Of a DNA stretch of 64,000 nt, positions 1 to 64,000 are shown one piece after another. This DNA is from Macrostomum lignano (Eukaryota). Within the stretch, counting starts at the first letter, position 1, and each line of letters opens with the position of its first letter. Under the pieces are notes generated by a model. The model did not search any database, was not told where the DNA came from, and worked only from the letters and a program-made list of their open reading frames with translations. The stretch spans positions 338,967 to 402,966 of the forward strand of contig NIVC01000952.1 of NCBI GenBank assembly GCA_002269645.1, in the 5' to 3' direction. The position numbers and the translations under genes are program-made.

Positions 1-489
1 GACTTGCCGTCCCAGCCCTCTGTGTGAAAGTGGATTTATCGCTTCTTTCATAGCTGCTCCCAGACGCATAGCAGCTCATCCATTAAAGATGCAGGCATCC
101 GATCAGATGGAAATCCATTAACAACGCTGCTACCTCAGCTGCAGAGCAGAGCCCGCCGTGGGTCCCACAGTGGCATCCAACAAGTTCCACTGCCAGTGGC
201 AGCTCAAAGGTCGACTTACAGCAGTCCCTGGAGCCATGCAAATTAATGCTCTTTAATCTGCATTAGAGACTGTCTAACTTATTTATGCCTGCTTGCCTGC
301 AAGGCTGCAAGTTCAAACAGTCGATCGATTTAAATTTATTTACTGCCCGCGTCCTCCTCTGGGGCCCCAGGCCAGTCACCGTCCCGTTTTGCTATCGCGA
401 GGCAAGACGGACGCAAAAAAATAATTGGCAGACACAAGCAAAACAGAGCGAGGTGGGAAGGCAGGCAAAGAAAGGCACTAAGGCCACTG

Positions 490-2235
<1,746 letters not shown>

Positions 2236-2422
2236 CCAGACGAAAAGAACAGGCTGCACTGGAAGGCGGCAATTTTTATCCAAATCTTTTAGCTGCTGGC
2301 AGCAGCGGAGCCGGTGTGTATTCTGTAGGCAGCAAGCCGACACTCTGGGTCAAATATTTACAGACAGTGTGCGCGGCACGGCAGTGCAAACTGGCAGTGC
2401 AGTCCAAGCATCTCGGACAAGA

Positions 2423-2645
<223 letters not shown>

Positions 2646-2819
2646 GGATGTTTCCGAGGGGGCATTACAAGTAGATCTCATCTGTTACAACAGCCTCTTC
2701 TCGAGCCCAGAATACATTAGTAGTCAGTGTGAAACTAGATTCAATTTATGCAGCTTCGCAACGAGAAAATAATTTTGACGGGGGAGAAAGACAGAGGAAG
2801 ACAGGTCAGGGACAGGCAG

Positions 2820-3180
2820 AGAGTAGAGGGGAGAGTAGAGGAGAGAGTAGATGGAAAAGTAGAGGAGAGAGCAGAGGGGAGAGCAGAGGGGGAGCAGAGG
2901 GGAGAGCAGAGGGGAGAGCAGAGGGGAGAGCAGAGGGGAGAGCAGAGGGGGAGCAGAGGGGAGAGCAGAGGGGAGAGCAGAGGGGAGAGCAGAGGGGAGA
3001 GCAGAGGGGAGAGCAGAGGGGAGAGCAGAGGGGGAGCAGAGGGGAGAGCAGAGGGGAGAGCAGAGGGGAGAGCAGAGGAGAGAGCAGAGGGCAGAGCAGA
3101 GGGGAGAGCAGAGGGGAGAGCAGAGGGGAGAGCAGAGGAGAGAGCAGAGGGCAGAGCAGAGGGGAGAGCAGAGGGGAGAG
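2820..3180. repeat. Purine-rich 12-bp minisatellite (GGGGAGAGCAGA)n, just 3' of the TRM5 stop
   Basis: Directly visible tandem units. Confidence 0.93.
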
Positions 3181-3191
3181 CAGCAGGTCTG

Positions 3192-6100
3192 CTACGCTAG
3201 TCTTGGCTTTTTGGAAGCAGTTTGATCGTCAATGCCGTCGCAAACAGCCGATGGACGGCAGCAGCTGGAGGCGGCCAGCAGGCTGGCGGGACAGCGGATC
3301 TCGGCACAGTACATGTCCTTGTTGGTGGCAACGTCGCGCACAAACCGCAGGCGGATATCGCAGGGTTGAACCCCGCCGGCCAGCCTGTCGCAGATTCGGC
3401 CAATCAGGGCGGCTTCGGCTTCGCCCCGAGAGCCGCCGGTGTCGCCGTGGCGCAGGAAGCTGTACGCGAAGATGCGGACGGGTGGAGCGGACTTGGCGAC
3501 TGCAGGATGAAGGAGTGGAAGGTTTCTATTAGAATTAGTTATGATGCTAAATATCACTTATGCTATGCATTAGTAGTCGGTAGACAACCGTGCGATCATG
3601 CAATTTTTTCACTCTAATATGCAAGTATGGCAATTGTAAAGTAGGTTGTCACTAAAAGGGCCGTTTTAATCAGCATTTTGCGTGTTAAACAGCCTGTGAT
3701 GAGGTAAGCAGTCATGTTGCCTGAGTAATACAGGTACCCTTGAATCAATATATTTCAGGAGTTTGCGCATCCTTCTACTACTAGTAGGCATAATGAAATA
3801 TTCGCTTTAAACAACGCACTCACCCTCGGGCGTCAGCAATTCCTTAACGCAGCCAACAAAGCAGTCCAGCAGGTCAACAGCCATGCCGGGCAGATTCGCG
3901 ATGGCAACGACTTGCTGCTCGAAGCCGCTGGCCACGGCCTCGGCGTATCGGGGCGCGAGCACCCCGGCCACGAACTCCCTGGCGTCCATGTTGAAGGCTT
4001 TCACCAGCTCCGGCTGGCTAATTAGCTGAGATTTGCGCAGGTTCCGCCGCAGGTTGGCCTCCAGGTAGTTGTGGGCGGTCGGGTTCAGGTCATTAGCAAA
4101 GACGGTGGCGCCCAGCTTCAGGGCGGGCACGGCGAAGGGCCCCACACCGGCGCAGAGGTCGAACACGAGGTCGCCGGGCCGCAGCTGCTCAACAACGCGG
4201 TGGTGCTCAGTGCTCAGGCGGGAGTTCCAGTACACCTGGAAGCGGGGAGCGTCGAGGAATGAGGGCGTTTCTGAGTGCGGATTTGAGGGCGGATTTGAGG
4301 GCGATTCTGAGGGCGGATTTGAGGGCAGATTTGAGGGCGGATTTGAGGGCAGATTTGAGGGCGGATTTGAGGGCGGATTTGAGGGCGATTCTGAGGGCGG
4401 ATTTGAGGGCAGATTTGAGGGCGGATTTGAGGGCGATTCTGAGTGCGGATTTGAGGGCGGATTTGAGGGCGAACCTGAGGGCGGATTTGAGGGCGATCCG
4501 AAGGGGATTTGAGGAGTATTCTGAGGGCGGATATAAGGGCGGATTTGAGGGCGGATATAAGGGCGGAATTGAGGGTGATTCTGAGGGCGGATTTGAGGGC
4601 GATTCTTAGGGCGGGTTTGAGGGTGATTTTTAGGGCGGATCTGAGGGCGGATTATGAGTGAGATTAATAGATATTTAAAGGACAAGTACGCGATTCAATT
4701 ACAGATTAGCAGGCAGCTCACCTTAGAGAAGTCCAGCTCGAACTCCAGGCCGTACTCCTTGTGCAAGGTCACATAGTTTGGCTCTCCGGCCAGCAGCTCC
4801 AGTTCGAAGTTTCGATACTCGTTGTTAATCTGGCTGCGCTTGTTGACCACAGTCCTGATGTTAGGCAGCTTGCTGATCACCACCTGTACGATTTTGACCG
4901 GATTGCTCTACTTCCGAGTAGTATATTGGGGTGGCTACAACTAATTAGGGACCTGCCGACCAACTAAATTGGGGTGCTGATGACCAACTAAATTGGGAAG
5001 CTGATGACCAACTAAATTGGGGTGCTGATGATCAACTAAATTGGGGTGCTGATGACCAACTAAATTGGGGTGCTGATGACCAACTAAATTGGGGTGCTGA
5101 TGACCAACTAAATTGGGAAGCTGATGACCAACTAAATTGGGGTGCTGATGACCAACCAAATTGCTGAGCTGATGACCATCTAATTTGAGAAGTTAATAAC
5201 CGACAAAGCCGGGATTAAGTGCTCCGTGAACCCAAATATCACAAGCCCAAGCGCGCACACCTGCCCAATAAGCTGTCCGTAGGGCAGGACTTCCTCTTTC
5301 AGATTGAAATGCGCAATGTGGCCTACAACGCTAAACGAGGACAGCTGGGTGTTGGGCGGCAGCAGGCGGTCCAGCACTGCCGATAGCGAGTAGTGCTCGT
5401 AGGTGACCGCCACAGTGCGGGTCTCCAGCTGGTCGGCCTGCAAATTGTCGCCAAGGTTAACGCCGAACTCCGCCAGATGGGCCAGCTCGGCCTGGTTCAG
5501 CAGGGACTGGCGTCTGCGGATTTCGCGCAAAATCGAGATTGACTAGTTGAAATGCATTCCATCTACTAATAGTAGCACAATAGAAAATTTTTATTCAGAA
5601 CATAAAACTGGTTTTCCAAGGGCGCCTCTTAAGTAGGACGGAAACTTCCGTCGTTTCCAGGAAAATCCTATATTTATAAAGCGCATGCATTAAAACTGCT
5701 GCTAGTAACATGACAAATATCCAATAGTAACAATAAATTAGGCTGTCAGAAGGCGCGCCGCGCCTCAAGGCTTGGGTGCCAAGGCAGGCCGCGGCCACCG
5801 ACCGAATCCGTAGCGCCGGCGTCAGTCAGCAGGCAGTCGACGAAACGCCCGAGTGCACGCCTGTCCTCGACTCCTGCGCCGGCGAAACAGGTCGCTTGGA
5901 CGGACTACTAATAGTAGCACAGTTGAGATTCGTGGCTATTAAATAAAAATTAAATGATGACAATACCTGTCTAGGAGTTTCGGATCCATCAGCGCCAGCT
6001 TGGTGCCGGCGTCGGGACCTTCAACAATGCTGGCCAGTTTCACAAAGCTGGGCATGAGCTTCTTCAAAGTGCCGATGCAGCTCTTAAGCTTTGCAGTAGG

Positions 6101-6289
6101 AACTGGCAGCGCTTTCAGCTGCACAGTATGGTTAAAATCTGATTTCACCAGCTCGGTGCAACCAACACAGCTGATTGATTGCGTTAGGCTACTGGCAGTA
6201 GTGCATGTGCCAATCGGTGATGAAGCCATGCCAATCACGGGGGGCAGCTGTTTTAACAAACTGCAAGCAGATCTGCAGATAGAAAACAT
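3192..6289 (-). CDS. TRMT5: tRNA (guanine-37-N1)-methyltransferase TRM5, 5 exons, 485 aa
   Basis: Exons 6289-5967, 5513-5261, 4883-4722, 4235-3824, 3499-3192. All have GT-AG boundaries with matching phases (2,0,0,1) and total 1458 nt. Trm5/Met-10 motifs: VGHIAHFNL, RTVVNK, RNFELELLAGE, FELDFSKVYWNSRLSTEH, SAM-binding DLCAGVGPFAVPA, ANDLNP, NLP, VRDVATNKDMYC. Confidence 0.95.
4264..4650. repeat. 12-bp minisatellite (GAGGGCGGATTT)n filling TRM5 intron 3
   Basis: Tandem units between the exon boundaries at 4235 and 4722. Confidence 0.95.
4955..5175. repeat. 24-bp minisatellite (GGGGTGCTGATGACCAACTAAATT)n in TRM5 intron 2
   Basis: About 9 units; each forms a small CCAA/TTGG hairpin with the start of the next unit. 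Confidence 0.95.
5563..5921. mobile_element. Putative short non-autonomous insertion in TRM5 intron 1, bounded by 17-bp direct repeats
   Basis: CTACTAATAGTAGCACA occurs at 5563-5579 and 5905-5921. The enclosed 325 bp has an AT-rich half and a GC-rich, palindrome-dense half. Confidence 0.55.
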
Positions 6290-6419
6290 GAATTAACAAA
6301 CGGCAGCTATGATATAGTTTAGCTAAAAGTTCTGCCTGCACTTTATTCATCTATATCAGAGGTCGGAAATTTTTTTTACCTAAAGGACCAGGTAAAAAAT
6401 CTAGTGCATGACTGCGGGC

Positions 6420-6983
6420 AAGAGGAGAGAGATGGTCAGATGGAATAGAGAAGATAGAAGAGATAGAAGAAAGGAGAGGCGACGGAATAAATAAGAGAGG
6501 AGAGACGAAATAGGGGAGAAAAGAGTAGAGAGGAGAGAGGAGAGAAGGCAGGGGAGGAGAGGATAGAAGAGAAGAGGGGAGAGGCGAGGAGAGGAGAGAG
6601 GAGAGGAGAGCAGAGGAGAGGAGAGAGGAGAGGAGAGGAGAGGAGAGGAGAGGAGAGGAGAGGAGAGCAGAGGAGAGGAGAGGAGAGAAGAGGAGAGGAG
6701 AGAAGAGGAGAGGCGAAGAGAGGAGAGGAGAGGAGAGAAGAGGAGAGGAGAGCAGAGGAGAGGAGAGCAGAGGAGAGGAGAGCAGAGGAGAGGAGAGGAG
6801 AGAAGAGGAGAGAGGCGAAGAGAGGAGAGAAGAGGAGAGGAGAGGAGAGGAGAGCAGAGGAGAGGAGAGAGGAGAGAAGAGGAGAGGAGAGGAGAGCAGA
6901 GGAGAGGAGAGAGGAGAGAAGAGGAGAGGAGAGGAGAGGAGAGCAGAGGAGAGGAGAGCAGAGGAGAGGAGAGGAGAGGAGAG
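6420..6983. repeat. Polypurine (GAGGA)n satellite upstream of the TRM5 start
   Basis: Directly visible; almost exclusively A/G on the + strand. Confidence 0.95.
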
Positions 6984-9015
6984 GGCTAGATTGCTATTGA
7001 ACAATTAGTTCCAAAAGATATGTGACCCATGGGCCAGAGTTTTTTTCTTTGATCAATATCAAAATATGCTATTTTGGCAATTTGTATTATGTTAGACAAA
7101 GCTAAATTATAAAAAGTGAAGTAAAGTGGCATAATTTATCTTTATATAATATAGAAAGTGAGATTATATAGTATCAATGTTCTGCCTAATTTGAGTATAT
7201 TAAATTATATAAGTCAACTTTATATGGCTATCTCTACTTTAAGCCAAGCAAGCTAAGAGTTAATAAAGTTAGCTAGCTACATGGATTGGCATTTGCCAGC
7301 TATTATAGACCAGTTCAATTTTGTTTAAAATTTTATCAAATTTAAAAATTTTAAATTACATAGCTTAACTTTGTTAAATAACCTTATTCCTTATTATACC
7401 ATAATTAATTTAAATATTTCAAACATTAAATCAATATAGCTTTAACAATGACTAATGAGTTTATTTTTTTAAATCTAATTTAATATACTAGTCCTAATGA
7501 GTCTTATATTAAGCCTTAATGATCAGTTAAAGGTTATATATCATAGTAATTATTATATAAAATATAGCAAATATCAAGTTAATACAAAGACTTATTCCAA
7601 AATATATTTAGTAGGCTTAGTACTATATCAATAAAGATACATATAATATGTAGTACAAATTTATAAGATTAGTAAAATAAAGTAAATTATAATTTTGGTA
7701 TGCAATAATATAACATGACATGGACTAGACATGCTATTATATAGGGCCTAATATTAATGTCTAGGCCTATATATAGTAGGCCTTGGTTCTTAGACAGTTT
7801 TGACTTAGTTTTATTATGACTAGGAATAGTTAATATGAAGTTAGGAATGATATAAAACTATTAGCTGTTAGGCTATTAGCCAATTGCCATTGTCATTTGC
7901 ATTTGCAATGGTTTTATCCCAAACTAGCCCTAGACCTAGACCTAGTTAGAATCTCTAGAGATTGTCTATTAACAATCTCTATTAAAGTCAAGATAAGCAA
8001 AAAGTGAAAGACAAAGAATTTTAGTACAATGGTATTAGAAATATGCTAGGTACATTGCTTGGAAACTTTACTTCCAAATCAATTATCAATTAATTGTCTG
8101 TACAAGAATCAAGATATATGGCATATAACTAGAAGACTTGTTGTTGTTTCTAGTTAGATAGTATAAGTAGCCTCTGGTTTTTTCCGAGAGAGACAGGCAG
8201 TGCCAGGCACAGCAAAAAAATCAATAAAATTATTAGAAGCTATAATATTATCATAATCATTTTAAAAAATGTACGATGTCGATGTACTTAATTATGGACT
8301 TACACTACAGATTTTCGGTAACAGGACCACCACAGGTCACCTACGGTAATTTGTAAGCCGATCGACATGTTGAAATAATGAAAAAAGCAGTATTAGGCCT
8401 AGCTTACATTTCTTATTGTAATTTTATACATATGAAAAATGCTAAAGTTGCTTCTCCATAAATATATCATCATATGTACGCACCACACCCAAAGGAATAT
8501 CTCACCCGATGCACTTTTGTTGAGCTGAATGTACATTTTCCGTGGCACTGAAATTCAAAATGGTATACAAAGTCACAATAACTAGAACTTTAACGTAACG
8601 CCTACCCGCCTACCGTCTGGCTTCTGTATTAGTTATTAGATCACATGGATCTGAATAAGTACAGTTCTGGCAGACTGCGTACTTAGCTACTTGATATAAT
8701 ATTTTTGTAGTCCTACTTGAATTGCAAATAGTTATTCAATATTACAAGCAAATAATTTGCTTCAATTGCCCAACAATTGCCTAGGCCTACTATTCAAAAG
8801 TAACACGTTTCGAAGTGTTCTGGGCCTAGGACAGGTTAAGCCTATATTTGAATTCAATATTTGTAATTTTGCAATAATTTGGTATTCATTTAAAGCACAC
8901 TCAGAATGAAAATTGTTATCTTAATTGCATTCTAGTAGAGACAAAGATTACTTTATTCTGAAATTACTATCAAAGTTATCTATTGGTAACAATAAAACTC
9001 ATTTGATTGACCAAC

Positions 9016-12000
9016 ATGAAGTCAGGTAAGAATTATTTTAAGAGTTTGTCATGTAATTTGATAACCATTAGCCTATAAAGCCTATAATAACAAAGAAATA
9101 TTTTGATGCAGGATGCCATTATCTCTACATATAAAAATCAAAACTCTGTGTGTCTGTGTGTCTGTGGACAATTTTGTTCGCTATATTTATATAAAAAGGT
9201 CCATTTGATTTATAAAGACACATAATTTTTTATGTAACTATTAATTGAAAATACCAAATAGACAAACCTCTTTTAAAGTTATTATTAAATGGCAAATATT
9301 AATAAATTTATATGCTTAATTTGCCTAGTAATTTTAAGACTATTAATAATAATAGGCATAGGAAAAAGTATCCCATTATATGAAAACCTAGCCTATCTAT
9401 TTATTAGGCCTAAAAGTTTTTTCCTTTAGTTCTATTTTATACCATAGTCTTAACTATATCTTATTAATTATATTAAATTTAAATCAAAGAATATCTATTT
9501 TTACTATTCTTTGACTATATATATATAATAAAAGCCTATAATTGATATGCTTCTATAAAGTTTTTTGTAGAACTATGTTTTTATACTTTTTCTAGAGTTT
9601 TTTGAGTAATAATAAATCTTGAAAATGGTTTAGTCTCAACTATAACTAAAATCTGATTATAATGAAAATAAAAGTTTTTTACCATGTCTTTTACTTAGAA
9701 ACTGCTGTGTGTTTGAAATATTTTGTTTAGTTTTAAGCAAACAGTGAATATTACATAACTAAAAAAATCACATCTTTCCCAAATTTGACCCTCCACCTCA
9801 TAGCCATCTTCAATGAGCAAAAGGTGCATACTGTGCTGGCCACCCCTGGCCAGAGTGAGAAGGCCCAAGAGATCTCCTTCACAGACATGAAGTCCATTGG
9901 CAATGGCAGTTTTGGCGTAGTCTACCAGGCCACCATGGTTGCCAACAAGGAGGTCGTGGCCATCAAGAAAGTGCTGCAGGACAAACGGTTCAAGAATCGA
10001 GAATTGCAGATAATGAGATCGATTGAGCATCAGAATATTGTCTCGCTGAAGTACTTCTTCTACTCCAGTGGCGAAAAGGTGTGCAAATCTGATTTTTATA
10101 AATTCAACATTTTCTTAAGCTTTAACTTCGCAAAAGTGCAGTTACATGTTTTCAAAGTAACCAGAAAAGAAAGAGTAGGCCAGAGAAGGCCATCGCCCGC
10201 ACAGAGGATCTTGGTAAGAATTAGGGATTTTGTTACTAGTTACTTAAACAGTTAAACAATATGAGAAAAATATGTCAGGATAGAGAGGAGAGAATGAATA
10301 GAGGAGAGAGGGAGAAAGTAAAGAGAAGGGGAAAGAAGAGGGTACAGGGGAGGAAAGAGAGTAGAAAGAAGGGAGAAGGGGATAGAAGAGAGCAGAGAAG
10401 AGAGAGAACAGTCAAAAATGCAATCAACTTTGACGACGACAACAACAAAAAATACTTCTTCTGCTAGCCACGCAGTGGCCAGAAAGGAGGGAGAAGTCAG
10501 AGAAGACCTCAAAAAGTCACACCCCCCGCTTGGTCCGGGGCGTCAGCATCAGTCAAAAGCCGGTCAGGGTATCTCGCCGTTCGACCTTGGCCTCGCCTGA
10601 GCGGTCCCAGCAGCTTGTACAGGATATGGATACGGATAGGCTACAAAGTATTTCAAGATACGGCTACGGATACGGATAGGCTACGCCAGGGGCTCAAAAC
10701 TGCATGGGTATATCGGGTGCTGGAGTTTCGCCTGCGGAGCCAAAACGAGTTTGACAGAGTTTTTAATAATGGCGTAATACAACAGTGCTTTGTCCCTCCA
10801 CCGAAAAATATATAAAAATCCAAACAATGCCTCCATTAAATAAAAGTTATGACTGATTTAAGTCGCCCATTCTCGATCACAGAAGGACGAGGTGTACCTG
10901 AACCTGGTGCTGGAGTTCATGCCGGACACCGTGTACCGGGTGTGCCGGCACTACAGCCGGCACTCGCAGACCATCCCGCTGCTGCACTCCAAGCTCTACG
11001 CCTACCAGATGTTCCGCTCGCTGGCCTTTCTGCACAGCCGCGGCATCTGCCACAGGGACATCAAGCCGCAGAATCTGCTGCTCAACCCCGAGACTGGTGT
11101 GCTCAAACTGTGCGACTTTGGCAGCGCCAAGCACCTGCAGCGGGGCGAGCCGAATGTGTCCTACATCTGCAGCCGCTACTACAGGGCTCCCGAGCTCATC
11201 TTCGGGGCCACCCACTACACCTGCCAGATTGGTGAGCCGCTGGGGTGGATGGGTTGCACTGTGGGGTGGATGGTTGCACTGTGGGGTGGATGGTTGCACT
11301 GTGGGGTGGATGGTTGCACTGTGGGGTGGATGGTTGCACTGTGGGGTGTGTGAGTTGCATTTTGGGATGGATGGTTTGCCCTGTGGGGTGGATGGTTGCA
11401 CTGTGGGGTGGTTGGGTTGCACTTGGGGGTGGATGGTTGCACTGTGGGGTGTGTGAGTTGCATTTTGGGATGGATGGTTTGCCCTGTGGGGTGGATGGTT
11501 GCACTGTGGGGTGGTTGGGTTGCACTTTGGGGTGGATGGTTGCACTGTGGGGTGGGTGAGTTGCATTTTGGGATGGATGGTTTGCCCTGTGGGGTGGATG
11601 GTTGCACCGTGGGGTGGTTGGGTTGCACTGTGGGGTGGATGGTTGCACTGTGGGGTGGGTGAGTTGCCCTGTGGGGTGGATGGTTGCACTGTGGGGTGGG
11701 TGAGTTGCACTGTGGGGTGGATGGTTGCACTGTGGGGTGTGTGAGTTGCACTGTGTGTGGGTGGGTTGCACTGTTGAGTGGATGGATTGCACTGTACGGT
11801 TGCCCTGTGGTTGAGCCACAGAGGATGCAGCAGCTGCCCGGCTTCAATGTCCCCTCCATGGAGCCCCGCATCCAACCCTTCCGTCGCAGACATCTGGTCA
11901 GCCGGCTGCGTGGTTGCTGAGCTGTTGCTGGGCAAGCCGCTGTTTCCCGGCGACACGGGCGTTGACCAGCTGGTGGAGATCATCAAAGTGCTGGGCACGC

Positions 12001-13296
12001 CAACCAGGGAGCAAATCTCGGAGATGAACCCCGATTACACCGAGTTCAAGTTTCCCCAGATTCCCGGGTAATTTAGATTTCCTGCTTTGAGCACACGCAG
12101 TTGTTATTGGAGCCGGGCTAACCCCAACCCGTTGATTGCGTCTCCAGCGTGCCCTGGCAGAAGGTTTTCCGGCCGCGGACTCCGTCTGAGGCCATCAACC
12201 TCATCACCCGGCTGCTGATCTACCGGCCGCAGCAGCGGGTCAGCCCTCTGGAAGCCTGCAGTCACCAGTTCTTTGACGAGCTTCGGGCCGAGTCTACCCG
12301 ACTGTCCTCTGGGCAGCCGCTGCCTCTGCTGTTCAACTTCAGCCAGGCTGGTATGGCTTGATTGGCAGGCGGGCTGTAGGGGTAGAGAGCTGGTAGAGCA
12401 AGTAGTCAGCTGGTAGGGTAGATAGCCAGATAGTAGAGTAGACAGCCACCTTAAAGGGTGGACATTCTGATGGTAGGGTAGGTGTCTAACTGGTGGGTAG
12501 ACACTTACAAGTATCTAGTTCTAGTACATCGGGGGAAGAGTAGGACACCCTACTTCTGGTGAGGCAGACAGCTAGCAGTGTAGACAGCTGGCAGTGTAGA
12601 CAGCTGGCAGTGTAGACAGCTGGCAGTGTAGACAGCTGGCAGTGTAGACAGCTAGCAGTGTAGACAGCTGGCAGTGTAGACAGCTGGCAGTGTAGACAGC
12701 TGGCAGTGTAGACAGCTAGCAGTGTAGACAGCTGGCAGTGTAGACAGCTAGCAGTGTAGACAGCTAGCAGTGTAGACAGCTGGCAGTGTAGACAGCTAGC
12801 AGTGTAGACAGCTGGCAGTGTAGACAGCTGGCAGGATATACAGCTGGCAGGATAGACAGCTGGCAGGATAGACAGCTGGCAGTGTAGACAGCTGGCAGTG
12901 TAGACAGCTAGCAGTGTAGACAGCTGGCAGTGTAGACAGCTGGCAGTGTAGACAGCTGGCAGTGTAGACAGCTGGCAGTGTAGACAGCTGGCAGTGTAGA
13001 CAGCTGGCAGTGTAGACAGCTGGCAGTGTAGACAGCTGGCAGGATATACAGCTGGCAGGATAGACAGCTGGCAGGATAGACAGCTGGCAGGACAGGCAGT
13101 CAGCAGGTGCAGCATGCAGCAGTGAGCACCTGAACCCGCAGAGCTGTCAATCAAGCCGGAGCTCAGCACCAGCCTGATTCCGCCGCACGCGGCAGCCGCC
13201 ACCGCCGCCTCAGGCGAGGGACCCAGCAGCGTTGGCGGCGGCGGCACTTCAAAGTCGACAGCCGCTGCTTCCGCTAGCGGTGGCGGCAACGTTTGA
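9016..13296 (+). CDS. GSK3: Glycogen synthase kinase-3 (GSK3/shaggy-like) Ser/Thr kinase
   Basis: Exons 9804-10078, 10883-11231, 11890-12067, 12148-12350, 13142-13296 (TGA). All have GT-AG boundaries with matching phases. Candidate first exon 9016-9025 (ATG AAG TCA G|GTAAGA, phase 1) is less certain. Motifs: [100 protein letters not shown]. Confidence 0.96.
9121..9190 (+). mobile_element. Possible Helitron/HINE-type 5'-terminal fragment in GSK3 intron
   Basis: TCTACATATAAAAA followed by (TGTGTC)n resembles typical non-autonomous Helitron 5' ends. No 3' hairpin/CTRR end was found. Confidence 0.3.
11243..11790. repeat. ~20-bp GT-rich minisatellite (TGGATGGTTGCACTGTGGGG)n in GSK3 intron
   Basis: Begins about 12 nt after the donor at 11232. 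Confidence 0.95.
12563..13092. repeat. 16-bp minisatellite (TAGACAGCTGGCAGTG)n in last GSK3 intron
   Basis: About 33 tandem units, each containing CAGCTG or the variant CAGCTA. Confidence 0.95.
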
Positions 13297-13989
13297 AGTA
13301 TCAATTTAGATCCGAGCGGGTTCGCATCCCCGGCCGAGGGCAAGGCTAACCCAGGATTGATTTCTGAGCTTGCTTGCAGCCAGCAGCAGCAGACTTTGTG
13401 TTGCTAGGGCCCCACAATGTAGATGACCCACCCACCCTCCCCCCAGCTCAGCACTGGCCTGTTTGCTTCTGTTTCCGAGCTTCTTGTCCTGCTTAAACTC
13501 CTTTTTTTCTGCTTTCCACCGCTTCAGCTGAAGCCAGTAGTGGATTCATTTGTTGCTTTCATTTCTTGATCAGTTTGCACCTGCAATAATCGCTTAGTTT
13601 TCATAGCCGGGCTCGTATCTGTGCACCGGCTAGTCTAGTTATTCTCATTCATACAGACACACACCTACATACGCTCGTATATATGATTTTCTGCACTCGG
13701 TCAAGTCTGTGCGCCCTCTGTATTTTGTGTCACAAATTTTGCGTCAGGTTATAACGTCAGGCCCGCGAAGCCTCTCTATCTGGCCGTCGGGTCCTTAGAA
13801 AATTCACAATAGCAATCCGACCCGCTCAAGGTTCGTGTCTCTTCTCTCCCCTCTCCTCTCCTCTTTTCTCTCATCTCTCATCTCTCATCTGTCATCTTCT
13901 ATTCCCTCTACTTTCAATTTAGATTTGGCCCGCAGCCTTGAGCCGGATTCTTTATCTGACCCGTTACCTATAGAATGAATTGTGTTAGC

Positions 13990-13995
13990 AATAAA
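13990..13995 (+). promoter_or_regulatory. Candidate GSK3 polyadenylation signal AATAAA
   Basis: AATAAA about 700 nt after the stop, followed by GT/T-rich sequence. Confidence 0.5.
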
Positions 13996-14339
13996 TGTCT
14001 GCAGTCTGTGCGCAACTTTTTCTGGTGTCTATTTTCCTCGTGTTAAGTGTCCTACGGATGTGTCAGGATGCCTAGTCGCTCTGTAGCGTGTCAGACACGA
14101 AGGCAATTTGCCCCGTGCAATTCCGCATGCAGCTGCCTACGCTCTCTCTGTGTTATTCCACGCCTTCTGTTATTCCCCTGTAGAGCAGTGCCAGCCCTTC
14201 AAATTATATCGCCAGGGTTTACTGCTTTCAGTTTTGCTTCGCGTGAACTTTTTTTGCTTTTTTTATCGCTACAACTACAGAAGTGTTAAATATTACCTAT
14301 TTAGTCCTCATCGCTGTCTGCTTTTATTTTAGCTTGTTT

Positions 14340-15780
14340 ACGCGGCTCGGCAATTCTGCAAAAGTTCAAGTTTTCAAACTGAAAATGAGCAAACTTACTA
14401 CAGCTTCATAGTTTAATCAGTCACTTCTACAGCTGCAGTGTCCTCTGTACAGTCCACGGAGGGTTTCCAGTTCGTCTGCATAGCCAACCAATCAAATCAA
14501 GTCTAGCCTGCCTTTTAAGCTGGGCAAGGAAGCTATGCTAAAATAAACTAGCTCGTATAGTCACGTGACACAGTCAGCTACACTTATATTTAGCTATGCT
14601 CAAGCAAACTTTAGTCACGTGACACAGTCAGCTACACTTATATTTAGCTATGCTCAAGCAAACGTTAGTCACGTGACACAGTCTGCTACACTTATATTTA
14701 GCTATGCTCAAGCAAACTTTAGTCACGTGACACAGTCAGCTACACTTATATTTAGCTATGCTCAAGCAAACTTTAGTCACGTGACACAGTCTGCTACACT
14801 TATATTTAGCTATGCTCAAGCAAACTTTAGTCACGTGATGACACAGTAAGCTACACTTATATTTAGCCATGCTCAAGCAGACTTTAGTCACGTGACACAG
14901 TCTGCTGTACAGTATATTTACGGTAGCTATGCTCAAACAAACTAGTCACGTGAAACAGTCTTCTGCTACACTTATTTAGCTATGCTCAAACAAACTATAG
15001 TCACGTGACACAGTCTGCTACATTATATTTAGCTATGCTCAAACTAGTTAGTCACGTGACACAGTCTGCTACATTATATTTAGCTATGCTCAAACTAGTT
15101 AGTCACGTGACACAGTCTTCTGCTACACGTATTTAGCTATGCTCAAACAAACTATAGTCACGTGACACAGTCTGCTACATTATATTTAGCTATGCTCAAA
15201 CTAGTTAGTCATGTGACACAGTCTGCTACATTATATTTAGCTATGCTCAAACTAGTTAGTCACGTGACACAGTCTGCTACATTATATTTAGCTATGCTCA
15301 AACTAGTTAGTCACGTGACACAGTCTGATACATTATATTTAGCTATGCTCATAATCTACTACTCGTAGGACTAGTATTAGCCGTGGATGCCTTGGCTTCT
15401 CAATCGCCTCCAATCCAACTGTGTTGGTTGGCACACTAATTTGTTCTCCTTTCAACTGCTCAGCCGACGAGCTTTCGGCAGACGAATCGAATGGAACCTT
15501 ATAGTCCACGAAGTGCAGGTTGGCAATCGAAGGCAAACAATTGAGTTTATGAGCAATTGAACTTATTTTGTCATGGAAGCACAGCTAGCCCTGTCTTATA
15601 TATCCTAATCAATCTGTGCTTTTCCGTCGCGTACTTTTGTTGAAAGACCATCGACGGCCCGAGTAAACCGAGTAGGCGTGGCGATGCCCGCAATTCATTT
15701 CTCACTGCGCTGTCTGTGCACTGTTTTTAATAGTCATCGCATCGCACTGGACATTCGCTGCCTGCACGAATATTGAATTG
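14340..15780. mobile_element. Dispersed ~1-kb non-coding repeat (copy A) with an internal tandem expansion
   Basis: Collinear blocks shared with 31925-32900, e.g. GGCTCGGCA..TTCAAGTTTTCAAA, AGTTTAATCAGTCACTTC, GAGTAGGCGTGGCGATGCCCGCAA. Confidence 0.75.
14560..15345. repeat. 51-54-bp minisatellite, 15 units, each with an E-box-type palindrome (12 perfect GTCACGTGAC)
   Basis: Counted directly. Left units are 54 bp; right units are mostly 51 bp. Confidence 0.95.
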
Positions 15781-15834
15781 GCTTCGTTACTCGATTCTGT
15801 AAGACATTTGCGGCAAAGTAGGTTCACACAATAA

Positions 15835-16224
15835 GAACTGACAGGAAATCAGCTCACAATAAGCTTCGGGAGCTCACAAAAAGCTTAGGGAGCTCACAAT
15901 AAGCTTAGGGAGCTCACAATAAGCTTGGGGAGCTCACAATAGGCTTAGGGAACTGACTAGAAATCTGCTTACAATCAGCTTGAGGAGCTTACAATCTAGG
16001 CTTAGGGAACTGACAGGAAATCAGCTCACAATAAGCTTGGGGAGCTCACAATAGGCTTAGGGAACTGACAGGAAATCTCCTCACAATGGGCTTGGGAAAC
16101 TGACAGGAAATCTGCTCACAATCAGCTTGGGAAACTGACAGGAAATCTGCTCACAATCAGCTTGGGAAACTGACAGGAAGTCTGCTCACAATCAGCTTGG
16201 GAAACTGACAGGAAATGTGCTCAC
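15835..16224. repeat. 20/35-bp minisatellite (CTGACAGGAAATCTGCTCACAATCAGCTTGGGAAA); resumes at 19622-19740
   Basis: The same units flank both sides of the Gypsy fragment. Confidence 0.9.
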
Positions 16225-19200
16225 TGTAGTGACTGACGCGAGAGACAGAAGTTTAGCTGAACCAAAAGCTTACGGCCTCGACTTGGGCGTGGGGTGCGAT
16301 TATACTCGTATATTTCAGCTCAAAGCTCTGTAATCGATTGCTCTAGAATAAGTGTACATCCAGGATGCAATTTACACAGGAGTTAAAATCCACGTGCCGA
16401 GAAAGGGGGGGGGGGTGCCGAGTACAACATCTTTCCCCTTCGCGGAGATTAACGGAGTAAAATCGAATTCAAGAAAATTAATGTCATGCAAAAAAACAGA
16501 GGTTTATATGTTGGTTGGTCGCCAGTTTTGCACGAAAAAAAATTCCGGTCCTATAATTGGGTTGCGGTAGTTTGCAGCTTCTTGGATGCGGACGGTTCGC
16601 GATTTGCAGCTCCCTCGCACCCTCTGCGGCCGGCGGCGGTGCTGGAGCGGCCGTCTGGTCGCCTTCTGGATCGCCGGTTCGTCTGGTCCGTCTCCTGTTG
16701 GCCGCTCTGGCAGTCGCTTGACGTCGCTGACGTGGCGCATGCAGTTGTTGCCGCCCGTGCTCTCCAGGATGACAGAATCGCCTTTGACCTCCGTGACTGT
16801 CCAGGGCTGAATTTCAAATGGCGTATCCGTTTTCGATGGCTGGATTTTTCTTCGGAGGACTTTATCGCCAGCTTGGATGCGATGCTCTGCGGCTGATCTT
16901 GTCGCGTCGGCGTAGTGCTTCATGGCGGCCTTGTACTGACGGTCTCTGTTCCTGACTGTCTTTGCTGGAGCCTGCGGCTTGACTCCTGGAATGCAGTCTT
17001 AGACTGGTCTCCCGAACATCAGGTCGGCTGGGGCGACTCCTGTGGCCGTGTGCGGAGTGCTGCGGTACGCGGCAAGCCACTCCTGCAATGTCGTCCTCCA
17101 GTCGGTTCCTTGGGCGTTGCAGGAGATGCGGAGCAGCTTGTTCAGGGACCTGTTGATTCGCTCGGTAATGCCATTATCCTCGGGATGGTACGGTGTGATG
17201 CGCCTGTGGCTGATTCCGTAGCTTGTGACGAAACTCCTGAAGGCTTCGATGTGAATGTCGGACCGTTGTCCGTCACGATCCGCTAAGGAATCCCGAAGGT
17301 CGCGAAGACCTGCTGTAACTGTCTGGTGGTGCGGTCAGCTGTGATCGACTTCATCGCCACGACGATGGGGTAGCGCGAGTAGTAGTCGATGATCACCAGG
17401 AAATGTCGCCCGTTGGCAGGTCCAAGAAAGTCGATGCCGATGGTGGACCAGGCAGACTCAGGCAGTTGCAGTTCAGTCGGTTTGCAGTGGGGCTTCCCCT
17501 TGACTGCCGCTTGATGGTTAGTGGCTGCACATTCCAGGCACTGTGCCACCAGTTGCTTGGCCTCAGCTGGACATTCCGGGCCACCAGACTTTGGAGTTGA
17601 GTCGGCACAGTGTTTTGGTCTCGCCTTGATGTCCTTGGTGAGCCAGCTGGAGGACAGCTGGCCGCTGGGCTTTTGGGATTACGAATCTTTGGTCTCGCAG
17701 CAGCACGCCAGGAGCCTCTGTCAACTCGTGCCTGGCGGCGTGCAGTCGTCGGATGCTGCCATGCCGCAGATCCCAATTGCCTGCTCTCAACGATGACAGA
17801 ACAGTCGATAGAATGGCATCACGGGCCGTGGCTTCCCGAACCTGATGCAAGGACAGGCCTCTCGGCGTCGCCGCTTGCGCGATCGCTGCCGATGAAGTTT
17901 GAGTCCAGGATCTCGCCGATGTTGATCGATGTCGGAGCGCGCTCTGGCTGCCGGCTGAGGATGTCGCTCGGCTTGAACGGGCCTGGCCGATAGATGACGC
18001 TGAACTGCATGTCCTGGATGCTGAGTGCCATGCGTTCGATGCGTGGAGGTGGGCGCGACTCGGGCTTGAGCATGACGGTCAGCGGCTTGTGGTCGGTGAC
18101 GACGGTGATTTTGGCGGCGCCGCTAGGGCTCTGCTTGCGAATGCAACCGGCTTGGATGAGCCGTCGGACTGAATCTGGCAGAGAATGGCGCCGAGTCCGA
18201 TGGGGCTGGCGTCGACAACGAGTTCGGTATGCCGGTGCTTGTCGAAGAAGACCAGTGTGCTGTCAACTGCGATGCAATCTCGGACTTCTTGGAAAGCCTT
18301 GGCCTGCTGCTTGCCCCACTGCCAGCTTGCACTCTTCTTGGTCAGGTCTTCGTCATGTCCGCCAGGCCTGGCATGAAGCGACTGACAAACGTAATCAGAC
18401 CGAGGAAGGAGCGGACTTCTGAGGCGTTCGTTGGCTCTTTGAAGCTTTTGATCGCCGACACCTTGGCTTCAGCTGGCTGGATCCCTTTTGCCGACAGTCG
18501 CATGGCCAGGAAGTTGACCTCCGGCACCGCGAATTTGCACTTGGACGGGTTGAGAGTCAGGCCGTGTCCCTGAAGACGTTGAAAGCAGCTGGCTAGGCGA
18601 CTGTTGTGCTCCAGGATGTCGCGGGCATACACGATAATGTCGTCGTGCACCATCTCACTCCTGGCAGGCCACTGAATACTGTAGACATCACACGCTGTAG
18701 AATTTCTGAAGCCGACGTGAAGCCCATGCAGAGGCGCGTGAGCCTCACTAGGTCCAGTGGTGTCGACAAGGTCAGAAACTTGCGTGACTCCTGATCGACC
18801 TTGATTTGGTGAAAGGCTTTGTTAAAATCTAGCTCCGAAAAAAGTGTGAGCCGGCCATTTCGTCTTCAAAGGTCGGAATCAGCTGCTTCTCTGGCACTAC
18901 GTATTGATTGAGGTCTCGAAGGTCTTGGGTGATTTGCACCTGGTTCGGAGTGCTTTTTGGTACGACTATCATTCTAGCGACCCATTCGGAGGCTCGGATA
19001 CTCGCTCAATGATGCCTTCGCTGAGCTGGGCGTTGACCTCTTTGATGGCTGCGTCTCGTAGGTGGATTGGCACGACTAGGCGGGTGGCACACTGGGATAG
19101 CGTTGTCCTTGAGTCGGATGCTCACTTCGAGGTCCTTGACGCAGCCTACTCCTTGGAAGAGCGCCCAGTGCTTTTTGAGGATGTTGTCAAGCTGGAGGTT

Positions 19201-19620
19201 TGCCGGAAGGTCAGCCGAGTTGGCCTCCGGACTCGAGGACTCCCCTTTGCCTTGCCGGCACTCCCGATGCTGCTGATGTGGGGTTCCGGTGCCGGACCCA
19301 CTCGTAGTACTCTAAACTTCTCGCTCGTTGCCCTTCCGAGAATGGTGACGCCCGGGTCTTGCACTACTGTGAAGTCCACTACTTCCTCGAGACCGCTGAT
19401 TTTGACAAGGAGCTCAGCTCTGCCAGCGGTCGCCAGTGGTGTCTTCGAGCCGAACGGGTACAGCTGCCGTGCTGATCGAAGCAGTTGTGTTTTCGCTGTT
19501 TTGAGATCTTGAAAAGTCGCCCGGTCGATGACGTTGCAGCTGGCGCCGCTATCGATGAGCGCCTCGACCCGCTTACGGTTGAAACAGATGCTCATCAGCA
19601 GCAGCTTGTTCGCAGTCAGG
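16225..19620 (-). mobile_element. 5'-truncated, frameshifted Ty3/Gypsy LTR retrotransposon (Mag/K02A2.6-like pol)
   Basis: Order protease (ALIDSGAS, 19595-19146), RT (VHDDIIVY, ~18650), RNase H, integrase (HQGHQG..KVWWPGM; IGIDFLGP; TDNGP), C-terminus 16923-16504. PPT GAAGGGGAAAGA at ~16430-16441; 3' LTR 16225-16429 (TGTTG...CTACA on minus). gag and 5' LTR are absent. Confidence 0.92.
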
Positions 19621-19744
19621 CAGAAGACAGGAAATCAGCTCACAATCAGCTTGGGGAGCTCACAATCAGCTTGGGAAACTGACAGGAAATCTGCTCACAA
19701 TGAGCTGGGAGAACTGACAGGAAATCTGCTCACAATAAGCGATG

Positions 19745-20095
19745 CAAATGACTTCCATATAAACCTGAAAACCTCTTAGACCAATCGTCTCTATGATTAA
19801 CACCGCTGAATATGAGCTGACCAAGTATCTGGATTCCCTCATCAAGCCTCTCATTCCGTCTGAGTTCACTTCGAAGTCCAACTGTAACTTCCTTAACGAC
19901 CTTCAACGCTCGTGTCCTGTTACCAAGAGATCTGACACTCTCTGTAGCTTCGATGTTGTCTCTCTTTTCACTAATATCCCTCTCGGGCTGGCTATTGACC
20001 TTGCCAATGAGCTTGTGTACAAAGGGAATCCCCCTACCATGCCCAAGGCCTCTTTCAAGAAACTGCTCTTCAACAGGGCTCGCCAGTTATTTGTT
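19745..20095 (+). mobile_element. Penelope-like element reverse transcriptase fragment
   Basis: RPIVSMINTAEYELTKYLDSLIKP...LCSFDVVSLFTNIP matches PLE RT motifs. Confidence 0.8.
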
Positions 20096-20319
20096 TGTGA
20101 ACCCCTTCTTAAATGAAAATTACAGCGAGTCCCGAGCCTTAAACAACTGAAAGTGACTTGCGCTACTTGGCGCAGAAGCTTAATGCCACGGCCGTAATGC
20201 TGATGCGCTGTGACTAGAGTGTAAGAAGATTCAGCAGAAACAGCGGCTATCAATCATTGATCAAAAAGTGAAGGGAAGAAAAGGATTTTTGCACTAGATG
20301 AGAAAAGGATTATTACACC

Positions 20320-20830
20320 AGCTACTTGCTATCTGGGATGTGCTTGCTATCTGGGGGGATGCTTTTCTAGCTGGGGGGAGGGGGTGCTTGGTATTTGGGG
20401 TGCTTGCTACCAAGGGATGCTTGCTACTTCAGTATCTGGGGATTGCTTGCTATATGGGGAATGCTTGGTTTTTTGGAGGGGGTTGCTTGCTACCAGGGGG
20501 GATGCTTGCTATTTGGGAGGGGATTGCTTGCTACCAGGGGGGATGCTTGCTATTTGGGAGGGGATTGCTTGCTACCAGGGGGGATGCTTGCTATTTGGGA
20601 GGGGGGGTGCTTGCTATCTGGGAGATGATTGCTATCTGGCATATGCTATCTAGGGATGCTTGCTATCTGGGGTTGGGGGAGGGGGCTGCTTGCTTTTTGG
20701 GGGAGGCCCGGGAGGGTGCTTGCTACCTGGGGGACACTAGCTATCTGTGGGTGCTTGGTTTTGGGGGGGGGGTTTGCTTGCTACCAGGGGATGCTTGCTA
20801 TCGTAGGGATTCTTGCTGTTTAGGAGGGAC
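20320..20830. repeat. Degenerate ~20-bp minisatellite (TGCTTGCTACCAGGGGGGA-like)
   Basis: Directly visible. Confidence 0.85.
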
Positions 20831-20887
20831 GCCTGCTATCTTTGTGAAGGCTTTATTTAAAGCTTAAGATCAACATTTATGGCGAAA

Positions 20888-20925
20888 ACCAACGCGTTTC
20901 AACCCACTAGGGCCGTCCTCAGGGT
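20888..20925 (-). ncRNA. Minimal type I hammerhead ribozyme in PLE 3' UTR/pLTR
   Basis: ACC-CUGAGGA-C-GGCCC(UAGU)GGGUU-GAAA-CGCG-UU-GGU: catalytic core, stem II, palindromic ACGCGU stem III, 3-bp stem I. The GUU cleavage triplet is non-optimal. Confidence 0.65.
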
Positions 20926-22013
20926 ATATTTTATCACTGAACGAAACACTCAATATAAATAAGCAAACGATTGTACTATCTCAAGTGTCAAATTGAAAAC
21001 GGGAGGGTAACCAATGTACGAAAAAACATAAAAAACTGGGGGTTGGAGTTAAGCGAGAATAATGGGAGAGAGAGAGAGAGAAGGCAAACAGATGTAAAAA
21101 AAACAAAATGTACGCGCAACAAAAAATAGTCAAACTCAAAACACCCTAAGAAGGTGGCCCGCACCACTATGTAGCAACTGCACATTGAGACTGGGATTTT
21201 GAGCTTTGATGTGCAGCGCTTCAAGAATGCTAAGCTTGAATTCAGAGTTAGCACGGTCGATAATTTTAAACAATTCAATCTGTTCTCTGTCACAGCAGCC
21301 CTGGCATTCCAGAAGGTGGTCCTGGATAGCAGATTTTTTCAGCCAATGCTCCCTAACTCTGGTGTGCAGGTGTCTTTTGGTTTTTCCCACGTAAGAGATA
21401 TTCTGATCTTCAGAACAACAAAATTTATAGACGACACCTGCAACTAGAGCACGAGGAACACGGGACTTGAGATTGCTGACAAATTGACACACCTTGGCAG
21501 TGCGAAAAACAATCCTAATCGGAGTGTTGTACCATTTCCGAAAAGATCTCTCAAGCTTCTTTTTCAACAAGATAGACGGGATACCATAGAACGGCAAGAT
21601 CATCACGGGGTCATCCGGCTTTTTACTATGATTCTGTTGCAGTCTGCCAGTAACCGTATCAGTGACAAACTTGAGAATCAACCGACTAATGAGATTTTTT
21701 GGGTATCCGTTCATACGTTCATACATGCACATCAAAGCTCAAAATCCCAGTCTCAATGTGCAGTTGCTACATAGTGGTGCGGGCCACCTTCTTAGGGTGT
21801 TTTGAGTTTGATTATTTTTTGTTGCATGTACATTTTGTTTTTTTACATCTGTTTGCCTTCTCTCTCTCTCTCTCCCATTATTCTCGCTTAACTCCAACCC
21901 CCAGTTTTTTATGTTTTTCGTACATTGGTTACCCTCCCGTTTTCAATTTGACACTTGAGATAGTACAATCGTTTGCTTATTTATATTGAGTGTTTCGTTC
22001 AGTGATAAAATAT

Positions 22014-22056
22014 ACCCTGAGGACGGCCCGCCCCTAGTGGGTTGAAACGCGTTGGT
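22014..22056 (+). ncRNA. Minimal type I hammerhead ribozyme in the inverted pLTR copy
   Basis: Same motif as 20888-20925 with a 5-nt longer loop II. Confidence 0.65.
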
Positions 22057-22159
22057 TTTCGCCATAAATGTTGATCTTAAGCTTTATTTATTTGCTATTA
22101 ATTAAGCGAGCAACTCTACCAAAGGCTTTATTTTGTCGTGACCTTTTGTTACTTTAGAA

Positions 22160-22260
22160 AAAAAAGAGATTTAGAGCAAACATCTTTATCCTATCTTTAT
22201 CCTATTTAGAGCAAACATCTTTATCCTATCTTTATCCTATTTAGAGCAAACAATGTTTAT
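22160..22260. repeat. Short 35-bp tandem repeat (TTTAGAGCAAACATCTTTATCCTATCTTTATCCTA)
   Basis: About 2.5 units. Confidence 0.8.
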
Positions 22261-22399
22261 CGTGCATGTATAGGGTGATTTATAAAACTTAAGAAGGAAT
22301 GTGCTTTTGCATAAATATTTTTTGCTATTTGCTTATTGGGCGCCCCTAAGGGGGGCACTAGATTGCTACATGTAAGTTCTAGCAGAAGTTACTCGCAAG

Positions 22400-22535
22400 A
22401 CCCAGCTCCTGTCACATTGCAGTGCTGATGTTCAGCGCCAGTTTAGCATGCTGCAACGCATATTGGAGATCTCCAGTGACATGTTTGAAATCAGCAATGA
22501 CATGGGCATTGACATGACAATGAACTACATGTAAA
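22400..22535 (+). pseudogene. Possible hAT dimerisation-domain fragment
   Basis: Translates as LLSHCSADVQRQFSMLQRI, resembling the hAT C-terminal S.A.VER.FS motif. Short and degenerate. Confidence 0.3.
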
Positions 22536-22859
22536 TCATTCAGTTCTGCCAGTTTTGCCTGTGATTTTGGTGCCAGTGTAACAAATTATTAACTTGAATT
22601 ATCAAATTGAATTGACTAAGTGAAGCCACTTTTTGTACTGGTTCTGGAACTCAGCCACAACCTGCACATACTATATTATGTACTGCGTAATACAAATGCA
22701 GTTTTCAAGCTCCAAGCCGCAGTATATTACTTATAGAAATTACATGTACATGTATATGCGTGCAAATTTTCTTCAGAATTCAGGCTGAGAGCAATTGTTA
22801 TTAAAAGTAAAGAAGAAATAGTAGAGAAGTAGTCTTTTGCTATTTCTTCATATTATAAG

Positions 22860-23130
22860 TAAGGGCAGCTCAACTTATGCACCAGAATGGAGCCCGAAGT
22901 TCAGCTCCAGACGAAACCGACTGCAATCGATAACTTGTCGGCCCAGACGACTAGAATCGCCGAGACATCCCATCCGGCTCCCTTCCTTGGGGTCCCAGGG
23001 GATAAAGGGGATAAGATGGGGATCTCATGTCAACTTAAGGCTCTAGAATGGAGCCCGAAGTTCAGCTCCGGACCAAACCGACTGGAATCGATTACTTGTC
23101 GGTCCAGACGACTAGAATCGCCGAGACATC
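22860..23130 (+). repeat. 161-bp-period repeat; inverted partner at 26995-27195
   Basis: AGAATGGAGCCC recurs at ~22885 and ~23046; its reverse complement recurs at 27000 and 27161. Confidence 0.85.
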
Positions 23131-23139
23131 CGCTGTGCC

Positions 23140-24000
23140 ACTATGTTCCGCTATGTCGTTGAGTGCTGCTTTGCTGCCATTAAGCAAGACAAATGTGTTA
23201 ACGAGAGGCACAAACCGTATCAGTGGCTGCAGTCAGCCGGCTTAAGCGAGCGCAGCCGATAAGACGTTGTTATCGAGAACTCAATGGCAAAGTACAACCG
23301 GGCGCATCCAGGTTTTGAATCATTTAAACAGCTGCCACCGTCATGGACAGGGCTATCGTTGTTCGAATTCGATCAGAATTTCATGCGCCTAGTGCTCTTG
23401 TCCAACGAAATGGACGAAATTGAGCAGCTGCACTTTAACTGTGATCTGACGCGTGTTCGCGAATTTGACAAAGGTTTCGGTGGGTCCGTATCAACTAAAT
23501 CAAGCCGATGCTTACATTCAAAACATTCGTGTCAAAGAGGTTCTCGGTAGCTACGAAGGTGACTCCTGGAGAGACTTTGAGTCGCTCACATCCGAACTTC
23601 CGAGCCGCCTGAAGTGTTGGAAGTTTCGGCAAAAGACGCAGCCAGAAAACTGGAGCAACCGATTCGGTCGGTGGCATCCGTCTTGATTTTTCTAGCTGTC
23701 GTTTTCTCGCGCCATAATTCGAAATCCTACCGCGTGATTCTCAGAGTGTGACACAACGGAGCGGACAATCGCTTTGGTTTTAGAGATCCAGGATTGCAAC
23801 TTCTTCATGGCTACTACTCGTCTGCAAAAGCTGGAAGTAGGACTGCAGGCTGCGATTGTCATGTAATGGCAGTGCTCAAACTTCTTGGCTGCTACACTTA
23901 CCACCAAGATAGCTATCGAAGGTCTGGTGCTAGCCTTCGCTTTGTTGATTTCGCTCTTCCACGCAGCCTTGTTGCCAGACTTTATGCCAGAGAAAATGCT
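23140..24000 (+). pseudogene. Degenerate ISL2EU/PIF-Harbinger-like DDE transposase C-terminal part with SWIM-like finger
   Basis: Frameshifted R..IE..NGKVQ-like motif near 23265, VSVGPYQLNQADAYI, and GYYSSAKAGSRTAGCDCHVMAVL (cf. G.YC.CK.G.R..GCC.H). Confidence 0.55.
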
Positions 24001-25374
24001 TTACCACAGCAGCGGAAGCCTACTGAGCAACAGTCTAGCGGCCAGCTAGCAGCAGCTCACGATCCAAGCCTCAGTCTTCAAGAGTCTTTGGTCTTCAAAA
24101 CCATGGTCAGCAGTGTTACGCAATTGTTGTTGCACTGTTTCACTGCATCAGCAGCAAAGTCCAGCTCTTTCAGCCGGTCAGAGGTGGGGCAGTGAACACC
24201 GCAATGACCAACCTGATAACGTCTATGGCGACTGAGCAAGCGTAGGTCAACTTGTCGAAGCCATCCGAAGCCGATATCCGCAGCAGTTTGCGCCGAGACA
24301 GCAACACTGCATGAACGAGGTGCTACAGCGCATTCTGCCAGAGTTGCAGCTGCAGCGTCATTGCCTAAGCGAATTTACACTCGTACATGCGGTAGTTGCC
24401 TGACTAGCAACGGAGGAGCTGCTCTTAGGAGTTCTGGACAATCGTATCCTCAGCATCTCCTTTTCAACCGCACTGTTAACTCTAGACGGTCTCTACGCTG
24501 CTTTTACGACACCAAAGCACGTCCCACGCACCAACACCAACTGTTCAGCTGATAGTGTGCAGGAGGTTCAGGTCTCTAACGGCAGAGTGACCCTGATGCA
24601 TATAGATCGCATTGGAACCGATGGTCAAAAACTGAATACACAAGTCTGTTGGACAAGCCGAGCAGGTAACATCTCCAGCTTGGGATGTCCAATATTCACA
24701 GTGTCCCATTACGGTAGTACGCCCTTGGAAGGGCAATATACATTTTGTGTCCTGAAAGTTGGAGTATGGAATAAGCTGGACGACATTGGAGTTCAGAGAA
24801 ATGATGAGGACGCACTTTTTCCCAAATCCCGCGCTAGCACATGGGCTCTAAACTTACCAGCCTACTAACAGTGGGCAATGGGTATTTTTATCATTTTTCT
24901 GCGAATTGTCATAGAGTCTATACTAGATATAATGTTTGGTCATGCTAGTAGTCATAATAACATAGGCGCAGCTTTTTGGGTCATAAATCATCGCTTTCGA
25001 AGCTGGTCTGACAGCCACCTGCGCCTCACTCAGGGTTGAGGCGGGCGCCAGATGGTCTGAGAGGATGCGGGCGCCAGATGGTCTGAGAGGATGCGGGCGG
25101 TAGCTTTTTTCTCATCATTTTGACAGGCCATCAAGATTTATGAGGTCAGAGCCTATTGTTCGTGTTCACTCAAGCGTGTGACAGCTTTGACAGCTATGCG
25201 TTTTACCCCTAAAAGTACTTTGGGATTAGCGATTAGTGATTTCTCTTCATTATCTTCACTTTCTATTTAATAAGAGCTTTCTAATGTATATTTTTTCATT
25301 AATTTCTGTCAGTCCTACGCGAAAAGTCATAAATCATTTTGTTGCGATTTTGATTGATTTATGGCCGCACCTGT

Positions 25375-26130
25375 CATCTTTTTACGACCCTGTGGGAACA
25401 GATAGGATCTCACGGTCACGTGATTCTGGGTAGCAACAAGCTTAGCCAATCAGAAAATTCGGCGCTCATTTTAACAAATCGGCTCAGCCAATCAGAATCG
25501 ACGTGTTCCATTATAACAAACTGCGGTCCAGTTGGCGGCTATTTAAACCGGTGTTTTTGGCCCGCTTGGGCCAAACGCTTCTCTACTCCTCCTGGGACCT
25601 TAGCCTAGATTGAGACGTCCCGGAGCGTGACTGTCGTCTCTTGATCCCCGGATTGCGACCTCCCCCATCATCATCAAGGACGAGTCCCCCCGGTCATCAG
25701 CAGCGAACATCAAAGTTAAGAGCATCACCTGCTAGCTATCTGCGAAGATTGTGACATCAGCACCATCCCGGGTCTACAGCTGCGAAGCACTAAGCCGATT
25801 CGGTCACTGTGAATTACCTGGTCTCCGGCTGTTGAGTTTCTGATTGGTTGGGTGAGAGGCTGCCTAGACTTGCTTGATTGGGTGATTCCTTACCTGTCCC
25901 CTATTTCAGTAGCTGGATTAGGCGCACACTTTTGCTCTTTTTGTTCAGTAATGCTGCTGCTGAGGCAGAAGTCATTCAATAATACTGCTAGTAGTCTAAA
26001 ACTCCAATTCAATCTGAAGTGTGAAGTGATCTAAGGAGAAGGTTAAATCTAACAGTTATTTTTATCGGTTTTATTTCTTTGTTCGCCGATGGCTCAGATG
26101 AGTAGCTAAGCTAGTAGGCGCCGGTTACAG
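25375..26130 (+). promoter_or_regulatory. Promoter-like/solo-LTR-like segment
   Basis: E-box GTCACGTGA, two AGCCAATCAG boxes (~25445, ~25487), TATTTAAA (~25541); ends in GGCGCCGGTTACA. No TSD or partner LTR found. Confidence 0.3.
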
Positions 26131-26994
26131 TGGACCAATGGCAAGGCGGTTCTCAGTCGATCAATCTATCAAATCAGTGAGCAAATTGCCAATAGTGCAA
26201 AATCGGCGCTAGAGATGTACTTTGTGCACTCTAGATTCGTTAAGCGGCTCGGGTAACGAATCATGCGGTCTCCGATGTTCGAGTTAGCCTATCATCAGCG
26301 CTACGAGAGGCTAGTTGGCGCGTTGAAGGCCAAAAGTACAATTCCTCGTATTTAGCAATGTAATAGTACATGTAGCTACCCCATAGTCTCGCCACTGCAA
26401 GAATCCCCTGCACAAGTCCCCTCTGTACCTGCATGGCCAATGCGATCAAGTCCCAGCAGTGTCCCTTAACATCGGCTATGACTTCGAGATTGACAGCAAA
26501 AAGACACTAGTTGGCAGGTAAGTGCGAAGCCCCTTCTAGTCGGAAGCCCGATTTCGAGAGTCCCGGTGGGTGAGCCAGGACGTACGGGCTGGTGGCAGCG
26601 AGTTAGCTAATCTGCGGATTAACTAATTTCTACCTTCAAAATTCTCCCTGCTTGTCTCTCGCTGTCCCTCTCTTAGCTATTGGACCTAGACTGCTCGCCA
26701 CACGATCAAGCTACCATGGGGCTGACAATCTGACAGGAGTGGGGGGCCAGGACTCTAATTGATTTATTTCTGAGACCTGAGGCCCGAAGGCTTCCCCACA
26801 AGGGGGCCGAAAGGTCGAAACCCATCAGAAACTACAATCCATTCGTTCACAAGCAATCTTTTACTACCTTAGTAGCCCTGCTGCAAGTAAAAAGACACCC
26901 ATGGATCATCTGCGAGCATGTTTACACAATAAGCCTTTCTGCAAACTAACAACCATACTGTCTCATTTCGTTTAAAAAATCATCCGGAGCCTTA

Positions 26995-27195
26995 CTTTAG
27001 GCTCCATTCTAGAGCCTTAAGTTGACATGAGATCCCTATTTTATCCCCTTTATCCCCTGGGCCCCCAAGCCAGGGCCTGGGATGAGATGTCTCGGCGATT
27101 CTAGTCGTCTGGGCCGACAAGTTACCGATTGCAGTTGGTTTGGTCCGGAGCTGAACTTTGGGCTCCATTCTGGTGCTTAAATTGACATCCCCTTT
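26995..27195 (-). repeat. Inverted copy of the 161-bp unit (TIR-like arm)
   Basis: Reverse complement aligns with 22860-23060. Confidence 0.85.
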
Positions 27196-29836
27196 ACCTA
27201 CTATGGAAATGTCTAAATGCGCGGAATTAGACTCACTGCACTGCGCATGCGCAGTCTTTGTTTCAGAGCCCAGTGGAATCGCTGGTAGTGGTATATTATT
27301 CAGCAGGTGAAGTGCGTGAAACTTGTATTTATCGATAAGGACACGGGAACTTGCAGTGTGAGTTAACAACGTATTACTCTTTCGGTTTAATTAAATGCAA
27401 AATGCTTTCTTGTAAATGTAGTGGTTTTCTCGTCCTGTAATTCTACTCCTGACTTCCTTGTTCCGCTCATCCTGAAACACAAGTTAAGTTTCATTACATT
27501 TTCCTAGAATAATACCATATAAACTACGGAAATCAGGATTGACTGATCAACTTGGCTATTTTTCAGCCAGTTTGTTGCTGAACTCTGTCGAGTGTGCAAT
27601 CAAGTTCGACAACACCAAGGACCACTGTAGTACATGCATAAAAGGACGTAAAACTCAGAGACGGTGTTTCCTGGACAAAACACTAGCGAAGATAAGAAGA
27701 AATGATTTTTTCGTTAGAAATGATTGATTGCATTTGATCTCCCATTCTTTTAATTTAGCATGTGCAGCATTATTAATCTGCGGTATTTTATAGATGTGTA
27801 GTGAAAGTCTCGACATAATTTTTTCGACTTCTCAAGCCCAAAGTTGAAAATATACTCGCGAGTGGCATTAGCTTAAATTTCTTGTTTTGTTCCTTCCTAT
27901 ATCAAATATATTTGTAATAAAAAATGTTGCATGCAGGTACTCTTAACCCATTATTGCAGGTAGTACAATTCAGTTTCAATGTATATTAGTTCTTACATAT
28001 GCTCGAACATGTACTTGTACATGCACAGTTAGTGCATACAACCTTGGGTTTATGAAATAAAAATAAAGCAATACGAAAATGAAACTTTCACTATGCAGCA
28101 ATTGTAAAATTTAACAGACTAAATTAAAAGAATGGCAGTCTTCGCTGCCCCTATCAAAGGCAAACATTAATTTTGTGATGAAATAAAACTTTTGTGACGA
28201 CGTCGTTACAATCTTAAATTTTTAGTTTCTATCTGAGTTTTTATTATGTACTCGTACATATTATTACTTAAAATTATTGTAGTTGATTAATTTGCCGGTT
28301 CCCCAGCTATTTATTTAATGTAATTTATTTAAGAAACAATATGCTTCAAGTTTTATTTATTTAAGTCCAAGTTATTATTACTTTTTTGATAGACATCTTA
28401 GGTTTAAATGAATCGGATTTCCCCGCCAATTTAAATGTTGCCTCGGGCTCGTTTTTGTACTCTCCTCTACGCGGCGTTTTGTCTCGTTTCCTGCGTGTCA
28501 ACACTACTAATAATTGAACTAGCTACTAACTAAGAAATAAATAAATAATTAATTAATTAAATAATTGCTGACTACATCTCGAACTCGCTACGTCATACTT
28601 TCCTATCTTAAATCGTAGTGTACATTTCCAGAAAATTCGCCTAAAAATTGGCTACACAATCTTTGAGTTAAATTACATGCACGTCCTGTGGTCCTTCGCA
28701 ACTGTGGTTCTTGGCACACACCTGACACTGGATAGTTTGGGTTACATGCAGTTGGGATTCGTTGAACTCTAGCTTGGAAATATACTCAGCAAAATTGAAA
28801 AGTCGCCACCCTTTGCCCCAGTGAGCAGTGTCTTTTGACCAGCGTCTATCACCTGGCCAAGCATTTTGATATTTAAAAAATGCTTGAAAAACAATGAAAA
28901 CCGGGAGGAAGCTTCAATCCATTCAATCTTCGCCCTCCGCTCTTTCCAATCCCTTGTCACCCAGCCGCAAGTTGCGTCACTCAAAAAGTCAATACTGAGC
29001 TAGAACTTCCTGCGCACTCTCAAAGGAGGCCACTTTTTAATGTTGTTGAGTATATTTTGAGGCTAATTCATTCACCAAACAATACCTCTGCGCCCCCGGG
29101 GAGCAACACTATATAAGCTATGGATTGCTGCAGCAACATGGCCTTGATTTGCAATAAACTTGGCAACATGCTAATCAAGACAATACACAATATTTACAGT
29201 GTGCGATAGTGCAGTACACAACTGCAATAAGTGTATACTGTCAAAATTTGATCAATATCAGAGCAGAGGGGGCTGGCTGGCTGTGCGCATTTCTTGTGTT
29301 TACGAGCGTCTGCTCGGTGTGCGTCTTATCAGGAGGGGCGGGTGCAGCGCTTCCCGCCTCCTCCCGGCCTGGCTGGGCCTTCGCGTGGCTTCTGCATGCG
29401 ACAGATGATAAGGGGTAGGGGCTGGCTGTACGGAGGTCATGGGGTGGCCGCTCTGGTCTGCCCCGTGAGGCATTCTCACAATCTCTACTCAACCACTGTG
29501 TCCTCCTGTCCCACCTGACTATAAAAGATTTGCAAACAATACGCTACCCCAACCCCTTGCCCTCACCCATGCATAGCCTAGCCTGCCCAACCCCAGAGCT
29601 CGGGTGAGCAAGCCCGATGGATCGGGGCAGAGGGAGGGTGAGGGCCAAATAAGAGGTTTGCTGCGTTCTTGCCCTGTACAGTGGGTGGAAACGACCAAGC
29701 CAGCTTTTCGAATGGAGCACGCACACACACCCTGGCAAATAGAAAAATGGACAAACGCACACAGCACTTCAGCTCCCACTTGTATTTAAGCTGGCTCTGA
29801 AAATAGAAAAAGCGACGCCAGTTACAGAGCCCAACA

Positions 29837-30106
29837 GACATTGGCACCGACTGACATTGGCACCAATTAACATTGGCACCGACTGACATTGGCACCAACA
29901 CCAACCGACATTGGCTTCGATTGACATTGGCACCGACTGACATTGGCTTCGATTGACATTGGCACCGACTGACATTGGCACCGATTAACATTGGCCCCGA
30001 CTGACATTGGCACCGGTAGACATTGGCACCGATTAACATTGGCACCGACTGACATTGGCACCGATTAACCTTGGCACCGACTGACATTGGCTTCGATTGA
30101 CATTGG
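29837..30106 (+). repeat. 16-bp VNTR (GACATTGGCACCGACT)n, ~17 units, ending 50 nt before the ATG of GT copy 1
   Basis: Directly visible. Confidence 0.95.
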
Positions 30107-30155
30107 ACGGGAGACGAGCAGGCGCGGTGTCTTCTACTAATGACTTAAATTCTTC

Positions 30156-31367
30156 ATGCTTTCTCACGTGCGCTCCCTGCCTCCCAGGAGGCTGATACCG
30201 CCCCTGCTGCTGCTCGTGATCGCCAGCCTGCTGCTCGGGCTGTATAATTTCGGCTCAAACAGCTGGCTTCAAGGCATCAAATTCCACGATATCATCCAGT
30301 TCGACCAGAGGCCTGCTCCGGATAGCTTTGTACCGCGGGCCACTATGCCAGCTAAGGCTAAGGGATCTGCACCTTTGCAAGGCCTCGACACGGAGGCTCT
30401 GCGGCGAAACTTCCCGAAGCTTAAAGAAGCCACAAAACGGCACAGTGGGCCGCACAAGGCCCGCTTGGACCAGATGATGATCAGCTACCTGCCGTTCATC
30501 AGCACCAGTGCGTGGATGCTACACAGTCCAAAGGGAAAGAAGTTTACCGTATCGGAAGTTCAAGCTATATCCAACTCCACAATTCAGCCTGGATTCCAGG
30601 TGCCAAACATTGCTCACTTTGTCATGCCGTTCGGCGAAACAAACCTGCAGTTCCACCACATGGTCAGCCTCCTCAGCTGTCTGCACATAATGAAGCCTCA
30701 CCGTCTGCTGCTGTGGTACGCTCCTGGCAAGCTGCCAAGCGGACATTGGTGGGACAGAGTCAGGAAGAATCTGACCGAGTCGGAGTGGGAAGAGAAGATC
30801 ATATTCGTGCAGAGACCGATTCCCACATCTGTGTACACGGTTCCAGTTCACGGAAAAGAGCACCAGTCAGATGTGATGAGGCTTGAAGCTGTGCTCGTAT
30901 TCGGAGGACTGTACATGGACATCGATGTCCTGGTTCTGAAACCGCTGGAGCCTCTTCGGAAATTCCCTTTCACTATCGGCAGGGAGGTTCCATACGGTCT
31001 GTGCAACGGCGTCTTCTTGTCCGCTCCTAGCGGGACGTTTCTGGCGATGTGGCACACGGCGTACCAGGTGTTTTTCGACGGTTCCTGGGTTGACCATTCG
31101 GTGTGGCTGCCAAACACCATGCAACCCATTTTCCCGGACCTGTGTCACGTGGAAGAGGAGAGCATGGACCGGCCGAACTGGACTCCAGAGGAGGTGAGCT
31201 GGATCTATGTAAAAGGACAGCAGAGCAGGTGGGATTGGCGCTCGAAGAACTACGTCATGCACCTGTGGTTCCGGAAATACGGCAAGCAGCACAACATGGA
31301 CAGCATCAAGACTTTGGACAGCATGTTCGGAGAAATGTGTCGTTTTATTCTTTTTGGGGTTTTTTAA
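30156..31367 (+). CDS. GT32-like DxD glycosyltransferase (A4GALT/A4GNT-like), type II membrane protein, copy 1, 403 aa, intronless
   Basis: Short cytosolic tail, TM (LIPPLLLLVIASLLLGLY), stem, then VPNIAHF, HQSDVMRLEAVLVFGGLYMDIDV, LCNGVF, W..HSV.LP, HLW. Confidence 0.9.
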   Translation: MLSHVRSLPPRRLIPPLLLLVIASLLLGLYNFGSNSWLQGIKFHDIIQFDQRPAPDSFVPRATMPAKAKGSAPLQGLDTEALRRNFPKLKEATKRHSGPHKARLDQMMISYLPFISTSAWMLHSPKGKKFTVSEVQAISNSTIQPGFQVPNIAHFVMPFGETNLQFHHMVSLLSCLHIMKPHRLLLWYAPGKLPSGHWWDRVRKNLTESEWEEKIIFVQRPIPTSVYTVPVHGKEHQSDVMRLEAVLVFGGLYMDIDVLVLKPLEPLRKFPFTIGREVPYGLCNGVFLSAPSGTFLAMWHTAYQVFFDGSWVDHSVWLPNTMQPIFPDLCHVEEESMDRPNWTPEEVSWIYVKGQQSRWDWRSKNYVMHLWFRKYGKQHNMDSIKTLDSMFGEMCRFILFGVF

Positions 31368-31924
31368 GCGCACGTTGGATGCTCGTATATCCTTTTACAT
31401 TTTCATGTAGCTCGTACGCGTAATGCCGCTAATTCCTTTGCTTTCTACGGTATAATTTCCGGTAGTAGCTGACCAATCTTCACAGCTTCGCCGCGACTCT
31501 GTCTTGCGAAGGCGAGATCAACTCAGTGGCTTTCCATTATCACACTGTGCTTGTTTCTGCGTTTTTACTTTTCCTTTGCTTTTTAGTGCCGCAGTTGTTA
31601 GCGTGCGTTTAAAAACATAAATATACTCCTGCATGTACATGTAGGTATTTTTTTGCTTTTCGCCAAAAATCCAGCGGAGCTGCATGGCATGTGTGAACTC
31701 AAGATAACTTCTATCAAAAGTGTTTTGGTCACTGGATTGATTAAAGATGCAAAGATTAAAGACCGACTGAGTAGTGTCAATGTCATCGATAGATAAGCTC
31801 ATCTACTGTGTCCTGCTACTTACAACACAATTTGCTGAATACTATACAGCTCGTAATAAAAAACAAAGATTTTCAACATTAAAAATGTAAACTCGCGCTC
31901 TTACCGATACCGAACCATACCGGC

Positions 31925-32900
31925 ACTGGCTCGGCACTTCTGCAAGAATTCAAGTTTTCAAATTGAAAGTGAGTTGCTTCGCATGTACTTTGGTTGGCTG
32001 GCTGGAAGGTCAGGGAAGAGAGACCCCACCCAAAACACGGAGAAACGTTTTTATTTGTACAATACTATCGATGCATTCTAAGAAAATTTAGCCAAACTTA
32101 AAGGTAGTTTAATCAGTCACTTCCGCCGCTCCGTTGTCCCCTGTACAGTCCACGAAAAGGTTCCAGTTGATTCGTCTGCCGTCGATTCGTTTTTGCACCT
32201 TCGCAAAGTTCTGCTGGCCCCCCTTAGGCTTTTCTCGCTGAAAGAAACTGATGCCCACGACCCACCCGATGAAGCGACGGCCAGCTGGTCTTGTATTTAC
32301 ATGTAATTACTGAAAACCGGAATAGGCGCCAGGTGGGAACTTCCAGTCCGACACGAACAAATTCGAACGAGACAGCTGCAACAGATGACATAATATTTTT
32401 TGCCTGTTCAATATTTTTTGGTATTTTTTCAGTGTTATGAGGGTTGTTTAACAATGTCCTCTTGGAAGAAATTTGAATTGGCTTGAAGTAATTTTAGCTA
32501 CGCTCGAATGCCCAACTTATAGTCACTGTGGCGCAGTCTGCTACACTATAATATTGGCTATGCTCATAAACCTACTACACGTATGACTAGTATTGGTTGC
32601 CAGACGATCTGCTTCTCCATTTCAACTGCTCAACATACGAACTGCCGGCAGACGAATTTAATAGCTCGTAGCACCCCTCCACGAAGCACTGAGTCATTTA
32701 GTTGGTTCATTAATTTAGTTTAGGCTAGCAATCAGTTTTCTATATCCTAACATGTCTGTTTTTCCATCGCGTTCTTTTTTTGAAAGCTCAATCTTCGGCT
32801 TGAGTAAAGCGAGTAGGCGTGGCGATGCCCGCAACTCATTTTCCTGCGCTTTTTGCGCAATGTTTTTAATAGTCATCGCATCGCGCTAGACATTAACGGT
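31925..32900. mobile_element. Dispersed repeat copy B (unexpanded relative of 14340-15780)
   Basis: Collinear shared blocks. Only about one degenerate unit of the 51-54-bp repeat (~32490-32570). Confidence 0.7.
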
Positions 32901-33067
32901 TTGCATGACTACGTAATGCGCATAAACTGCTGGGTTTTCAGAATTTTGACGCAAAAAACGCAAATTATACTACTATCTAAAAATGAAGTAAGTAGTATAT
33001 GAAAACGCTATCCTAAGCGTGATATACATGGCATACTTCAATATGTAATCGTATAAGTACATTTAAT

Positions 33068-33150
33068 CCATGTACTCGCATATGTACATTAACCTCATGT
33101 ACTCGCATATGTACATTAACCTCATGTACTCGCATATGTACATTAATCCC
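33068..33150. repeat. 27-bp tandem repeat (ATGTACTCGCATATGTACATTAACCTC) x3, decaying to ~33400
   Basis: Directly visible. Confidence 0.85.
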
Positions 33151-33799
33151 TATCTACCCCAAATTGTATATGTACATTGTCTACTTCTATGTCTACCCCC
33201 AATTCTATATGTACATGTCTACTTGTGCAGTGCATACTTCGATATGTACACTTGCGCATTAATCTACTTCTATGACAATTTCTATATGTACAGTGTATAC
33301 ATTAATCCCCAATCTACACGACAGCCTCCGCTCTGCGTATTTGAATCGTCAACCCCACAAGATTATATGTACAATTCCAACTCGAAACACTAATTGTTAC
33401 GTGTACAGCGCAGTATATGCAGAGGTGGGTCGGTGTGCACGCCAGCTGTACAATCTCATCTACTACTATTCGAATACCAAATGAGTCAACTAACCCCCAA
33501 ATTTTATTAAGCACGTCATATACATTGAATAATTTATTCGAAATCACTTATAAAATACATATGCATTCATATAGAGCCGGGTCCGTATGTACATTCTCTC
33601 TCCAAGCAATGAGGTGGGGATTGCGTCATCCAAGTCTCTCCCCAAGTCTGTCCCCTGAATACAAGACTGTGTTGAAGCAGTGCTTTATACTCGTACTTCT
33701 ATTGACAGTGGGTATGATACAAGACGCTTCGTCTCGCTTTAATTGGTAATTACAGTAAACCATCCCTCGAAGCTCCTTTACTGAATGTTGAATCACCTG

Positions 33800-34280
33800 A
33801 CCTCTCACCTCTCACCTGATATACTGAACTCTGACCATAGCCAAAATTCAACCCCAAGACTGTTCGAAAACAGCCACCCCTCGGATGTTCTCCAAACTCG
33901 TCTTCACAGCGCAGGATCGAGCAAATCGAGCTAAATTAACGCTCGTCCCTGTTCTCTCTGTCCTCCCTTCTAAAAGCCAAGGAATTTCGACCCCTCTCTC
34001 CATTTTCAGTGTTACAGACAGATCTTTCCACAGCACGGACCCTATATTAAACCTCATTCAGCAAAACCCCTCTTCTCCGATTACGTCATCCAGATATAGA
34101 AGCAGTTAGCAAGAAACCAACTTTTGATGCACACATCAACCCCACGAATCTGAGCAAATCCGAGTCCGCCAACCTCTACCTGCATTGACCCAATACCCCC
34201 TGCATCTGTCAATGTACACAGCCTATGAATCAGTGTCTCCACCGCATGCAATTCTGATATACTTGATTCTAACACTTTTG
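33800..34280 (-). pseudogene. Possible decayed non-LTR retrotransposon RT C-terminal fragment
   Basis: SMQVEVGGLGFAQIR resembles the GGLG(L/F) motif of L1/Tx1-type ORF2. No other motif found. Confidence 0.25.
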
Positions 34281-36835
34281 CATATTGTCTCTTACCCTTG
34301 TGTTCGTTATACTAGCTCGTAGAAGTAGTGAAGTCAACATATTTAAATATGCAATTCTACCTCTCCGCCACGCCTCTCCTGCACTTATTTACTTCAAGCT
34401 TTCAGACTTGGTCCTGAGATGGTTTAATCTGTTCGAAGCAGGAATGAAGCATGCACTGACCTCTCCATATACAAAGTCAAGTAGGAATTTCAAACAAGAA
34501 ATTTGGTTATTTTGAAAGCTTAATGACTAGAAATGAGCATTTTTTCATAAGAAAATACAATTTTGCACAGTTTTTAACGACTTTATTGATTAAAATCAGT
34601 AGTTTCATCACCAGAAAACATAGCTACTTTCAACAGCTAATTTGTCCAAATGTCGTTTTCAACTTGACCTTAGACAGCTTTGAAGCAAGAATGAATCCCA
34701 CACGAACATCCACAAGCCAGCCCAAAATCAACCAAAGACATGGCTATTGAAGCCTAAATTGCTAGAAATGCGCATTTTTTCATAGGAAAATACAATTTTT
34801 CACAGTTTTTACGCATTTTTTTACGTTAAAATGCAGACTTTATTGATCGAAATCAGTAATTCATCACTAAAAAACAAAAACACAAAAACACAAAATGCTC
34901 ATCGCTTACTCTCTGACTCTATTCCTGGTTCCACTCATCCTAAAACACAAGTACATGTAAGTTGAGTTTCATAATATTTTCCGTGGAATATCATGCCGTA
35001 TCAAATCATAGAAGATAACAGAAATCAGGAATGTCTGTGTTTCACTACCATCTTGCTTACTGTGCCACCAACTTGGCTATTTTTTCAGACAGACAAAAGT
35101 TTGTAGTTGCACTCAGTCCGGTGTGCAGTCAACTTACACTACAGCACACGTATACATTCTACAGCGGACAGGTTGCAAGCAGACCAAACGAATGCTGTTA
35201 TAACTCAAATAATTTGCGTTCGATTACGTCACATGTAAGAGTGAATATCGCGATCGCCCACCAAGAGACCGGTGCGCCCGCTTAGAAGACAGGGGCACCC
35301 ACCAAAGAACAGTTATACTGTTAGTCAAATGTCGGGAACCCGTACTTGGGAGGCCTGTATCTGGTATTTGCTAATTGTACATGTACATGCGCATGTGAGG
35401 AACTGGTCCCTGTCATCTGTCCGTGTACGCACCTGACATTATAGATAGTCTACTAGATTATATGGGATTCGTTTAACTAGCTTAATTCCCCTGACAATCT
35501 CTCTCTGCGCCCCCAGGAAGCAACGCAAGCGCAGGAAATATCTACGAGCGTCTGAGAATTTTTTTTCTGGAATTCTACTATCTTGTCAAATTTTGAGCTA
35601 AATATTGAGATACGGAAAAAGCCTCAGGCTTAAGTGCCTGAAATGCCTGCTCTTCCCGATAAGCTTATGGGTTGCTGCAGCAGCAGCATAACCTTGAATC
35701 GATTTGCAAAAAATTAGCAACACTTTGAGCATCCGTAGACAACAGCATTTTGTAATACTGCACAACGGCAATAAAATTTTCCTGTCAAAACTGGATCAAT
35801 ACCAGAGCAGAATGCATCATTGTTTGGACTATATTTTCTTATGAAATCGATTTATTAATTTTCAGTTTCAATGCTGGGAAAACCTGGAAAATGAAATTTA
35901 ACTTAGCGCGGATACCCTGCAATGGCGTTTGTTTATTTTTCAATTTGGTTTTGTAAAACATTTAAATAAACTGTTTCTGAAAAGCTTTTGACGTGTTACT
36001 GCTGAACGTCTTGAATAAATCGCACGAATAATTAAGCTTGTGCAGGAATGAAATCTTGCACGCGTGGTCAATCGACAATGGGGCTGACTGCTGTGCGCTT
36101 TTCCTGTGTTTATGCTCTGTGGGTGTCTATCAGGAGGGGCGGTTGCAGCGCTCCCCGCCTCCTCCCAGCCTGAGGCTTCGCTTCTGCACACAGATAATAA
36201 GGGGTCGGGGGGCTGGCTGCACGGAGGTCATGGGGTGGTGGCTGCCCCCCGGCACCCCCTGCCCCCCGTGTGGCATTGTCGATCACAATCTCATCTCAAC
36301 CACTGTGTTCTGTCCCACCAACTGACTGACTATACTCGTTAAAAATTGCAAACAATACGCGACTCCCAAACCCTCGGCCTCACCCGACGCAAAGCCTGCC
36401 CAACCCCGGAGCACCGGTGAGCAAGTCCGACGGATCGGGGCAGGCCAGAGTGAGGTTGAGGGGCAAATAGGAGGCTGCTGCGTGCTAAGCCTGTACAGTG
36501 GAGACGACTAAGCCAGTTTTTTGCATAGAGCACCTACGCCCTAAGAAAGTGTTCGAGCCAACATAAACATTCAGCGCAGCTTACATTTTAGCTGGCTCTG
36601 AGAATAGCGCACGGTATCCATGGTCGCGAACTATAGTGTTTCGGAATTAACACTCCACAACTAAAGCCCAGCTACACAAAAAGCTCGACCTTGGTTTGTT
36701 CTAAGTTTTTGATACTGTCTCTAATAGCTCACTACAGACCTGATACTCTAGAATTGCCGACGTTCGACTAGCAATAAAACTAGTTGACATTGGCACAGGA
36801 GACAAGCAGATGCGGCGACTCCTGCTACTGAATTA

Positions 36836-38036
36836 ATGCTTTCTCACGTGCGCTCCCTGCCTCCCAGGAGGCTGATACCGCCCCTGCTGCTGCTCGTGAT
36901 CGCCAGCCTGCTGCTCGGGCTGTATAATTTCGGCTCAAACAGCTGGCTTCAAGGTATCAAATACCACGATATCATCCAGTTCGACCAGAGGCCCGCTCCG
37001 GATAGCTTTGTACCGCGGGCCACTATGCCAGCTAAGGCTAAGGGATCTGCACCTTTGCAAGGCCTCGACACGGAGGCTCTGCGGCGAAACTTCCCGAAGC
37101 TTAAAGAAGCCACAAAACGGCACAGCGGGCCGCACAAGGCCCGCTTGGACCAGATGATGATCAGCTACCTGCCGTTCATCAGCACCAGTGCGTGGATGCT
37201 ACACAGTCCAAAGGGAAAGAAGTTTACCGTATCGGAAGTTCAAGCTATATCCAATTCTACAATTCAGCCTGGATTCCAGGTGCCAAACATTGCTCACTTT
37301 GTCATGCCGTTCGACGAAACCAACCTGCAGTTCCACCAGATGGTCAGCCTCCTCAGCTGTCTGCACATAATGAAGCCTCACCGTCTGCTGCTGTGGTACG
37401 CTCCTGGCAAGCTGCCAAGCGGACATTGGTGGGACAGAGTCAGGAAGAATCTGACCGAGTCGGAGTGGGAAGAGAAGATCATATTCGTGCAGAGACCGAT
37501 TCCTACATCCGTGTACACGGTTCCAGTTCACGGAAAAGAGCACCAGGCAGATATGATGAGAATGGAGGCTGTGCTCGTATTCGGAGGACTGTACATGGAC
37601 ATCGATGTCCTGGTTCTAAAACCGCTGGAGCCTCTTCGGAAATTCCCTTTCACTATCGGCAGGGAGTTTCCACAGGGCCTATGCAACGGCGTCTTCATGT
37701 CCGCTCCTAGCGGGACGTTTCTGGCGATGTGGCACACGGCGTACCAGGTGTTTTTCGGCGGTTCCTGGAATGTTGCTACCAAACACGATGCAACCCATTT
37801 TCCCGGACCTGTGTCACGTGGTAGAGGAAAGCATGGACCGGCCGAACTGGACTCCGGAGGAGGTGAGCTGGATCTATGTAAAAGGACAGCAGAGCAGGTG
37901 GGATTGGCGCTCGAAGAACTACGTCATGCACCTGTGGTTCCGGAAGTACGGCAAGCAGCACAACATGGACAGCATCAAGACTTTGGACAGCATGTTCGGA
38001 GAAATGTGTCGTTTTATTCTTTTTGGGGTTTTTTAA
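36836..38036 (+). pseudogene. GT32-like copy 2, frameshifted by a net 11-nt loss at ~37770
   Basis: Near-identical to copy 1, but GTTGACCATTCGGTGTGGCTG (21 nt) is replaced by AATGTTGCTA (10 nt). The native C-terminus continues in another frame (ORF 37770-38036). Confidence 0.85.
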
Positions 38037-39546
38037 GCGCACGTTGGATGCTCGTATATCCTTTTACATTTTCATGTAGCTCGTACGCGTAATGCCGCTA
38101 ATTCCTTTGCTTTCTACGGTATAATTTCCGGTAGTAGCTGACCAATCTTCACAGCTTCGCCGCGACTCTGTCTTGCGAAGGCGAGATCAACTCAGTGGCT
38201 TTCCATTATCACACTGTGCTTGTTTCTGCGTTTTTACTTTTCCTTTGCTTTTTAGTGCCGCAGTTGTTAGCGTGCGTTTAAAAACATAAATATACTCCTG
38301 CATGTACATGTAGGTATTTTTTGCTTTTCGCCAAAAATCCAGCGGAGCTGCATGGCATGTGTGAACTCAAGATAACTTCTATCAAAAGTGTTTTGGTCAC
38401 TGGATTGATTAAAGATGCAAAGATTAAAGACCGACTGAGACACGGAGTAGTCTCAATGTTATCGATAGATAAGCTCATCTACTGTGTCCTGCTACTTACA
38501 ACACAATTTGCTGAATACGATTGAACGAAGTTTCAACAGTAAACATGTAAGCACGCTCTCGTACCGATACCGATCCACACCAACGCCGAGAACTGCATGC
38601 ATGCACTGGATACTTAATCGCCTGCCCATGGGTCTCTTGGACCGGCCCTATACGTTCTTCAGTGTACAAGCGTATGCAGCGCGATTGACGAATGCAACTT
38701 GTCGGGTCGGGCGTTAACTCCGGCAAACTCGATATTTCTGGCCCCCTTAATTTCACCTGTAAATAGAGCTATTCACTTCAGACGCATTGGGACCTGAGGC
38801 TTGGAGTTTGGAGAAGGGGCCAACAACTGTCTTGATCTTATATCCTCTCTGATTGGCCGCTTGGATGTGCAGTTGCATGAAATGACAACGACTCAATTTT
38901 GGCTGCCACATACACATAAACTTATGAAGCTCCAGTTGTCAACAAATATTTTGAGTGCCGGTTGGAATCCGGACTGTCATGCATCCATGGTACTACTAAA
39001 CTAACGTGCATGTGCATTTAACATGCATGTTCATGTTTGCTGCCGAGTACAAAATAGCGATACCAATTCAATTCGTCCGTGCAAAACTCGAGGCCATTCT
39101 ACATACTCGGTGTCCCACATCTGGTAGCTCGCAAGTGACATGTGAGCTTGGTTAGGGTTTTGCCACCAGCTAGAAGACGATCTAAGCACATTGCTCTCCA
39201 GGATCAGTTGCCTTTGCTGGCCCTCATTGCCTTCCACAGGCGAGTTAAACCTTACTATGCTCCTACCCTTCCGTTTGATGCTCATGTGCAATCGTGTTCT
39301 TTTTCGCCCTCCTGCCCCGCCCCAACCCTTCCAGTCTGCCCCACCCCTCCAATCAATAATCAATGCGTACGCCACCTCGCACCACCACCCACCCCGTCTA
39401 CCATAAAAAGTGCACGGCGAACTGCATCGGCTACGGTGTGTAAGTTCGTGCTCGCGAGTTACTGTCCTTTTGGGGACCTGGGGGTCGCAGCTTCCCGACA
39501 GGTTAAAGCTGTAGGCGTCGCTTCGGAGGACAGGGCTCACAACAAC

Positions 39547-39564
39547 TGGTGCCGTGACCAGGAT
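39547..39564 (+). promoter_or_regulatory. Primer-binding site complementary to tRNA-His 3' end
   Basis: TGGTGCCGTGACCAGGAT, 2 nt after the LTR; close to the usual tRNA-His PBS TGGTGCCGTGACTCGGAT. Confidence 0.8.
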
Positions 39565-39713
39565 TCTAGTTAGGGTTTCTGTTAGATTTCTGTCTGTGTT
39601 GTCTGGGGTAGTGCAATATTGAATTAGTGATTTAGTGCGTTAGAATTAGTTTTGCATCAGAATTAGCTCGTAGTTTTGCGTTAGAACTAGCTCGTAGTTC
39701 TGTGCAAGCGATC

Positions 39714-40664
39714 ATGGCCAATTTAGACGATCTTATCGGTGCTTTGACAGCGAGAATCCAGGAGCAGTTGAACGTGGGCCAGCGCGTTCCACGTCCTAAT
39801 AAGTATGTGCCGACTCAAGATTTTGCTTTGTGGTTGCAACAGTTTACCACGTACTGCGAGGCTGCTCAGATCCCTGAGGATCAGCGGAAGCAGAATTTGC
39901 TGAGTCTGTTGGACTTTGGCACGGCTTTTAAAGCAGTGGCCAATCTCGAGCTGGATGATGACTTGGACCACGCAGAGTTTGTGGAGCAGCTGGAGGCTCG
40001 CTTTAGTCAGAATCGCACACCCCAGGACTACAAGACAGAATTTCAAAACAGGAGTCAGAGAGAGGGGGAAGCACTAGAGGATTACGCTGACGCTCTCAGG
40101 GAGCTCATGCATGAGGCATATCCGGCTCTGCCAGTGAAGCAAAGGGATGAGCTAGCAAAAGACCGATTCTTGAAGGGGATCCGAGTGCCGGACAGGGTGC
40201 TTGAGAATGTCTTGCTGCAGGACCCTGACATGCTGCAGGCCGCGATCCAGCGAGTGCGCCAGACTCTCGCATCGATGAAGCTTCTGGAGGGAAAGCTGTC
40301 AGTTCACGTGGTGAACAGTCAGGCGGCAGCTGCTGCAGCGGACAGTCAGACAGCTCGCATGGCTGCGGAGATCGCCAGCTTGAAGGCAGAGATCGCGCAG
40401 CTGAAGCAAGGAGGGGCGTCGGCCTTGGCGGTGCAGCCGAATCCGCAGCAGCCGGCAGCCGCGCCTCAGGCGGTCAGAACCTGTGGGAGGTGTCTTCAGA
40501 TGGGACACTCGACGGCGGACTGTAGGAATCGAGTAGTTTGCCTTGCCTGCGGCCAGCAGGGCCACACTCGTTCCAGGTGCCAAAGTCACCAGGCTGCTCG
40601 AAATCAGGGAAACGGGATGGGGCCCGGCCAGGCCAGCGTCCCGGGCGTCGTCTGCAGTGATTGA
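39714..40664 (+). CDS. gag: Gypsy gag with two CCHC zinc knuckles
   Basis: Open ORF; CGRCLQMGHSTADC and CLACGQQGHTRSRC. Confidence 0.9.
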   Translation: MANLDDLIGALTARIQEQLNVGQRVPRPNKYVPTQDFALWLQQFTTYCEAAQIPEDQRKQNLLSLLDFGTAFKAVANLELDDDLDHAEFVEQLEARFSQNRTPQDYKTEFQNRSQREGEALEDYADALRELMHEAYPALPVKQRDELAKDRFLKGIRVPDRVLENVLLQDPDMLQAAIQRVRQTLASMKLLEGKLSVHVVNSQAAAAAADSQTARMAAEIASLKAEIAQLKQGGASALAVQPNPQQPAAAPQAVRTCGRCLQMGHSTADCRNRVVCLACGQQGHTRSRCQSHQAARNQGNGMGPGQASVPGVVCSD

Positions 40665-43600
40665 GGAAGCGCCAGGGCCCACAACCCAGATCCAGAGTGT
40701 GCTTGGTGGAACTGGACTGGGTTATATTGACGCAAAATTTGAATATGGGCCCTTGGTTGGTTGCTTGCTGGACAGCGGGTCCACAGTGTCATTACTTAGT
40801 AGTCGTTTCCTAGAATCTGCCAAAATTAAGAATCTGATTCAGCATTGTAGTACTGATTTTTCAATTTACACAGCGAGTGGCGAGGCAATTCAAATTTTAG
40901 GCCGAACTAATCCGAATTTTTCGATTGGTGAGACGAAATTCGAGCACGAATTTTTTGTTGTCGATGAAATTTCACAGCCATGCATTTTAGGAACCGATTT
41001 TTTCATTAGACATTGCATGATAACTGATTTCGCTAGACACTGCCTGCAGACGGAATCTTCTGTCTTTCCTTTCCGTTTGTGTGCTGACAGACCTCTTGTG
41101 TGCCGAATCGTGCTGCGCCAGGCTGTCCGGATGGATGCCGGTGAGGAGAAGCTGGTCCCAGTCCGCCTTCAGAGACGCGGGGTGAGGGGATTTCAGTTTC
41201 CTGGAATAGTGGAGTCCGAGCGTCGGGCAGCAGGTGATCATTTGCTGGCCAGATCGGTGCAGTTGCCTGATCAAGAGGGTCAGTTGTCTGTCAGGATTCT
41301 GAACACGTCGGAGTGCAGTTTGTCGATGAGGCGGGGCACTCGAGTCGGCTGGTTTTCGCCGGTCTCTGCGCAGAAGCCAGCAGAGCTGCAGCTGAATGCC
41401 GTCCAGTCAGAAGGAGAGCTGTGGAGTCCCCTCAGCGAAGTCAAAGAGTGGGGTGCCTGCGGCCTATCAGACGCAGAGGCAAGAGAGTTTGTTTCCCTGG
41501 TTGCCAAAAATCGTGACGTCTTTGCCAAAGACAGCTCTGAACTCGGGCTCACGAATCTGATGGCACACGAAATCGACACGGGTAACGCAAAACCTGTGAC
41601 TGAACCCTTGCGCAGAATCACGCCCCACTGGAGAAATGAGGTTGACAAACAGGTTGATCAATTGCTGGCGAAAGGCCGCATCTATCCCTGTCAGTCGCCC
41701 TGGTCGAGCCCAGTGGTTCCGGTTAGAAAGTCGGATGGCAGTCTCAGAATGTGTCTGGATTACAGGCGCCTGAACAGCGTGACCGTGCCTGATCCTCTGC
41801 CTCCGCCCAGAATGGATGAGACTCTTGATGCGCTCGGGGGAAACTGCATCTTTTCCACGATGGACTTGGAGTCGAAAGACCAGTTAAAGACCGCTTTCGT
41901 GGTGCCGAATCGGGGACAGTTTGCGTGGAAGTGCATGAGTTTCGGGCTCAAAAACGCCCCGTCAACTTTTACGAGACTCATGTCTATGGCACTGTCAGAA
42001 GTCAACTAGAAGGAATGCCTCGTCTACTTCGACGACATAGTTGTCTTCTCTACGACTGTGCAGCAGCACTTCGAGCGCCTTGAGCATGTGTTCCTATGTC
42101 TCAGAAGAGCCAACATCAAGCTGAAGCCAGCAAAATGTGTCTTTCTGGCCGAAAAGATTAGCTTCTTAGGTCTTAGGTATTAGGTTCAAGGATGGAATAG
42201 CGACGAACCCAGAAAAGTGTGCCGTAATCCAGGACTGGCCCAGGCCTTGCAGTGTGGCCAAAGTCCAATCGTTTCTCGGACTGTGCGTCTACTACAAAGC
42301 TTTCATTCCAAATTTTTCCGAGATGGCCGCTCCGCTCTACAGACTTGTAGCGAACGATGCCGAGTTCAAATGGGGCCCAGCCCAAGAGCAGTCGTTCAAC
42401 AGTCTGAAAGCGGCTCTGTGTTCGCCAAGCGTTATGGCTTTTCCAGACTTCTCGCCAAACGCTGGTGAGTTTATTCTTGACACGGATGCCAGCTCTCGAA
42501 TTGGGCTTGGTGCGGTGCTGTCACAGCGCCAGTCGGACGGGTCTGAGGTGATAGCCTATGGATCTCGAATGATCCAGGCAAGCGAGAAAAACTACTGCAC
42601 CACCCGTCTCGAGCTGTTGGCAATTGTGCACTTTATCAAAAAGTACGATACTGTCTACTCGGGAAAAAATTCACTGTGAGATCTGATCACAAAGCCTTGC
42701 AGTGGCTCGCCAGCATCCGTGATGTTGAGGGTCAATTTGCTCGATGGCTGGAGACACTGCAGAACTATGACTTTGTTATAGAACACCGGGCCGGGAAAAA
42801 TCACTGCAATGCAAACTCTTTGTCTCGAAAACACCTAAGGCACACAGGGCATGAGACTTGTCCTAGTTGCGCACCGGCTCAGCGCAGCAATGGTGTCAAT
42901 GCGATATTTCGGAGTGTGCTACAGAAGGAAGATATACAGTCAGCTCAAGAAGCAGAGTCAAAGCTGAAGATCATCAATAATTTCTTGACAGATCATGTCG
43001 ACGGGTCAACTCCACCGCAGGTGATGTGTTGGGAGGAGAGGTGTCTGTGGTCTCAGCGTCAGCTGATCAGGCTTGAAGCGCAGGTTCTGGTTTTTGAAGG
43101 CCCAGGGTCTGAGGTTCTGAAAATTATCTTGCCGCCGAGCTTGTTTCAGAAGGTCTTCAATGAGCTGCATGACGGAGTCACAGGTGGTCACCTAGGGATC
43201 AAAAAGACCCAGGAGAAGGTGAAGGCTAGATTTTGGTGGCCTGGAATTTCAAGGAAGTTCGAGGAGTACTGCAGGAGCTGTGTGCATTGTGCCCGGTCAA
43301 AACCAGGCCAGGCCAATCGAGCTCCGCTGCACCCGATTGTGTCAGAAGCTCCGTTTCAGCGAATAATGTGCGACATCGTCGGACCATTGCCGCGATCTAG
43401 GAATGGGTCCAGATTCATTCTGACCATTCAGGACTCGTTCACTAAGTGGCCAGTTGCCGTGGCACTTTCAAATCAGCGTGCGAGCACGGTGGCAAAGGCC
43501 ATCTTCGACAATTGGATAGCGCAGTTTGGTTGCCCCGAGTTCCTTGTGACGGACAAAGGCACCAACTTTGTGTCACTGCTGGTAAAGCAGCTGTGTCAGC

Positions 43601-44370
43601 TGATGGCTGTTAAAAATGCCGAACAACGGCCTATCATCCAATGGCCGATGGCCAGGCAGAAAGCTTTACAAAACGCTAAAAATATGATAAAATACCGGCA
43701 GAGTGAGGCTGAGAGTGATTGGAAGGAGTTGATCGCTCCATCACTTCTCGCCTACCGCAGTAGTGTCCATCGTGGCACTGGGTACACTCCGTGCTACATG
43801 TTGTACGCAAACGAAATGCGCCTTCCAGTCGATATTGGGAACCTGCCGGAAGCAGTACCGGCTGATGCACCGGAGTACCTGTTGTCTCTGGGGCACAGGC
43901 TCGCGGAGGCGCATTCACATGTAAGGCAAAATCTGCAAAATTATCAGCGGAAACAGAAAATCATATACGACTCAAGAGTTCGAGGTCCGAACATAGAGGT
44001 AGGAGATACAGTACTCGAATATTCACCGGCCCTGCAGCCGAACGAAGCGGCAAAATTTCACAATTATTGGAAGGGCCCAGCCGAGGTGATAGAGAAGCTG
44101 TCGGACATTAACTTCAGAATTCGCCATCAGAACAGTAGGAAAGACAGAGTGGTGCACTATAACAACCTTCGCAAAGTGCCTCAACGTCCCGTTGAGCTGC
44201 AGGCTCCGAGACCGCCGAAGCAAAGGCGCAGAAAACGGAAGGGGCAACGTGAAGTTGTTGTCGTGGGCGAAGAGCCGCAAGAGTCGGAGCCCAACTCGGA
44301 TGGCGATGACTCACAGTTTGTCTATGTGCCAGCGGCGGTGCATCAAGACATCCAAGCGCCGCAGGACTAA
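40543..44370 (+). pseudogene. pol: Gypsy pol (protease, RT, RNase H, integrase), disrupted
   Basis: LLDSGST protease; TAG at 42007 before KECLVYFDD; frameshifts near 42180 and 42670; ILDTDAS RNase H; GGHLG..FWWP..CVHC and DIVGP integrase; WKGP motif. Confidence 0.92.
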
Positions 44371-44958
44371 CCGGTTCACGCTGCAGCACCTCCGGCTTCG
44401 CCACGCAGGCTTCGGCCTAGGAGAAACAATCCGCCTGCTCGCTACGGCGACCCAGTACTATATTAGTTCCATGCATTCAAACTATGAATAAAAAATGTGA
44501 ACAACCAAAAAAATTACAAAACAGGACAAAAACAACGAAAAACAACACTTGCTCATAAAGTACATGCTTACAGTAAGCAAACAGTTCAATTACAGTACGC
44601 TTTTTATAGTTAGTATTTGTTTAGTTTAGAAGTAGTCGGGCTAGATCGGTTTGTCTTTGTTGGAGAGCTTAGCAGTAGGTGGCACCTGCTCGGGAAGCTG
44701 CACTCCCTGTTTCCATGTTGGGGTTCCTCGGCTCGTTCCTCGGGGAGGGCCAGGCTCAAAAGGACACCAAGGGCAAGGAGTCGAGCATCAAAGACCGGCA
44801 GGAGTCACTGCGCAGCTGACTGCACCTACGGATCCGTCCAGCGTGAGAACAGTGAACCGGCGCGCGGGAGATGCGGATGCGGCTTCAGCAAGTCGGCCGG
44901 AGGCTGGATGGCGCAAGTCGACGGGATCGTGGGTCGGCTCGCAGATCGGTAGTCCGTC

Positions 44959-44995
44959 CAAGGACTTCTAGACTAGTCTAGTCTAGAAGTCCTTG
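44959..44995. mobile_element. 37-bp palindromic micro-insertion with 8-bp TSD (AGTCCGTC)
   Basis: CAAGGACTTCTAGACTAG-T-CTAGTCTAGAAGTCCTTG, with AGTCCGTC at 44951-44958 and 44996-45003. Confidence 0.75.
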
Positions 44996-45959
44996 AGTCC
45001 GTCGTGTTGGAGTCGAGCAGAGTCCGGCGCAGCCCACCCGGCCTGATTTACTTCATTTTAGTGCATTTTTTGAAGTATTTTTGGTTCATTTTTTTCTCTT
45101 GACAATTTGGCATTATTAAACTGCTGTTTTACGTTCATGTCGCAAGAAATTCTTCGAAGTTAAAGTAATATTGGTAAGACATTTGTGCAATTTTTTCGTT
45201 GCGTTGCGTTTTTCATTTTCCGCGTTTATTTCTCTCATATTTATCGTCCAAAAATGCGTTTCCTCAGTACACTTATCATATGCGTCAAACTCGTTTTTTC
45301 ATTGCCGACCAAAAATCGAAAAGCATCCCCTTTCCCGTCAAATTCGAATGTCATTAACGCTGAAACTGTTTTTCTTAAATCTCGTTGTCAAGTGCATTAT
45401 CCGCGTTTATTCTCATTGCGTCTTCGTACCTGTCAAACTCAAAAAATCCTGTCTTTGTCCCATTTCAGTCTTTGTTCTTGAGACTCGCCTTTTTCAAGGA
45501 GAGGAGGATGTTGTGCAATCGTGTTCTTTTTCGCCCTCCTGCCCCGCCCCAACCCTTCCAGTCTGCCCCACCCCTCCAATCAATAACCGATGCGTACGCC
45601 ACCTCGCACCACCACCCCATACCGTACATTTGTTCTTAAGTTATATTCATGTACGCGTAGGACCAATGAAAAATATATAATGAAGTCGCTGTCTGGAGGG
45701 CAGACTCCTCCCTTGCTCGCGTTTGGTCCGCCTCCGTTGGCTATTGAATAAAACGACTCGTCTACCATAAAAAGTGCACGGCGAACTGCATCGGCTACGG
45801 TGTGTAAGTTCGTGTTCGCGAGTTACTGTACTTTTTTCTGCTTCTCCCTAGGGCGCGGGACGGGAGCTCTGACTGGGGACCTGGGGGTCGCAGCTTCCCG
45901 ACAGGTTAAAGCTGTAGGCGTTGCTCCGGAGGACGGGGCTCACAACACTCACAATGGAA

Positions 45960-47575
45960 CGCTCCTCATTCCGCTTTGGCGCCCCTCATTCTGCTTTGGC
46001 GCCCCTCATTCTGCTTTGGGACCCCTCATTCTGCTTGAAGAGTTCGCTTTAGCACACTAGAGAGAAATTGAGGGGAAAGGAGAGAAAGAAAGAGAAGAGA
46101 GAGAGAGAGAGAATTAGGTCTAGTGTCTAAACGCTCGAACTCCCACTTCCAGACCTTAAGCCTGGGAACAGAATAAAGTGTTTACTTACGGTGGTGGGCT
46201 CCTCTTCTGTGTCGGGCAGGTTCTCCGATCTCGTTCCTTGTATCTTCTTTGTTGTGCACGTTTGTTGAGTTCGCTTCTTCAAATCTTCTTCTCCGGAGGA
46301 ATCTTCTTGAAGTCTCGAATCGGCCGAATGAGAGCGTGACAATCAGATCAGGCGACGTCGCAGTATTTCTCGAATGCAAAAATCAATATAGGCCTTAACC
46401 TCAGTAATCAATATCAAAGATGCGCCCTAATAACACAATCAACTTTCTGTAATAATCACGAGGTCCTCTTAGAAGGGCGTCTTCTTCTAGCAATAACGGA
46501 ATCGGAGTCGTGTACTCCTATCGGTTAATCTAAGATAACCAAATCAATCAACTCGATAATCCTCTAAAGGGTATCGGAATCGGTCCGCAGATCCTATCCA
46601 ATACCTTAGGAAAAGGGAGGCCTCAAATTCAATATAGTCTCAGTAAAATCAACTGATCAACAACGGCCTGCAATAAAATCGCTCTCAAAATCAATTCAAT
46701 AACAAAGGCTCGAACAAAGGCTCACCAATTGGTTTACTTCTTCCTCAGAGATGTAGCCCCGAGTAGCTTCTGCAGTAAGCCCAAGATGTTTTGAGGCTGC
46801 TCCGAGTCTGAGATTTCAGCTCGGATTTTACGCTTATATTTATAGGGAAACTTCTTGAAAAACAGATTATTTTTGGTAGGTGACAGTTTAGCGTTTTGGA
46901 AATTTGACCCCTATGGAATACATTAGATTTGAGCATCAATACCATATTCGGAGTTCTAAATTTAAATGTTGCAAAAGATGGTCACTTGTTGCTTTCGTGG
47001 TCTTAAAAATAGAATGTGACAATTTGCAATTTTATAGCATTCAAGTTTTTCGCGTTTTTATGTTACTACATACAGTAGTTTACTTTTGTATCGTATTTGG
47101 AGATCTCTACATGCTTTGGCGCCCCTCATTCTGCTTTGGCGCACCTCATTCTGCTTTGGCGCCCCTTATTCTGCCTTGGGACCCCTCATTCTGCTTTGGG
47201 ACCCCTCATTCTGCTTTGGGACCCCTCATTATGCTTAGGCGCCCTTCATTCTGCTTTGGGACCCTTCATTCCGCTTTGGGACCCCTCATTCTGCTTTGGG
47301 ACCCCTCATTCTGCTTTGGGACCCCTTATTCTGCCTTGGGACCCCTCATTCTGCTTTGGGACCCCTCATTCTGCTTTGGGACCCCTCATTTTGCTTAGGC
47401 GCCCTTCATTCTGCTTTGGGACCCTTCATTCCGCTTTGGGACCCCTCATTCCGCTTTGGGACCCCTCATTCTGCTTTGGGACCCCTTATTCTGCCTTGGG
47501 ACCCCTCATTCTGCTTTGGGACCCCTCATTCTGCTTTGGGACCCCTCATTCTGATTTAGGACTCCTCATTCTGCT
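45960..47575. repeat. 21-bp minisatellite (CTCATTCTGCTTTGGGACCCC)n in two blocks (45960-46035, 47110-47575) split by ~1 kb of other sequence
   Basis: Directly visible. Confidence 0.9.
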
Positions 47576-48457
47576 TTCAAATTTGAAACATCTTTTTTAG
47601 CGCCCTCATCCGGTCTTGGGATCTCATTTCTCATTGTTTTTTTGACCTCTTTCCTACAATTTTGAAGTTAGAATGAAATCTATTACAAGTTACAAGCTAC
47701 GGTGGTGTATAGTATTAGAAATTTAGCATTGTAGTAGCATTCATTCAATTTTATATTCAAGCCCACATTAATGCGTTCCTACATCTGAGGAGGGTTTGGA
47801 GTATGAGAGAAAGTTAATGTACATTGGGCCGCTGGGCGGTTATCAAAAGAAAGGCAGTGTACAGTGGAAGGGCAACACTGTCGGCTGCGATCGTTCACGG
47901 GGGAGTGGGGTGGGTAGCCAACCCCTCCCTATGGATCAAAATCCTGGCGCAGTCGCATTCACCCCACACTCTCCCCCGTAGAACCCCCCCCCCAGGCCGA
48001 TGGCCTTGTATTTCCAGTTCGTCTCGTCTCGCTGCCCTCGCGTCAACTGAAAGCGCTTCTCTCTCTGGTTTGTGCCTTGTGAATCATTTCTAGTTTTTTG
48101 GCTGCTCTTGCCGTGCCGCCTTTAGTAATTCGAGATTCAACTTAAATAGAATAAATAGCTAACAACTCAGCTTTCTCTAGCCGTTGCTGTAATACACTGA
48201 ATAATAAATAATTCTATGAAAGTTCATGGTAATATTATATTACGATCTTGCCTACATGTCATGCGGAGCAAGTTTTTGTAAACTCAAACCCGGCCTTCGA
48301 AATTCGAATAGAGACCATACTGCAGACAGTTACGGTAAGTCCCACGATCCCACTCAAATTTTGTGTGCTGCTGAAATTTCAGGTTTGTTGAATTTTGAAA
48401 AGTCTAAATTTGCGCATTAAGAGCTCACTGATTTTCTTCGGATGCCTATACGCATCC

Positions 48458-48660
48458 CAGCCAGATATTTGCCAGTCGAAGTTTCCCAGCCAGACATTGG
48501 CCAGTCGAAGTTTCCCAGCCAGACATTGGCCAGTCGAAGTTTCCCAGCCAGACATTTGCCAGTCGAAGTTTCCCAGCCAGATATTTGCCAGTCGAAGTTT
48601 CCCAGCCAGATATTTGCCAGTCGAAGTTTCCCAGCCAGATATTTGCCAGTCAAAGTTTGC
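48458..48660. repeat. 29-bp tandem repeat (AGCCAGAYATTTGCCAGTCGAAGTTTCCC) x7 upstream of GT copy 3
   Basis: Directly visible; two units read GACATTGGC. Confidence 0.93.
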
Positions 48661-48942
48661 TAGCCATCATCAAGTTAGTATACAAAAAGTACAAGTATAT
48701 ATAATAAATGCAAGTATACAAAAGTACAAGTATATATAGTAAATGCAAGTACACAAAAGTAGAAATATGTACTTGTAAATTATGAAACAATGGCTGCTTA
48801 GTTAATACTGGCTGGCAAACTGAGTGGAACAGGTTTTGTAGATTGTGAAAAAATTGAAATACTTGCAAATGCCGGTGCTACAAATGCCTTGTTGGCTACA
48901 AATTTCGGTCATTGTTTTCTCCGCTGCACTCGCAGGCTCGTC

Positions 48943-50118
48943 ATGACGCAGCAATCGCCAAAGCGGCTGCTGCCCGCTCTGCTGCTCTGTCTGACGCTGG
49001 CGCTGCTGGTCAGCCTGTACTACATCGGGCCGCTAATCAGCATTGGCAGCGCGTCTGTGCTGCACCGTCAACTGGCGCTGCCTATTGCCCTTTCTCTATC
49101 AGCCGAGCGCAATAGCAGCCCGTTGTACAGTTCGATGGACGTGGAGGCACTGCGCTTGAACTTCGTGCGCCTGCGTGAAGCAGTGCGACTCCACAGCGGC
49201 AGGTACCACAGCCGACTGGACCAGATGATGGCCACCTACCTGCCAGCTGTCGACACCAGCGCATGGTCTCCGCACAGTCCCAGCGGCAAGAAGCTCACCA
49301 TTGAGGAGGTCCATTCCGTGGCGAAGTCGACCATTCAGCCTGGATTCCAGGTGCCAAACATTGCTCACTTTGTCATGCCGTTCGGCGAAACCAACCTGCA
49401 GTTCCACCAGATGGTCAGCCTTCTCAGCTGTCTGCACATAATGAAGCCTCACCGTCTGCTGCTGTGGTACGCTCCTGGCAAGCTGCCAAGCGGACATTGG
49501 TGGGACAGAGTCAGGAAGAATCTGACCGAGTCGGAGTGGGAAGAGAAGATCATATTCGTGCAGAGACCGATTCCCACATCCGTGTACTCGGTTCCAGTTC
49601 ACGGAAAAGAGCACCAGTCAGATGTGATGAGGCTTGAAGCTGTGCTCGTATTCGGAGGACTGTACATGGACATCGATGTCCTGGTTCTGAAACCGCTGGA
49701 GCCTCTTCGGAAATTCGTTTGCACCATTGGCAGGGAGGTTCCATACGGTCTGTGCAACGGCGTCTTCTTGTCCGCTCCTAGCGGGACGTTTCTGGCGATG
49801 TGGCACACGGCGTACCAGGTGTTCAACGATGAGGCTTGGGGCGAGCACTCAGTGAAGCTTCCGCACTCGATGCAAGCCACCTTCCCGGACCTGTGTCACG
49901 TGGAAGAGGAAAGCATGGACCGGCCGAACTGGACTCCAGAGGAGGTGAGCTGGATCTATGTAAAAGGACAGCAGAGCAGGTGGGATTGGCGCTCGAAGAA
50001 CTACGTCATGCACCTGTGGTTTCGAAAGTATGGACTTCAGCACAATATGGAAAGCATCAAGACTTTAGACTCAAATTTTGGTGAGATGTGTCGCTTCATC
50101 TTGTTCGGAATATACTAG
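48943..50118 (+). CDS. GT32-like copy 3, divergent/mosaic paralog, 391 aa
   Basis: ATG at 48943 follows a polypyrimidine-CAG acceptor (ending 48935). TM LLPALLLCLTLALLVSLYYI; catalytic domain largely identical to copies 1 and 4. Confidence 0.9.
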   Translation: MTQQSPKRLLPALLLCLTLALLVSLYYIGPLISIGSASVLHRQLALPIALSLSAERNSSPLYSSMDVEALRLNFVRLREAVRLHSGRYHSRLDQMMATYLPAVDTSAWSPHSPSGKKLTIEEVHSVAKSTIQPGFQVPNIAHFVMPFGETNLQFHQMVSLLSCLHIMKPHRLLLWYAPGKLPSGHWWDRVRKNLTESEWEEKIIFVQRPIPTSVYSVPVHGKEHQSDVMRLEAVLVFGGLYMDIDVLVLKPLEPLRKFVCTIGREVPYGLCNGVFLSAPSGTFLAMWHTAYQVFNDEAWGEHSVKLPHSMQATFPDLCHVEEESMDRPNWTPEEVSWIYVKGQQSRWDWRSKNYVMHLWFRKYGLQHNMESIKTLDSNFGEMCRFILFGIY

Positions 50119-50489
50119 TGCTTTTATATTTTATTAATTTTTGAGACCTGGAGGCTGTAGCTTTTAATTGACAACATTTTTGCTTCGTCGCTCTGTTGAC
50201 TGCTTTGTCCAAAGTTCCAAACCCGGAAATGATATATACGAGCGTAGTTTCAATTCTATTTTTAGAGCAAGTCATCGGGATGCTACGACATTTTGTGTTT
50301 TGAACCTCACCTGTGTCTATTCTGTGTCTATAATGAACTCTTATTGGCAGGTGATTGGTTGTGTCTTACCCCGTGTTTTACAATTTCATTTTTTCCGCAT
50401 AAGTTCGACTTCTGACTGTTGTATGAGCTCACCAACAATTGCTATGCATGGGTTTTTCATCAGCGCAAAGTCTCGTGTTCTGATTTCAT

Positions 50490-51305
50490 TCATTTTTGCT
50501 TAACGTTTGATTGCCTTAACTGTAACTTTGCAGCATAAATAAAATCATCGATGATCTCGCGCGGAAGATTTGAACATGTACCCGCATTTTGACGTTTATG
50601 TGCGAATACAGCATGTACGAGCGCTTTCAAGTGCTGCTTGTGAACAAATTTACCTACAGCTGAAGTTTCAAAACGGGTTCCAGAAGTTTTACTGTGAGAT
50701 GCTTGACAAGCCAGTAAGTCACAGAACTTACCGTATTGCTGCCGTCGGCGGCAATACAGCGCTGCAAAGCTGATTGCACAACTTACCGAATGGGACTCAA
50801 TGTGCAGATTGAGAGCGGGCTGAATCGCTGCAGCAAATTTTCGCTGAAGGTCTTTGCCAACGCCTTTCTGTTGGAAATAGGATTTGTCACTGCCAAGAAA
50901 GATTTGCTCCATGATCCTGACGGCAGATACCAACTTGTCACTTGGATAAGTCAGACTGGACTCTGCGATGCTCTTCAAATTGATGAAGAGTCTGCAGGAA
51001 TTATCAGCAGTCTGCAATTCTGACGTGCATTCGCCGCATGGAGCATTCAAACAGGAAGTCAGATGTCTGCGTAGCAACCAGCCTGCAACATAAGAAAGCT
51101 TCTCATCTTCGATTCCAGCACAGTCGTCTCCAGCACAATTTTTTGAATGAGGGTTGCAACTTAGCAGCTGATTATCAGCAAGAGATCGTTATGCTGCAAC
51201 TGCCTCTCTGCACTCTGGGCGATCGTTGAAGCCACCTCGACGTCGGATGCAGGAAAAGCCGTTTTCAACATGGTCCTGAGTTAGGTTGCGGATCAGCAGC
51301 TTGTT
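50490..51305 (-). pseudogene. THAP/P-element-type transposase, C-terminal part (3' side of the LINE insertion)
   Basis: KLLIRNLTQDHVENGFSCIRRRGGFNDRP (P-family NQD.LE.FF..IR motif); SLTYPSDKLV. Confidence 0.8.
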
Positions 51306-51423
51306 GACTTGACTTACTTGACTTAGCTGCAGGGGGCGTCCGGCGGATGCAGCGAGGAGGCGGAGGAGACCGCCCATTCCGCTAGCCCCTGGCGACCAAC
51401 GACTTCCGTTGAAGTGGTGTCGC

Positions 51424-54400
51424 TCAGGGGGACCCGTCGGTCTCGCCTGCAGCGCGGTCCTCCTCACCGACGGTGGGGAAGAAATCAGCTCGTCCGGTGT
51501 CCCTGAGGTACCGGGCGAGCAGTGGGATGCTCTCGGGCCTGCAAACGTCGGAGAGAACCGGGTTTGGCCCGAGGTGAGTAAGCCTGGCCCTGGTGAAAAC
51601 CGGGCAGTGGCAGATAAAATGCTCGGCGTTTTCACTGCCTGAGCGGCAGAAGGGGCACCGCTCCTCGGGTACTTGGCCCTGAAGGAAGCGGTGGCGAGAG
51701 AAGCAGCCATGCCCGGAGAGGGCCATGCTAACTGCTCTGAGGTCTCTGCGGTTGAGCCTGAGGAGGGCTCTACGCAGGAGAGGAGAGGGACAGGGGACGG
51801 CAGCACGGGATTGCCTACAATTCCGGGTGTCGTGCCACCTGCGGAGATGCTCGGAGTCAGCCCAGCGCTTAACGCGGGAATTGATCACCGAGGCGGGGAT
51901 GGGGGCACCCGGGCCCGGCCCCAATAGCGCGCCGGCGGAGCCAGCCTTGGCCAGCAGGTCAGCGCGCTCGTTGCCGAGGAAGCCGGCGTGGCCCGGGATC
52001 CATCTGAGCTCCACCTGGTTGCCTAGCGCAAGCCCGTTGAGCTGGGTGTTGCAGTCCAGGACGGACCTGGAGCTGGCGGTGCTGCGGCAGAGGGCCCGAA
52101 GGGCTGCTTGGCTGTCAGAGTGAAAAATAAATTTCCGGCCGCTAAGCTGCCTTCGGCGCAGCTCTGCCGCGCAGGAGCTGATGGCAAGCACCTCGCTCTG
52201 AAAAACACTGGAGTTGAGCCCAGTGTGCTGGGAGTAGCTCCACACCACTTCTCCCTTGAAGAAGACGCAAGCTCCGAAGCCTGAAAGACCATGCCTCATA
52301 GAGCCGTCAGTGTAACAGTGGACTTCAGAGTCGCTCAGCTGTCACTCGCCTCGTGTCGAGGCTGAATGGTGACCTTATACCTTTGGCTCAGGAGAAGGGC
52401 GGCTGGGATCGAGTCCGTGAGGATGTTGAGCCCGCCACACTCCTCGAGAGCCTTGAGGCAGAGGTCAGAGTGCGGGATAAGCGACCGCTTCTTAAAGGCC
52501 CGCACTTTCTTGAAGGCCACCCCAGCATCCAGAAGACGCCGGGTGCTCTTCGCCGCCTCTCCTTTGATATAAATATCCAAAGGAGGGGCGCAGAGGAAGG
52601 CATTCATGCCTTCAAAAGGAGTAGAGGGTGGAGCGCCCATAGTCATGCGGCAGGCTCTGCCCTGGATTTTGTAGAGAGCGTCGAGGTTGCTCTTGACGCT
52701 CAGGCCGCTAGCCCACACGAGGCTGGCGTAACTGATCGAGGGGCGGATGATGGCAGTGTAAATCCACCACAGCTTCCTGGGGGTGAGCCCCCAGGTGGTG
52801 CCCACGGCGCGCCTGATCTGAGCCAGTACAGCCAGGGCTTTTTTGGCTTTAGTTTGAATGTGCGGAGTCCAGTTAAGCCTGTGGTCCAGAGTGAGGCCCA
52901 GGCAGCGGACCTGCTTCTCCATGGAAATATTCTTTCCATAGAGGGTGAGGGGCTTAATGGTCCAGAGCAGTTTGTTGGTAAACATGACTGCTGTGGTTTT
53001 CGACTCTGAGAGTCTAAGGCCACATTGGTCTGCCCAACGCTCCGCTCGTCCCAGAAAGCCCTGCAGAAGGTCTCTGATGGTATCAACCGAGGGGCCCGCG
53101 CATATCGCGGTCACATCATCGGCATAGCCCACCTTGAGAATGGGGTCGTGGAGATCACTGCAAAGCAACTCATCCATGACCATGTTCCAGAGAACGGGGG
53201 TGAGAACGCCGCCCTGGGGGCCCCCTTTCAGGACAGGCACCGAAAGAGAGCTGCCGCTCAGGTGGGCCACAACAGTGCGGTTTCGGATCATGAACATGAT
53301 CCACCGGACAAGGTGAGGGTGCGTGGCCCTGGATTCCAGGGCTCTGCAAAAGGCCTCGAAGATGACGTTGTCGAAGGCCCCCTCAATGTCCAGGAAAAGC
53401 GAGAGGGCAAAGCCGCTGCCAAGAACGGCCCTCTCCAGGAAGTCAACAATGACATGGAGAGCACTCTCGGTTGACCTGCCCGCGCGGAAGGCGTGCTGGT
53501 TCTGCGAGAGTGGGAAGCGCTTCAGCTCGACCGAAAGTAGGCGCCAAAGCACCAGTCTCTCGAGGAGCTTGAGGCAGAAAGAAGTGAGGCTGATAGGCCT
53601 GAAGGCCTTCACCGATTAATAGTCGCTCTTTCCAGGCTTGGGGATAAAGACCACCCGGGCCTCTCTCCATGCAACTGGTACATAGCCCAGCTCCATACAA
53701 GCTCGAAGGAGACGACAGAGCAGGTCCAGGAAGCGGTGGTTTTTCACCGCCTCGTGCAAGAACGCTGGGTAGATGCCGTCGGGCCCAGGCGCCTTGAACG
53801 GGTTAAAGGACCTTGCCGCTCTAATAATGCGGTCTTTGGTGATCATAGACTTTGCTAGGCCTTGCCCTCCCACTGTGTGGTCGGGCGGGCCCTGCTGAGT
53901 CGGAGATTTAGGGAAAAAACTGTTGAGCATGAGCTCTAGAGTCTCTTCCGAACTCTCTGTGACCGAGCCGTCAGGTCTCTTCACAACAGAGAGTTTAGAA
54001 AAACGGTCATTAGTGAGTGCCTTAACCACGCGGGCTACGGGGCGAGAGCCCTCAAGCCCTTCGCAATATTGGCGCCACTTGGCCGTCTTGGCCCTTCTGA
54101 CTTGGCCCTTAAACTCGTGGATCGCACGGGTATAGGCCTCTCTGTCAGATGGGTCTTTGGTTTTGAGCGCTCGCCTTTGGAGGGTCCTGGCTCGGCGCCG
54201 AAGGGCCCCGAGCTCTGGGTTCCACCAGGGAGCAGATTTCTTGCCTTTATAGGCCTTTAGGGGGCAGGCTGCTTCAAAGGCAGTGGTGATCGCCCCGCCC
54301 AGGGAGGAGGCGAGATCGTCCACCACCTGGCAGTCAGAGAGGTCACTGGGGGGGTCAAGATCCCGAAGGCCGCGGCTCAGCTTCGAGCCAAAGGCGGCCC

Positions 54401-55127
54401 AATCGGTGTTTCTGACGTTCCGACTCCAAGTGACCTTAGGCTTTTGCTTGGTCGGCCCAATGCAAAAGCGGATAAAGCGGTGGTCCGAGAGCGAGTCCTC
54501 GTCCCACACTCGCCAGCCCGTAACTGCGGAAAGCAGTCCGGGTGAGGCGATGGTGGTGTCGATGACTTCGGCCCACCGCCCATTATTGAACGTTGGTGCA
54601 TTGCCCACGTTACAGAAGTTGAGGTTAGTGCTGCTGACATAGGCCAGCAGCTCCTCGCCTCTGCTATTGATGTTCTTGCTGCCCCAATGCAGGTGGTGTG
54701 CGTTCACATCCCCTGCAATGAGCAGCTCGAACCGATGGGACGCAGCATAGTCAGTAAGGTTGACTAACGCGTCGCAGACAACTGGGGCATCGCCCGGGAA
54801 ATAGGCAGAAGCTACCAGCACAGGTTTATTGGGAATGAGGTTATTGATTTGAACAACACAGATGTCCCCAGTCGAGAGATCAGGTCTCATCCATGCCTCA
54901 AAAGCTTTTGCAGCAAAGACCAGAGATCTTGGGCGAGGCTGAGAGCCCGCCATGCAAAAACAGTGGTAGCCAGATGGCACATTATTTGGCTTACCTTTAG
55001 TCATCCAGGGCTCCTGTACGAAGACCAGGCCCGGAAGCTGTTGCTCTGCCGTGCGCATCAGGTTGACCGACGCCGCCACGCAGTGCTGGGTGTTGATCTG
55101 CAGACACCAGGTAGTCGTTGGCATCAT
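51424..55127 (-). pseudogene. LINE ORF2 (APE-RT-RNase H-CCHC) with one in-frame stop (53616-53618) and one frameshift (~52335)
   Basis: LQINTQH, VFVQEP, GDVNAHH..WG, DSLSDHR; KAFRPISLTSF, FLDIEGAFD, QGGVLTP, YADD; CYTDGS, HSDSQAAL, WIPGHAG..GNERAD; CPFC..ENAEHFICHC. Confidence 0.92.
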
Positions 55128-56511
55128 TGCAGATCGGATGTTGCAGCCGCCAGGAGTTCCTCCTCCTCCTCGGCGCTCACCGACTTCGGGTCGGGGTCGC
55201 CGGTGTCCATGGGCTCTTCTTCAGCAAAAGGCCCCCGATTGGCCGGAAGGCAGTAGGCAGCGTTCGCCGCCCTTTGCCCACCATCCATGGGGTCCTCCGC
55301 CTCAGATTGGCCCAATGCCCTGGAGCAGCCAGCCGCCTGGGCAGGCGGGTCCGTCTCCAGTCGGCCCTGCCCCGAGGGGTTGGGCCCAGCTGGGACGTCC
55401 CCACCCTCCCTGGACGAACTGGTGCGCCTAGGCGTCCCGGCGACCTCTCGCCTCAGCTGGGAGATTTTGGCGGTACGGACTGCCTCAGCTGCACGCTGGT
55501 ACAGGCCGCGCCGCTTGGTGCTACGCGCCCGCCCTGCTCACTGCCACGGGGAGGGTCGGCCTCGTAGGAGCGGATGCGCAGCTTCCAAAGGCCGACGTTG
55601 ATGAAGCTGCCGTGTGGATAACGCCTCATCCAGGCGTCCGACAGCCCCAGGATGGCTGTGAAGCCAGTGCCGTCGGTGCGCTTAAGGGTGTCATGCACCA
55701 CTAGGCCCGCGGCGGGAAGCTCCCGGTTGACTGCTAGCAGTCCTTTCCGGAGCTCGTCAGCAGAGGTAACAACGCTCCTGGCCGGGACCCAGATTCGATG
55801 CCTCTTGGTCCGGGGGCGCTCGTCCTCTCTGCAGAAGGCTAGGTTGAGGTCCCAGCTCTGCTCGGGCAGCAGCTCAAGGAGCCGCCGACCCGAGTCAGCA
55901 TCACTGGGCCAAATGAGAAGGCACGAGTCCCTCGTCGCATTCGAATGAATGTTCAGAGGCGTGCCCTTCAGAGTTTGCTTCCACAGGAGGCCATCAACGG
56001 CACTTCTCACCTGCTTCAGCTGATCGGGAGACAGGCGCGCGTCCTTTCCCAGGATGACAACCGCCGGTTGCCTCTTTGCCGCATCAGCGTAGGAGGCCCG
56101 GGGGTCAGTGGAGCTTTCTTCAGGTGGGCTGTCCACCCTCCCGGCTGCATCGGCCTCCCTATCCTGGGCAGGGGCTTCCGTGGGCTCGAGGCCCTCTTCC
56201 GCCACCGCCCCAGACTGGGAAGCTTCCGCTGCCGCGGGCCGTTGGCCCCTGGCACCGGTTTGGCTTCCGCCCTCCTTGGCCCGCCTCGCCTTGTTAAGTC
56301 GACGGCGGGCAGCTCCAGAGGTGGTGCTGCGTTTCTTAGCAGCTGGAGTAGCAGGTGTCTTCTCGGAGGCACCGCTCAGAGTTGGCTCCACGGGTCTCGC
56401 CGAGGCGTCCCCGATGGTAGCAGGTGGTATGGCCGAGGAGTCCACGGCCCCAGCCGAGGCCGGAGGCACTGTGTCATCCACAGCCGGTTTGTTACTTCGG
56501 TTAGAAGCCAT
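55124..56511 (-). pseudogene. LINE ORF1, apparently frameshifted near 55500; its natural stop overlaps the ORF2 start (ATGA)
   Basis: MASNRSNK start at 56511; ASYADAAKR motif. An acidic C-terminal frame (to 55124) ends in a TGA overlapping the ATG at 55127. Confidence 0.7.
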
Positions 56512-56986
56512 TGGCTGGAAGTAAAAAGGTGGGACTTCCTGCAGAACACAGGCAAAGAGCCGCAAGGCCGCAACCCCAAACCAAGCGGCAGGCCCCCAAA
56601 AAGCAAAATACCACCCTGCGGGGGACCCAAAAGCGCAAGGGGAACCGTTAGCGACCAGACTACTCCCTGGCCAAGCGTCCATCAGCACGGAGTTACACTG
56701 GGACATTAGAGGGTGCGTTTATGGTCACACCAGGACCCGGCGCCAACGAATCAGCTCGGCAGGGCCCAAGGGGGCCTGCCTTAACACCCACGGGACGAGT
56801 ACCCTTCGAAGTGCGCCTTGCAAGGTGAAAATCAGGAGACAGAGTCTCTTGAGCTATCAGCCCGCCAGGGGAGGCAGGTGTGAGCATCGCTGGCTGGGAT
56901 AAAGGCCATACCAGTCTCATACTGCACAGATAGTTCACCACGCCATTACGTGCAGGACCCGGGGTCCTGGGGGCAACAGCCCCGGC

Positions 56987-57622
56987 CAGCAGCTTGTTAG
57001 TACCATTCTGCGCAATGACAGAAGATGCAATCGACCGAATTGAATTGAGGCTGAACTGTGCCAGCCAGTATGAAATTTGACATTATTTGAGCTTGAGCCA
57101 TTCGATTTTACGAAGCTCAGCGATGCCAGCCAGGCACACCAACTGTCAATTTCCCTTTGCTTCTCCACCAGGTTCTGAGCACTGATTGCGTCAAGTGACG
57201 TGAGTCCGTTTGAGAGATTGAACAGCTTGTCTACTAGTTCACAAAATCGGGCTGTGTGGAGTGCAGAAGCAGATTGAATGACTCCATGAGCGTGATAGGT
57301 TCTTAGAGCTTGCGCCATTCGGGCACATATACATGTGATCAGCGAAGTGCTGACTGCACACCACTGCAGTCGCCCATTTGTGCTCATACTTCTTCCCCAG
57401 GTCAGCACGGAAGATGCGACGAGCCCAGTCTTCACACCTACAGCGTAAAATTCAACATAAATCGTACACAAGTTTTCATGCAAATAATATTAGTCACGAT
57501 TCGACTAAGCTTACCGGGCACGGTTTGAAGGAAAGCTGTGAAACCTGGTTTCTGGTGGACAACGATAGGAATAATTTGGACAGCCATAGGCAGCACTGTT
57601 TTCGCGATTTTGCAGAAGGCAT
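56987..57622 (-). pseudogene. THAP domain and truncated P-type transposase core (5' side of the LINE insertion)
   Basis: ATG at 57622; (C)AAYGCPNY..RFHSFP, then a 77-nt GT-AG intron 57514-57438, then CEDWARRI..VVCSQHF; fused directly to HTARFCELVDKLFN. Confidence 0.8.
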
Positions 57623-59194
57623 ACTTCACTGCAGCAAAACCAAACATCCAAATTCTTTGTGAAAAGACAATGCTGCTGCAAGTAATTCTATTAAATGAAA
57701 TATCTTGTGCTACACACTTGAGTAATAGTCTATGGCTACTTATGTTTCTTCACCGGATTAGTAGTTTGTACGCATATCTATTTCTACGCAGTTTAATTTC
57801 ATTAAATCGCTGATTGAGCATTCTGTGTAAGTTCTGTGCAGTAAGTCCTACGCTGCACTCTTATCATTCGACGGTCGAAATCATTGCGTACGGCTACTAA
57901 AAATCAATATGAGACAATTTACTTGTGCATGTGGGTTTTGTCATAGACAATGATCAATTTTTGCCACTCTCGGCGAAGTTGTCTACCTCCAAAACCATGC
58001 ATACAATCTGCCAAATATTTTACTAAAAAACGACGTTCGGAAAAATCCACTAAAGAATGCAAAAGCAATTGAAAAATTACCAGAACTTCCATTTGCATTT
58101 TTAAACCTTGGCTTGAGTAAAAGAAACTTATAAATTAGCCTCGCACATGTTTGTCCGAGTTCGAGTCGCGAGCTAAACAAATGCCTCGTACGTTTCAAAC
58201 ACGTTCGGAAGTCCAATAGGTGAGAAGTTGTCAGTGCTATAAGCTAAAAACTTCCTGTCTCTCTAATGAACTTCGCAGAGAAAGCGGCCTCCAGAGAAAC
58301 GATTTGTACGATTTTAGGGCGTAGCAACCGGGGCCGTAGGTTGGTGGTGCCAACGGCTCAGGCTCGATTCCAACAGTCATCAATTATAATATTAATTATT
58401 AATCATTAATTATTAGCCAATTAAATTGAAATCTCGGCTCTGCTCGTGCAATTAGCGCCACTGAGGACCAATCCCCAAGGCACAGTGCAGACTTAATTGT
58501 ACATGCCTAACGATAAATAAAGTCCGGGCCACATGTACACTCCTGTGTCAGTGTGTGCCTGTGCGTATGACTGGCGTACGCATCTGCGCGGCTGTGTGCC
58601 TGCTCAGGGGAGTCAGCAGAATAGACAGTGATGCCTCTCACCGGTTGTGTGACAATGTCGCTGAAAGTGCGCCAGGGTGATTTTCAAGACTTGAGATACT
58701 TTTGAGATAATCGAGAAATTGGATCCAGATTCGAGATTCAGCCTAATTTTCATCTAGTAGGCCGGCATATTTGCACTTTTCTCTGTATCAATGTTAATAT
58801 TGGAACTTGTTAAACGTATGCATTGATGATAATAGAAAGAAAAACAAAGATTATTTAATTTTGAGCTTGTTAATAACTTGATTTATATCAAATGTAGTAA
58901 TGTAAGTAAATGATATTGAATAACATCGGCAAGCTTCCAGATTGTTTCGCGATATTATTACTATTTTCAAGTTTGAATCGGTGCCAAAACATAGTGCCTC
59001 TGAGCACTACTAGATAGAGCAGTTTATAGTATTAGGTAAATGGAGCAGTAGCAAATTGGTAGATGGAGCAATAGATAGGGCAGTAAAAGTAGCAATAGAT
59101 GGAACGGTAGATAAGAGCAGTAGATAGAGTAATTTATAGAGCATTTTCTGATGCCATTTTCTATCTATCCCTTTTGGCCACAGATATCATTTTC

Positions 59195-60000
59195 TATCAT
59201 GGCACTGTTGCAGCACCAATTCAAAATAGAAAATAATATTGCTTTTGCAGCCCATTTGGGCTTACGCGCTTTGAATTTAATCCAAGATATGTTTGCCAAT
59301 GTAATGGAGCTTTTGTCTATGGTAGAAAGGCTGGCACAGTGGCATTTCATTTGGTCCAACAAGCATCAATTTGGTCCATAATTTCATTTGCAACTGCTGC
59401 GGAGGAGCAAGATCAGCCCCAGAATTGTGGACCATATGCTAGGCTGTCAAACCAATGCCATTGGCTTGCAATTGCAGCACTCGAAAGAGTTGAGAACACC
59501 CAAAGAAAATTGCAAGGTTGCTGAATGTAAGAAATGATGGTTTACAGCATCCAGCAGCGCGTTAAAACTCTGACGGCAGAGATTGCAAGTCACTCGAGAG
59601 CCTCAAATCCAACTGCTACTCGATGCAGTTGAGACGAATCCTTTTTTGACGTTGCAGAAAATGCAGCAGAAGTTGAGGGAACAGCTCCAGTTGGTTATCA
59701 GATTTCGACTATGAGCAGAAGCGCTGGAAAAGCAACTCAAAATTGTTGGTAGAGACGCTGACATTCCAGCGGTGCGCAACAACCTGCAGACGGTTGAGAG
59801 AAGGCAAGAGTTTGTCCAATGGCTCGCGAGTTTAGTATTGATGCTTGTTGGACCAAATGAAATGCCGCTGGGCCAAGCTTGCCATAGACAAAAGCTCCAT
59901 TGCATTGGAAAACGTATCTTGGATTAAATTTAAAATGCGCGTAGGCCCAAATGGCTGCAAAAAGCTATATTCGGAAGCAAACTGATGATCACCATAACAG
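59195..60000 (+). mobile_element. Tc1/IS630-like transposase N-terminal fragment between ~170-bp inverted arms
   Basis: QLLLDAVETNPFLTLQKMQQKLREQL...PAVRNNLQTVERRQEFVQW resembles an HTH/Tnp region. 59195-59380 is the reverse complement of ~59830-60000. Confidence 0.55.
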
Positions 60001-60348
60001 CATAATATCATAGTCACAAATAGTCATGTAATTTCAAATCTTGACATTTTCGAGATCTTGAAACTGAAATCCAGATTGAAAAAAGTGCCGAGATCTTACC
60101 CGACCCCTAACCACTTCAAAGCACATCTATAAGCTGCGGTGAACGCTAAAAGCCGTTTAGAATTTCAGATCGCAGGAATATTACTTAGTTTTGCGCAATA
60201 GGGACTAAAACATCCCACATGCACATTGTAATTATAATTATAATTCAATAGCATCAACCTACTCCTTTCTCTTACTGCAGTGCTGCCTGTTCTGTCCAAA
60301 GTTCTTGAAACTGACTGCAGACTGCACTCTAGAATTTCCTGACATTCG

Positions 60349-60664
60349 ACTGACATTGGCACCGATTGACATTGGCACCGACTGACATTGGCACCGACTG
60401 ACATTGGCACTGACTGACATTGGCACCGATTGACATTAGCACCGATTGACATTGGCACCGACTGACATTGGCACCGACTGACATTGGCACTGACTGACAT
60501 TGGCAACTGACTGACATTGGCACCGATTAACCTTGGCACCGACTGACATTGGCACCGATTGACATTGGCACCGGTAGACATTGGCACCGATTAACATTGG
60601 CACCGACTAACATTGGCACCGATTAACCTTGGCACCGACTGACATTGGCACCGATTGACATTGG
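60349..60664 (+). repeat. 16-bp VNTR (GACATTGGCACCGACT)n, ~20 units, ending 50 nt before the ATG of GT copy 4
   Basis: Same unit and same 50-nt spacer as copy 1. Confidence 0.95.
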
Positions 60665-60713
60665 ACGGGAGACGAGCAGGCGCGGTGTCTTCTACTAATG
60701 ACTTAAATTCTTC

Positions 60714-61931
60714 ATGCTTTCTCACGTGCGCTCCCTGCCTCCCAGGAGGCTGATACCGCCCCTGCTGCTGCTCGTGATCGCCAGCCTGCTGCTCGGGCTG
60801 TATAATTTCGGCTCAAACAGTTGGCTGCAAGGCATCAAATACCACGATATCATCCAGTTCGACCAGAGGCCTGCTCCGGATAGCTTTGTACCGCGGGCCA
60901 CTATGCCAGCTAAGGCTAAGGGATCTGCACCTTTGCAAGGCCTCGACACAGAGGCTCTGAGGCGAAACTTCCCGAAGCTTAAAGAAGCCACAAAACGGCA
61001 CAGCGGGCCGCACAAGGCCCGCTTGGACCAGATGATGATCAGCTACCTGCCGTTCATCAGCACCAGTGCGTGGATGCTGCACAGCCCAAACGGGAAGAAG
61101 TTTACCGTATCGGAAGTTCAAGCTGTATCCAATTCCACAATTCAGCCTGGATTCCAGGTGCCAAACATTGCTCACTTTGTCATGCCGTTCGGCGAAACAA
61201 ACCTGCAGTTCCACCACATGGTCAGCCTTCTCAGCTGTCTGCACATAATGAAGCCTCACCGTCTGCTGCTGTGGTACGCTCCTGGCAAGCTGCCAAGCGG
61301 ACATTGGTGGGACAGAGTCAGGAAGAATCTGACCGAGTCGGAGTGGGAAGAGAAGATCATATTCGTGCAGAGACCGATTCCCACATCCGTGTACACGGTT
61401 CCAGTTCACATAAATCAGCACCAGGCAGATGTGATGAGGCTTGAAGCTGTGCTCTTATTCGGAGGACTGTACATGGACATCGATGTCCTGGTTCTGAAAC
61501 CGCTGGAGCCTCTTCGGAAATTTCCTTTCACTATCGGCAGGGAGGTTCCATACGGTCTGTGCAACGGCGTCTTCTTGTCCGCTCCTAGCGGGACGTTTCT
61601 GGCGATGTGGCACACGGCGTACCAGGTGTTTTTCGACGGTTCCTGGGTTGACCACTCGGTGTGGCTGCCAAACACCATGCAACCCATTTTCCCGGACCTG
61701 TGTCACGTGGAAGAGGAAAGCATGGACCGGCCGAACTGGACTCCAGAGGAGGTGAGCTGGATCTATGTAAAAGGACAGCAGAGCAGGTGGGATTGGCGCT
61801 CGAAGAACTACGTCATGCACCTGTGGTTCCAGAAGTACGGCAAGCAGCACAACATGGACAGCATCAAGACTTTGGACAGCATGTTCGGAGAAATGTGTCG
61901 TTTTATTCTTTTTGGGGTTGTTTCAATTTAG
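60714..61931 (+). CDS. GT32-like copy 4, 405 aa, intact
   Basis: Differs from copy 1 at 9 internal residues and at the C-terminus (FGVVSI versus FGVF). Confidence 0.9.
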   Translation: MLSHVRSLPPRRLIPPLLLLVIASLLLGLYNFGSNSWLQGIKYHDIIQFDQRPAPDSFVPRATMPAKAKGSAPLQGLDTEALRRNFPKLKEATKRHSGPHKARLDQMMISYLPFISTSAWMLHSPNGKKFTVSEVQAVSNSTIQPGFQVPNIAHFVMPFGETNLQFHHMVSLLSCLHIMKPHRLLLWYAPGKLPSGHWWDRVRKNLTESEWEEKIIFVQRPIPTSVYTVPVHINQHQADVMRLEAVLLFGGLYMDIDVLVLKPLEPLRKFPFTIGREVPYGLCNGVFLSAPSGTFLAMWHTAYQVFFDGSWVDHSVWLPNTMQPIFPDLCHVEEESMDRPNWTPEEVSWIYVKGQQSRWDWRSKNYVMHLWFQKYGKQHNMDSIKTLDSMFGEMCRFILFGVVSI

Positions 61932-63920
61932 ATTGAAGTGCGTTACAGCTTTAGAGTAAATTTCTTTAATCGATTACACACATACCTACCGACAGACCAT
62001 TTTTAGTATATGGAATGAAGCAAAGCTAGAAACAAACTAAAACGTTATTCTCAGTTAACGATAAAATGCTAATCTTAAATAGCCTTTAGGCTTTAGGCTT
62101 ACTTTTACGATGCCAGTATGTCCTGTATGCATGCAGTTTCTAGAGCATCTCTACTTACCTCATTGAGTTTGTAACGACTATCGATACTCGGTCCTTTATC
62201 CAAATGAGATTTCCAGGTGTTGCCAGATCCTGTCTGACATTCCAGAAACAACAAATGTCAGTAACGAGCTGGGGTTCGGTGGTGAGACTAACCACTACCA
62301 ATGACTGCAAGCAAGTTACTGTTTTTGAATCCTTCACAGTTTCCGTTTTCAGTTTTTCGTTTTCGAGTTTCTTTGAGGCATGCGCGTTCTGGAAGATGTA
62401 TCATAACGGTTTGTGGTCACTTCCAACAGTCACTTTGTGCCCTCGGCTCCAACAGCTACAGAGGAGGCACCAACTACAGAGGTCCCCACGACTGCTGTGA
62501 GAAGCGGGTTCCAACGAGCGCTTACCATGACTAGATGACTAAGCTTTTCGGCAATCTTCTTTTGGACGATTTTCAGACGGGAAAACTGTCCGCGTTAAAA
62601 ATTCGTGATCCTAATTTCCTCGCATCCTAACAAATTGATTGATGCCAGTTACATTTATCTACATGTGCAAAATGGAAACGTACATGTCTATGTAATGGAG
62701 GGTATCAAATCTACTGTACTGATGAATGATAACTGGAATGATGCCTACATCAATGGCGGCGAAAACGAGTGTCAGTGTCAGTGTCAGCCGCGTTTTGAGC
62801 GCACGTAACTTCTAACTATTCTCAAGTAGAAGGCAGCCAATGAAAAGAGCGCACTCAACGACATTCTGTGCTCAACGATGCGTACGTGTACATGTGCTTG
62901 TGTACTTTTGTACGCTTGGCGACCTTCGCTGGCTAGACTGGCTGAAAATTTACCTATAATATTTTTTATGATACTTTAAATCTTGAAACCGAGAACGAAT
63001 AAAAGCGTACGAGGACTTAAGCCTTACTGCCAATTTTAATGGGGGCAAGGTGTTCTTGTTCTACAGTAAGTAGCATTCACTCCAATTTATATTTCACGTA
63101 GTTGTTGTCATCTTTAGATAGATTTTAATTACCATCGCTGTGGCTCTCTTCTACTTGGAGACCGTACTCACTGACCATCACAGTCTCCGGCAGAACAGCA
63201 CCCCTCTTCCTCGGCTCTCTCTCTCTCTGTCTCTCTCTTCCTCACGCATTCGGGGAAGAGAGGAAATTTTGGGCGCTGAGCAGGGATGAGATACGAGAAT
63301 CGGATCCGGCCCCTGTTGGCGGTGCGCGCTGTCCCCTGTAAAATGAGCCAGAGACACAGACAGGTTTCCTGCGCACACCCACCTCTACCCAACATACACT
63401 GACTATAGCGTACGCGAAGATAAGAACAAAAAAGAACTGGCTAGCTTTACATTCACTAATGTCAGGAAACTAACACGCGCGCGCACTAGCACAGCCCTAT
63501 TTCTAGCTATATGTTATATCAAAGCCTGCCATTGCCAATTTAACACGGTAATAGCAGCACACACTTCGCACGCTCCTGCAAGAAGCACAACTTCGTCAAG
63601 AAAAAAAGGCGTTCATCTCAAACTTTTATACAAACCAGAAACCGGATCGAACTCAGTTGGAGTTACGCAAGCAATATTGTTTGAAAGCGCAATTGATGCT
63701 GCGTCCGAATGCAGCACCTCCTGTGCAACTGGATTTTTCAGACATCTAACCGCAGATGCGTGGCCGCGCTCGCTGTGCTGCTCAGTCTAAGCCTCTTTTA
63801 CATCGGAATCGAACCCTGGATACGAACTCAAACTGTATTATTTGATACAGAGGTAGTCGATGCGCCAAGCAGAAACACTGAGGTCTCAGACGAGCCAGCT
63901 CGCATGACTTCACAGAGCGC

Positions 63921-64000
63921 GCAGACTCCGAAGACAGGCCACAAGACGGACTCGCAGACTCCGAAGACAGGCCACAAGACGGACTCGCAGACTCCGAAGA
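63921..64000. repeat. 33-bp tandem repeat (GCAGACTCCGAAGACAGGCCACAAGACGGACTC) running off the window end
   Basis: About 2.4 units visible. Confidence 0.85.

What the first reader, a model, noticed from the sequence alone, without database searches (positions are those of the whole stretch)
30630..61430. All three possible pairings of the four GT copies are supported within ~250 bp: direct footprint of gene conversion
Seen: GAAACC..CACCAG (copies 2+3) versus GAAACA..CACCAC (1+4); a few codons later AGCCTT (3+4) versus AGCCTC (1+2); then CAG GCA (2+4) versus CAG TCA (1+3). These incompatible partitions fail the four-gamete logic, so no single duplication tree explains them. Inference: repeated short-tract ectopic conversion is shuffling micro-patches among paralogs.
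Basis: partly seen in the sequence, partly recalled or inferred. Interest (0 to 1): 0.7.

Follow-up and report, generated by a model that had tools for sequence, protein, structure and literature searches.

The report
Gene conversion among tandem flatworm glycosyltransferase genes
Four neighbouring copies of a glycosyltransferase gene in the flatworm Macrostomum lignano have swapped stretches of sequence with each other, an ordinary process called gene conversion.

Summary
The window is Macrostomum lignano assembly Mlig_3_7, contig NIVC01000952. It holds four intronless GT-A/DXD glycosyltransferase paralogs: c1 30156-31367, c2 36836-38092 (frameshifted), c3 48943-50118 and c4 60714-61931. A fifth copy, c5, lies just past the window end.

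As evidence they are weak:
- PHI on the four copies gives p=0.12, and p=0.50 in the core.
- Parallel mutation alone gives at least two conflicting pairings in 1-20% of simulations.
- The assembly was Pilon-polished with short DNA and RNA reads, which could create single-base mosaics.

The inference of ectopic conversion is nevertheless strongly supported by larger signals:
- c3 and c5 have no fixed difference from c1/c2/c4 across a 491-bp core (dS 0.05). The flanks are saturated (dS above 1), and outgroup paralogs show dS 0.8 in the same core.
- c3 is a c5-like then c1-like recombinant (P about 1e-19).
- c3 and c5 are identical over 687 bp.
- On a collinear second array, the c4 counterpart carries its neighbour's core.

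Tracts run to hundreds of bp. Micro-patches remain unproven. This is a known phenomenon at a new locus, of low to moderate interest.

The parts
30156..31367 (+). c1: intact intronless GT paralog (403 aa), A-type
   Evidence: ORF; Pfam PF04488 Gly_transf_sug, 32.7 bits against a cutoff of 23; counterpart c1p on contig 506 is 99.75% identical in protein
36836..38092 (+). c2: A-type paralog with an 11-bp deletion after 37768 (c1 nt 934-944). The deletion shifts the frame and gives an aberrant C-terminus, so c2 is a probable pseudogene
   Evidence: the counterpart c2p on contig 506 lacks the deletion
48943..50118 (+). c3: mosaic paralog. Its 5' end is unique, c3 49192-49878 is identical to c5, 49882-50021 is A-type-like, and its 3' end is unique. 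The mechanical ORF starts at a TTG at 48889
60714..61931 (+). c4: intact A-type paralog (405 aa)
   Evidence: 100% identical to L001:10001-11218
30582..31072 (+). Homogenised core in c1 (c1 nt 427-917, aa 143-306, including the DXD motif at D255/D257)
   Evidence: No fixed difference between 6 A-type and 4 c3/c5-type sequences here, against 47 fixed differences in nt 284-426 and 20 in nt 918-975. dS between c3 and c1 is 0.048
37262..37752 (+). Homogenised core in c2
49333..49823 (+). Homogenised core in c3
61140..61630 (+). Homogenised core in c4
49192..49878 (+). c3 tract identical to the off-window copy c5: 0 differences over 687 bp (c1 nt 286-972)
   Evidence: c5 differs from its own counterpart c5p at 6 sites in the same interval
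49882..50021 (+). Second A-type-like tract in c3 (c1 nt 976-1115): 1 difference from c1 and 16 from c5 over nt 976-1110
30641..30867 (+). Equivalents: c2 37321/37339/37351/37547, c3 49392/49410/49422/49618, c4 61199/61217/61229/61425
39285..45617 (+). Gypsy-like LTR retrotransposon inserted between c2 and c3. It is a spacer, not part of the mechanism
   Evidence: 106-nt direct repeats at 98% identity, 6227 bp apart; gag/PNMA, aspartyl protease, RT and integrase domains; absent from the collinear contig 506
51424..55127 (-). LINE-like non-LTR retrotransposon ORFs (EEP endonuclease, RT, RNase H) between c3 and c4. A spacer

Best explanation
The region is a tandem array of at least five intronless paralogs in Macrostomum lignano. 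They encode type-II-membrane, GT-A-fold, DXD glycosyltransferases (Pfam Gly_transf_sug). The array is evolving in concert through repeated non-allelic (ectopic) gene conversion. Three anciently diverged lineages are present: the A-type (c1, c2, c4), c3 and c5.

Shown:
- All copies share a 491-bp donor-binding core that has been homogenised, including at synonymous sites.
- Their 5' TM/stem regions, a 58-bp patch and their 3' ends remain saturated with differences.
- c3 is a patchwork: a unique 5' end, then c5 sequence, then A-type sequence, then a unique 3' end.
- Some events are more recent than the duplication that produced the second, collinear array on contig NIVC01000506.

Inferred:
- The mechanism is double-strand-break repair that copies from a neighbouring paralog without crossover. 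The unique flanks of each copy are kept, and exchange is confined to the stretch where identity is high enough.
Individually they could also be parallel mutations or polishing errors.
For: Identity of the locus:
- The window matches GCA_002269645.1 NIVC01000952.1 with 0 mismatches over a 13,287-bp overlap.
- Gene family: PF04488 hits above the curated cutoff; an AF2 model with pLDDT 80.8 and a GT-A fold; Foldseek neighbours are glycogenin/GT8-like retaining transferases at E about 1e-6.

Mosaicism of c3 and c5:
- c3 against c1 shows 0-2 differences per 50 nt in the core and 12-29 per 50 nt in the flanks.
- There is no fixed A-type versus c3/c5-type difference in nt 427-917.
- dS between c3 and c1 is 1.14, then 0.048, then saturated, then 0.043, then saturated along the gene. 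The outgroup paralog o2 against c1 shows dS 0.82 in the core.
- The core/flank contrast between c3 and o2 gives Fisher p=5e-13.
- A GENECONV-like permutation gives pair p<=2e-4 for c1-c3, c3-c4 and c3-c5, and global p=2e-4 for c3-c5.
- In c3, 84 c5-like sites are followed by 17 c1-like sites, with the switch at nt 973-1005. P is about 1e-19.

PHI:
- p=5e-5 for 10 sequences over nt 292-1209, 0.027 for the core alone, and 0.028 for the five copies on the window's contig.

Recent, array-specific events:
- c3 and c5 show 0 differences over 687 bp, while c5 and c5p differ at 6 sites there (Poisson P=0.0025).
- The core of c4p is 2 differences from c5p but 14 from c4, while its flanks differ from c4 at only 5 of 718 sites (Fisher p=0.004).
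- The 5' 426 nt of c2 are 4-6 differences from c1/c1p but 15 from c2p.
- Of 6 variants shared by exactly two non-orthologous copies, 5 are shared within one array.
Against: - The specific three-partition observation is not significant alone (PHI p=0.12 and 0.50; homoplasy simulation 1-20%).
- The same-array excess of shared doubletons is only 5 of 6 (one-sided binomial about 0.11).
- Mlig_3_7 was polished with Pilon using Bowtie2-mapped Illumina reads and STAR-mapped RNA-seq. In a core shared by at least 10 near-identical copies, this can both create single-base mosaics and erase true differences, so it may exaggerate the 0/687 identity between c3 and c5.
- No reads were available to check this.
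- The direction of each conversion could not be determined.
- c3's counterpart on contig 506 lies in an unfetched 5.4-kb gap.
Confidence: 0.85

Rival explanations
1. The four single-base conflicts are polishing artefacts. Short Illumina and RNA-seq reads from at least 10 near-identical cores were mis-assigned, and Pilon wrote another copy's base into the consensus. Real conversion at this fine scale would not then be needed.
For: - The assembly methods state Pilon v1.20 polishing with Bowtie2 shotgun reads and STAR RNA-seq reads (PMC5730564).
- The sites are isolated single bases inside a 98-100% identical core.
- c1 and c4 carry A at nt 486 while their counterparts c1p and c4p do not.
- Transcript-based gene models at this locus are chimeric between paralogs, which shows that reads and transcripts map ambiguously here.
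Against: - Two of the four states are reproduced in independently assembled counterparts: T at nt 516 in c4 and c4p, and G at nt 712 in c2 and c2p.
- 5 of 6 doubleton variants are shared within one array. Random mis-mapping does not predict this.
- Polishing cannot explain the tract-scale mosaics, which recur on three contigs.
Confidence: 0.25
2. The four sites are parallel (recurrent) point mutations on a fixed duplication tree. The conflicts among the four copies are homoplasy.
For: - Only 4 informative sites exist in the core, and PHI is non-significant for the four copies.
- Simulation gives at least two conflicting partitions in up to 20% of runs under strong rate heterogeneity.
- Two of the sites are third-codon-position synonymous changes.
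Against: - Three of the four changes are transversions.
- The same region shows many further incompatibilities once counterpart copies are added: 64 of 210 site pairs in the core are incompatible, with PHI p=0.027.
- Multi-site patches move together, for example the five sites at nt 811-822 that c4p shares with c3/c5.
Confidence: 0.15
3. The near-identity of the core reflects purifying selection on the catalytic domain, or on an overlapping element, rather than sequence exchange.
For: - The core encodes the conserved donor-binding half, including the DXD motif; the invariant columns are concentrated between aa 150 and 340.
- Antisense ORFs overlap the core in three copies.
Against: - Synonymous divergence collapses from above 1 to 0.05 only among the array copies. 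The outgroup paralogs o2 and o4 keep dS 0.82-0.87 in the same core (Fisher p=5e-13).
- The boundaries are abrupt.
- c3 switches parent along its length.
Confidence: 0.02
4. The mosaics arose by unequal crossing-over, giving hybrid genes with copy-number change, rather than by non-crossover conversion.
For: - The genes are arranged in tandem and head to tail.
- Spacer lengths and N-terminal repeat number differ between the arrays.
- Both processes come from the same recombination intermediates.
Against: - c3 needs at least three switches while keeping unique 5' and 3' ends and unique intergenic flanks.
- The core of c4p is replaced while both of its flanks stay c4-like.
- Gene order c1-c2-(c3)-c4-c5 is conserved between the two arrays.
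Confidence: 0.1

Closest known systems
Concerted evolution of tandem gene families by interlocus (ectopic, non-allelic) gene conversion. Examples recalled from general knowledge, not tested here: primate globins, RHD/RHCE, CYP21A2/CYP21A1P, opsins.
   Same: - Paralogs a few kb apart in direct orientation.
- Tracts of about 10^2 to 10^3 bp with sharp boundaries.
- Synonymous sites homogenised while unique flanks are kept.
- Paralogs within one array are closer to each other than to their counterparts in the other array.
   Different: Exchange here is confined to an internal catalytic-core segment shared by three lineages that are otherwise saturated with differences. The host is a recently genome-duplicated flatworm, so a second and a third array serve as internal controls.
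GT32 / Pfam PF04488 (Gly_transf_sug) DXD glycosyltransferases. UniRef labels the M. lignano proteins 'Alpha-1,4-N-acetylglucosaminyltransferase' (A4GNT-like).
   Same: - PF04488 hit above the curated cutoff.
- DXD motif (D255, D257) invariant across homologues.
- GT-A fold with an N-terminal helix, as expected for a type II Golgi enzyme.
- A single coding exon.
   Different: - Only the DXD-proximal part of the Pfam profile matches (positions 50-87 of 93).
- No Gb3_synth C-terminal domain was found at E<=0.01.
- No solved structure matches by sequence.
- Donor and acceptor specificity are unknown, so the A4GNT name is an automatic label and is not verified.

Membership tests
Ectopic gene conversion / concerted evolution in a tandem paralog array | Mosaic similarity with abrupt boundaries between otherwise divergent paralogs | tested here: met
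   0 fixed differences in nt 427-917 against 47 in nt 284-426 and 20 in nt 918-975; sliding-window differences
Ectopic gene conversion / concerted evolution in a tandem paralog array | Homogenisation extends to synonymous sites and is not explained by constraint (outgroup control) | tested here: met
   dS between c3 and c1 is 0.048 in the core and 1.14 or saturated in the flanks. The outgroup o2 against c1 shows dS 0.82 in the core. Fisher p=5e-13
Ectopic gene conversion / concerted evolution in a tandem paralog array | Within-array paralogs are more alike in the tract than positional counterparts in a duplicated array | tested here: met
   In the core, c4p differs from c5p at 2 sites and from c4 at 14 (p=0.004). 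c3 and c5 differ at 0 of 687 sites, while c5 and c5p differ at 6
Ectopic gene conversion / concerted evolution in a tandem paralog array | Flanking sequence on both sides of the tract keeps its own identity (non-crossover) | tested here: met
   c3's 5' and 3' ends and its intergenic flanks have no similarity to the other copies. c4p's flanks differ from c4 at 5 of 718 sites
   PHI p=0.12 (9 informative sites) and p=0.50 in the core. The test becomes significant only with c5 and the counterpart copies added (p=0.028 to 5e-5). The GENECONV-like pairwise test on the four copies is significant for c1-c3 and c3-c4
Ectopic gene conversion / concerted evolution in a tandem paralog array | Variants verified at read level, so not an assembly or polishing artefact | not testable with these tools
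   No reads are available. The assembly was Pilon-polished with short DNA and RNA reads
GT32 / PF04488 DXD glycosyltransferase | Pfam Gly_transf_sug hit above the gathering threshold | tested here: met
   30.1-34.3 bits against a cutoff of 23 for all four copies
GT32 / PF04488 DXD glycosyltransferase | Conserved DXD motif within a GT-A fold | tested here: met
   D255 and D257 are invariant in 11 homologues. The AF2 model (pLDDT 80.8) matches GT-A retaining transferases at E about 1e-6, with modest TM-scores of 0.3-0.5
A4GNT / A4GALT subfamily (the UniRef label) | C-terminal Gb3_synth domain (PF04572) following Gly_transf_sug | tested here: not met
   No Pfam hit other than PF04488 at E<=0.01
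A4GNT / A4GALT subfamily (the UniRef label) | Alpha-1,4-GlcNAc or Gal transferase activity | not testable with these tools
   Requires a biochemical assay

The most novel reading that the evidence does not exclude
The array may be a modular 'constant core, variable ends' system. Recurrent conversion, possibly favoured by selection, would keep one shared donor-binding/DXD core across three anciently diverged glycosyltransferase lineages. The stem and the C-terminal regions (the acceptor-binding role of the latter is presumed from general GT-A knowledge) would be shielded from exchange and free to diversify. On top of this, genuine micro-conversion with tracts under about 20 bp would be shuffling single variants at a high rate, after the recent genome duplication and separately in each array.
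Probability: 0.15. Interest if true: 0.45.

Novelty: new member of a known kind. Interest (0 to 1): 0.25.

Why it matters
Gene conversion among tandem paralogs is textbook biology, so the phenomenon itself is not new. The locus has practical value for three reasons.
- M. lignano is a hidden polyploid, so two or three collinear arrays in one genome act as internal controls. They date conversion events relative to the genome duplication.
- Mlig_3_7 gene models at this locus are chimeras between neighbouring paralogs. Phylogenies or dN/dS analyses of this family in Macrostomum will be misleading unless conversion tracts are masked.
- It is a concrete case in which short-read polishing limits what single-nucleotide mosaics can prove.

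Tried and rejected
It is underpowered, so I did not use it as support.
- A pair-count test of same-array against different-array sharing came out 24 against 20. It is uninformative, because sites where an orthologous pair plus one other copy share a variant contribute equally to both classes. Restricting to doubletons gave 5 against 1, p about 0.11.
- I tried to obtain c3's counterpart on contig 506. It lies in a 5.4-kb gap between loci L005 and L003. An exact-product look-up of c3 found nothing, and no annotated protein covers the gap.
- A sequence search of the PDB with c1 gave no meaningful hit, so I used a fold search instead.
- Selection on the core as the sole explanation is rejected on the outgroup dS.
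- A literature search for gene conversion in M. lignano found nothing relevant to this locus.
- I considered retroposition as the origin of the intronless copies. I set it aside because c1, c2 and c4 share upstream or downstream flanking homology, and because the arrays are tandem and collinear.


Full report
**What the window is.** Protein search with the first GT ORF returned Macrostomum lignano proteins only at high identity. The locus fetched for the top hit overlaps the window end with 0 mismatches over 13,287 bp. The window is therefore GCA_002269645.1 (Mlig_3_7, DV1 line), contig NIVC01000952.1, starting near record position 338,967.

**The genes and their neighbours.** Four intronless ORFs lie on the + strand: c1 30156-31367, c2 36836-38092, c3 48943-50118 (the mechanical ORF starts at 48889) and c4 60714-61931. 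A fifth copy, c5, lies just beyond the window end, at L001:12996-14400.
- All four window copies hit Pfam PF04488 (Gly_transf_sug, DXD) above its cutoff and hit nothing else.
- An AlphaFold model of c1 (pLDDT 80.8) has an N-terminal helix, a disordered stem and a GT-A domain. Its nearest solved neighbours are glycogenin/GT8-like retaining transferases, with E about 1e-6 and modest TM-scores.
- The spacers hold a Gypsy-like LTR element (39285-45617) and LINE-like ORFs (51424-55127, minus strand).

**The observation.**
- c1 nt 486 and 504 split the copies 1+4 | 2+3.
- nt 516 splits them 1+2 | 3+4.
- nt 712 splits them 1+3 | 2+4.
- All four sites fall within 227 bp.

**Do these sites exceed chance on their own?** Only weakly.
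- The four copies have 9 parsimony-informative sites in all, and 4 in the conserved core. My PHI implementation gives p=0.12 and p=0.50 respectively.
- Simulating parallel mutation with the observed branch loads gives at least two conflicting partitions in 1-20% of runs.

**The stronger signal: c3 and c5 are mosaics.** c3 is not a fourth near-identical copy. Along the gene, c3 against c1 shows about 50% differences for nt 1-280, about 30% for nt 290-426, 2% for nt 427-917, about 35% for nt 918-975, under 1% for nt 976-1110, and about 25-30% at the 3' end.
- I added c5, the counterpart copies c1p, c2p, c4p and c5p from the collinear contig NIVC01000506, c5q from NIVC01001447, and two outgroup paralogs o2 and o4.
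- With these, there is no fixed difference between the A-type (6 sequences) and the c3/c5-type (4 sequences) across nt 427-917. There are 47 fixed differences in the preceding 143 nt and 20 in the following 58 nt.
- Nei-Gojobori dS between c3 and c1 is 1.14, then 0.048, then saturated, then 0.043, then saturated across the five segments. The outgroup o2 against c1 keeps dS 0.82 in the core. The contrast gives Fisher p=5e-13. Constraint therefore cannot explain the identity.
- c3 equals c5 at 84 consecutive discriminating sites, then equals c1 at 17, switching at nt 973-1005. P is about 1e-19.
- GENECONV-like permutation gives pair p<=2e-4 for c1-c3, c3-c4 and c3-c5.
- PHI becomes significant with more sequences: 0.028 for the five copies on this contig, 5e-5 for ten sequences, and 0.027 for ten sequences in the core only.

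**Timing.** Contig 506 is collinear with the window at 97-99% identity in most flanks (93% around c2) and lacks the Gypsy insertion. M. lignano is a recent hidden polyploid, and DV1 carries extra chromosome copies (PMC10468722; PMC5730564). Several exchanges post-date that duplication.
- c3 and c5 have 0 differences in 687 bp, while c5 and c5p differ at 6 sites there (P=0.0025).
- The core of c4p is 2 differences from its neighbour c5p and 14 from c4, although its flanks differ from c4 at only 5 of 718 sites (p=0.004).
- The 5' 426 nt of c2 are closer to c1 (4-6 differences) than to c2p (15).
- At single sites, 5 of 6 variants shared by exactly two non-orthologous copies are shared within one array. 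This is suggestive only, with p about 0.11.

- At nt 486, A is derived and is present only in c1 and c4, not in c1p or c4p.
- At nt 504, G is derived and is present in c2, c3, c5 and c5q.
- At nt 516, T is in c3, c4, c4p and c5.
- At nt 712, G is derived and is present in c2, c2p and c4.
- The 1+4 | 2+3 pairing therefore reflects two separate events.
- Two of the four states (T at 516 in c4, G at 712 in c2) recur in the independently assembled counterparts c4p and c2p.

**Caveat on polishing.** Mlig_3_7 was polished with Pilon using Bowtie2-mapped Illumina reads and STAR-mapped RNA-seq. In a core shared by at least 10 copies, this can write one copy's base into another or erase real differences. 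The single-base mosaics cannot be certified without reads. The tract-scale mosaics cannot be produced this way, and they recur on three contigs.

**Mechanism.** The best explanation is recurrent non-crossover repair that copies from a neighbouring paralog.
- Shown: the mosaic structure, the homogenised synonymous sites, the retention of unique flanks, and the array-specific events.
- Inferred: exchange is limited to the segment where identity is high enough, which would make the homogenised core self-reinforcing.
- The core spans aa 143-306. This is the donor-binding half of the GT-A domain and includes D255-x-D257.
- Not determined: the direction of each event, the minimum tract length, and any role of selection.

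**Comparison and novelty.** This is concerted evolution by interlocus gene conversion, a well-known process, at a locus not previously described. A literature search found nothing on this locus. The gene family is PF04488/GT32-like. The UniRef 'A4GNT' label is not verified, because no Gb3_synth domain was found.

**Verdict.** This is a new member of a known kind, with interest about 0.25.

Noticed in passing
window 30156-38076, 48943-61928, 60714 to beyond 64000 (L001:10001-14402): All three NCBI gene models on this contig splice one GT paralog into the next. PAA74387 joins c1 aa 1-392 to the frameshifted tail of c2. PAA74388 joins c3 to the end of c4. PAA74389 joins c4 to c5. None equals a simple single-copy ORF. 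They are either mapping or assembly chimeras, or read-through transcripts.
   Followed up: partly
window 37768/37769: c2 has an 11-bp deletion (c1 nt 934-944). It shifts the frame and gives a 418-aa ORF with an unrelated C-terminus. Its counterpart c2p on contig 506 is intact. c2 also carries the most private substitutions, 14 in the core.
   Followed up: partly
L003:~1178 (contig NIVC01000506): The counterpart of c4 (c4p) has a 1-bp deletion at c1 nt 886 that breaks the frame. This could be a real pseudogene or a long-read indel error.
   Followed up: no
window 61410-61416: c4 alone carries four substitutions within 7 nt (GGAAAAG to ATAAATC), which changes Gly-Lys-Glu to Ile-Asn-Gln. The cluster is absent from c4p and from every other copy and outgroup. 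It is either a multinucleotide mutation or a short conversion from an unsampled donor.
   Followed up: no
window 39285-45617: A Gypsy-like LTR retrotransposon with gag/PNMA, protease, RT and integrase domains and 106-nt LTRs at 98% identity. It is present here but absent from the collinear contig 506, so it is a recent insertion. The ORFs are split across frames.
   Followed up: partly
window 51424-56706 (minus strand): A LINE-like element with EEP endonuclease, RT and RNase H ORFs, plus an upstream 417-aa ORF with no Pfam hit, lies between c3 and c4.
   Followed up: partly
L001:12996-13400 and L003:9401-9800: The N-terminal region of c5 contains a tandem peptide repeat (roughly TPKTGHKTDSQ) whose copy number differs between the two arrays.
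   Followed up: no
window 29831-30106 and 60345-60664: c1 and c4 share about 325 bp of upstream sequence made of tandem repeats of roughly 60-80 bp. c2 shares only about 60 bp upstream with c1, but about 550 bp downstream.
   Followed up: no
window 36101-39284 vs L005:16951-20187: The c2 region is only about 93% identical between the two collinear arrays. The c1 region is about 99% and the c4 region about 97%. Divergence along the duplicated block is uneven and unexplained.
   Followed up: no
window 1131-3532, 47012-47677, 3807-4685: There are long microsatellite and minisatellite tracts that give spurious ORFs (CLSV and GESR repeats), a 20-bp-period tandem array at 47012-47677, and a TRM5/TYW2-like methyltransferase exon at 3807-4685 on the minus strand.
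   Followed up: no

Follow-up and report, generated by a model that had tools for sequence, protein, structure and literature searches.

Tandem glycosyltransferase genes shaped by duplication and gene conversion are exemplified by the human FUT3-FUT5-FUT6 cluster, and families of this kind consist of same-strand paralogues with a single coding exon and mosaic similarity, in which the catalytic regions are homogenised, the stems diverge and a pseudogene occasionally appears. The array described here is like them in each of these features and differs in its glycosyltransferase family, which is GT32-like. Cassette and diversity systems, such as trypanosome VSG, Neisseria pilE/pilS, Borrelia vlsE and the DGRs, resemble it in that short tracts are copied between relatives with conserved flanks, but the array appears from its sequence to have no single expression site, silent partial donors or hypervariable region with omega > 1, and it has neither the mutagenic RT nor the A-biased spectrum of the DGRs. 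Members of CAZy GT32/PF04488 (Och1, Sur1, A4GALT, A4GNT) share with the array's products PF04488 itself, the D..R...GG.Y.DxD motif, a type II anchor and a GT-A model; they differ in that here only a ~35-residue DxD region matches and the Gb3_synth domain is absent. Clostridial and Legionella toxins (TcdB, SetA, YeGT, PaToxG) and GT8 enzymes (glycogenin, XXYLT1) are alike in fold and DxD motif, and five catalytic residues of TcdB align with D239, R242, Y253, D255 and D257 of the first copy, c1, but at 10-20% identity and TM-scores of 0.25-0.54 the likeness is one of fold, not of family membership. Species-specific glycosyltransferase duplications have been reported in flatworms by a survey that lists GT10, GT14, GT23, GT31 and beta-1,4-galactosyltransferases, not GT32, and names Macrostomum only in its reference list (bioRxiv 10.1101/2024.02.05.578899).

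The window, that is, the whole stretch of DNA analysed, comprises 64,000 nt from Macrostomum lignano (GCA_002269645.1 NIVC01000952.1:338967-402966) and is 100% identical to NIVC01000952.1; its positions 50714-64000 are 100% identical to positions 1-13287 of the sequence L001. A previous sequence-only reading had described a four-copy array of same-strand single-exon ORFs. All four ORFs lie where it placed them, but the array has at least five members, a fifth copy beginning at 63709. The copies, all on one strand, are as follows.

30156-31367, plus strand: copy c1, an intact 403-aa single-exon GT32-like gene of type A (ORF, PF04488, AF2)
36836-38092, plus strand: copy c2, type A variant, 418-aa ORF, frameshifted (alignments, tblastn)
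48943-50118, plus strand: copy c3, a type B mosaic of 391 aa counted from its ATG (ORF, alignments)
60714-61931, plus strand: copy c4, an intact 405-aa gene of type A (ORF, alignments)
63709-64000, plus strand: copy c5, type B, 5' end only, cut by the window end (L001 ORF)

The complete c5 encodes 468 aa (L001 12996-14402, past the window end), and the c3 ORF opens upstream of its ATG, at TTG 48889. ORFs and alignments show the genes to be full length throughout: each starts at its own ATG, encodes an anchor helix and is preceded by sequence distinct from that upstream of the others. The flanks differ among the four copies and the start of the fifth, and two old types can be distinguished among the copies, A (c1, c2, c4) and B (c3, c5). 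We consider it likely that the locus is an ordinary tandem family of at least five single-exon Golgi-type glycosyltransferase genes, one of them broken, that gene conversion between neighbours keeps patchily similar. The mechanism is an ordinary one: tandem duplication, gene conversion and pseudogenisation of glycosyltransferases are well known, and no new diversity mechanism is involved.

PF04488 (Gly_transf_sug) matches c1-c4 with scores of 30.1-34.3 bits and c5 with 31.4 bits (cut-off 23), the match being restricted to the DxD region at model positions ~50-87. Residues D239, R242, G250, G251, Y253, D255 and D257 are kept in every copy; D239 has a low family-wide entropy (0.7 bits), and the other six are invariant or at least 90% conserved among 79 family members. 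In c1, an anchor helix (about 16-34) is followed by a catalytic domain (about 78-403), and the AF2 model (pLDDT 90.3, pTM 0.83) has a helix at 16-34. The top 50 Foldseek matches in the PDB are all GT-A transferases (probability 1.0), and the structural neighbours are retaining GT-A enzymes (GT8, the UGGT catalytic domain, glycogenin and YeGT/PaToxG/SetA) with modest TM-scores, target-normalised up to 0.54. A profile match to TcdB residues 267-290 places c1 D239/R242/Y253/D255/D257 on D270/R273/Y284/D286/D288, and Och1, the closest solved GT32 member, is matched weakly in sequence (E=0.04). The earlier description of these genes as GT32-like DxD single-exon enzymes is borne out, and they have a predicted type II anchor and a confident GT-A model. 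The UniRef name "alpha-1,4-N-acetylglucosaminyltransferase" is not backed, a search of c1 for the PF04572 (Gb3_synth) C-terminal domain having given no match even at E<=1. The closest relatives, from nemerteans, an annelid, a snail and amphioxus, are uncharacterised proteins, and the array's products belong to an uncharacterised invertebrate PF04488 clade, found across marine invertebrates, to which the array draws attention. The protein predicted from each intact copy begins with a short cytoplasmic tail and a signal-anchor helix and continues through a variable stem into the GT-A catalytic domain. Because the proteins combine anchor, stem and a GT-A domain bearing the nucleotide-sugar/metal motif D..R...GG.Y.DxD, they are most likely Golgi enzymes that transfer sugar from a nucleotide-sugar donor, presumably with retention of configuration, since their fold neighbours are of the retaining type.

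Divergence between types A and B is distributed unevenly along the gene; two segments are given here by their position in c1.

30582-31070, plus strand: homogenised catalytic core, codons 143-305 in c1 coordinates (dS comparison)
31071-31133, plus strand: apparently unconverted island, codons 306-326, the W..HS patch of the earlier reading (dS, model, outgroups)

Between types A and B, dS is 1.4 over codons 1-142 (the N-terminal anchor/stem), falls to 0.046 over the catalytic core, and is saturated both in the island (where dN is 0.30) and over codons 374-403 (the C-terminal end); over codons 327-373, dS from type A is 0.13 for c3 and 0.49 for c5. Heterogeneity of dS among segments along paralogue pairs is pronounced (Fisher p 1e-9 to 1e-22). 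Copy c3 is itself composite: the N-terminus and final 30 codons are peculiar to it, codons ~97-325 (c1 numbering) match c5 exactly, and codons 327-373 are type-A-like. The near-identical scaffold noted previously is real, but its synonymous sites are identical too, and because protein-level conservation would not hold synonymous sites identical, the identity of the core would reflect recent DNA exchange and not protein-level constraint. The A/B mosaic thus appears to be the product of interlocus gene conversion, with homogenisation of the catalytic core as the apparent net outcome of exchange. The island corresponds to helix 308-325 of the AF2 model, and its type-B state agrees with the outgroup paralogues, the type-A state being derived. 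Given its saturated dS, the W..HS patch would be an old unconverted island, not a newly diversified site.

Three further features bear on how the array arose.

31368-31842, plus strand: 3' flank common to c1 and c2 (38037-38518 in c2) (alignments)
39285-45617, plus strand: Gypsy-type LTR retrotransposon between c2 and c3 (gag, protease, RT, RNase H, integrase)
51424-56706, minus strand: LINE-type retrotransposon between c3 and c4 (endonuclease, RT, RNase H ORFs)

Since c1 and c2 have a common 3' flank, the duplicated unit appears to have been genomic DNA of ~1.7 kb and not an independent retrocopy. The LTR segments of the Gypsy-type element (39285-39390 and 45512-45617) are 98% identical. We propose that short genomic segments of ~1.5-1.7 kb were duplicated, yielding the old types A and B, and that the Gypsy element and the LINE later spread the array apart. 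Conversion between neighbouring copies would repeatedly overwrite the core, giving near-identity even at synonymous sites, and the anchor/stem, helix 306-326 and the C-terminal end would retain the old A/B divergence. Some of the "variable patches" would then be islands that conversion has not erased and others short tracts from another copy, all of them at positions weakly constrained family-wide. Single copies would decay, as c2 probably has here and c4h (the second-contig counterpart of c4) on the other version of the locus.

Copy c2 carries an 11-bp deletion between bases 37768 and 37769, corresponding to c1 31089-31099. The W..HS segment listed as deleted in the earlier reading corresponds to this deletion, which shifts the frame and is not in-frame. 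Out-of-frame read-through accounts for the final ~107 aa of the 418-aa ORF, which lack the near-invariant H331, P340, H369, G392 and R396; the ancestral stop would fall at 38034-38036, and the tblastn match is broken into two frames. Because c2 is frameshifted over its last ~90 codons, it is probably a pseudogene. On the second contig its counterpart, c2h, is intact and c4h is frameshifted.

That contig, NIVC01000506.1, carries a second version of the locus with the same gene order (c1, c2, ..., c4, c5), flanks ~96.5-97% identical to those of the window and orthologous dS values of 0.03-0.09, and each copy has its positional counterpart there as its nearest relative. A third version of c5 is on NIVC01001447.1. 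These multiple versions fit the three subgenomes reported for M. lignano (PMC10733133). Five alleles occur on one contig alone, where two paralogues have them in common, and a four-site type-B tract (codons 271-274) lies within the type-A c4h. Short sequence patches do pass between copies, as the type-B "VC" patch in c4h shows. Comparison of the versions points to conversion that is still ongoing, and the subgenome versions of this neopolyploid flatworm thus allow interlocus conversion to be documented in progress.

The variants quoted in the sequence-only reading are all present: HGKEHQS, HGKEHQA and HINQHQA; PFTIGREVPY, ..REFPQ and VCTIGREVPY before LCNG; and FFDGSWVDHSVW and FNDEAWGEHSVK at W..HS. 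Its claim that variation is concentrated in short patches holds in part. Amino-acid differences among the four copies are clustered in the core (codons 143-305) beyond random placement (P about 0.013), but the copies differ most elsewhere than in the three patches, namely in codons 1-142 (the N-terminal anchor/stem) and the final 30 codons, and synonymous changes cluster together with nonsynonymous ones (P=0.0005). A private four-nucleotide cluster in c4 at 61410-61418, GGAAAAGAG>ATAAATCAG (GKE>INQ), comprises four nonsynonymous and zero synonymous changes, and no template for it was found elsewhere in the window. No pair or segment compared reaches a dN/dS of 1; whole-gene values are 0.03-0.5 in most pairs (0.03 for c1 versus c1h on the second contig) and reach ~0.7 for c3 versus c5, poorly aligned N-termini included. 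Among c1-c4, N:S is higher in the patches, which were picked for amino-acid-level variation, than elsewhere (24:13 versus 12:26, Fisher p=0.006; dN/dS ~0.55 versus ~0.15), and omega is below 1 for both, so that the patches show no excess of amino-acid change in the sense of dN/dS above 1. The variable positions are those that vary in 73 distant homologues, with a family-wide entropy of 2.65 bits versus 2.05 for other positions (p=1.4e-4). Some adaptive divergence in the patches is nevertheless conceivable, because N:S is higher there than elsewhere.

An alternative that we regard as possible, if rather unlikely, is adaptive subfunctionalisation, in which type A differs from type B, and the c2 type perhaps from both, in donor/acceptor specificity, and selection purges conversion tracts that erase the specificity segments (helix 306-326, the C-terminal end and patch 271-272), which would survive as islands within a gene that is homogenised elsewhere. 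The islands are sharply bordered by converted sequence, but short conversion tracts leave islands by chance too. Island 306-326 flanks the conserved W311 and H314-S315, and where the outgroups P0002 and P0003 agree there are four A-unique replacements, including K317W, and no B-unique ones, but this relative-rate contrast is not significant and the dN/dS of the island is well below 1. The excess of N:S in the patches and the retention of both types across two versions of the locus also favour this alternative; the patch positions, however, are variable across the family in general. That the islands escaping conversion are the specificity determinants of two distinct enzymes, held apart by selection against conversion, is a somewhat more doubtful proposition; the clearest candidate would be helix 306-326 around W311/H314/S315, derived in type A. 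The A/B islands hint at where such determinants lie, and, if the proposition is true, the array is a natural swap experiment for the residues that set donor/acceptor choice in an invertebrate GT32-like clade.

Much less probable is co-transcription of neighbours followed by splicing, by which the anchor/stem of one copy would be joined to the catalytic domain of the next. All three public gene models on the contig have this form: P0011 joins c3 (155 aa) to c4 (265 aa), P0001 joins c4 (167 aa) to c5 (263 aa), and both junctions fall within a 27-aa identical stretch containing CAG|GTG, usable as donor and acceptor. It is in sequence identical between copies, however, that transcript assemblers often make chimeras, and P0013 joins c1 to c2 out of frame, producing a nonsense tail. 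Polycistronic transcription units are known in M. lignano, but the annotation also drew on a de novo transcriptome (PMC5730564). The public models are chimeras of neighbouring copies, silent as to which copies are transcribed, and P0013, P0011 and P0001 should be replaced by the five separate single-exon genes, one broken, of the tandem family that we favour.

The proposal in the sequence-only reading of a diversifying cassette system, a programmed locus generating a repertoire of enzyme variants, is very improbable. Short patches are swapped between copies and amino-acid differences gather near the catalytic motifs, but all copies are complete genes without partial donors, one is a probable pseudogene, omega is below 1, synonymous and amino-acid changes cluster together, and the net effect would be homogenisation. 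The RTs at the locus belong to transposons, namely the Gypsy-type element and the LINE; no adenine-biased or directed mutation spectrum was seen (14 of the 86 substitutions are from A); and exchange can be seen in the germline assembly sequence only over evolutionary time, when germline versions of the locus are compared.

Least credible of all is an assembly artefact in which uncollapsed haplotypes or subgenome versions were misplaced in tandem, since, for all the redundancy of Mlig_3_7 (180 Mb lies in blocks of at least 95% identity; PMC5730564), the flanks of the copies are unrelated, their N-termini distinct and their transposon insertions different, and an independent contig has the paralogues in the same order, each nearest to its positional counterpart.

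Short repeats also occur at the locus.

29837-30106, unstranded: ~16.5 units of the 16-bp minisatellite GACATTGGCACCGACT, immediately upstream of c1 (TRF)
60347-60664, unstranded: the same 16-bp minisatellite as at c1, about 20 units, upstream of c4

In addition, the stem of c5 contains 33-bp repeats (11 aa, TPKTGHKTDSQ), found by TRF with period 33 at 63920-64000.

The locus is a tandem family of GT32-like genes that evolve in concert; one member in the window is most likely dead. The four same-strand open reading frames (ORFs) that the sequence-only reading described as a four-copy array were all found where it had placed them, and a fifth member, c5, begins inside the window and continues past its end. 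The copies split into two types, A (c1, c2, and c4) and B (c3 and c5). The following list gives the positions of the array, the two transposable elements, and the three gene models that are public for this contig:

30156-31367, same strand as the other copies: c1, type A, ORF of 403 amino acids
36836-38092, same strand as the other copies: c2, type A, ORF of 418 amino acids
48943-50118, same strand as the other copies: c3, type B, ORF of 391 amino acids from the ATG
60714-61931, same strand as the other copies: c4, type A, ORF of 405 amino acids
From 63709 past the window end: c5, type B, 468 amino acids (ORF at 12996-14402 of L001, a public locus overlapping the window end)
39285-45617, + strand: Gypsy-type LTR retrotransposon whose LTR segments share 98% identity
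51424-56706, - strand: LINE with long open endonuclease/RT/RNase H ORFs
30156-38079: gene model PAA74387.1 (Mlig001348g2; P0013), c1 plus an out-of-frame c2 tail
48943-61931: gene model PAA74388.1 (Mlig007681g1; P0011), c3 plus c4
60714 to past the window end (public loci L004 and L001): gene model PAA74389.1 (Mlig029296g1; P0001), c4 plus c5

Positions 1-13287 of L001 are 100% identical to window positions 50714-64000, which places the window on contig NIVC01000952.1 of M. lignano assembly GCA_002269645.1 (Mlig_3_7), at about 338967-402966 of that record. A tblastn search of the window gave no additional copy or fragment. The duplicated stretches of DNA are short. Identity is 96.2% between c1 and c4 across 29831-31365, including the upstream minisatellite, and 96.8% between c1 and c2 across 30153-31842, including 475 bp of 3' flank; c3 can be aligned to the other copies across only about 850 bp, at about 90% identity. 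A 16-bp minisatellite (GACATTGGCACCGACT, 16 to 20 units) lies about 50 bp or less from the start codons of c1 (29837-30106) and c4 (60347-60664); a mere remnant of it is present upstream of c2, and c3 is preceded by a distinct 29-bp minisatellite (48455-48666). The Gypsy element and the LINE are both situated between array copies and look like recent insertions. The LINE apparently lies between two minus-strand ORF fragments, 50490-51077 and 56935-57483, and the latter shows a weak TNP-like (P-element-type transposase) match (E = 0.0026). Each of the three public gene models fuses neighbouring copies into a chimera, most likely an artefact of transcript assembly, and in P0011 and P0001 the junctions fall within a 27-amino-acid stretch that is identical between copies and contains CAG|GTG. 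The locus calls for re-annotation as five single-exon genes; M. lignano genes have 4.9 introns on average (PMC5730564).

Consistent with the earlier GT32-type assignment, c1 to c4 each matched PF04488 above the cut-off, with no other Pfam match, and c1 gave a GT-A model. This AlphaFold2 model, built with 79 homologues (pLDDT 90.3, pTM 0.83), has an N-terminal helix (residues 16-34; numbering throughout is that of c1), then a stem modelled with low confidence and, from about residue 78, a compact domain. Its PDB neighbours were all retaining-type GT-A transferases, found with probability 1.0 and modest TM-scores: GT8 proteins, glycogenin, XXYLT1, the UGGT catalytic domain, and the toxin-type enzymes YeGT, PaToxG, and SetA. 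Searching the PDB with a single sequence gave no relevant match, and the family profile matched solved structures only across about 24 to 70 residues around the DxD motif. Profile positions 166-189 align with TcdB 267-290, placing D239, R242, Y253, D255, and D257 of c1 on TcdB D270, R273, Y284, D286, and D288, the UDP-glucose/Mn2+ residues of the toxin. Och1, the sole solved GT32 member found, matched weakly (E = 0.04). Fold and motif together suggest that the intact copies are most likely Golgi-resident, metal-dependent, retaining glycosyltransferases. No Gb3_synth domain was found in c1, so the UniRef label "alpha-1,4-N-acetylglucosaminyltransferase" is unsupported. An exhaustive protein search returned 2260 relatives, and word-index protein searches gave few matches outside M. 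lignano; the named relatives, which come from nemerteans, a tubeworm, Littorina, and amphioxus and include more M. lignano paralogues, are "uncharacterized" or carry automatic labels. Among the papers searched, none names the four gene identifiers and none describes Macrostomum glycosyltransferases. Glycosyltransferase duplications confined to single species are already familiar from the genomes of flatworms (bioRxiv 10.1101/2024.02.05.578899).

The copies had been described as sharing a near-identical catalytic scaffold, and this similarity is present, but its source is to be sought in the DNA. Purifying selection on a protein cannot keep synonymous sites identical, and the synonymous divergence of c1 from c3 changes abruptly along the gene.

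Synonymous divergence (dS, Nei-Gojobori estimates) between c1 and c3 by segment
Codons 1-142 (tail, anchor, and stem): 1.40
Codons 143-305 (catalytic core): 0.046
Codons 306-326: saturated
Codons 327-373: 0.13
Codons 374-403: saturated

The comparison of c1 with c5 gave the same picture, except that codons 327-373 have diverged too (dS 0.49), and the difference in synonymous changes between the core and the divergent segments is significant (Fisher p 1e-9 to 1e-22). The two type B copies, c3 and c5, do not differ at all between about codon 97 and codon 325 but diverge beyond it. Near-identical synonymous sites in the core imply that the shared scaffold results from recent DNA exchange among the paralogues. 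Three variable patches had been singled out against this scaffold, and all of the quoted peptide variants are present. In the c1 model, patch 1 (before SD..R..GG.Y.DxD) caps helix 234-249, patch 2 (before LCNG) spans hairpin 272-289, and patch 3 (around W..HS) forms helix 308-325. Patch 3 (FFDGSWVDHSVW versus FNDEAWGEHSVK) is no newly diversified site; its saturated dS points to an old island spared by conversion, and in comparison with the outgroup paralogues P0002 and P0003 its type B state is ancestral-like and its type A state derived.

We propose that a short genomic unit with a single-exon gene was duplicated repeatedly to give two old types and that transposons afterwards pushed the copies apart. 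Short-tract exchange among neighbouring copies would have homogenised the catalytic core, the type-specific parts (anchor and stem, helix 306-326, and C terminus) would have been kept, and single copies may have decayed independently across genome versions. The islands could persist by chance, or else because conversions that would wipe out a functional distinction between the two types are selected against. The second possibility is allowed by their sharper boundaries, by the derived state of the type A helix 306-326, and by the higher ratio of nonsynonymous to synonymous changes in the patches, none of them significant alone.

The diversifying cassette system initially envisaged is not supported, and nothing in the comparisons pointed to diversifying selection. 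Across whole genes, dN/dS was 0.03 to 0.5 in most pairs and highest, at about 0.7, for c3 versus c5, where poorly aligned N-termini are included. When the patches were pooled (codons 232-248, 270-280, and 306-326) and compared with the remaining catalytic domain in c1 to c4, they held 24 nonsynonymous and 13 synonymous changes versus 12 and 26 (Fisher p = 0.006), a contrast biased upward because the patches were picked by amino acid variability. At about 3.4 nonsynonymous sites per synonymous site, omega is about 0.55 in the patches and about 0.15 elsewhere, and is thus below 1 even where diversification had been claimed; recombination among copies would make unpartitioned codon site models unreliable. 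Synonymous changes occur in the patches at about double the density found elsewhere and lie nearer nonsynonymous sites than under random placement (2.75 versus 8.58 codons; P = 0.0005). Such clustering is expected of tracts that were imported or left unconverted, and not of selection at single residues. In 73 distant homologues, entropy is higher at the positions that vary among the nine copies (2.65 versus 2.05 bits; p = 1.4e-4); these are the generally tolerant positions of the whole family. The substitution spectrum consists mostly of transitions, with no adenine bias found. An omega below 1, a spectrum that is not A-biased, and exchange in the germline on an evolutionary timescale all argue against a cassette system.

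The genome of the free-living flatworm M. lignano is neopolyploid, redundant, and rich in repeats. In its assembly, non-repetitive blocks with 95% identity or more add up to 180 Mb (PMC5730564), and three subgenomes have been reported (PMC10733133). A second contig, NIVC01000506.1, whose flanks are about 96.5 to 97% identical to the window, repeats the gene order with the counterparts c1h and c2h (retrieved locus L005) and c4h and c5h (L002). Our comparison covered these four and no c3 counterpart, the retrieved loci leaving out record positions 189917-195364 of that contig. Another version of c5, on NIVC01001447.1, is 99.4% identical to that on NIVC01000506.1. Every copy is nearest its own positional counterpart (dS 0.031 for c1/c1h, 0.027 for c4/c4h, and 0.057 for c5/c5h), indicating that the paralogues are older than the split of the genome versions and are not mis-joined haplotypes. 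The array is real. The intact copies differ most in anchor and stem, not in the catalytic patches. The c5 stem contains 33-bp repeats encoding TPKTGHKTDSQ (11 amino acids), variable in number: c5h and the paralogue protein P0014, from the other two contigs, have one unit fewer, and stem length therefore differs among genome versions.

Site-by-site comparison of both locus versions revealed five alleles restricted to one contig and common to two paralogues there: c1 and c4 at codon 162, c2 and c5 at 168, c1h and c2h at 197, c4h and c5h at 214, and c2h and c4h at 131. Furthermore, c4h, otherwise type A, holds a four-site type B tract at codons 271-274, the "VC" form of patch 2, which brings along its two synonymous changes. 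These alleles and this tract show that conversion continues between copies, short patches being copied in germline sequence on an evolutionary timescale. The paralogue P0005 shares M243 and Q280 with the c2-type patches but, at 42% amino acid identity, was judged too divergent to be their donor. In c4, GGAAAAGAG is replaced by ATAAATCAG at 61410-61418 (GKE>INQ), four nonsynonymous changes in nine bases immediately ahead of the D239/R242 helix. This cluster is missing from c4h, no template for it was found in the window at 3 or fewer mismatches, and INQ is absent from all retrieved paralogues; it looks like one multi-nucleotide mutation or conversion from an unseen donor.

The W..HS motif, thought to be deleted in c2, is in fact lost to a frameshift. 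In the nucleotide alignment c2 lacks the 11 bp that stand at c1 31089-31099, and this deletion divides c2 between two tblastn frames. About the last 107 residues of its ORF are wrong-frame read-through, and it is without H331, P340, H369, G392, and R396, each invariant or at least 90% conserved among 79 family members. Judged from these changes, c2 is most likely a pseudogene. Its counterpart c2h (L005 17691-18908) has a 9-bp insertion but is intact. In the other pair c4 is intact and c4h (L002 294-1500) carries a 1-bp deletion; the copies decay differently in the two locus versions.

Neighbours unrelated to the array also occur in the window: 9785-11353 (+) holds protein kinase exons, GSK3-like by eye, interrupted by a proline/threonine/histidine-rich repeat region, 3807-4685 (-) holds a TRM5/TYW2-type methyltransferase exon fused with a repeat-rich ORF, and 21136-21735 (-) is a GIY-YIG nuclease ORF, possibly from a Penelope-like element. 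Kilobase-scale simple repeats, a GACA/GACAGACA-type array with a GA-rich array after it, lie on either side of the region (about 490-2720 and L001 17900-18920) and produce long spurious ORFs; those of the GACA type read LSVCLSVC and DRQTDRQT.
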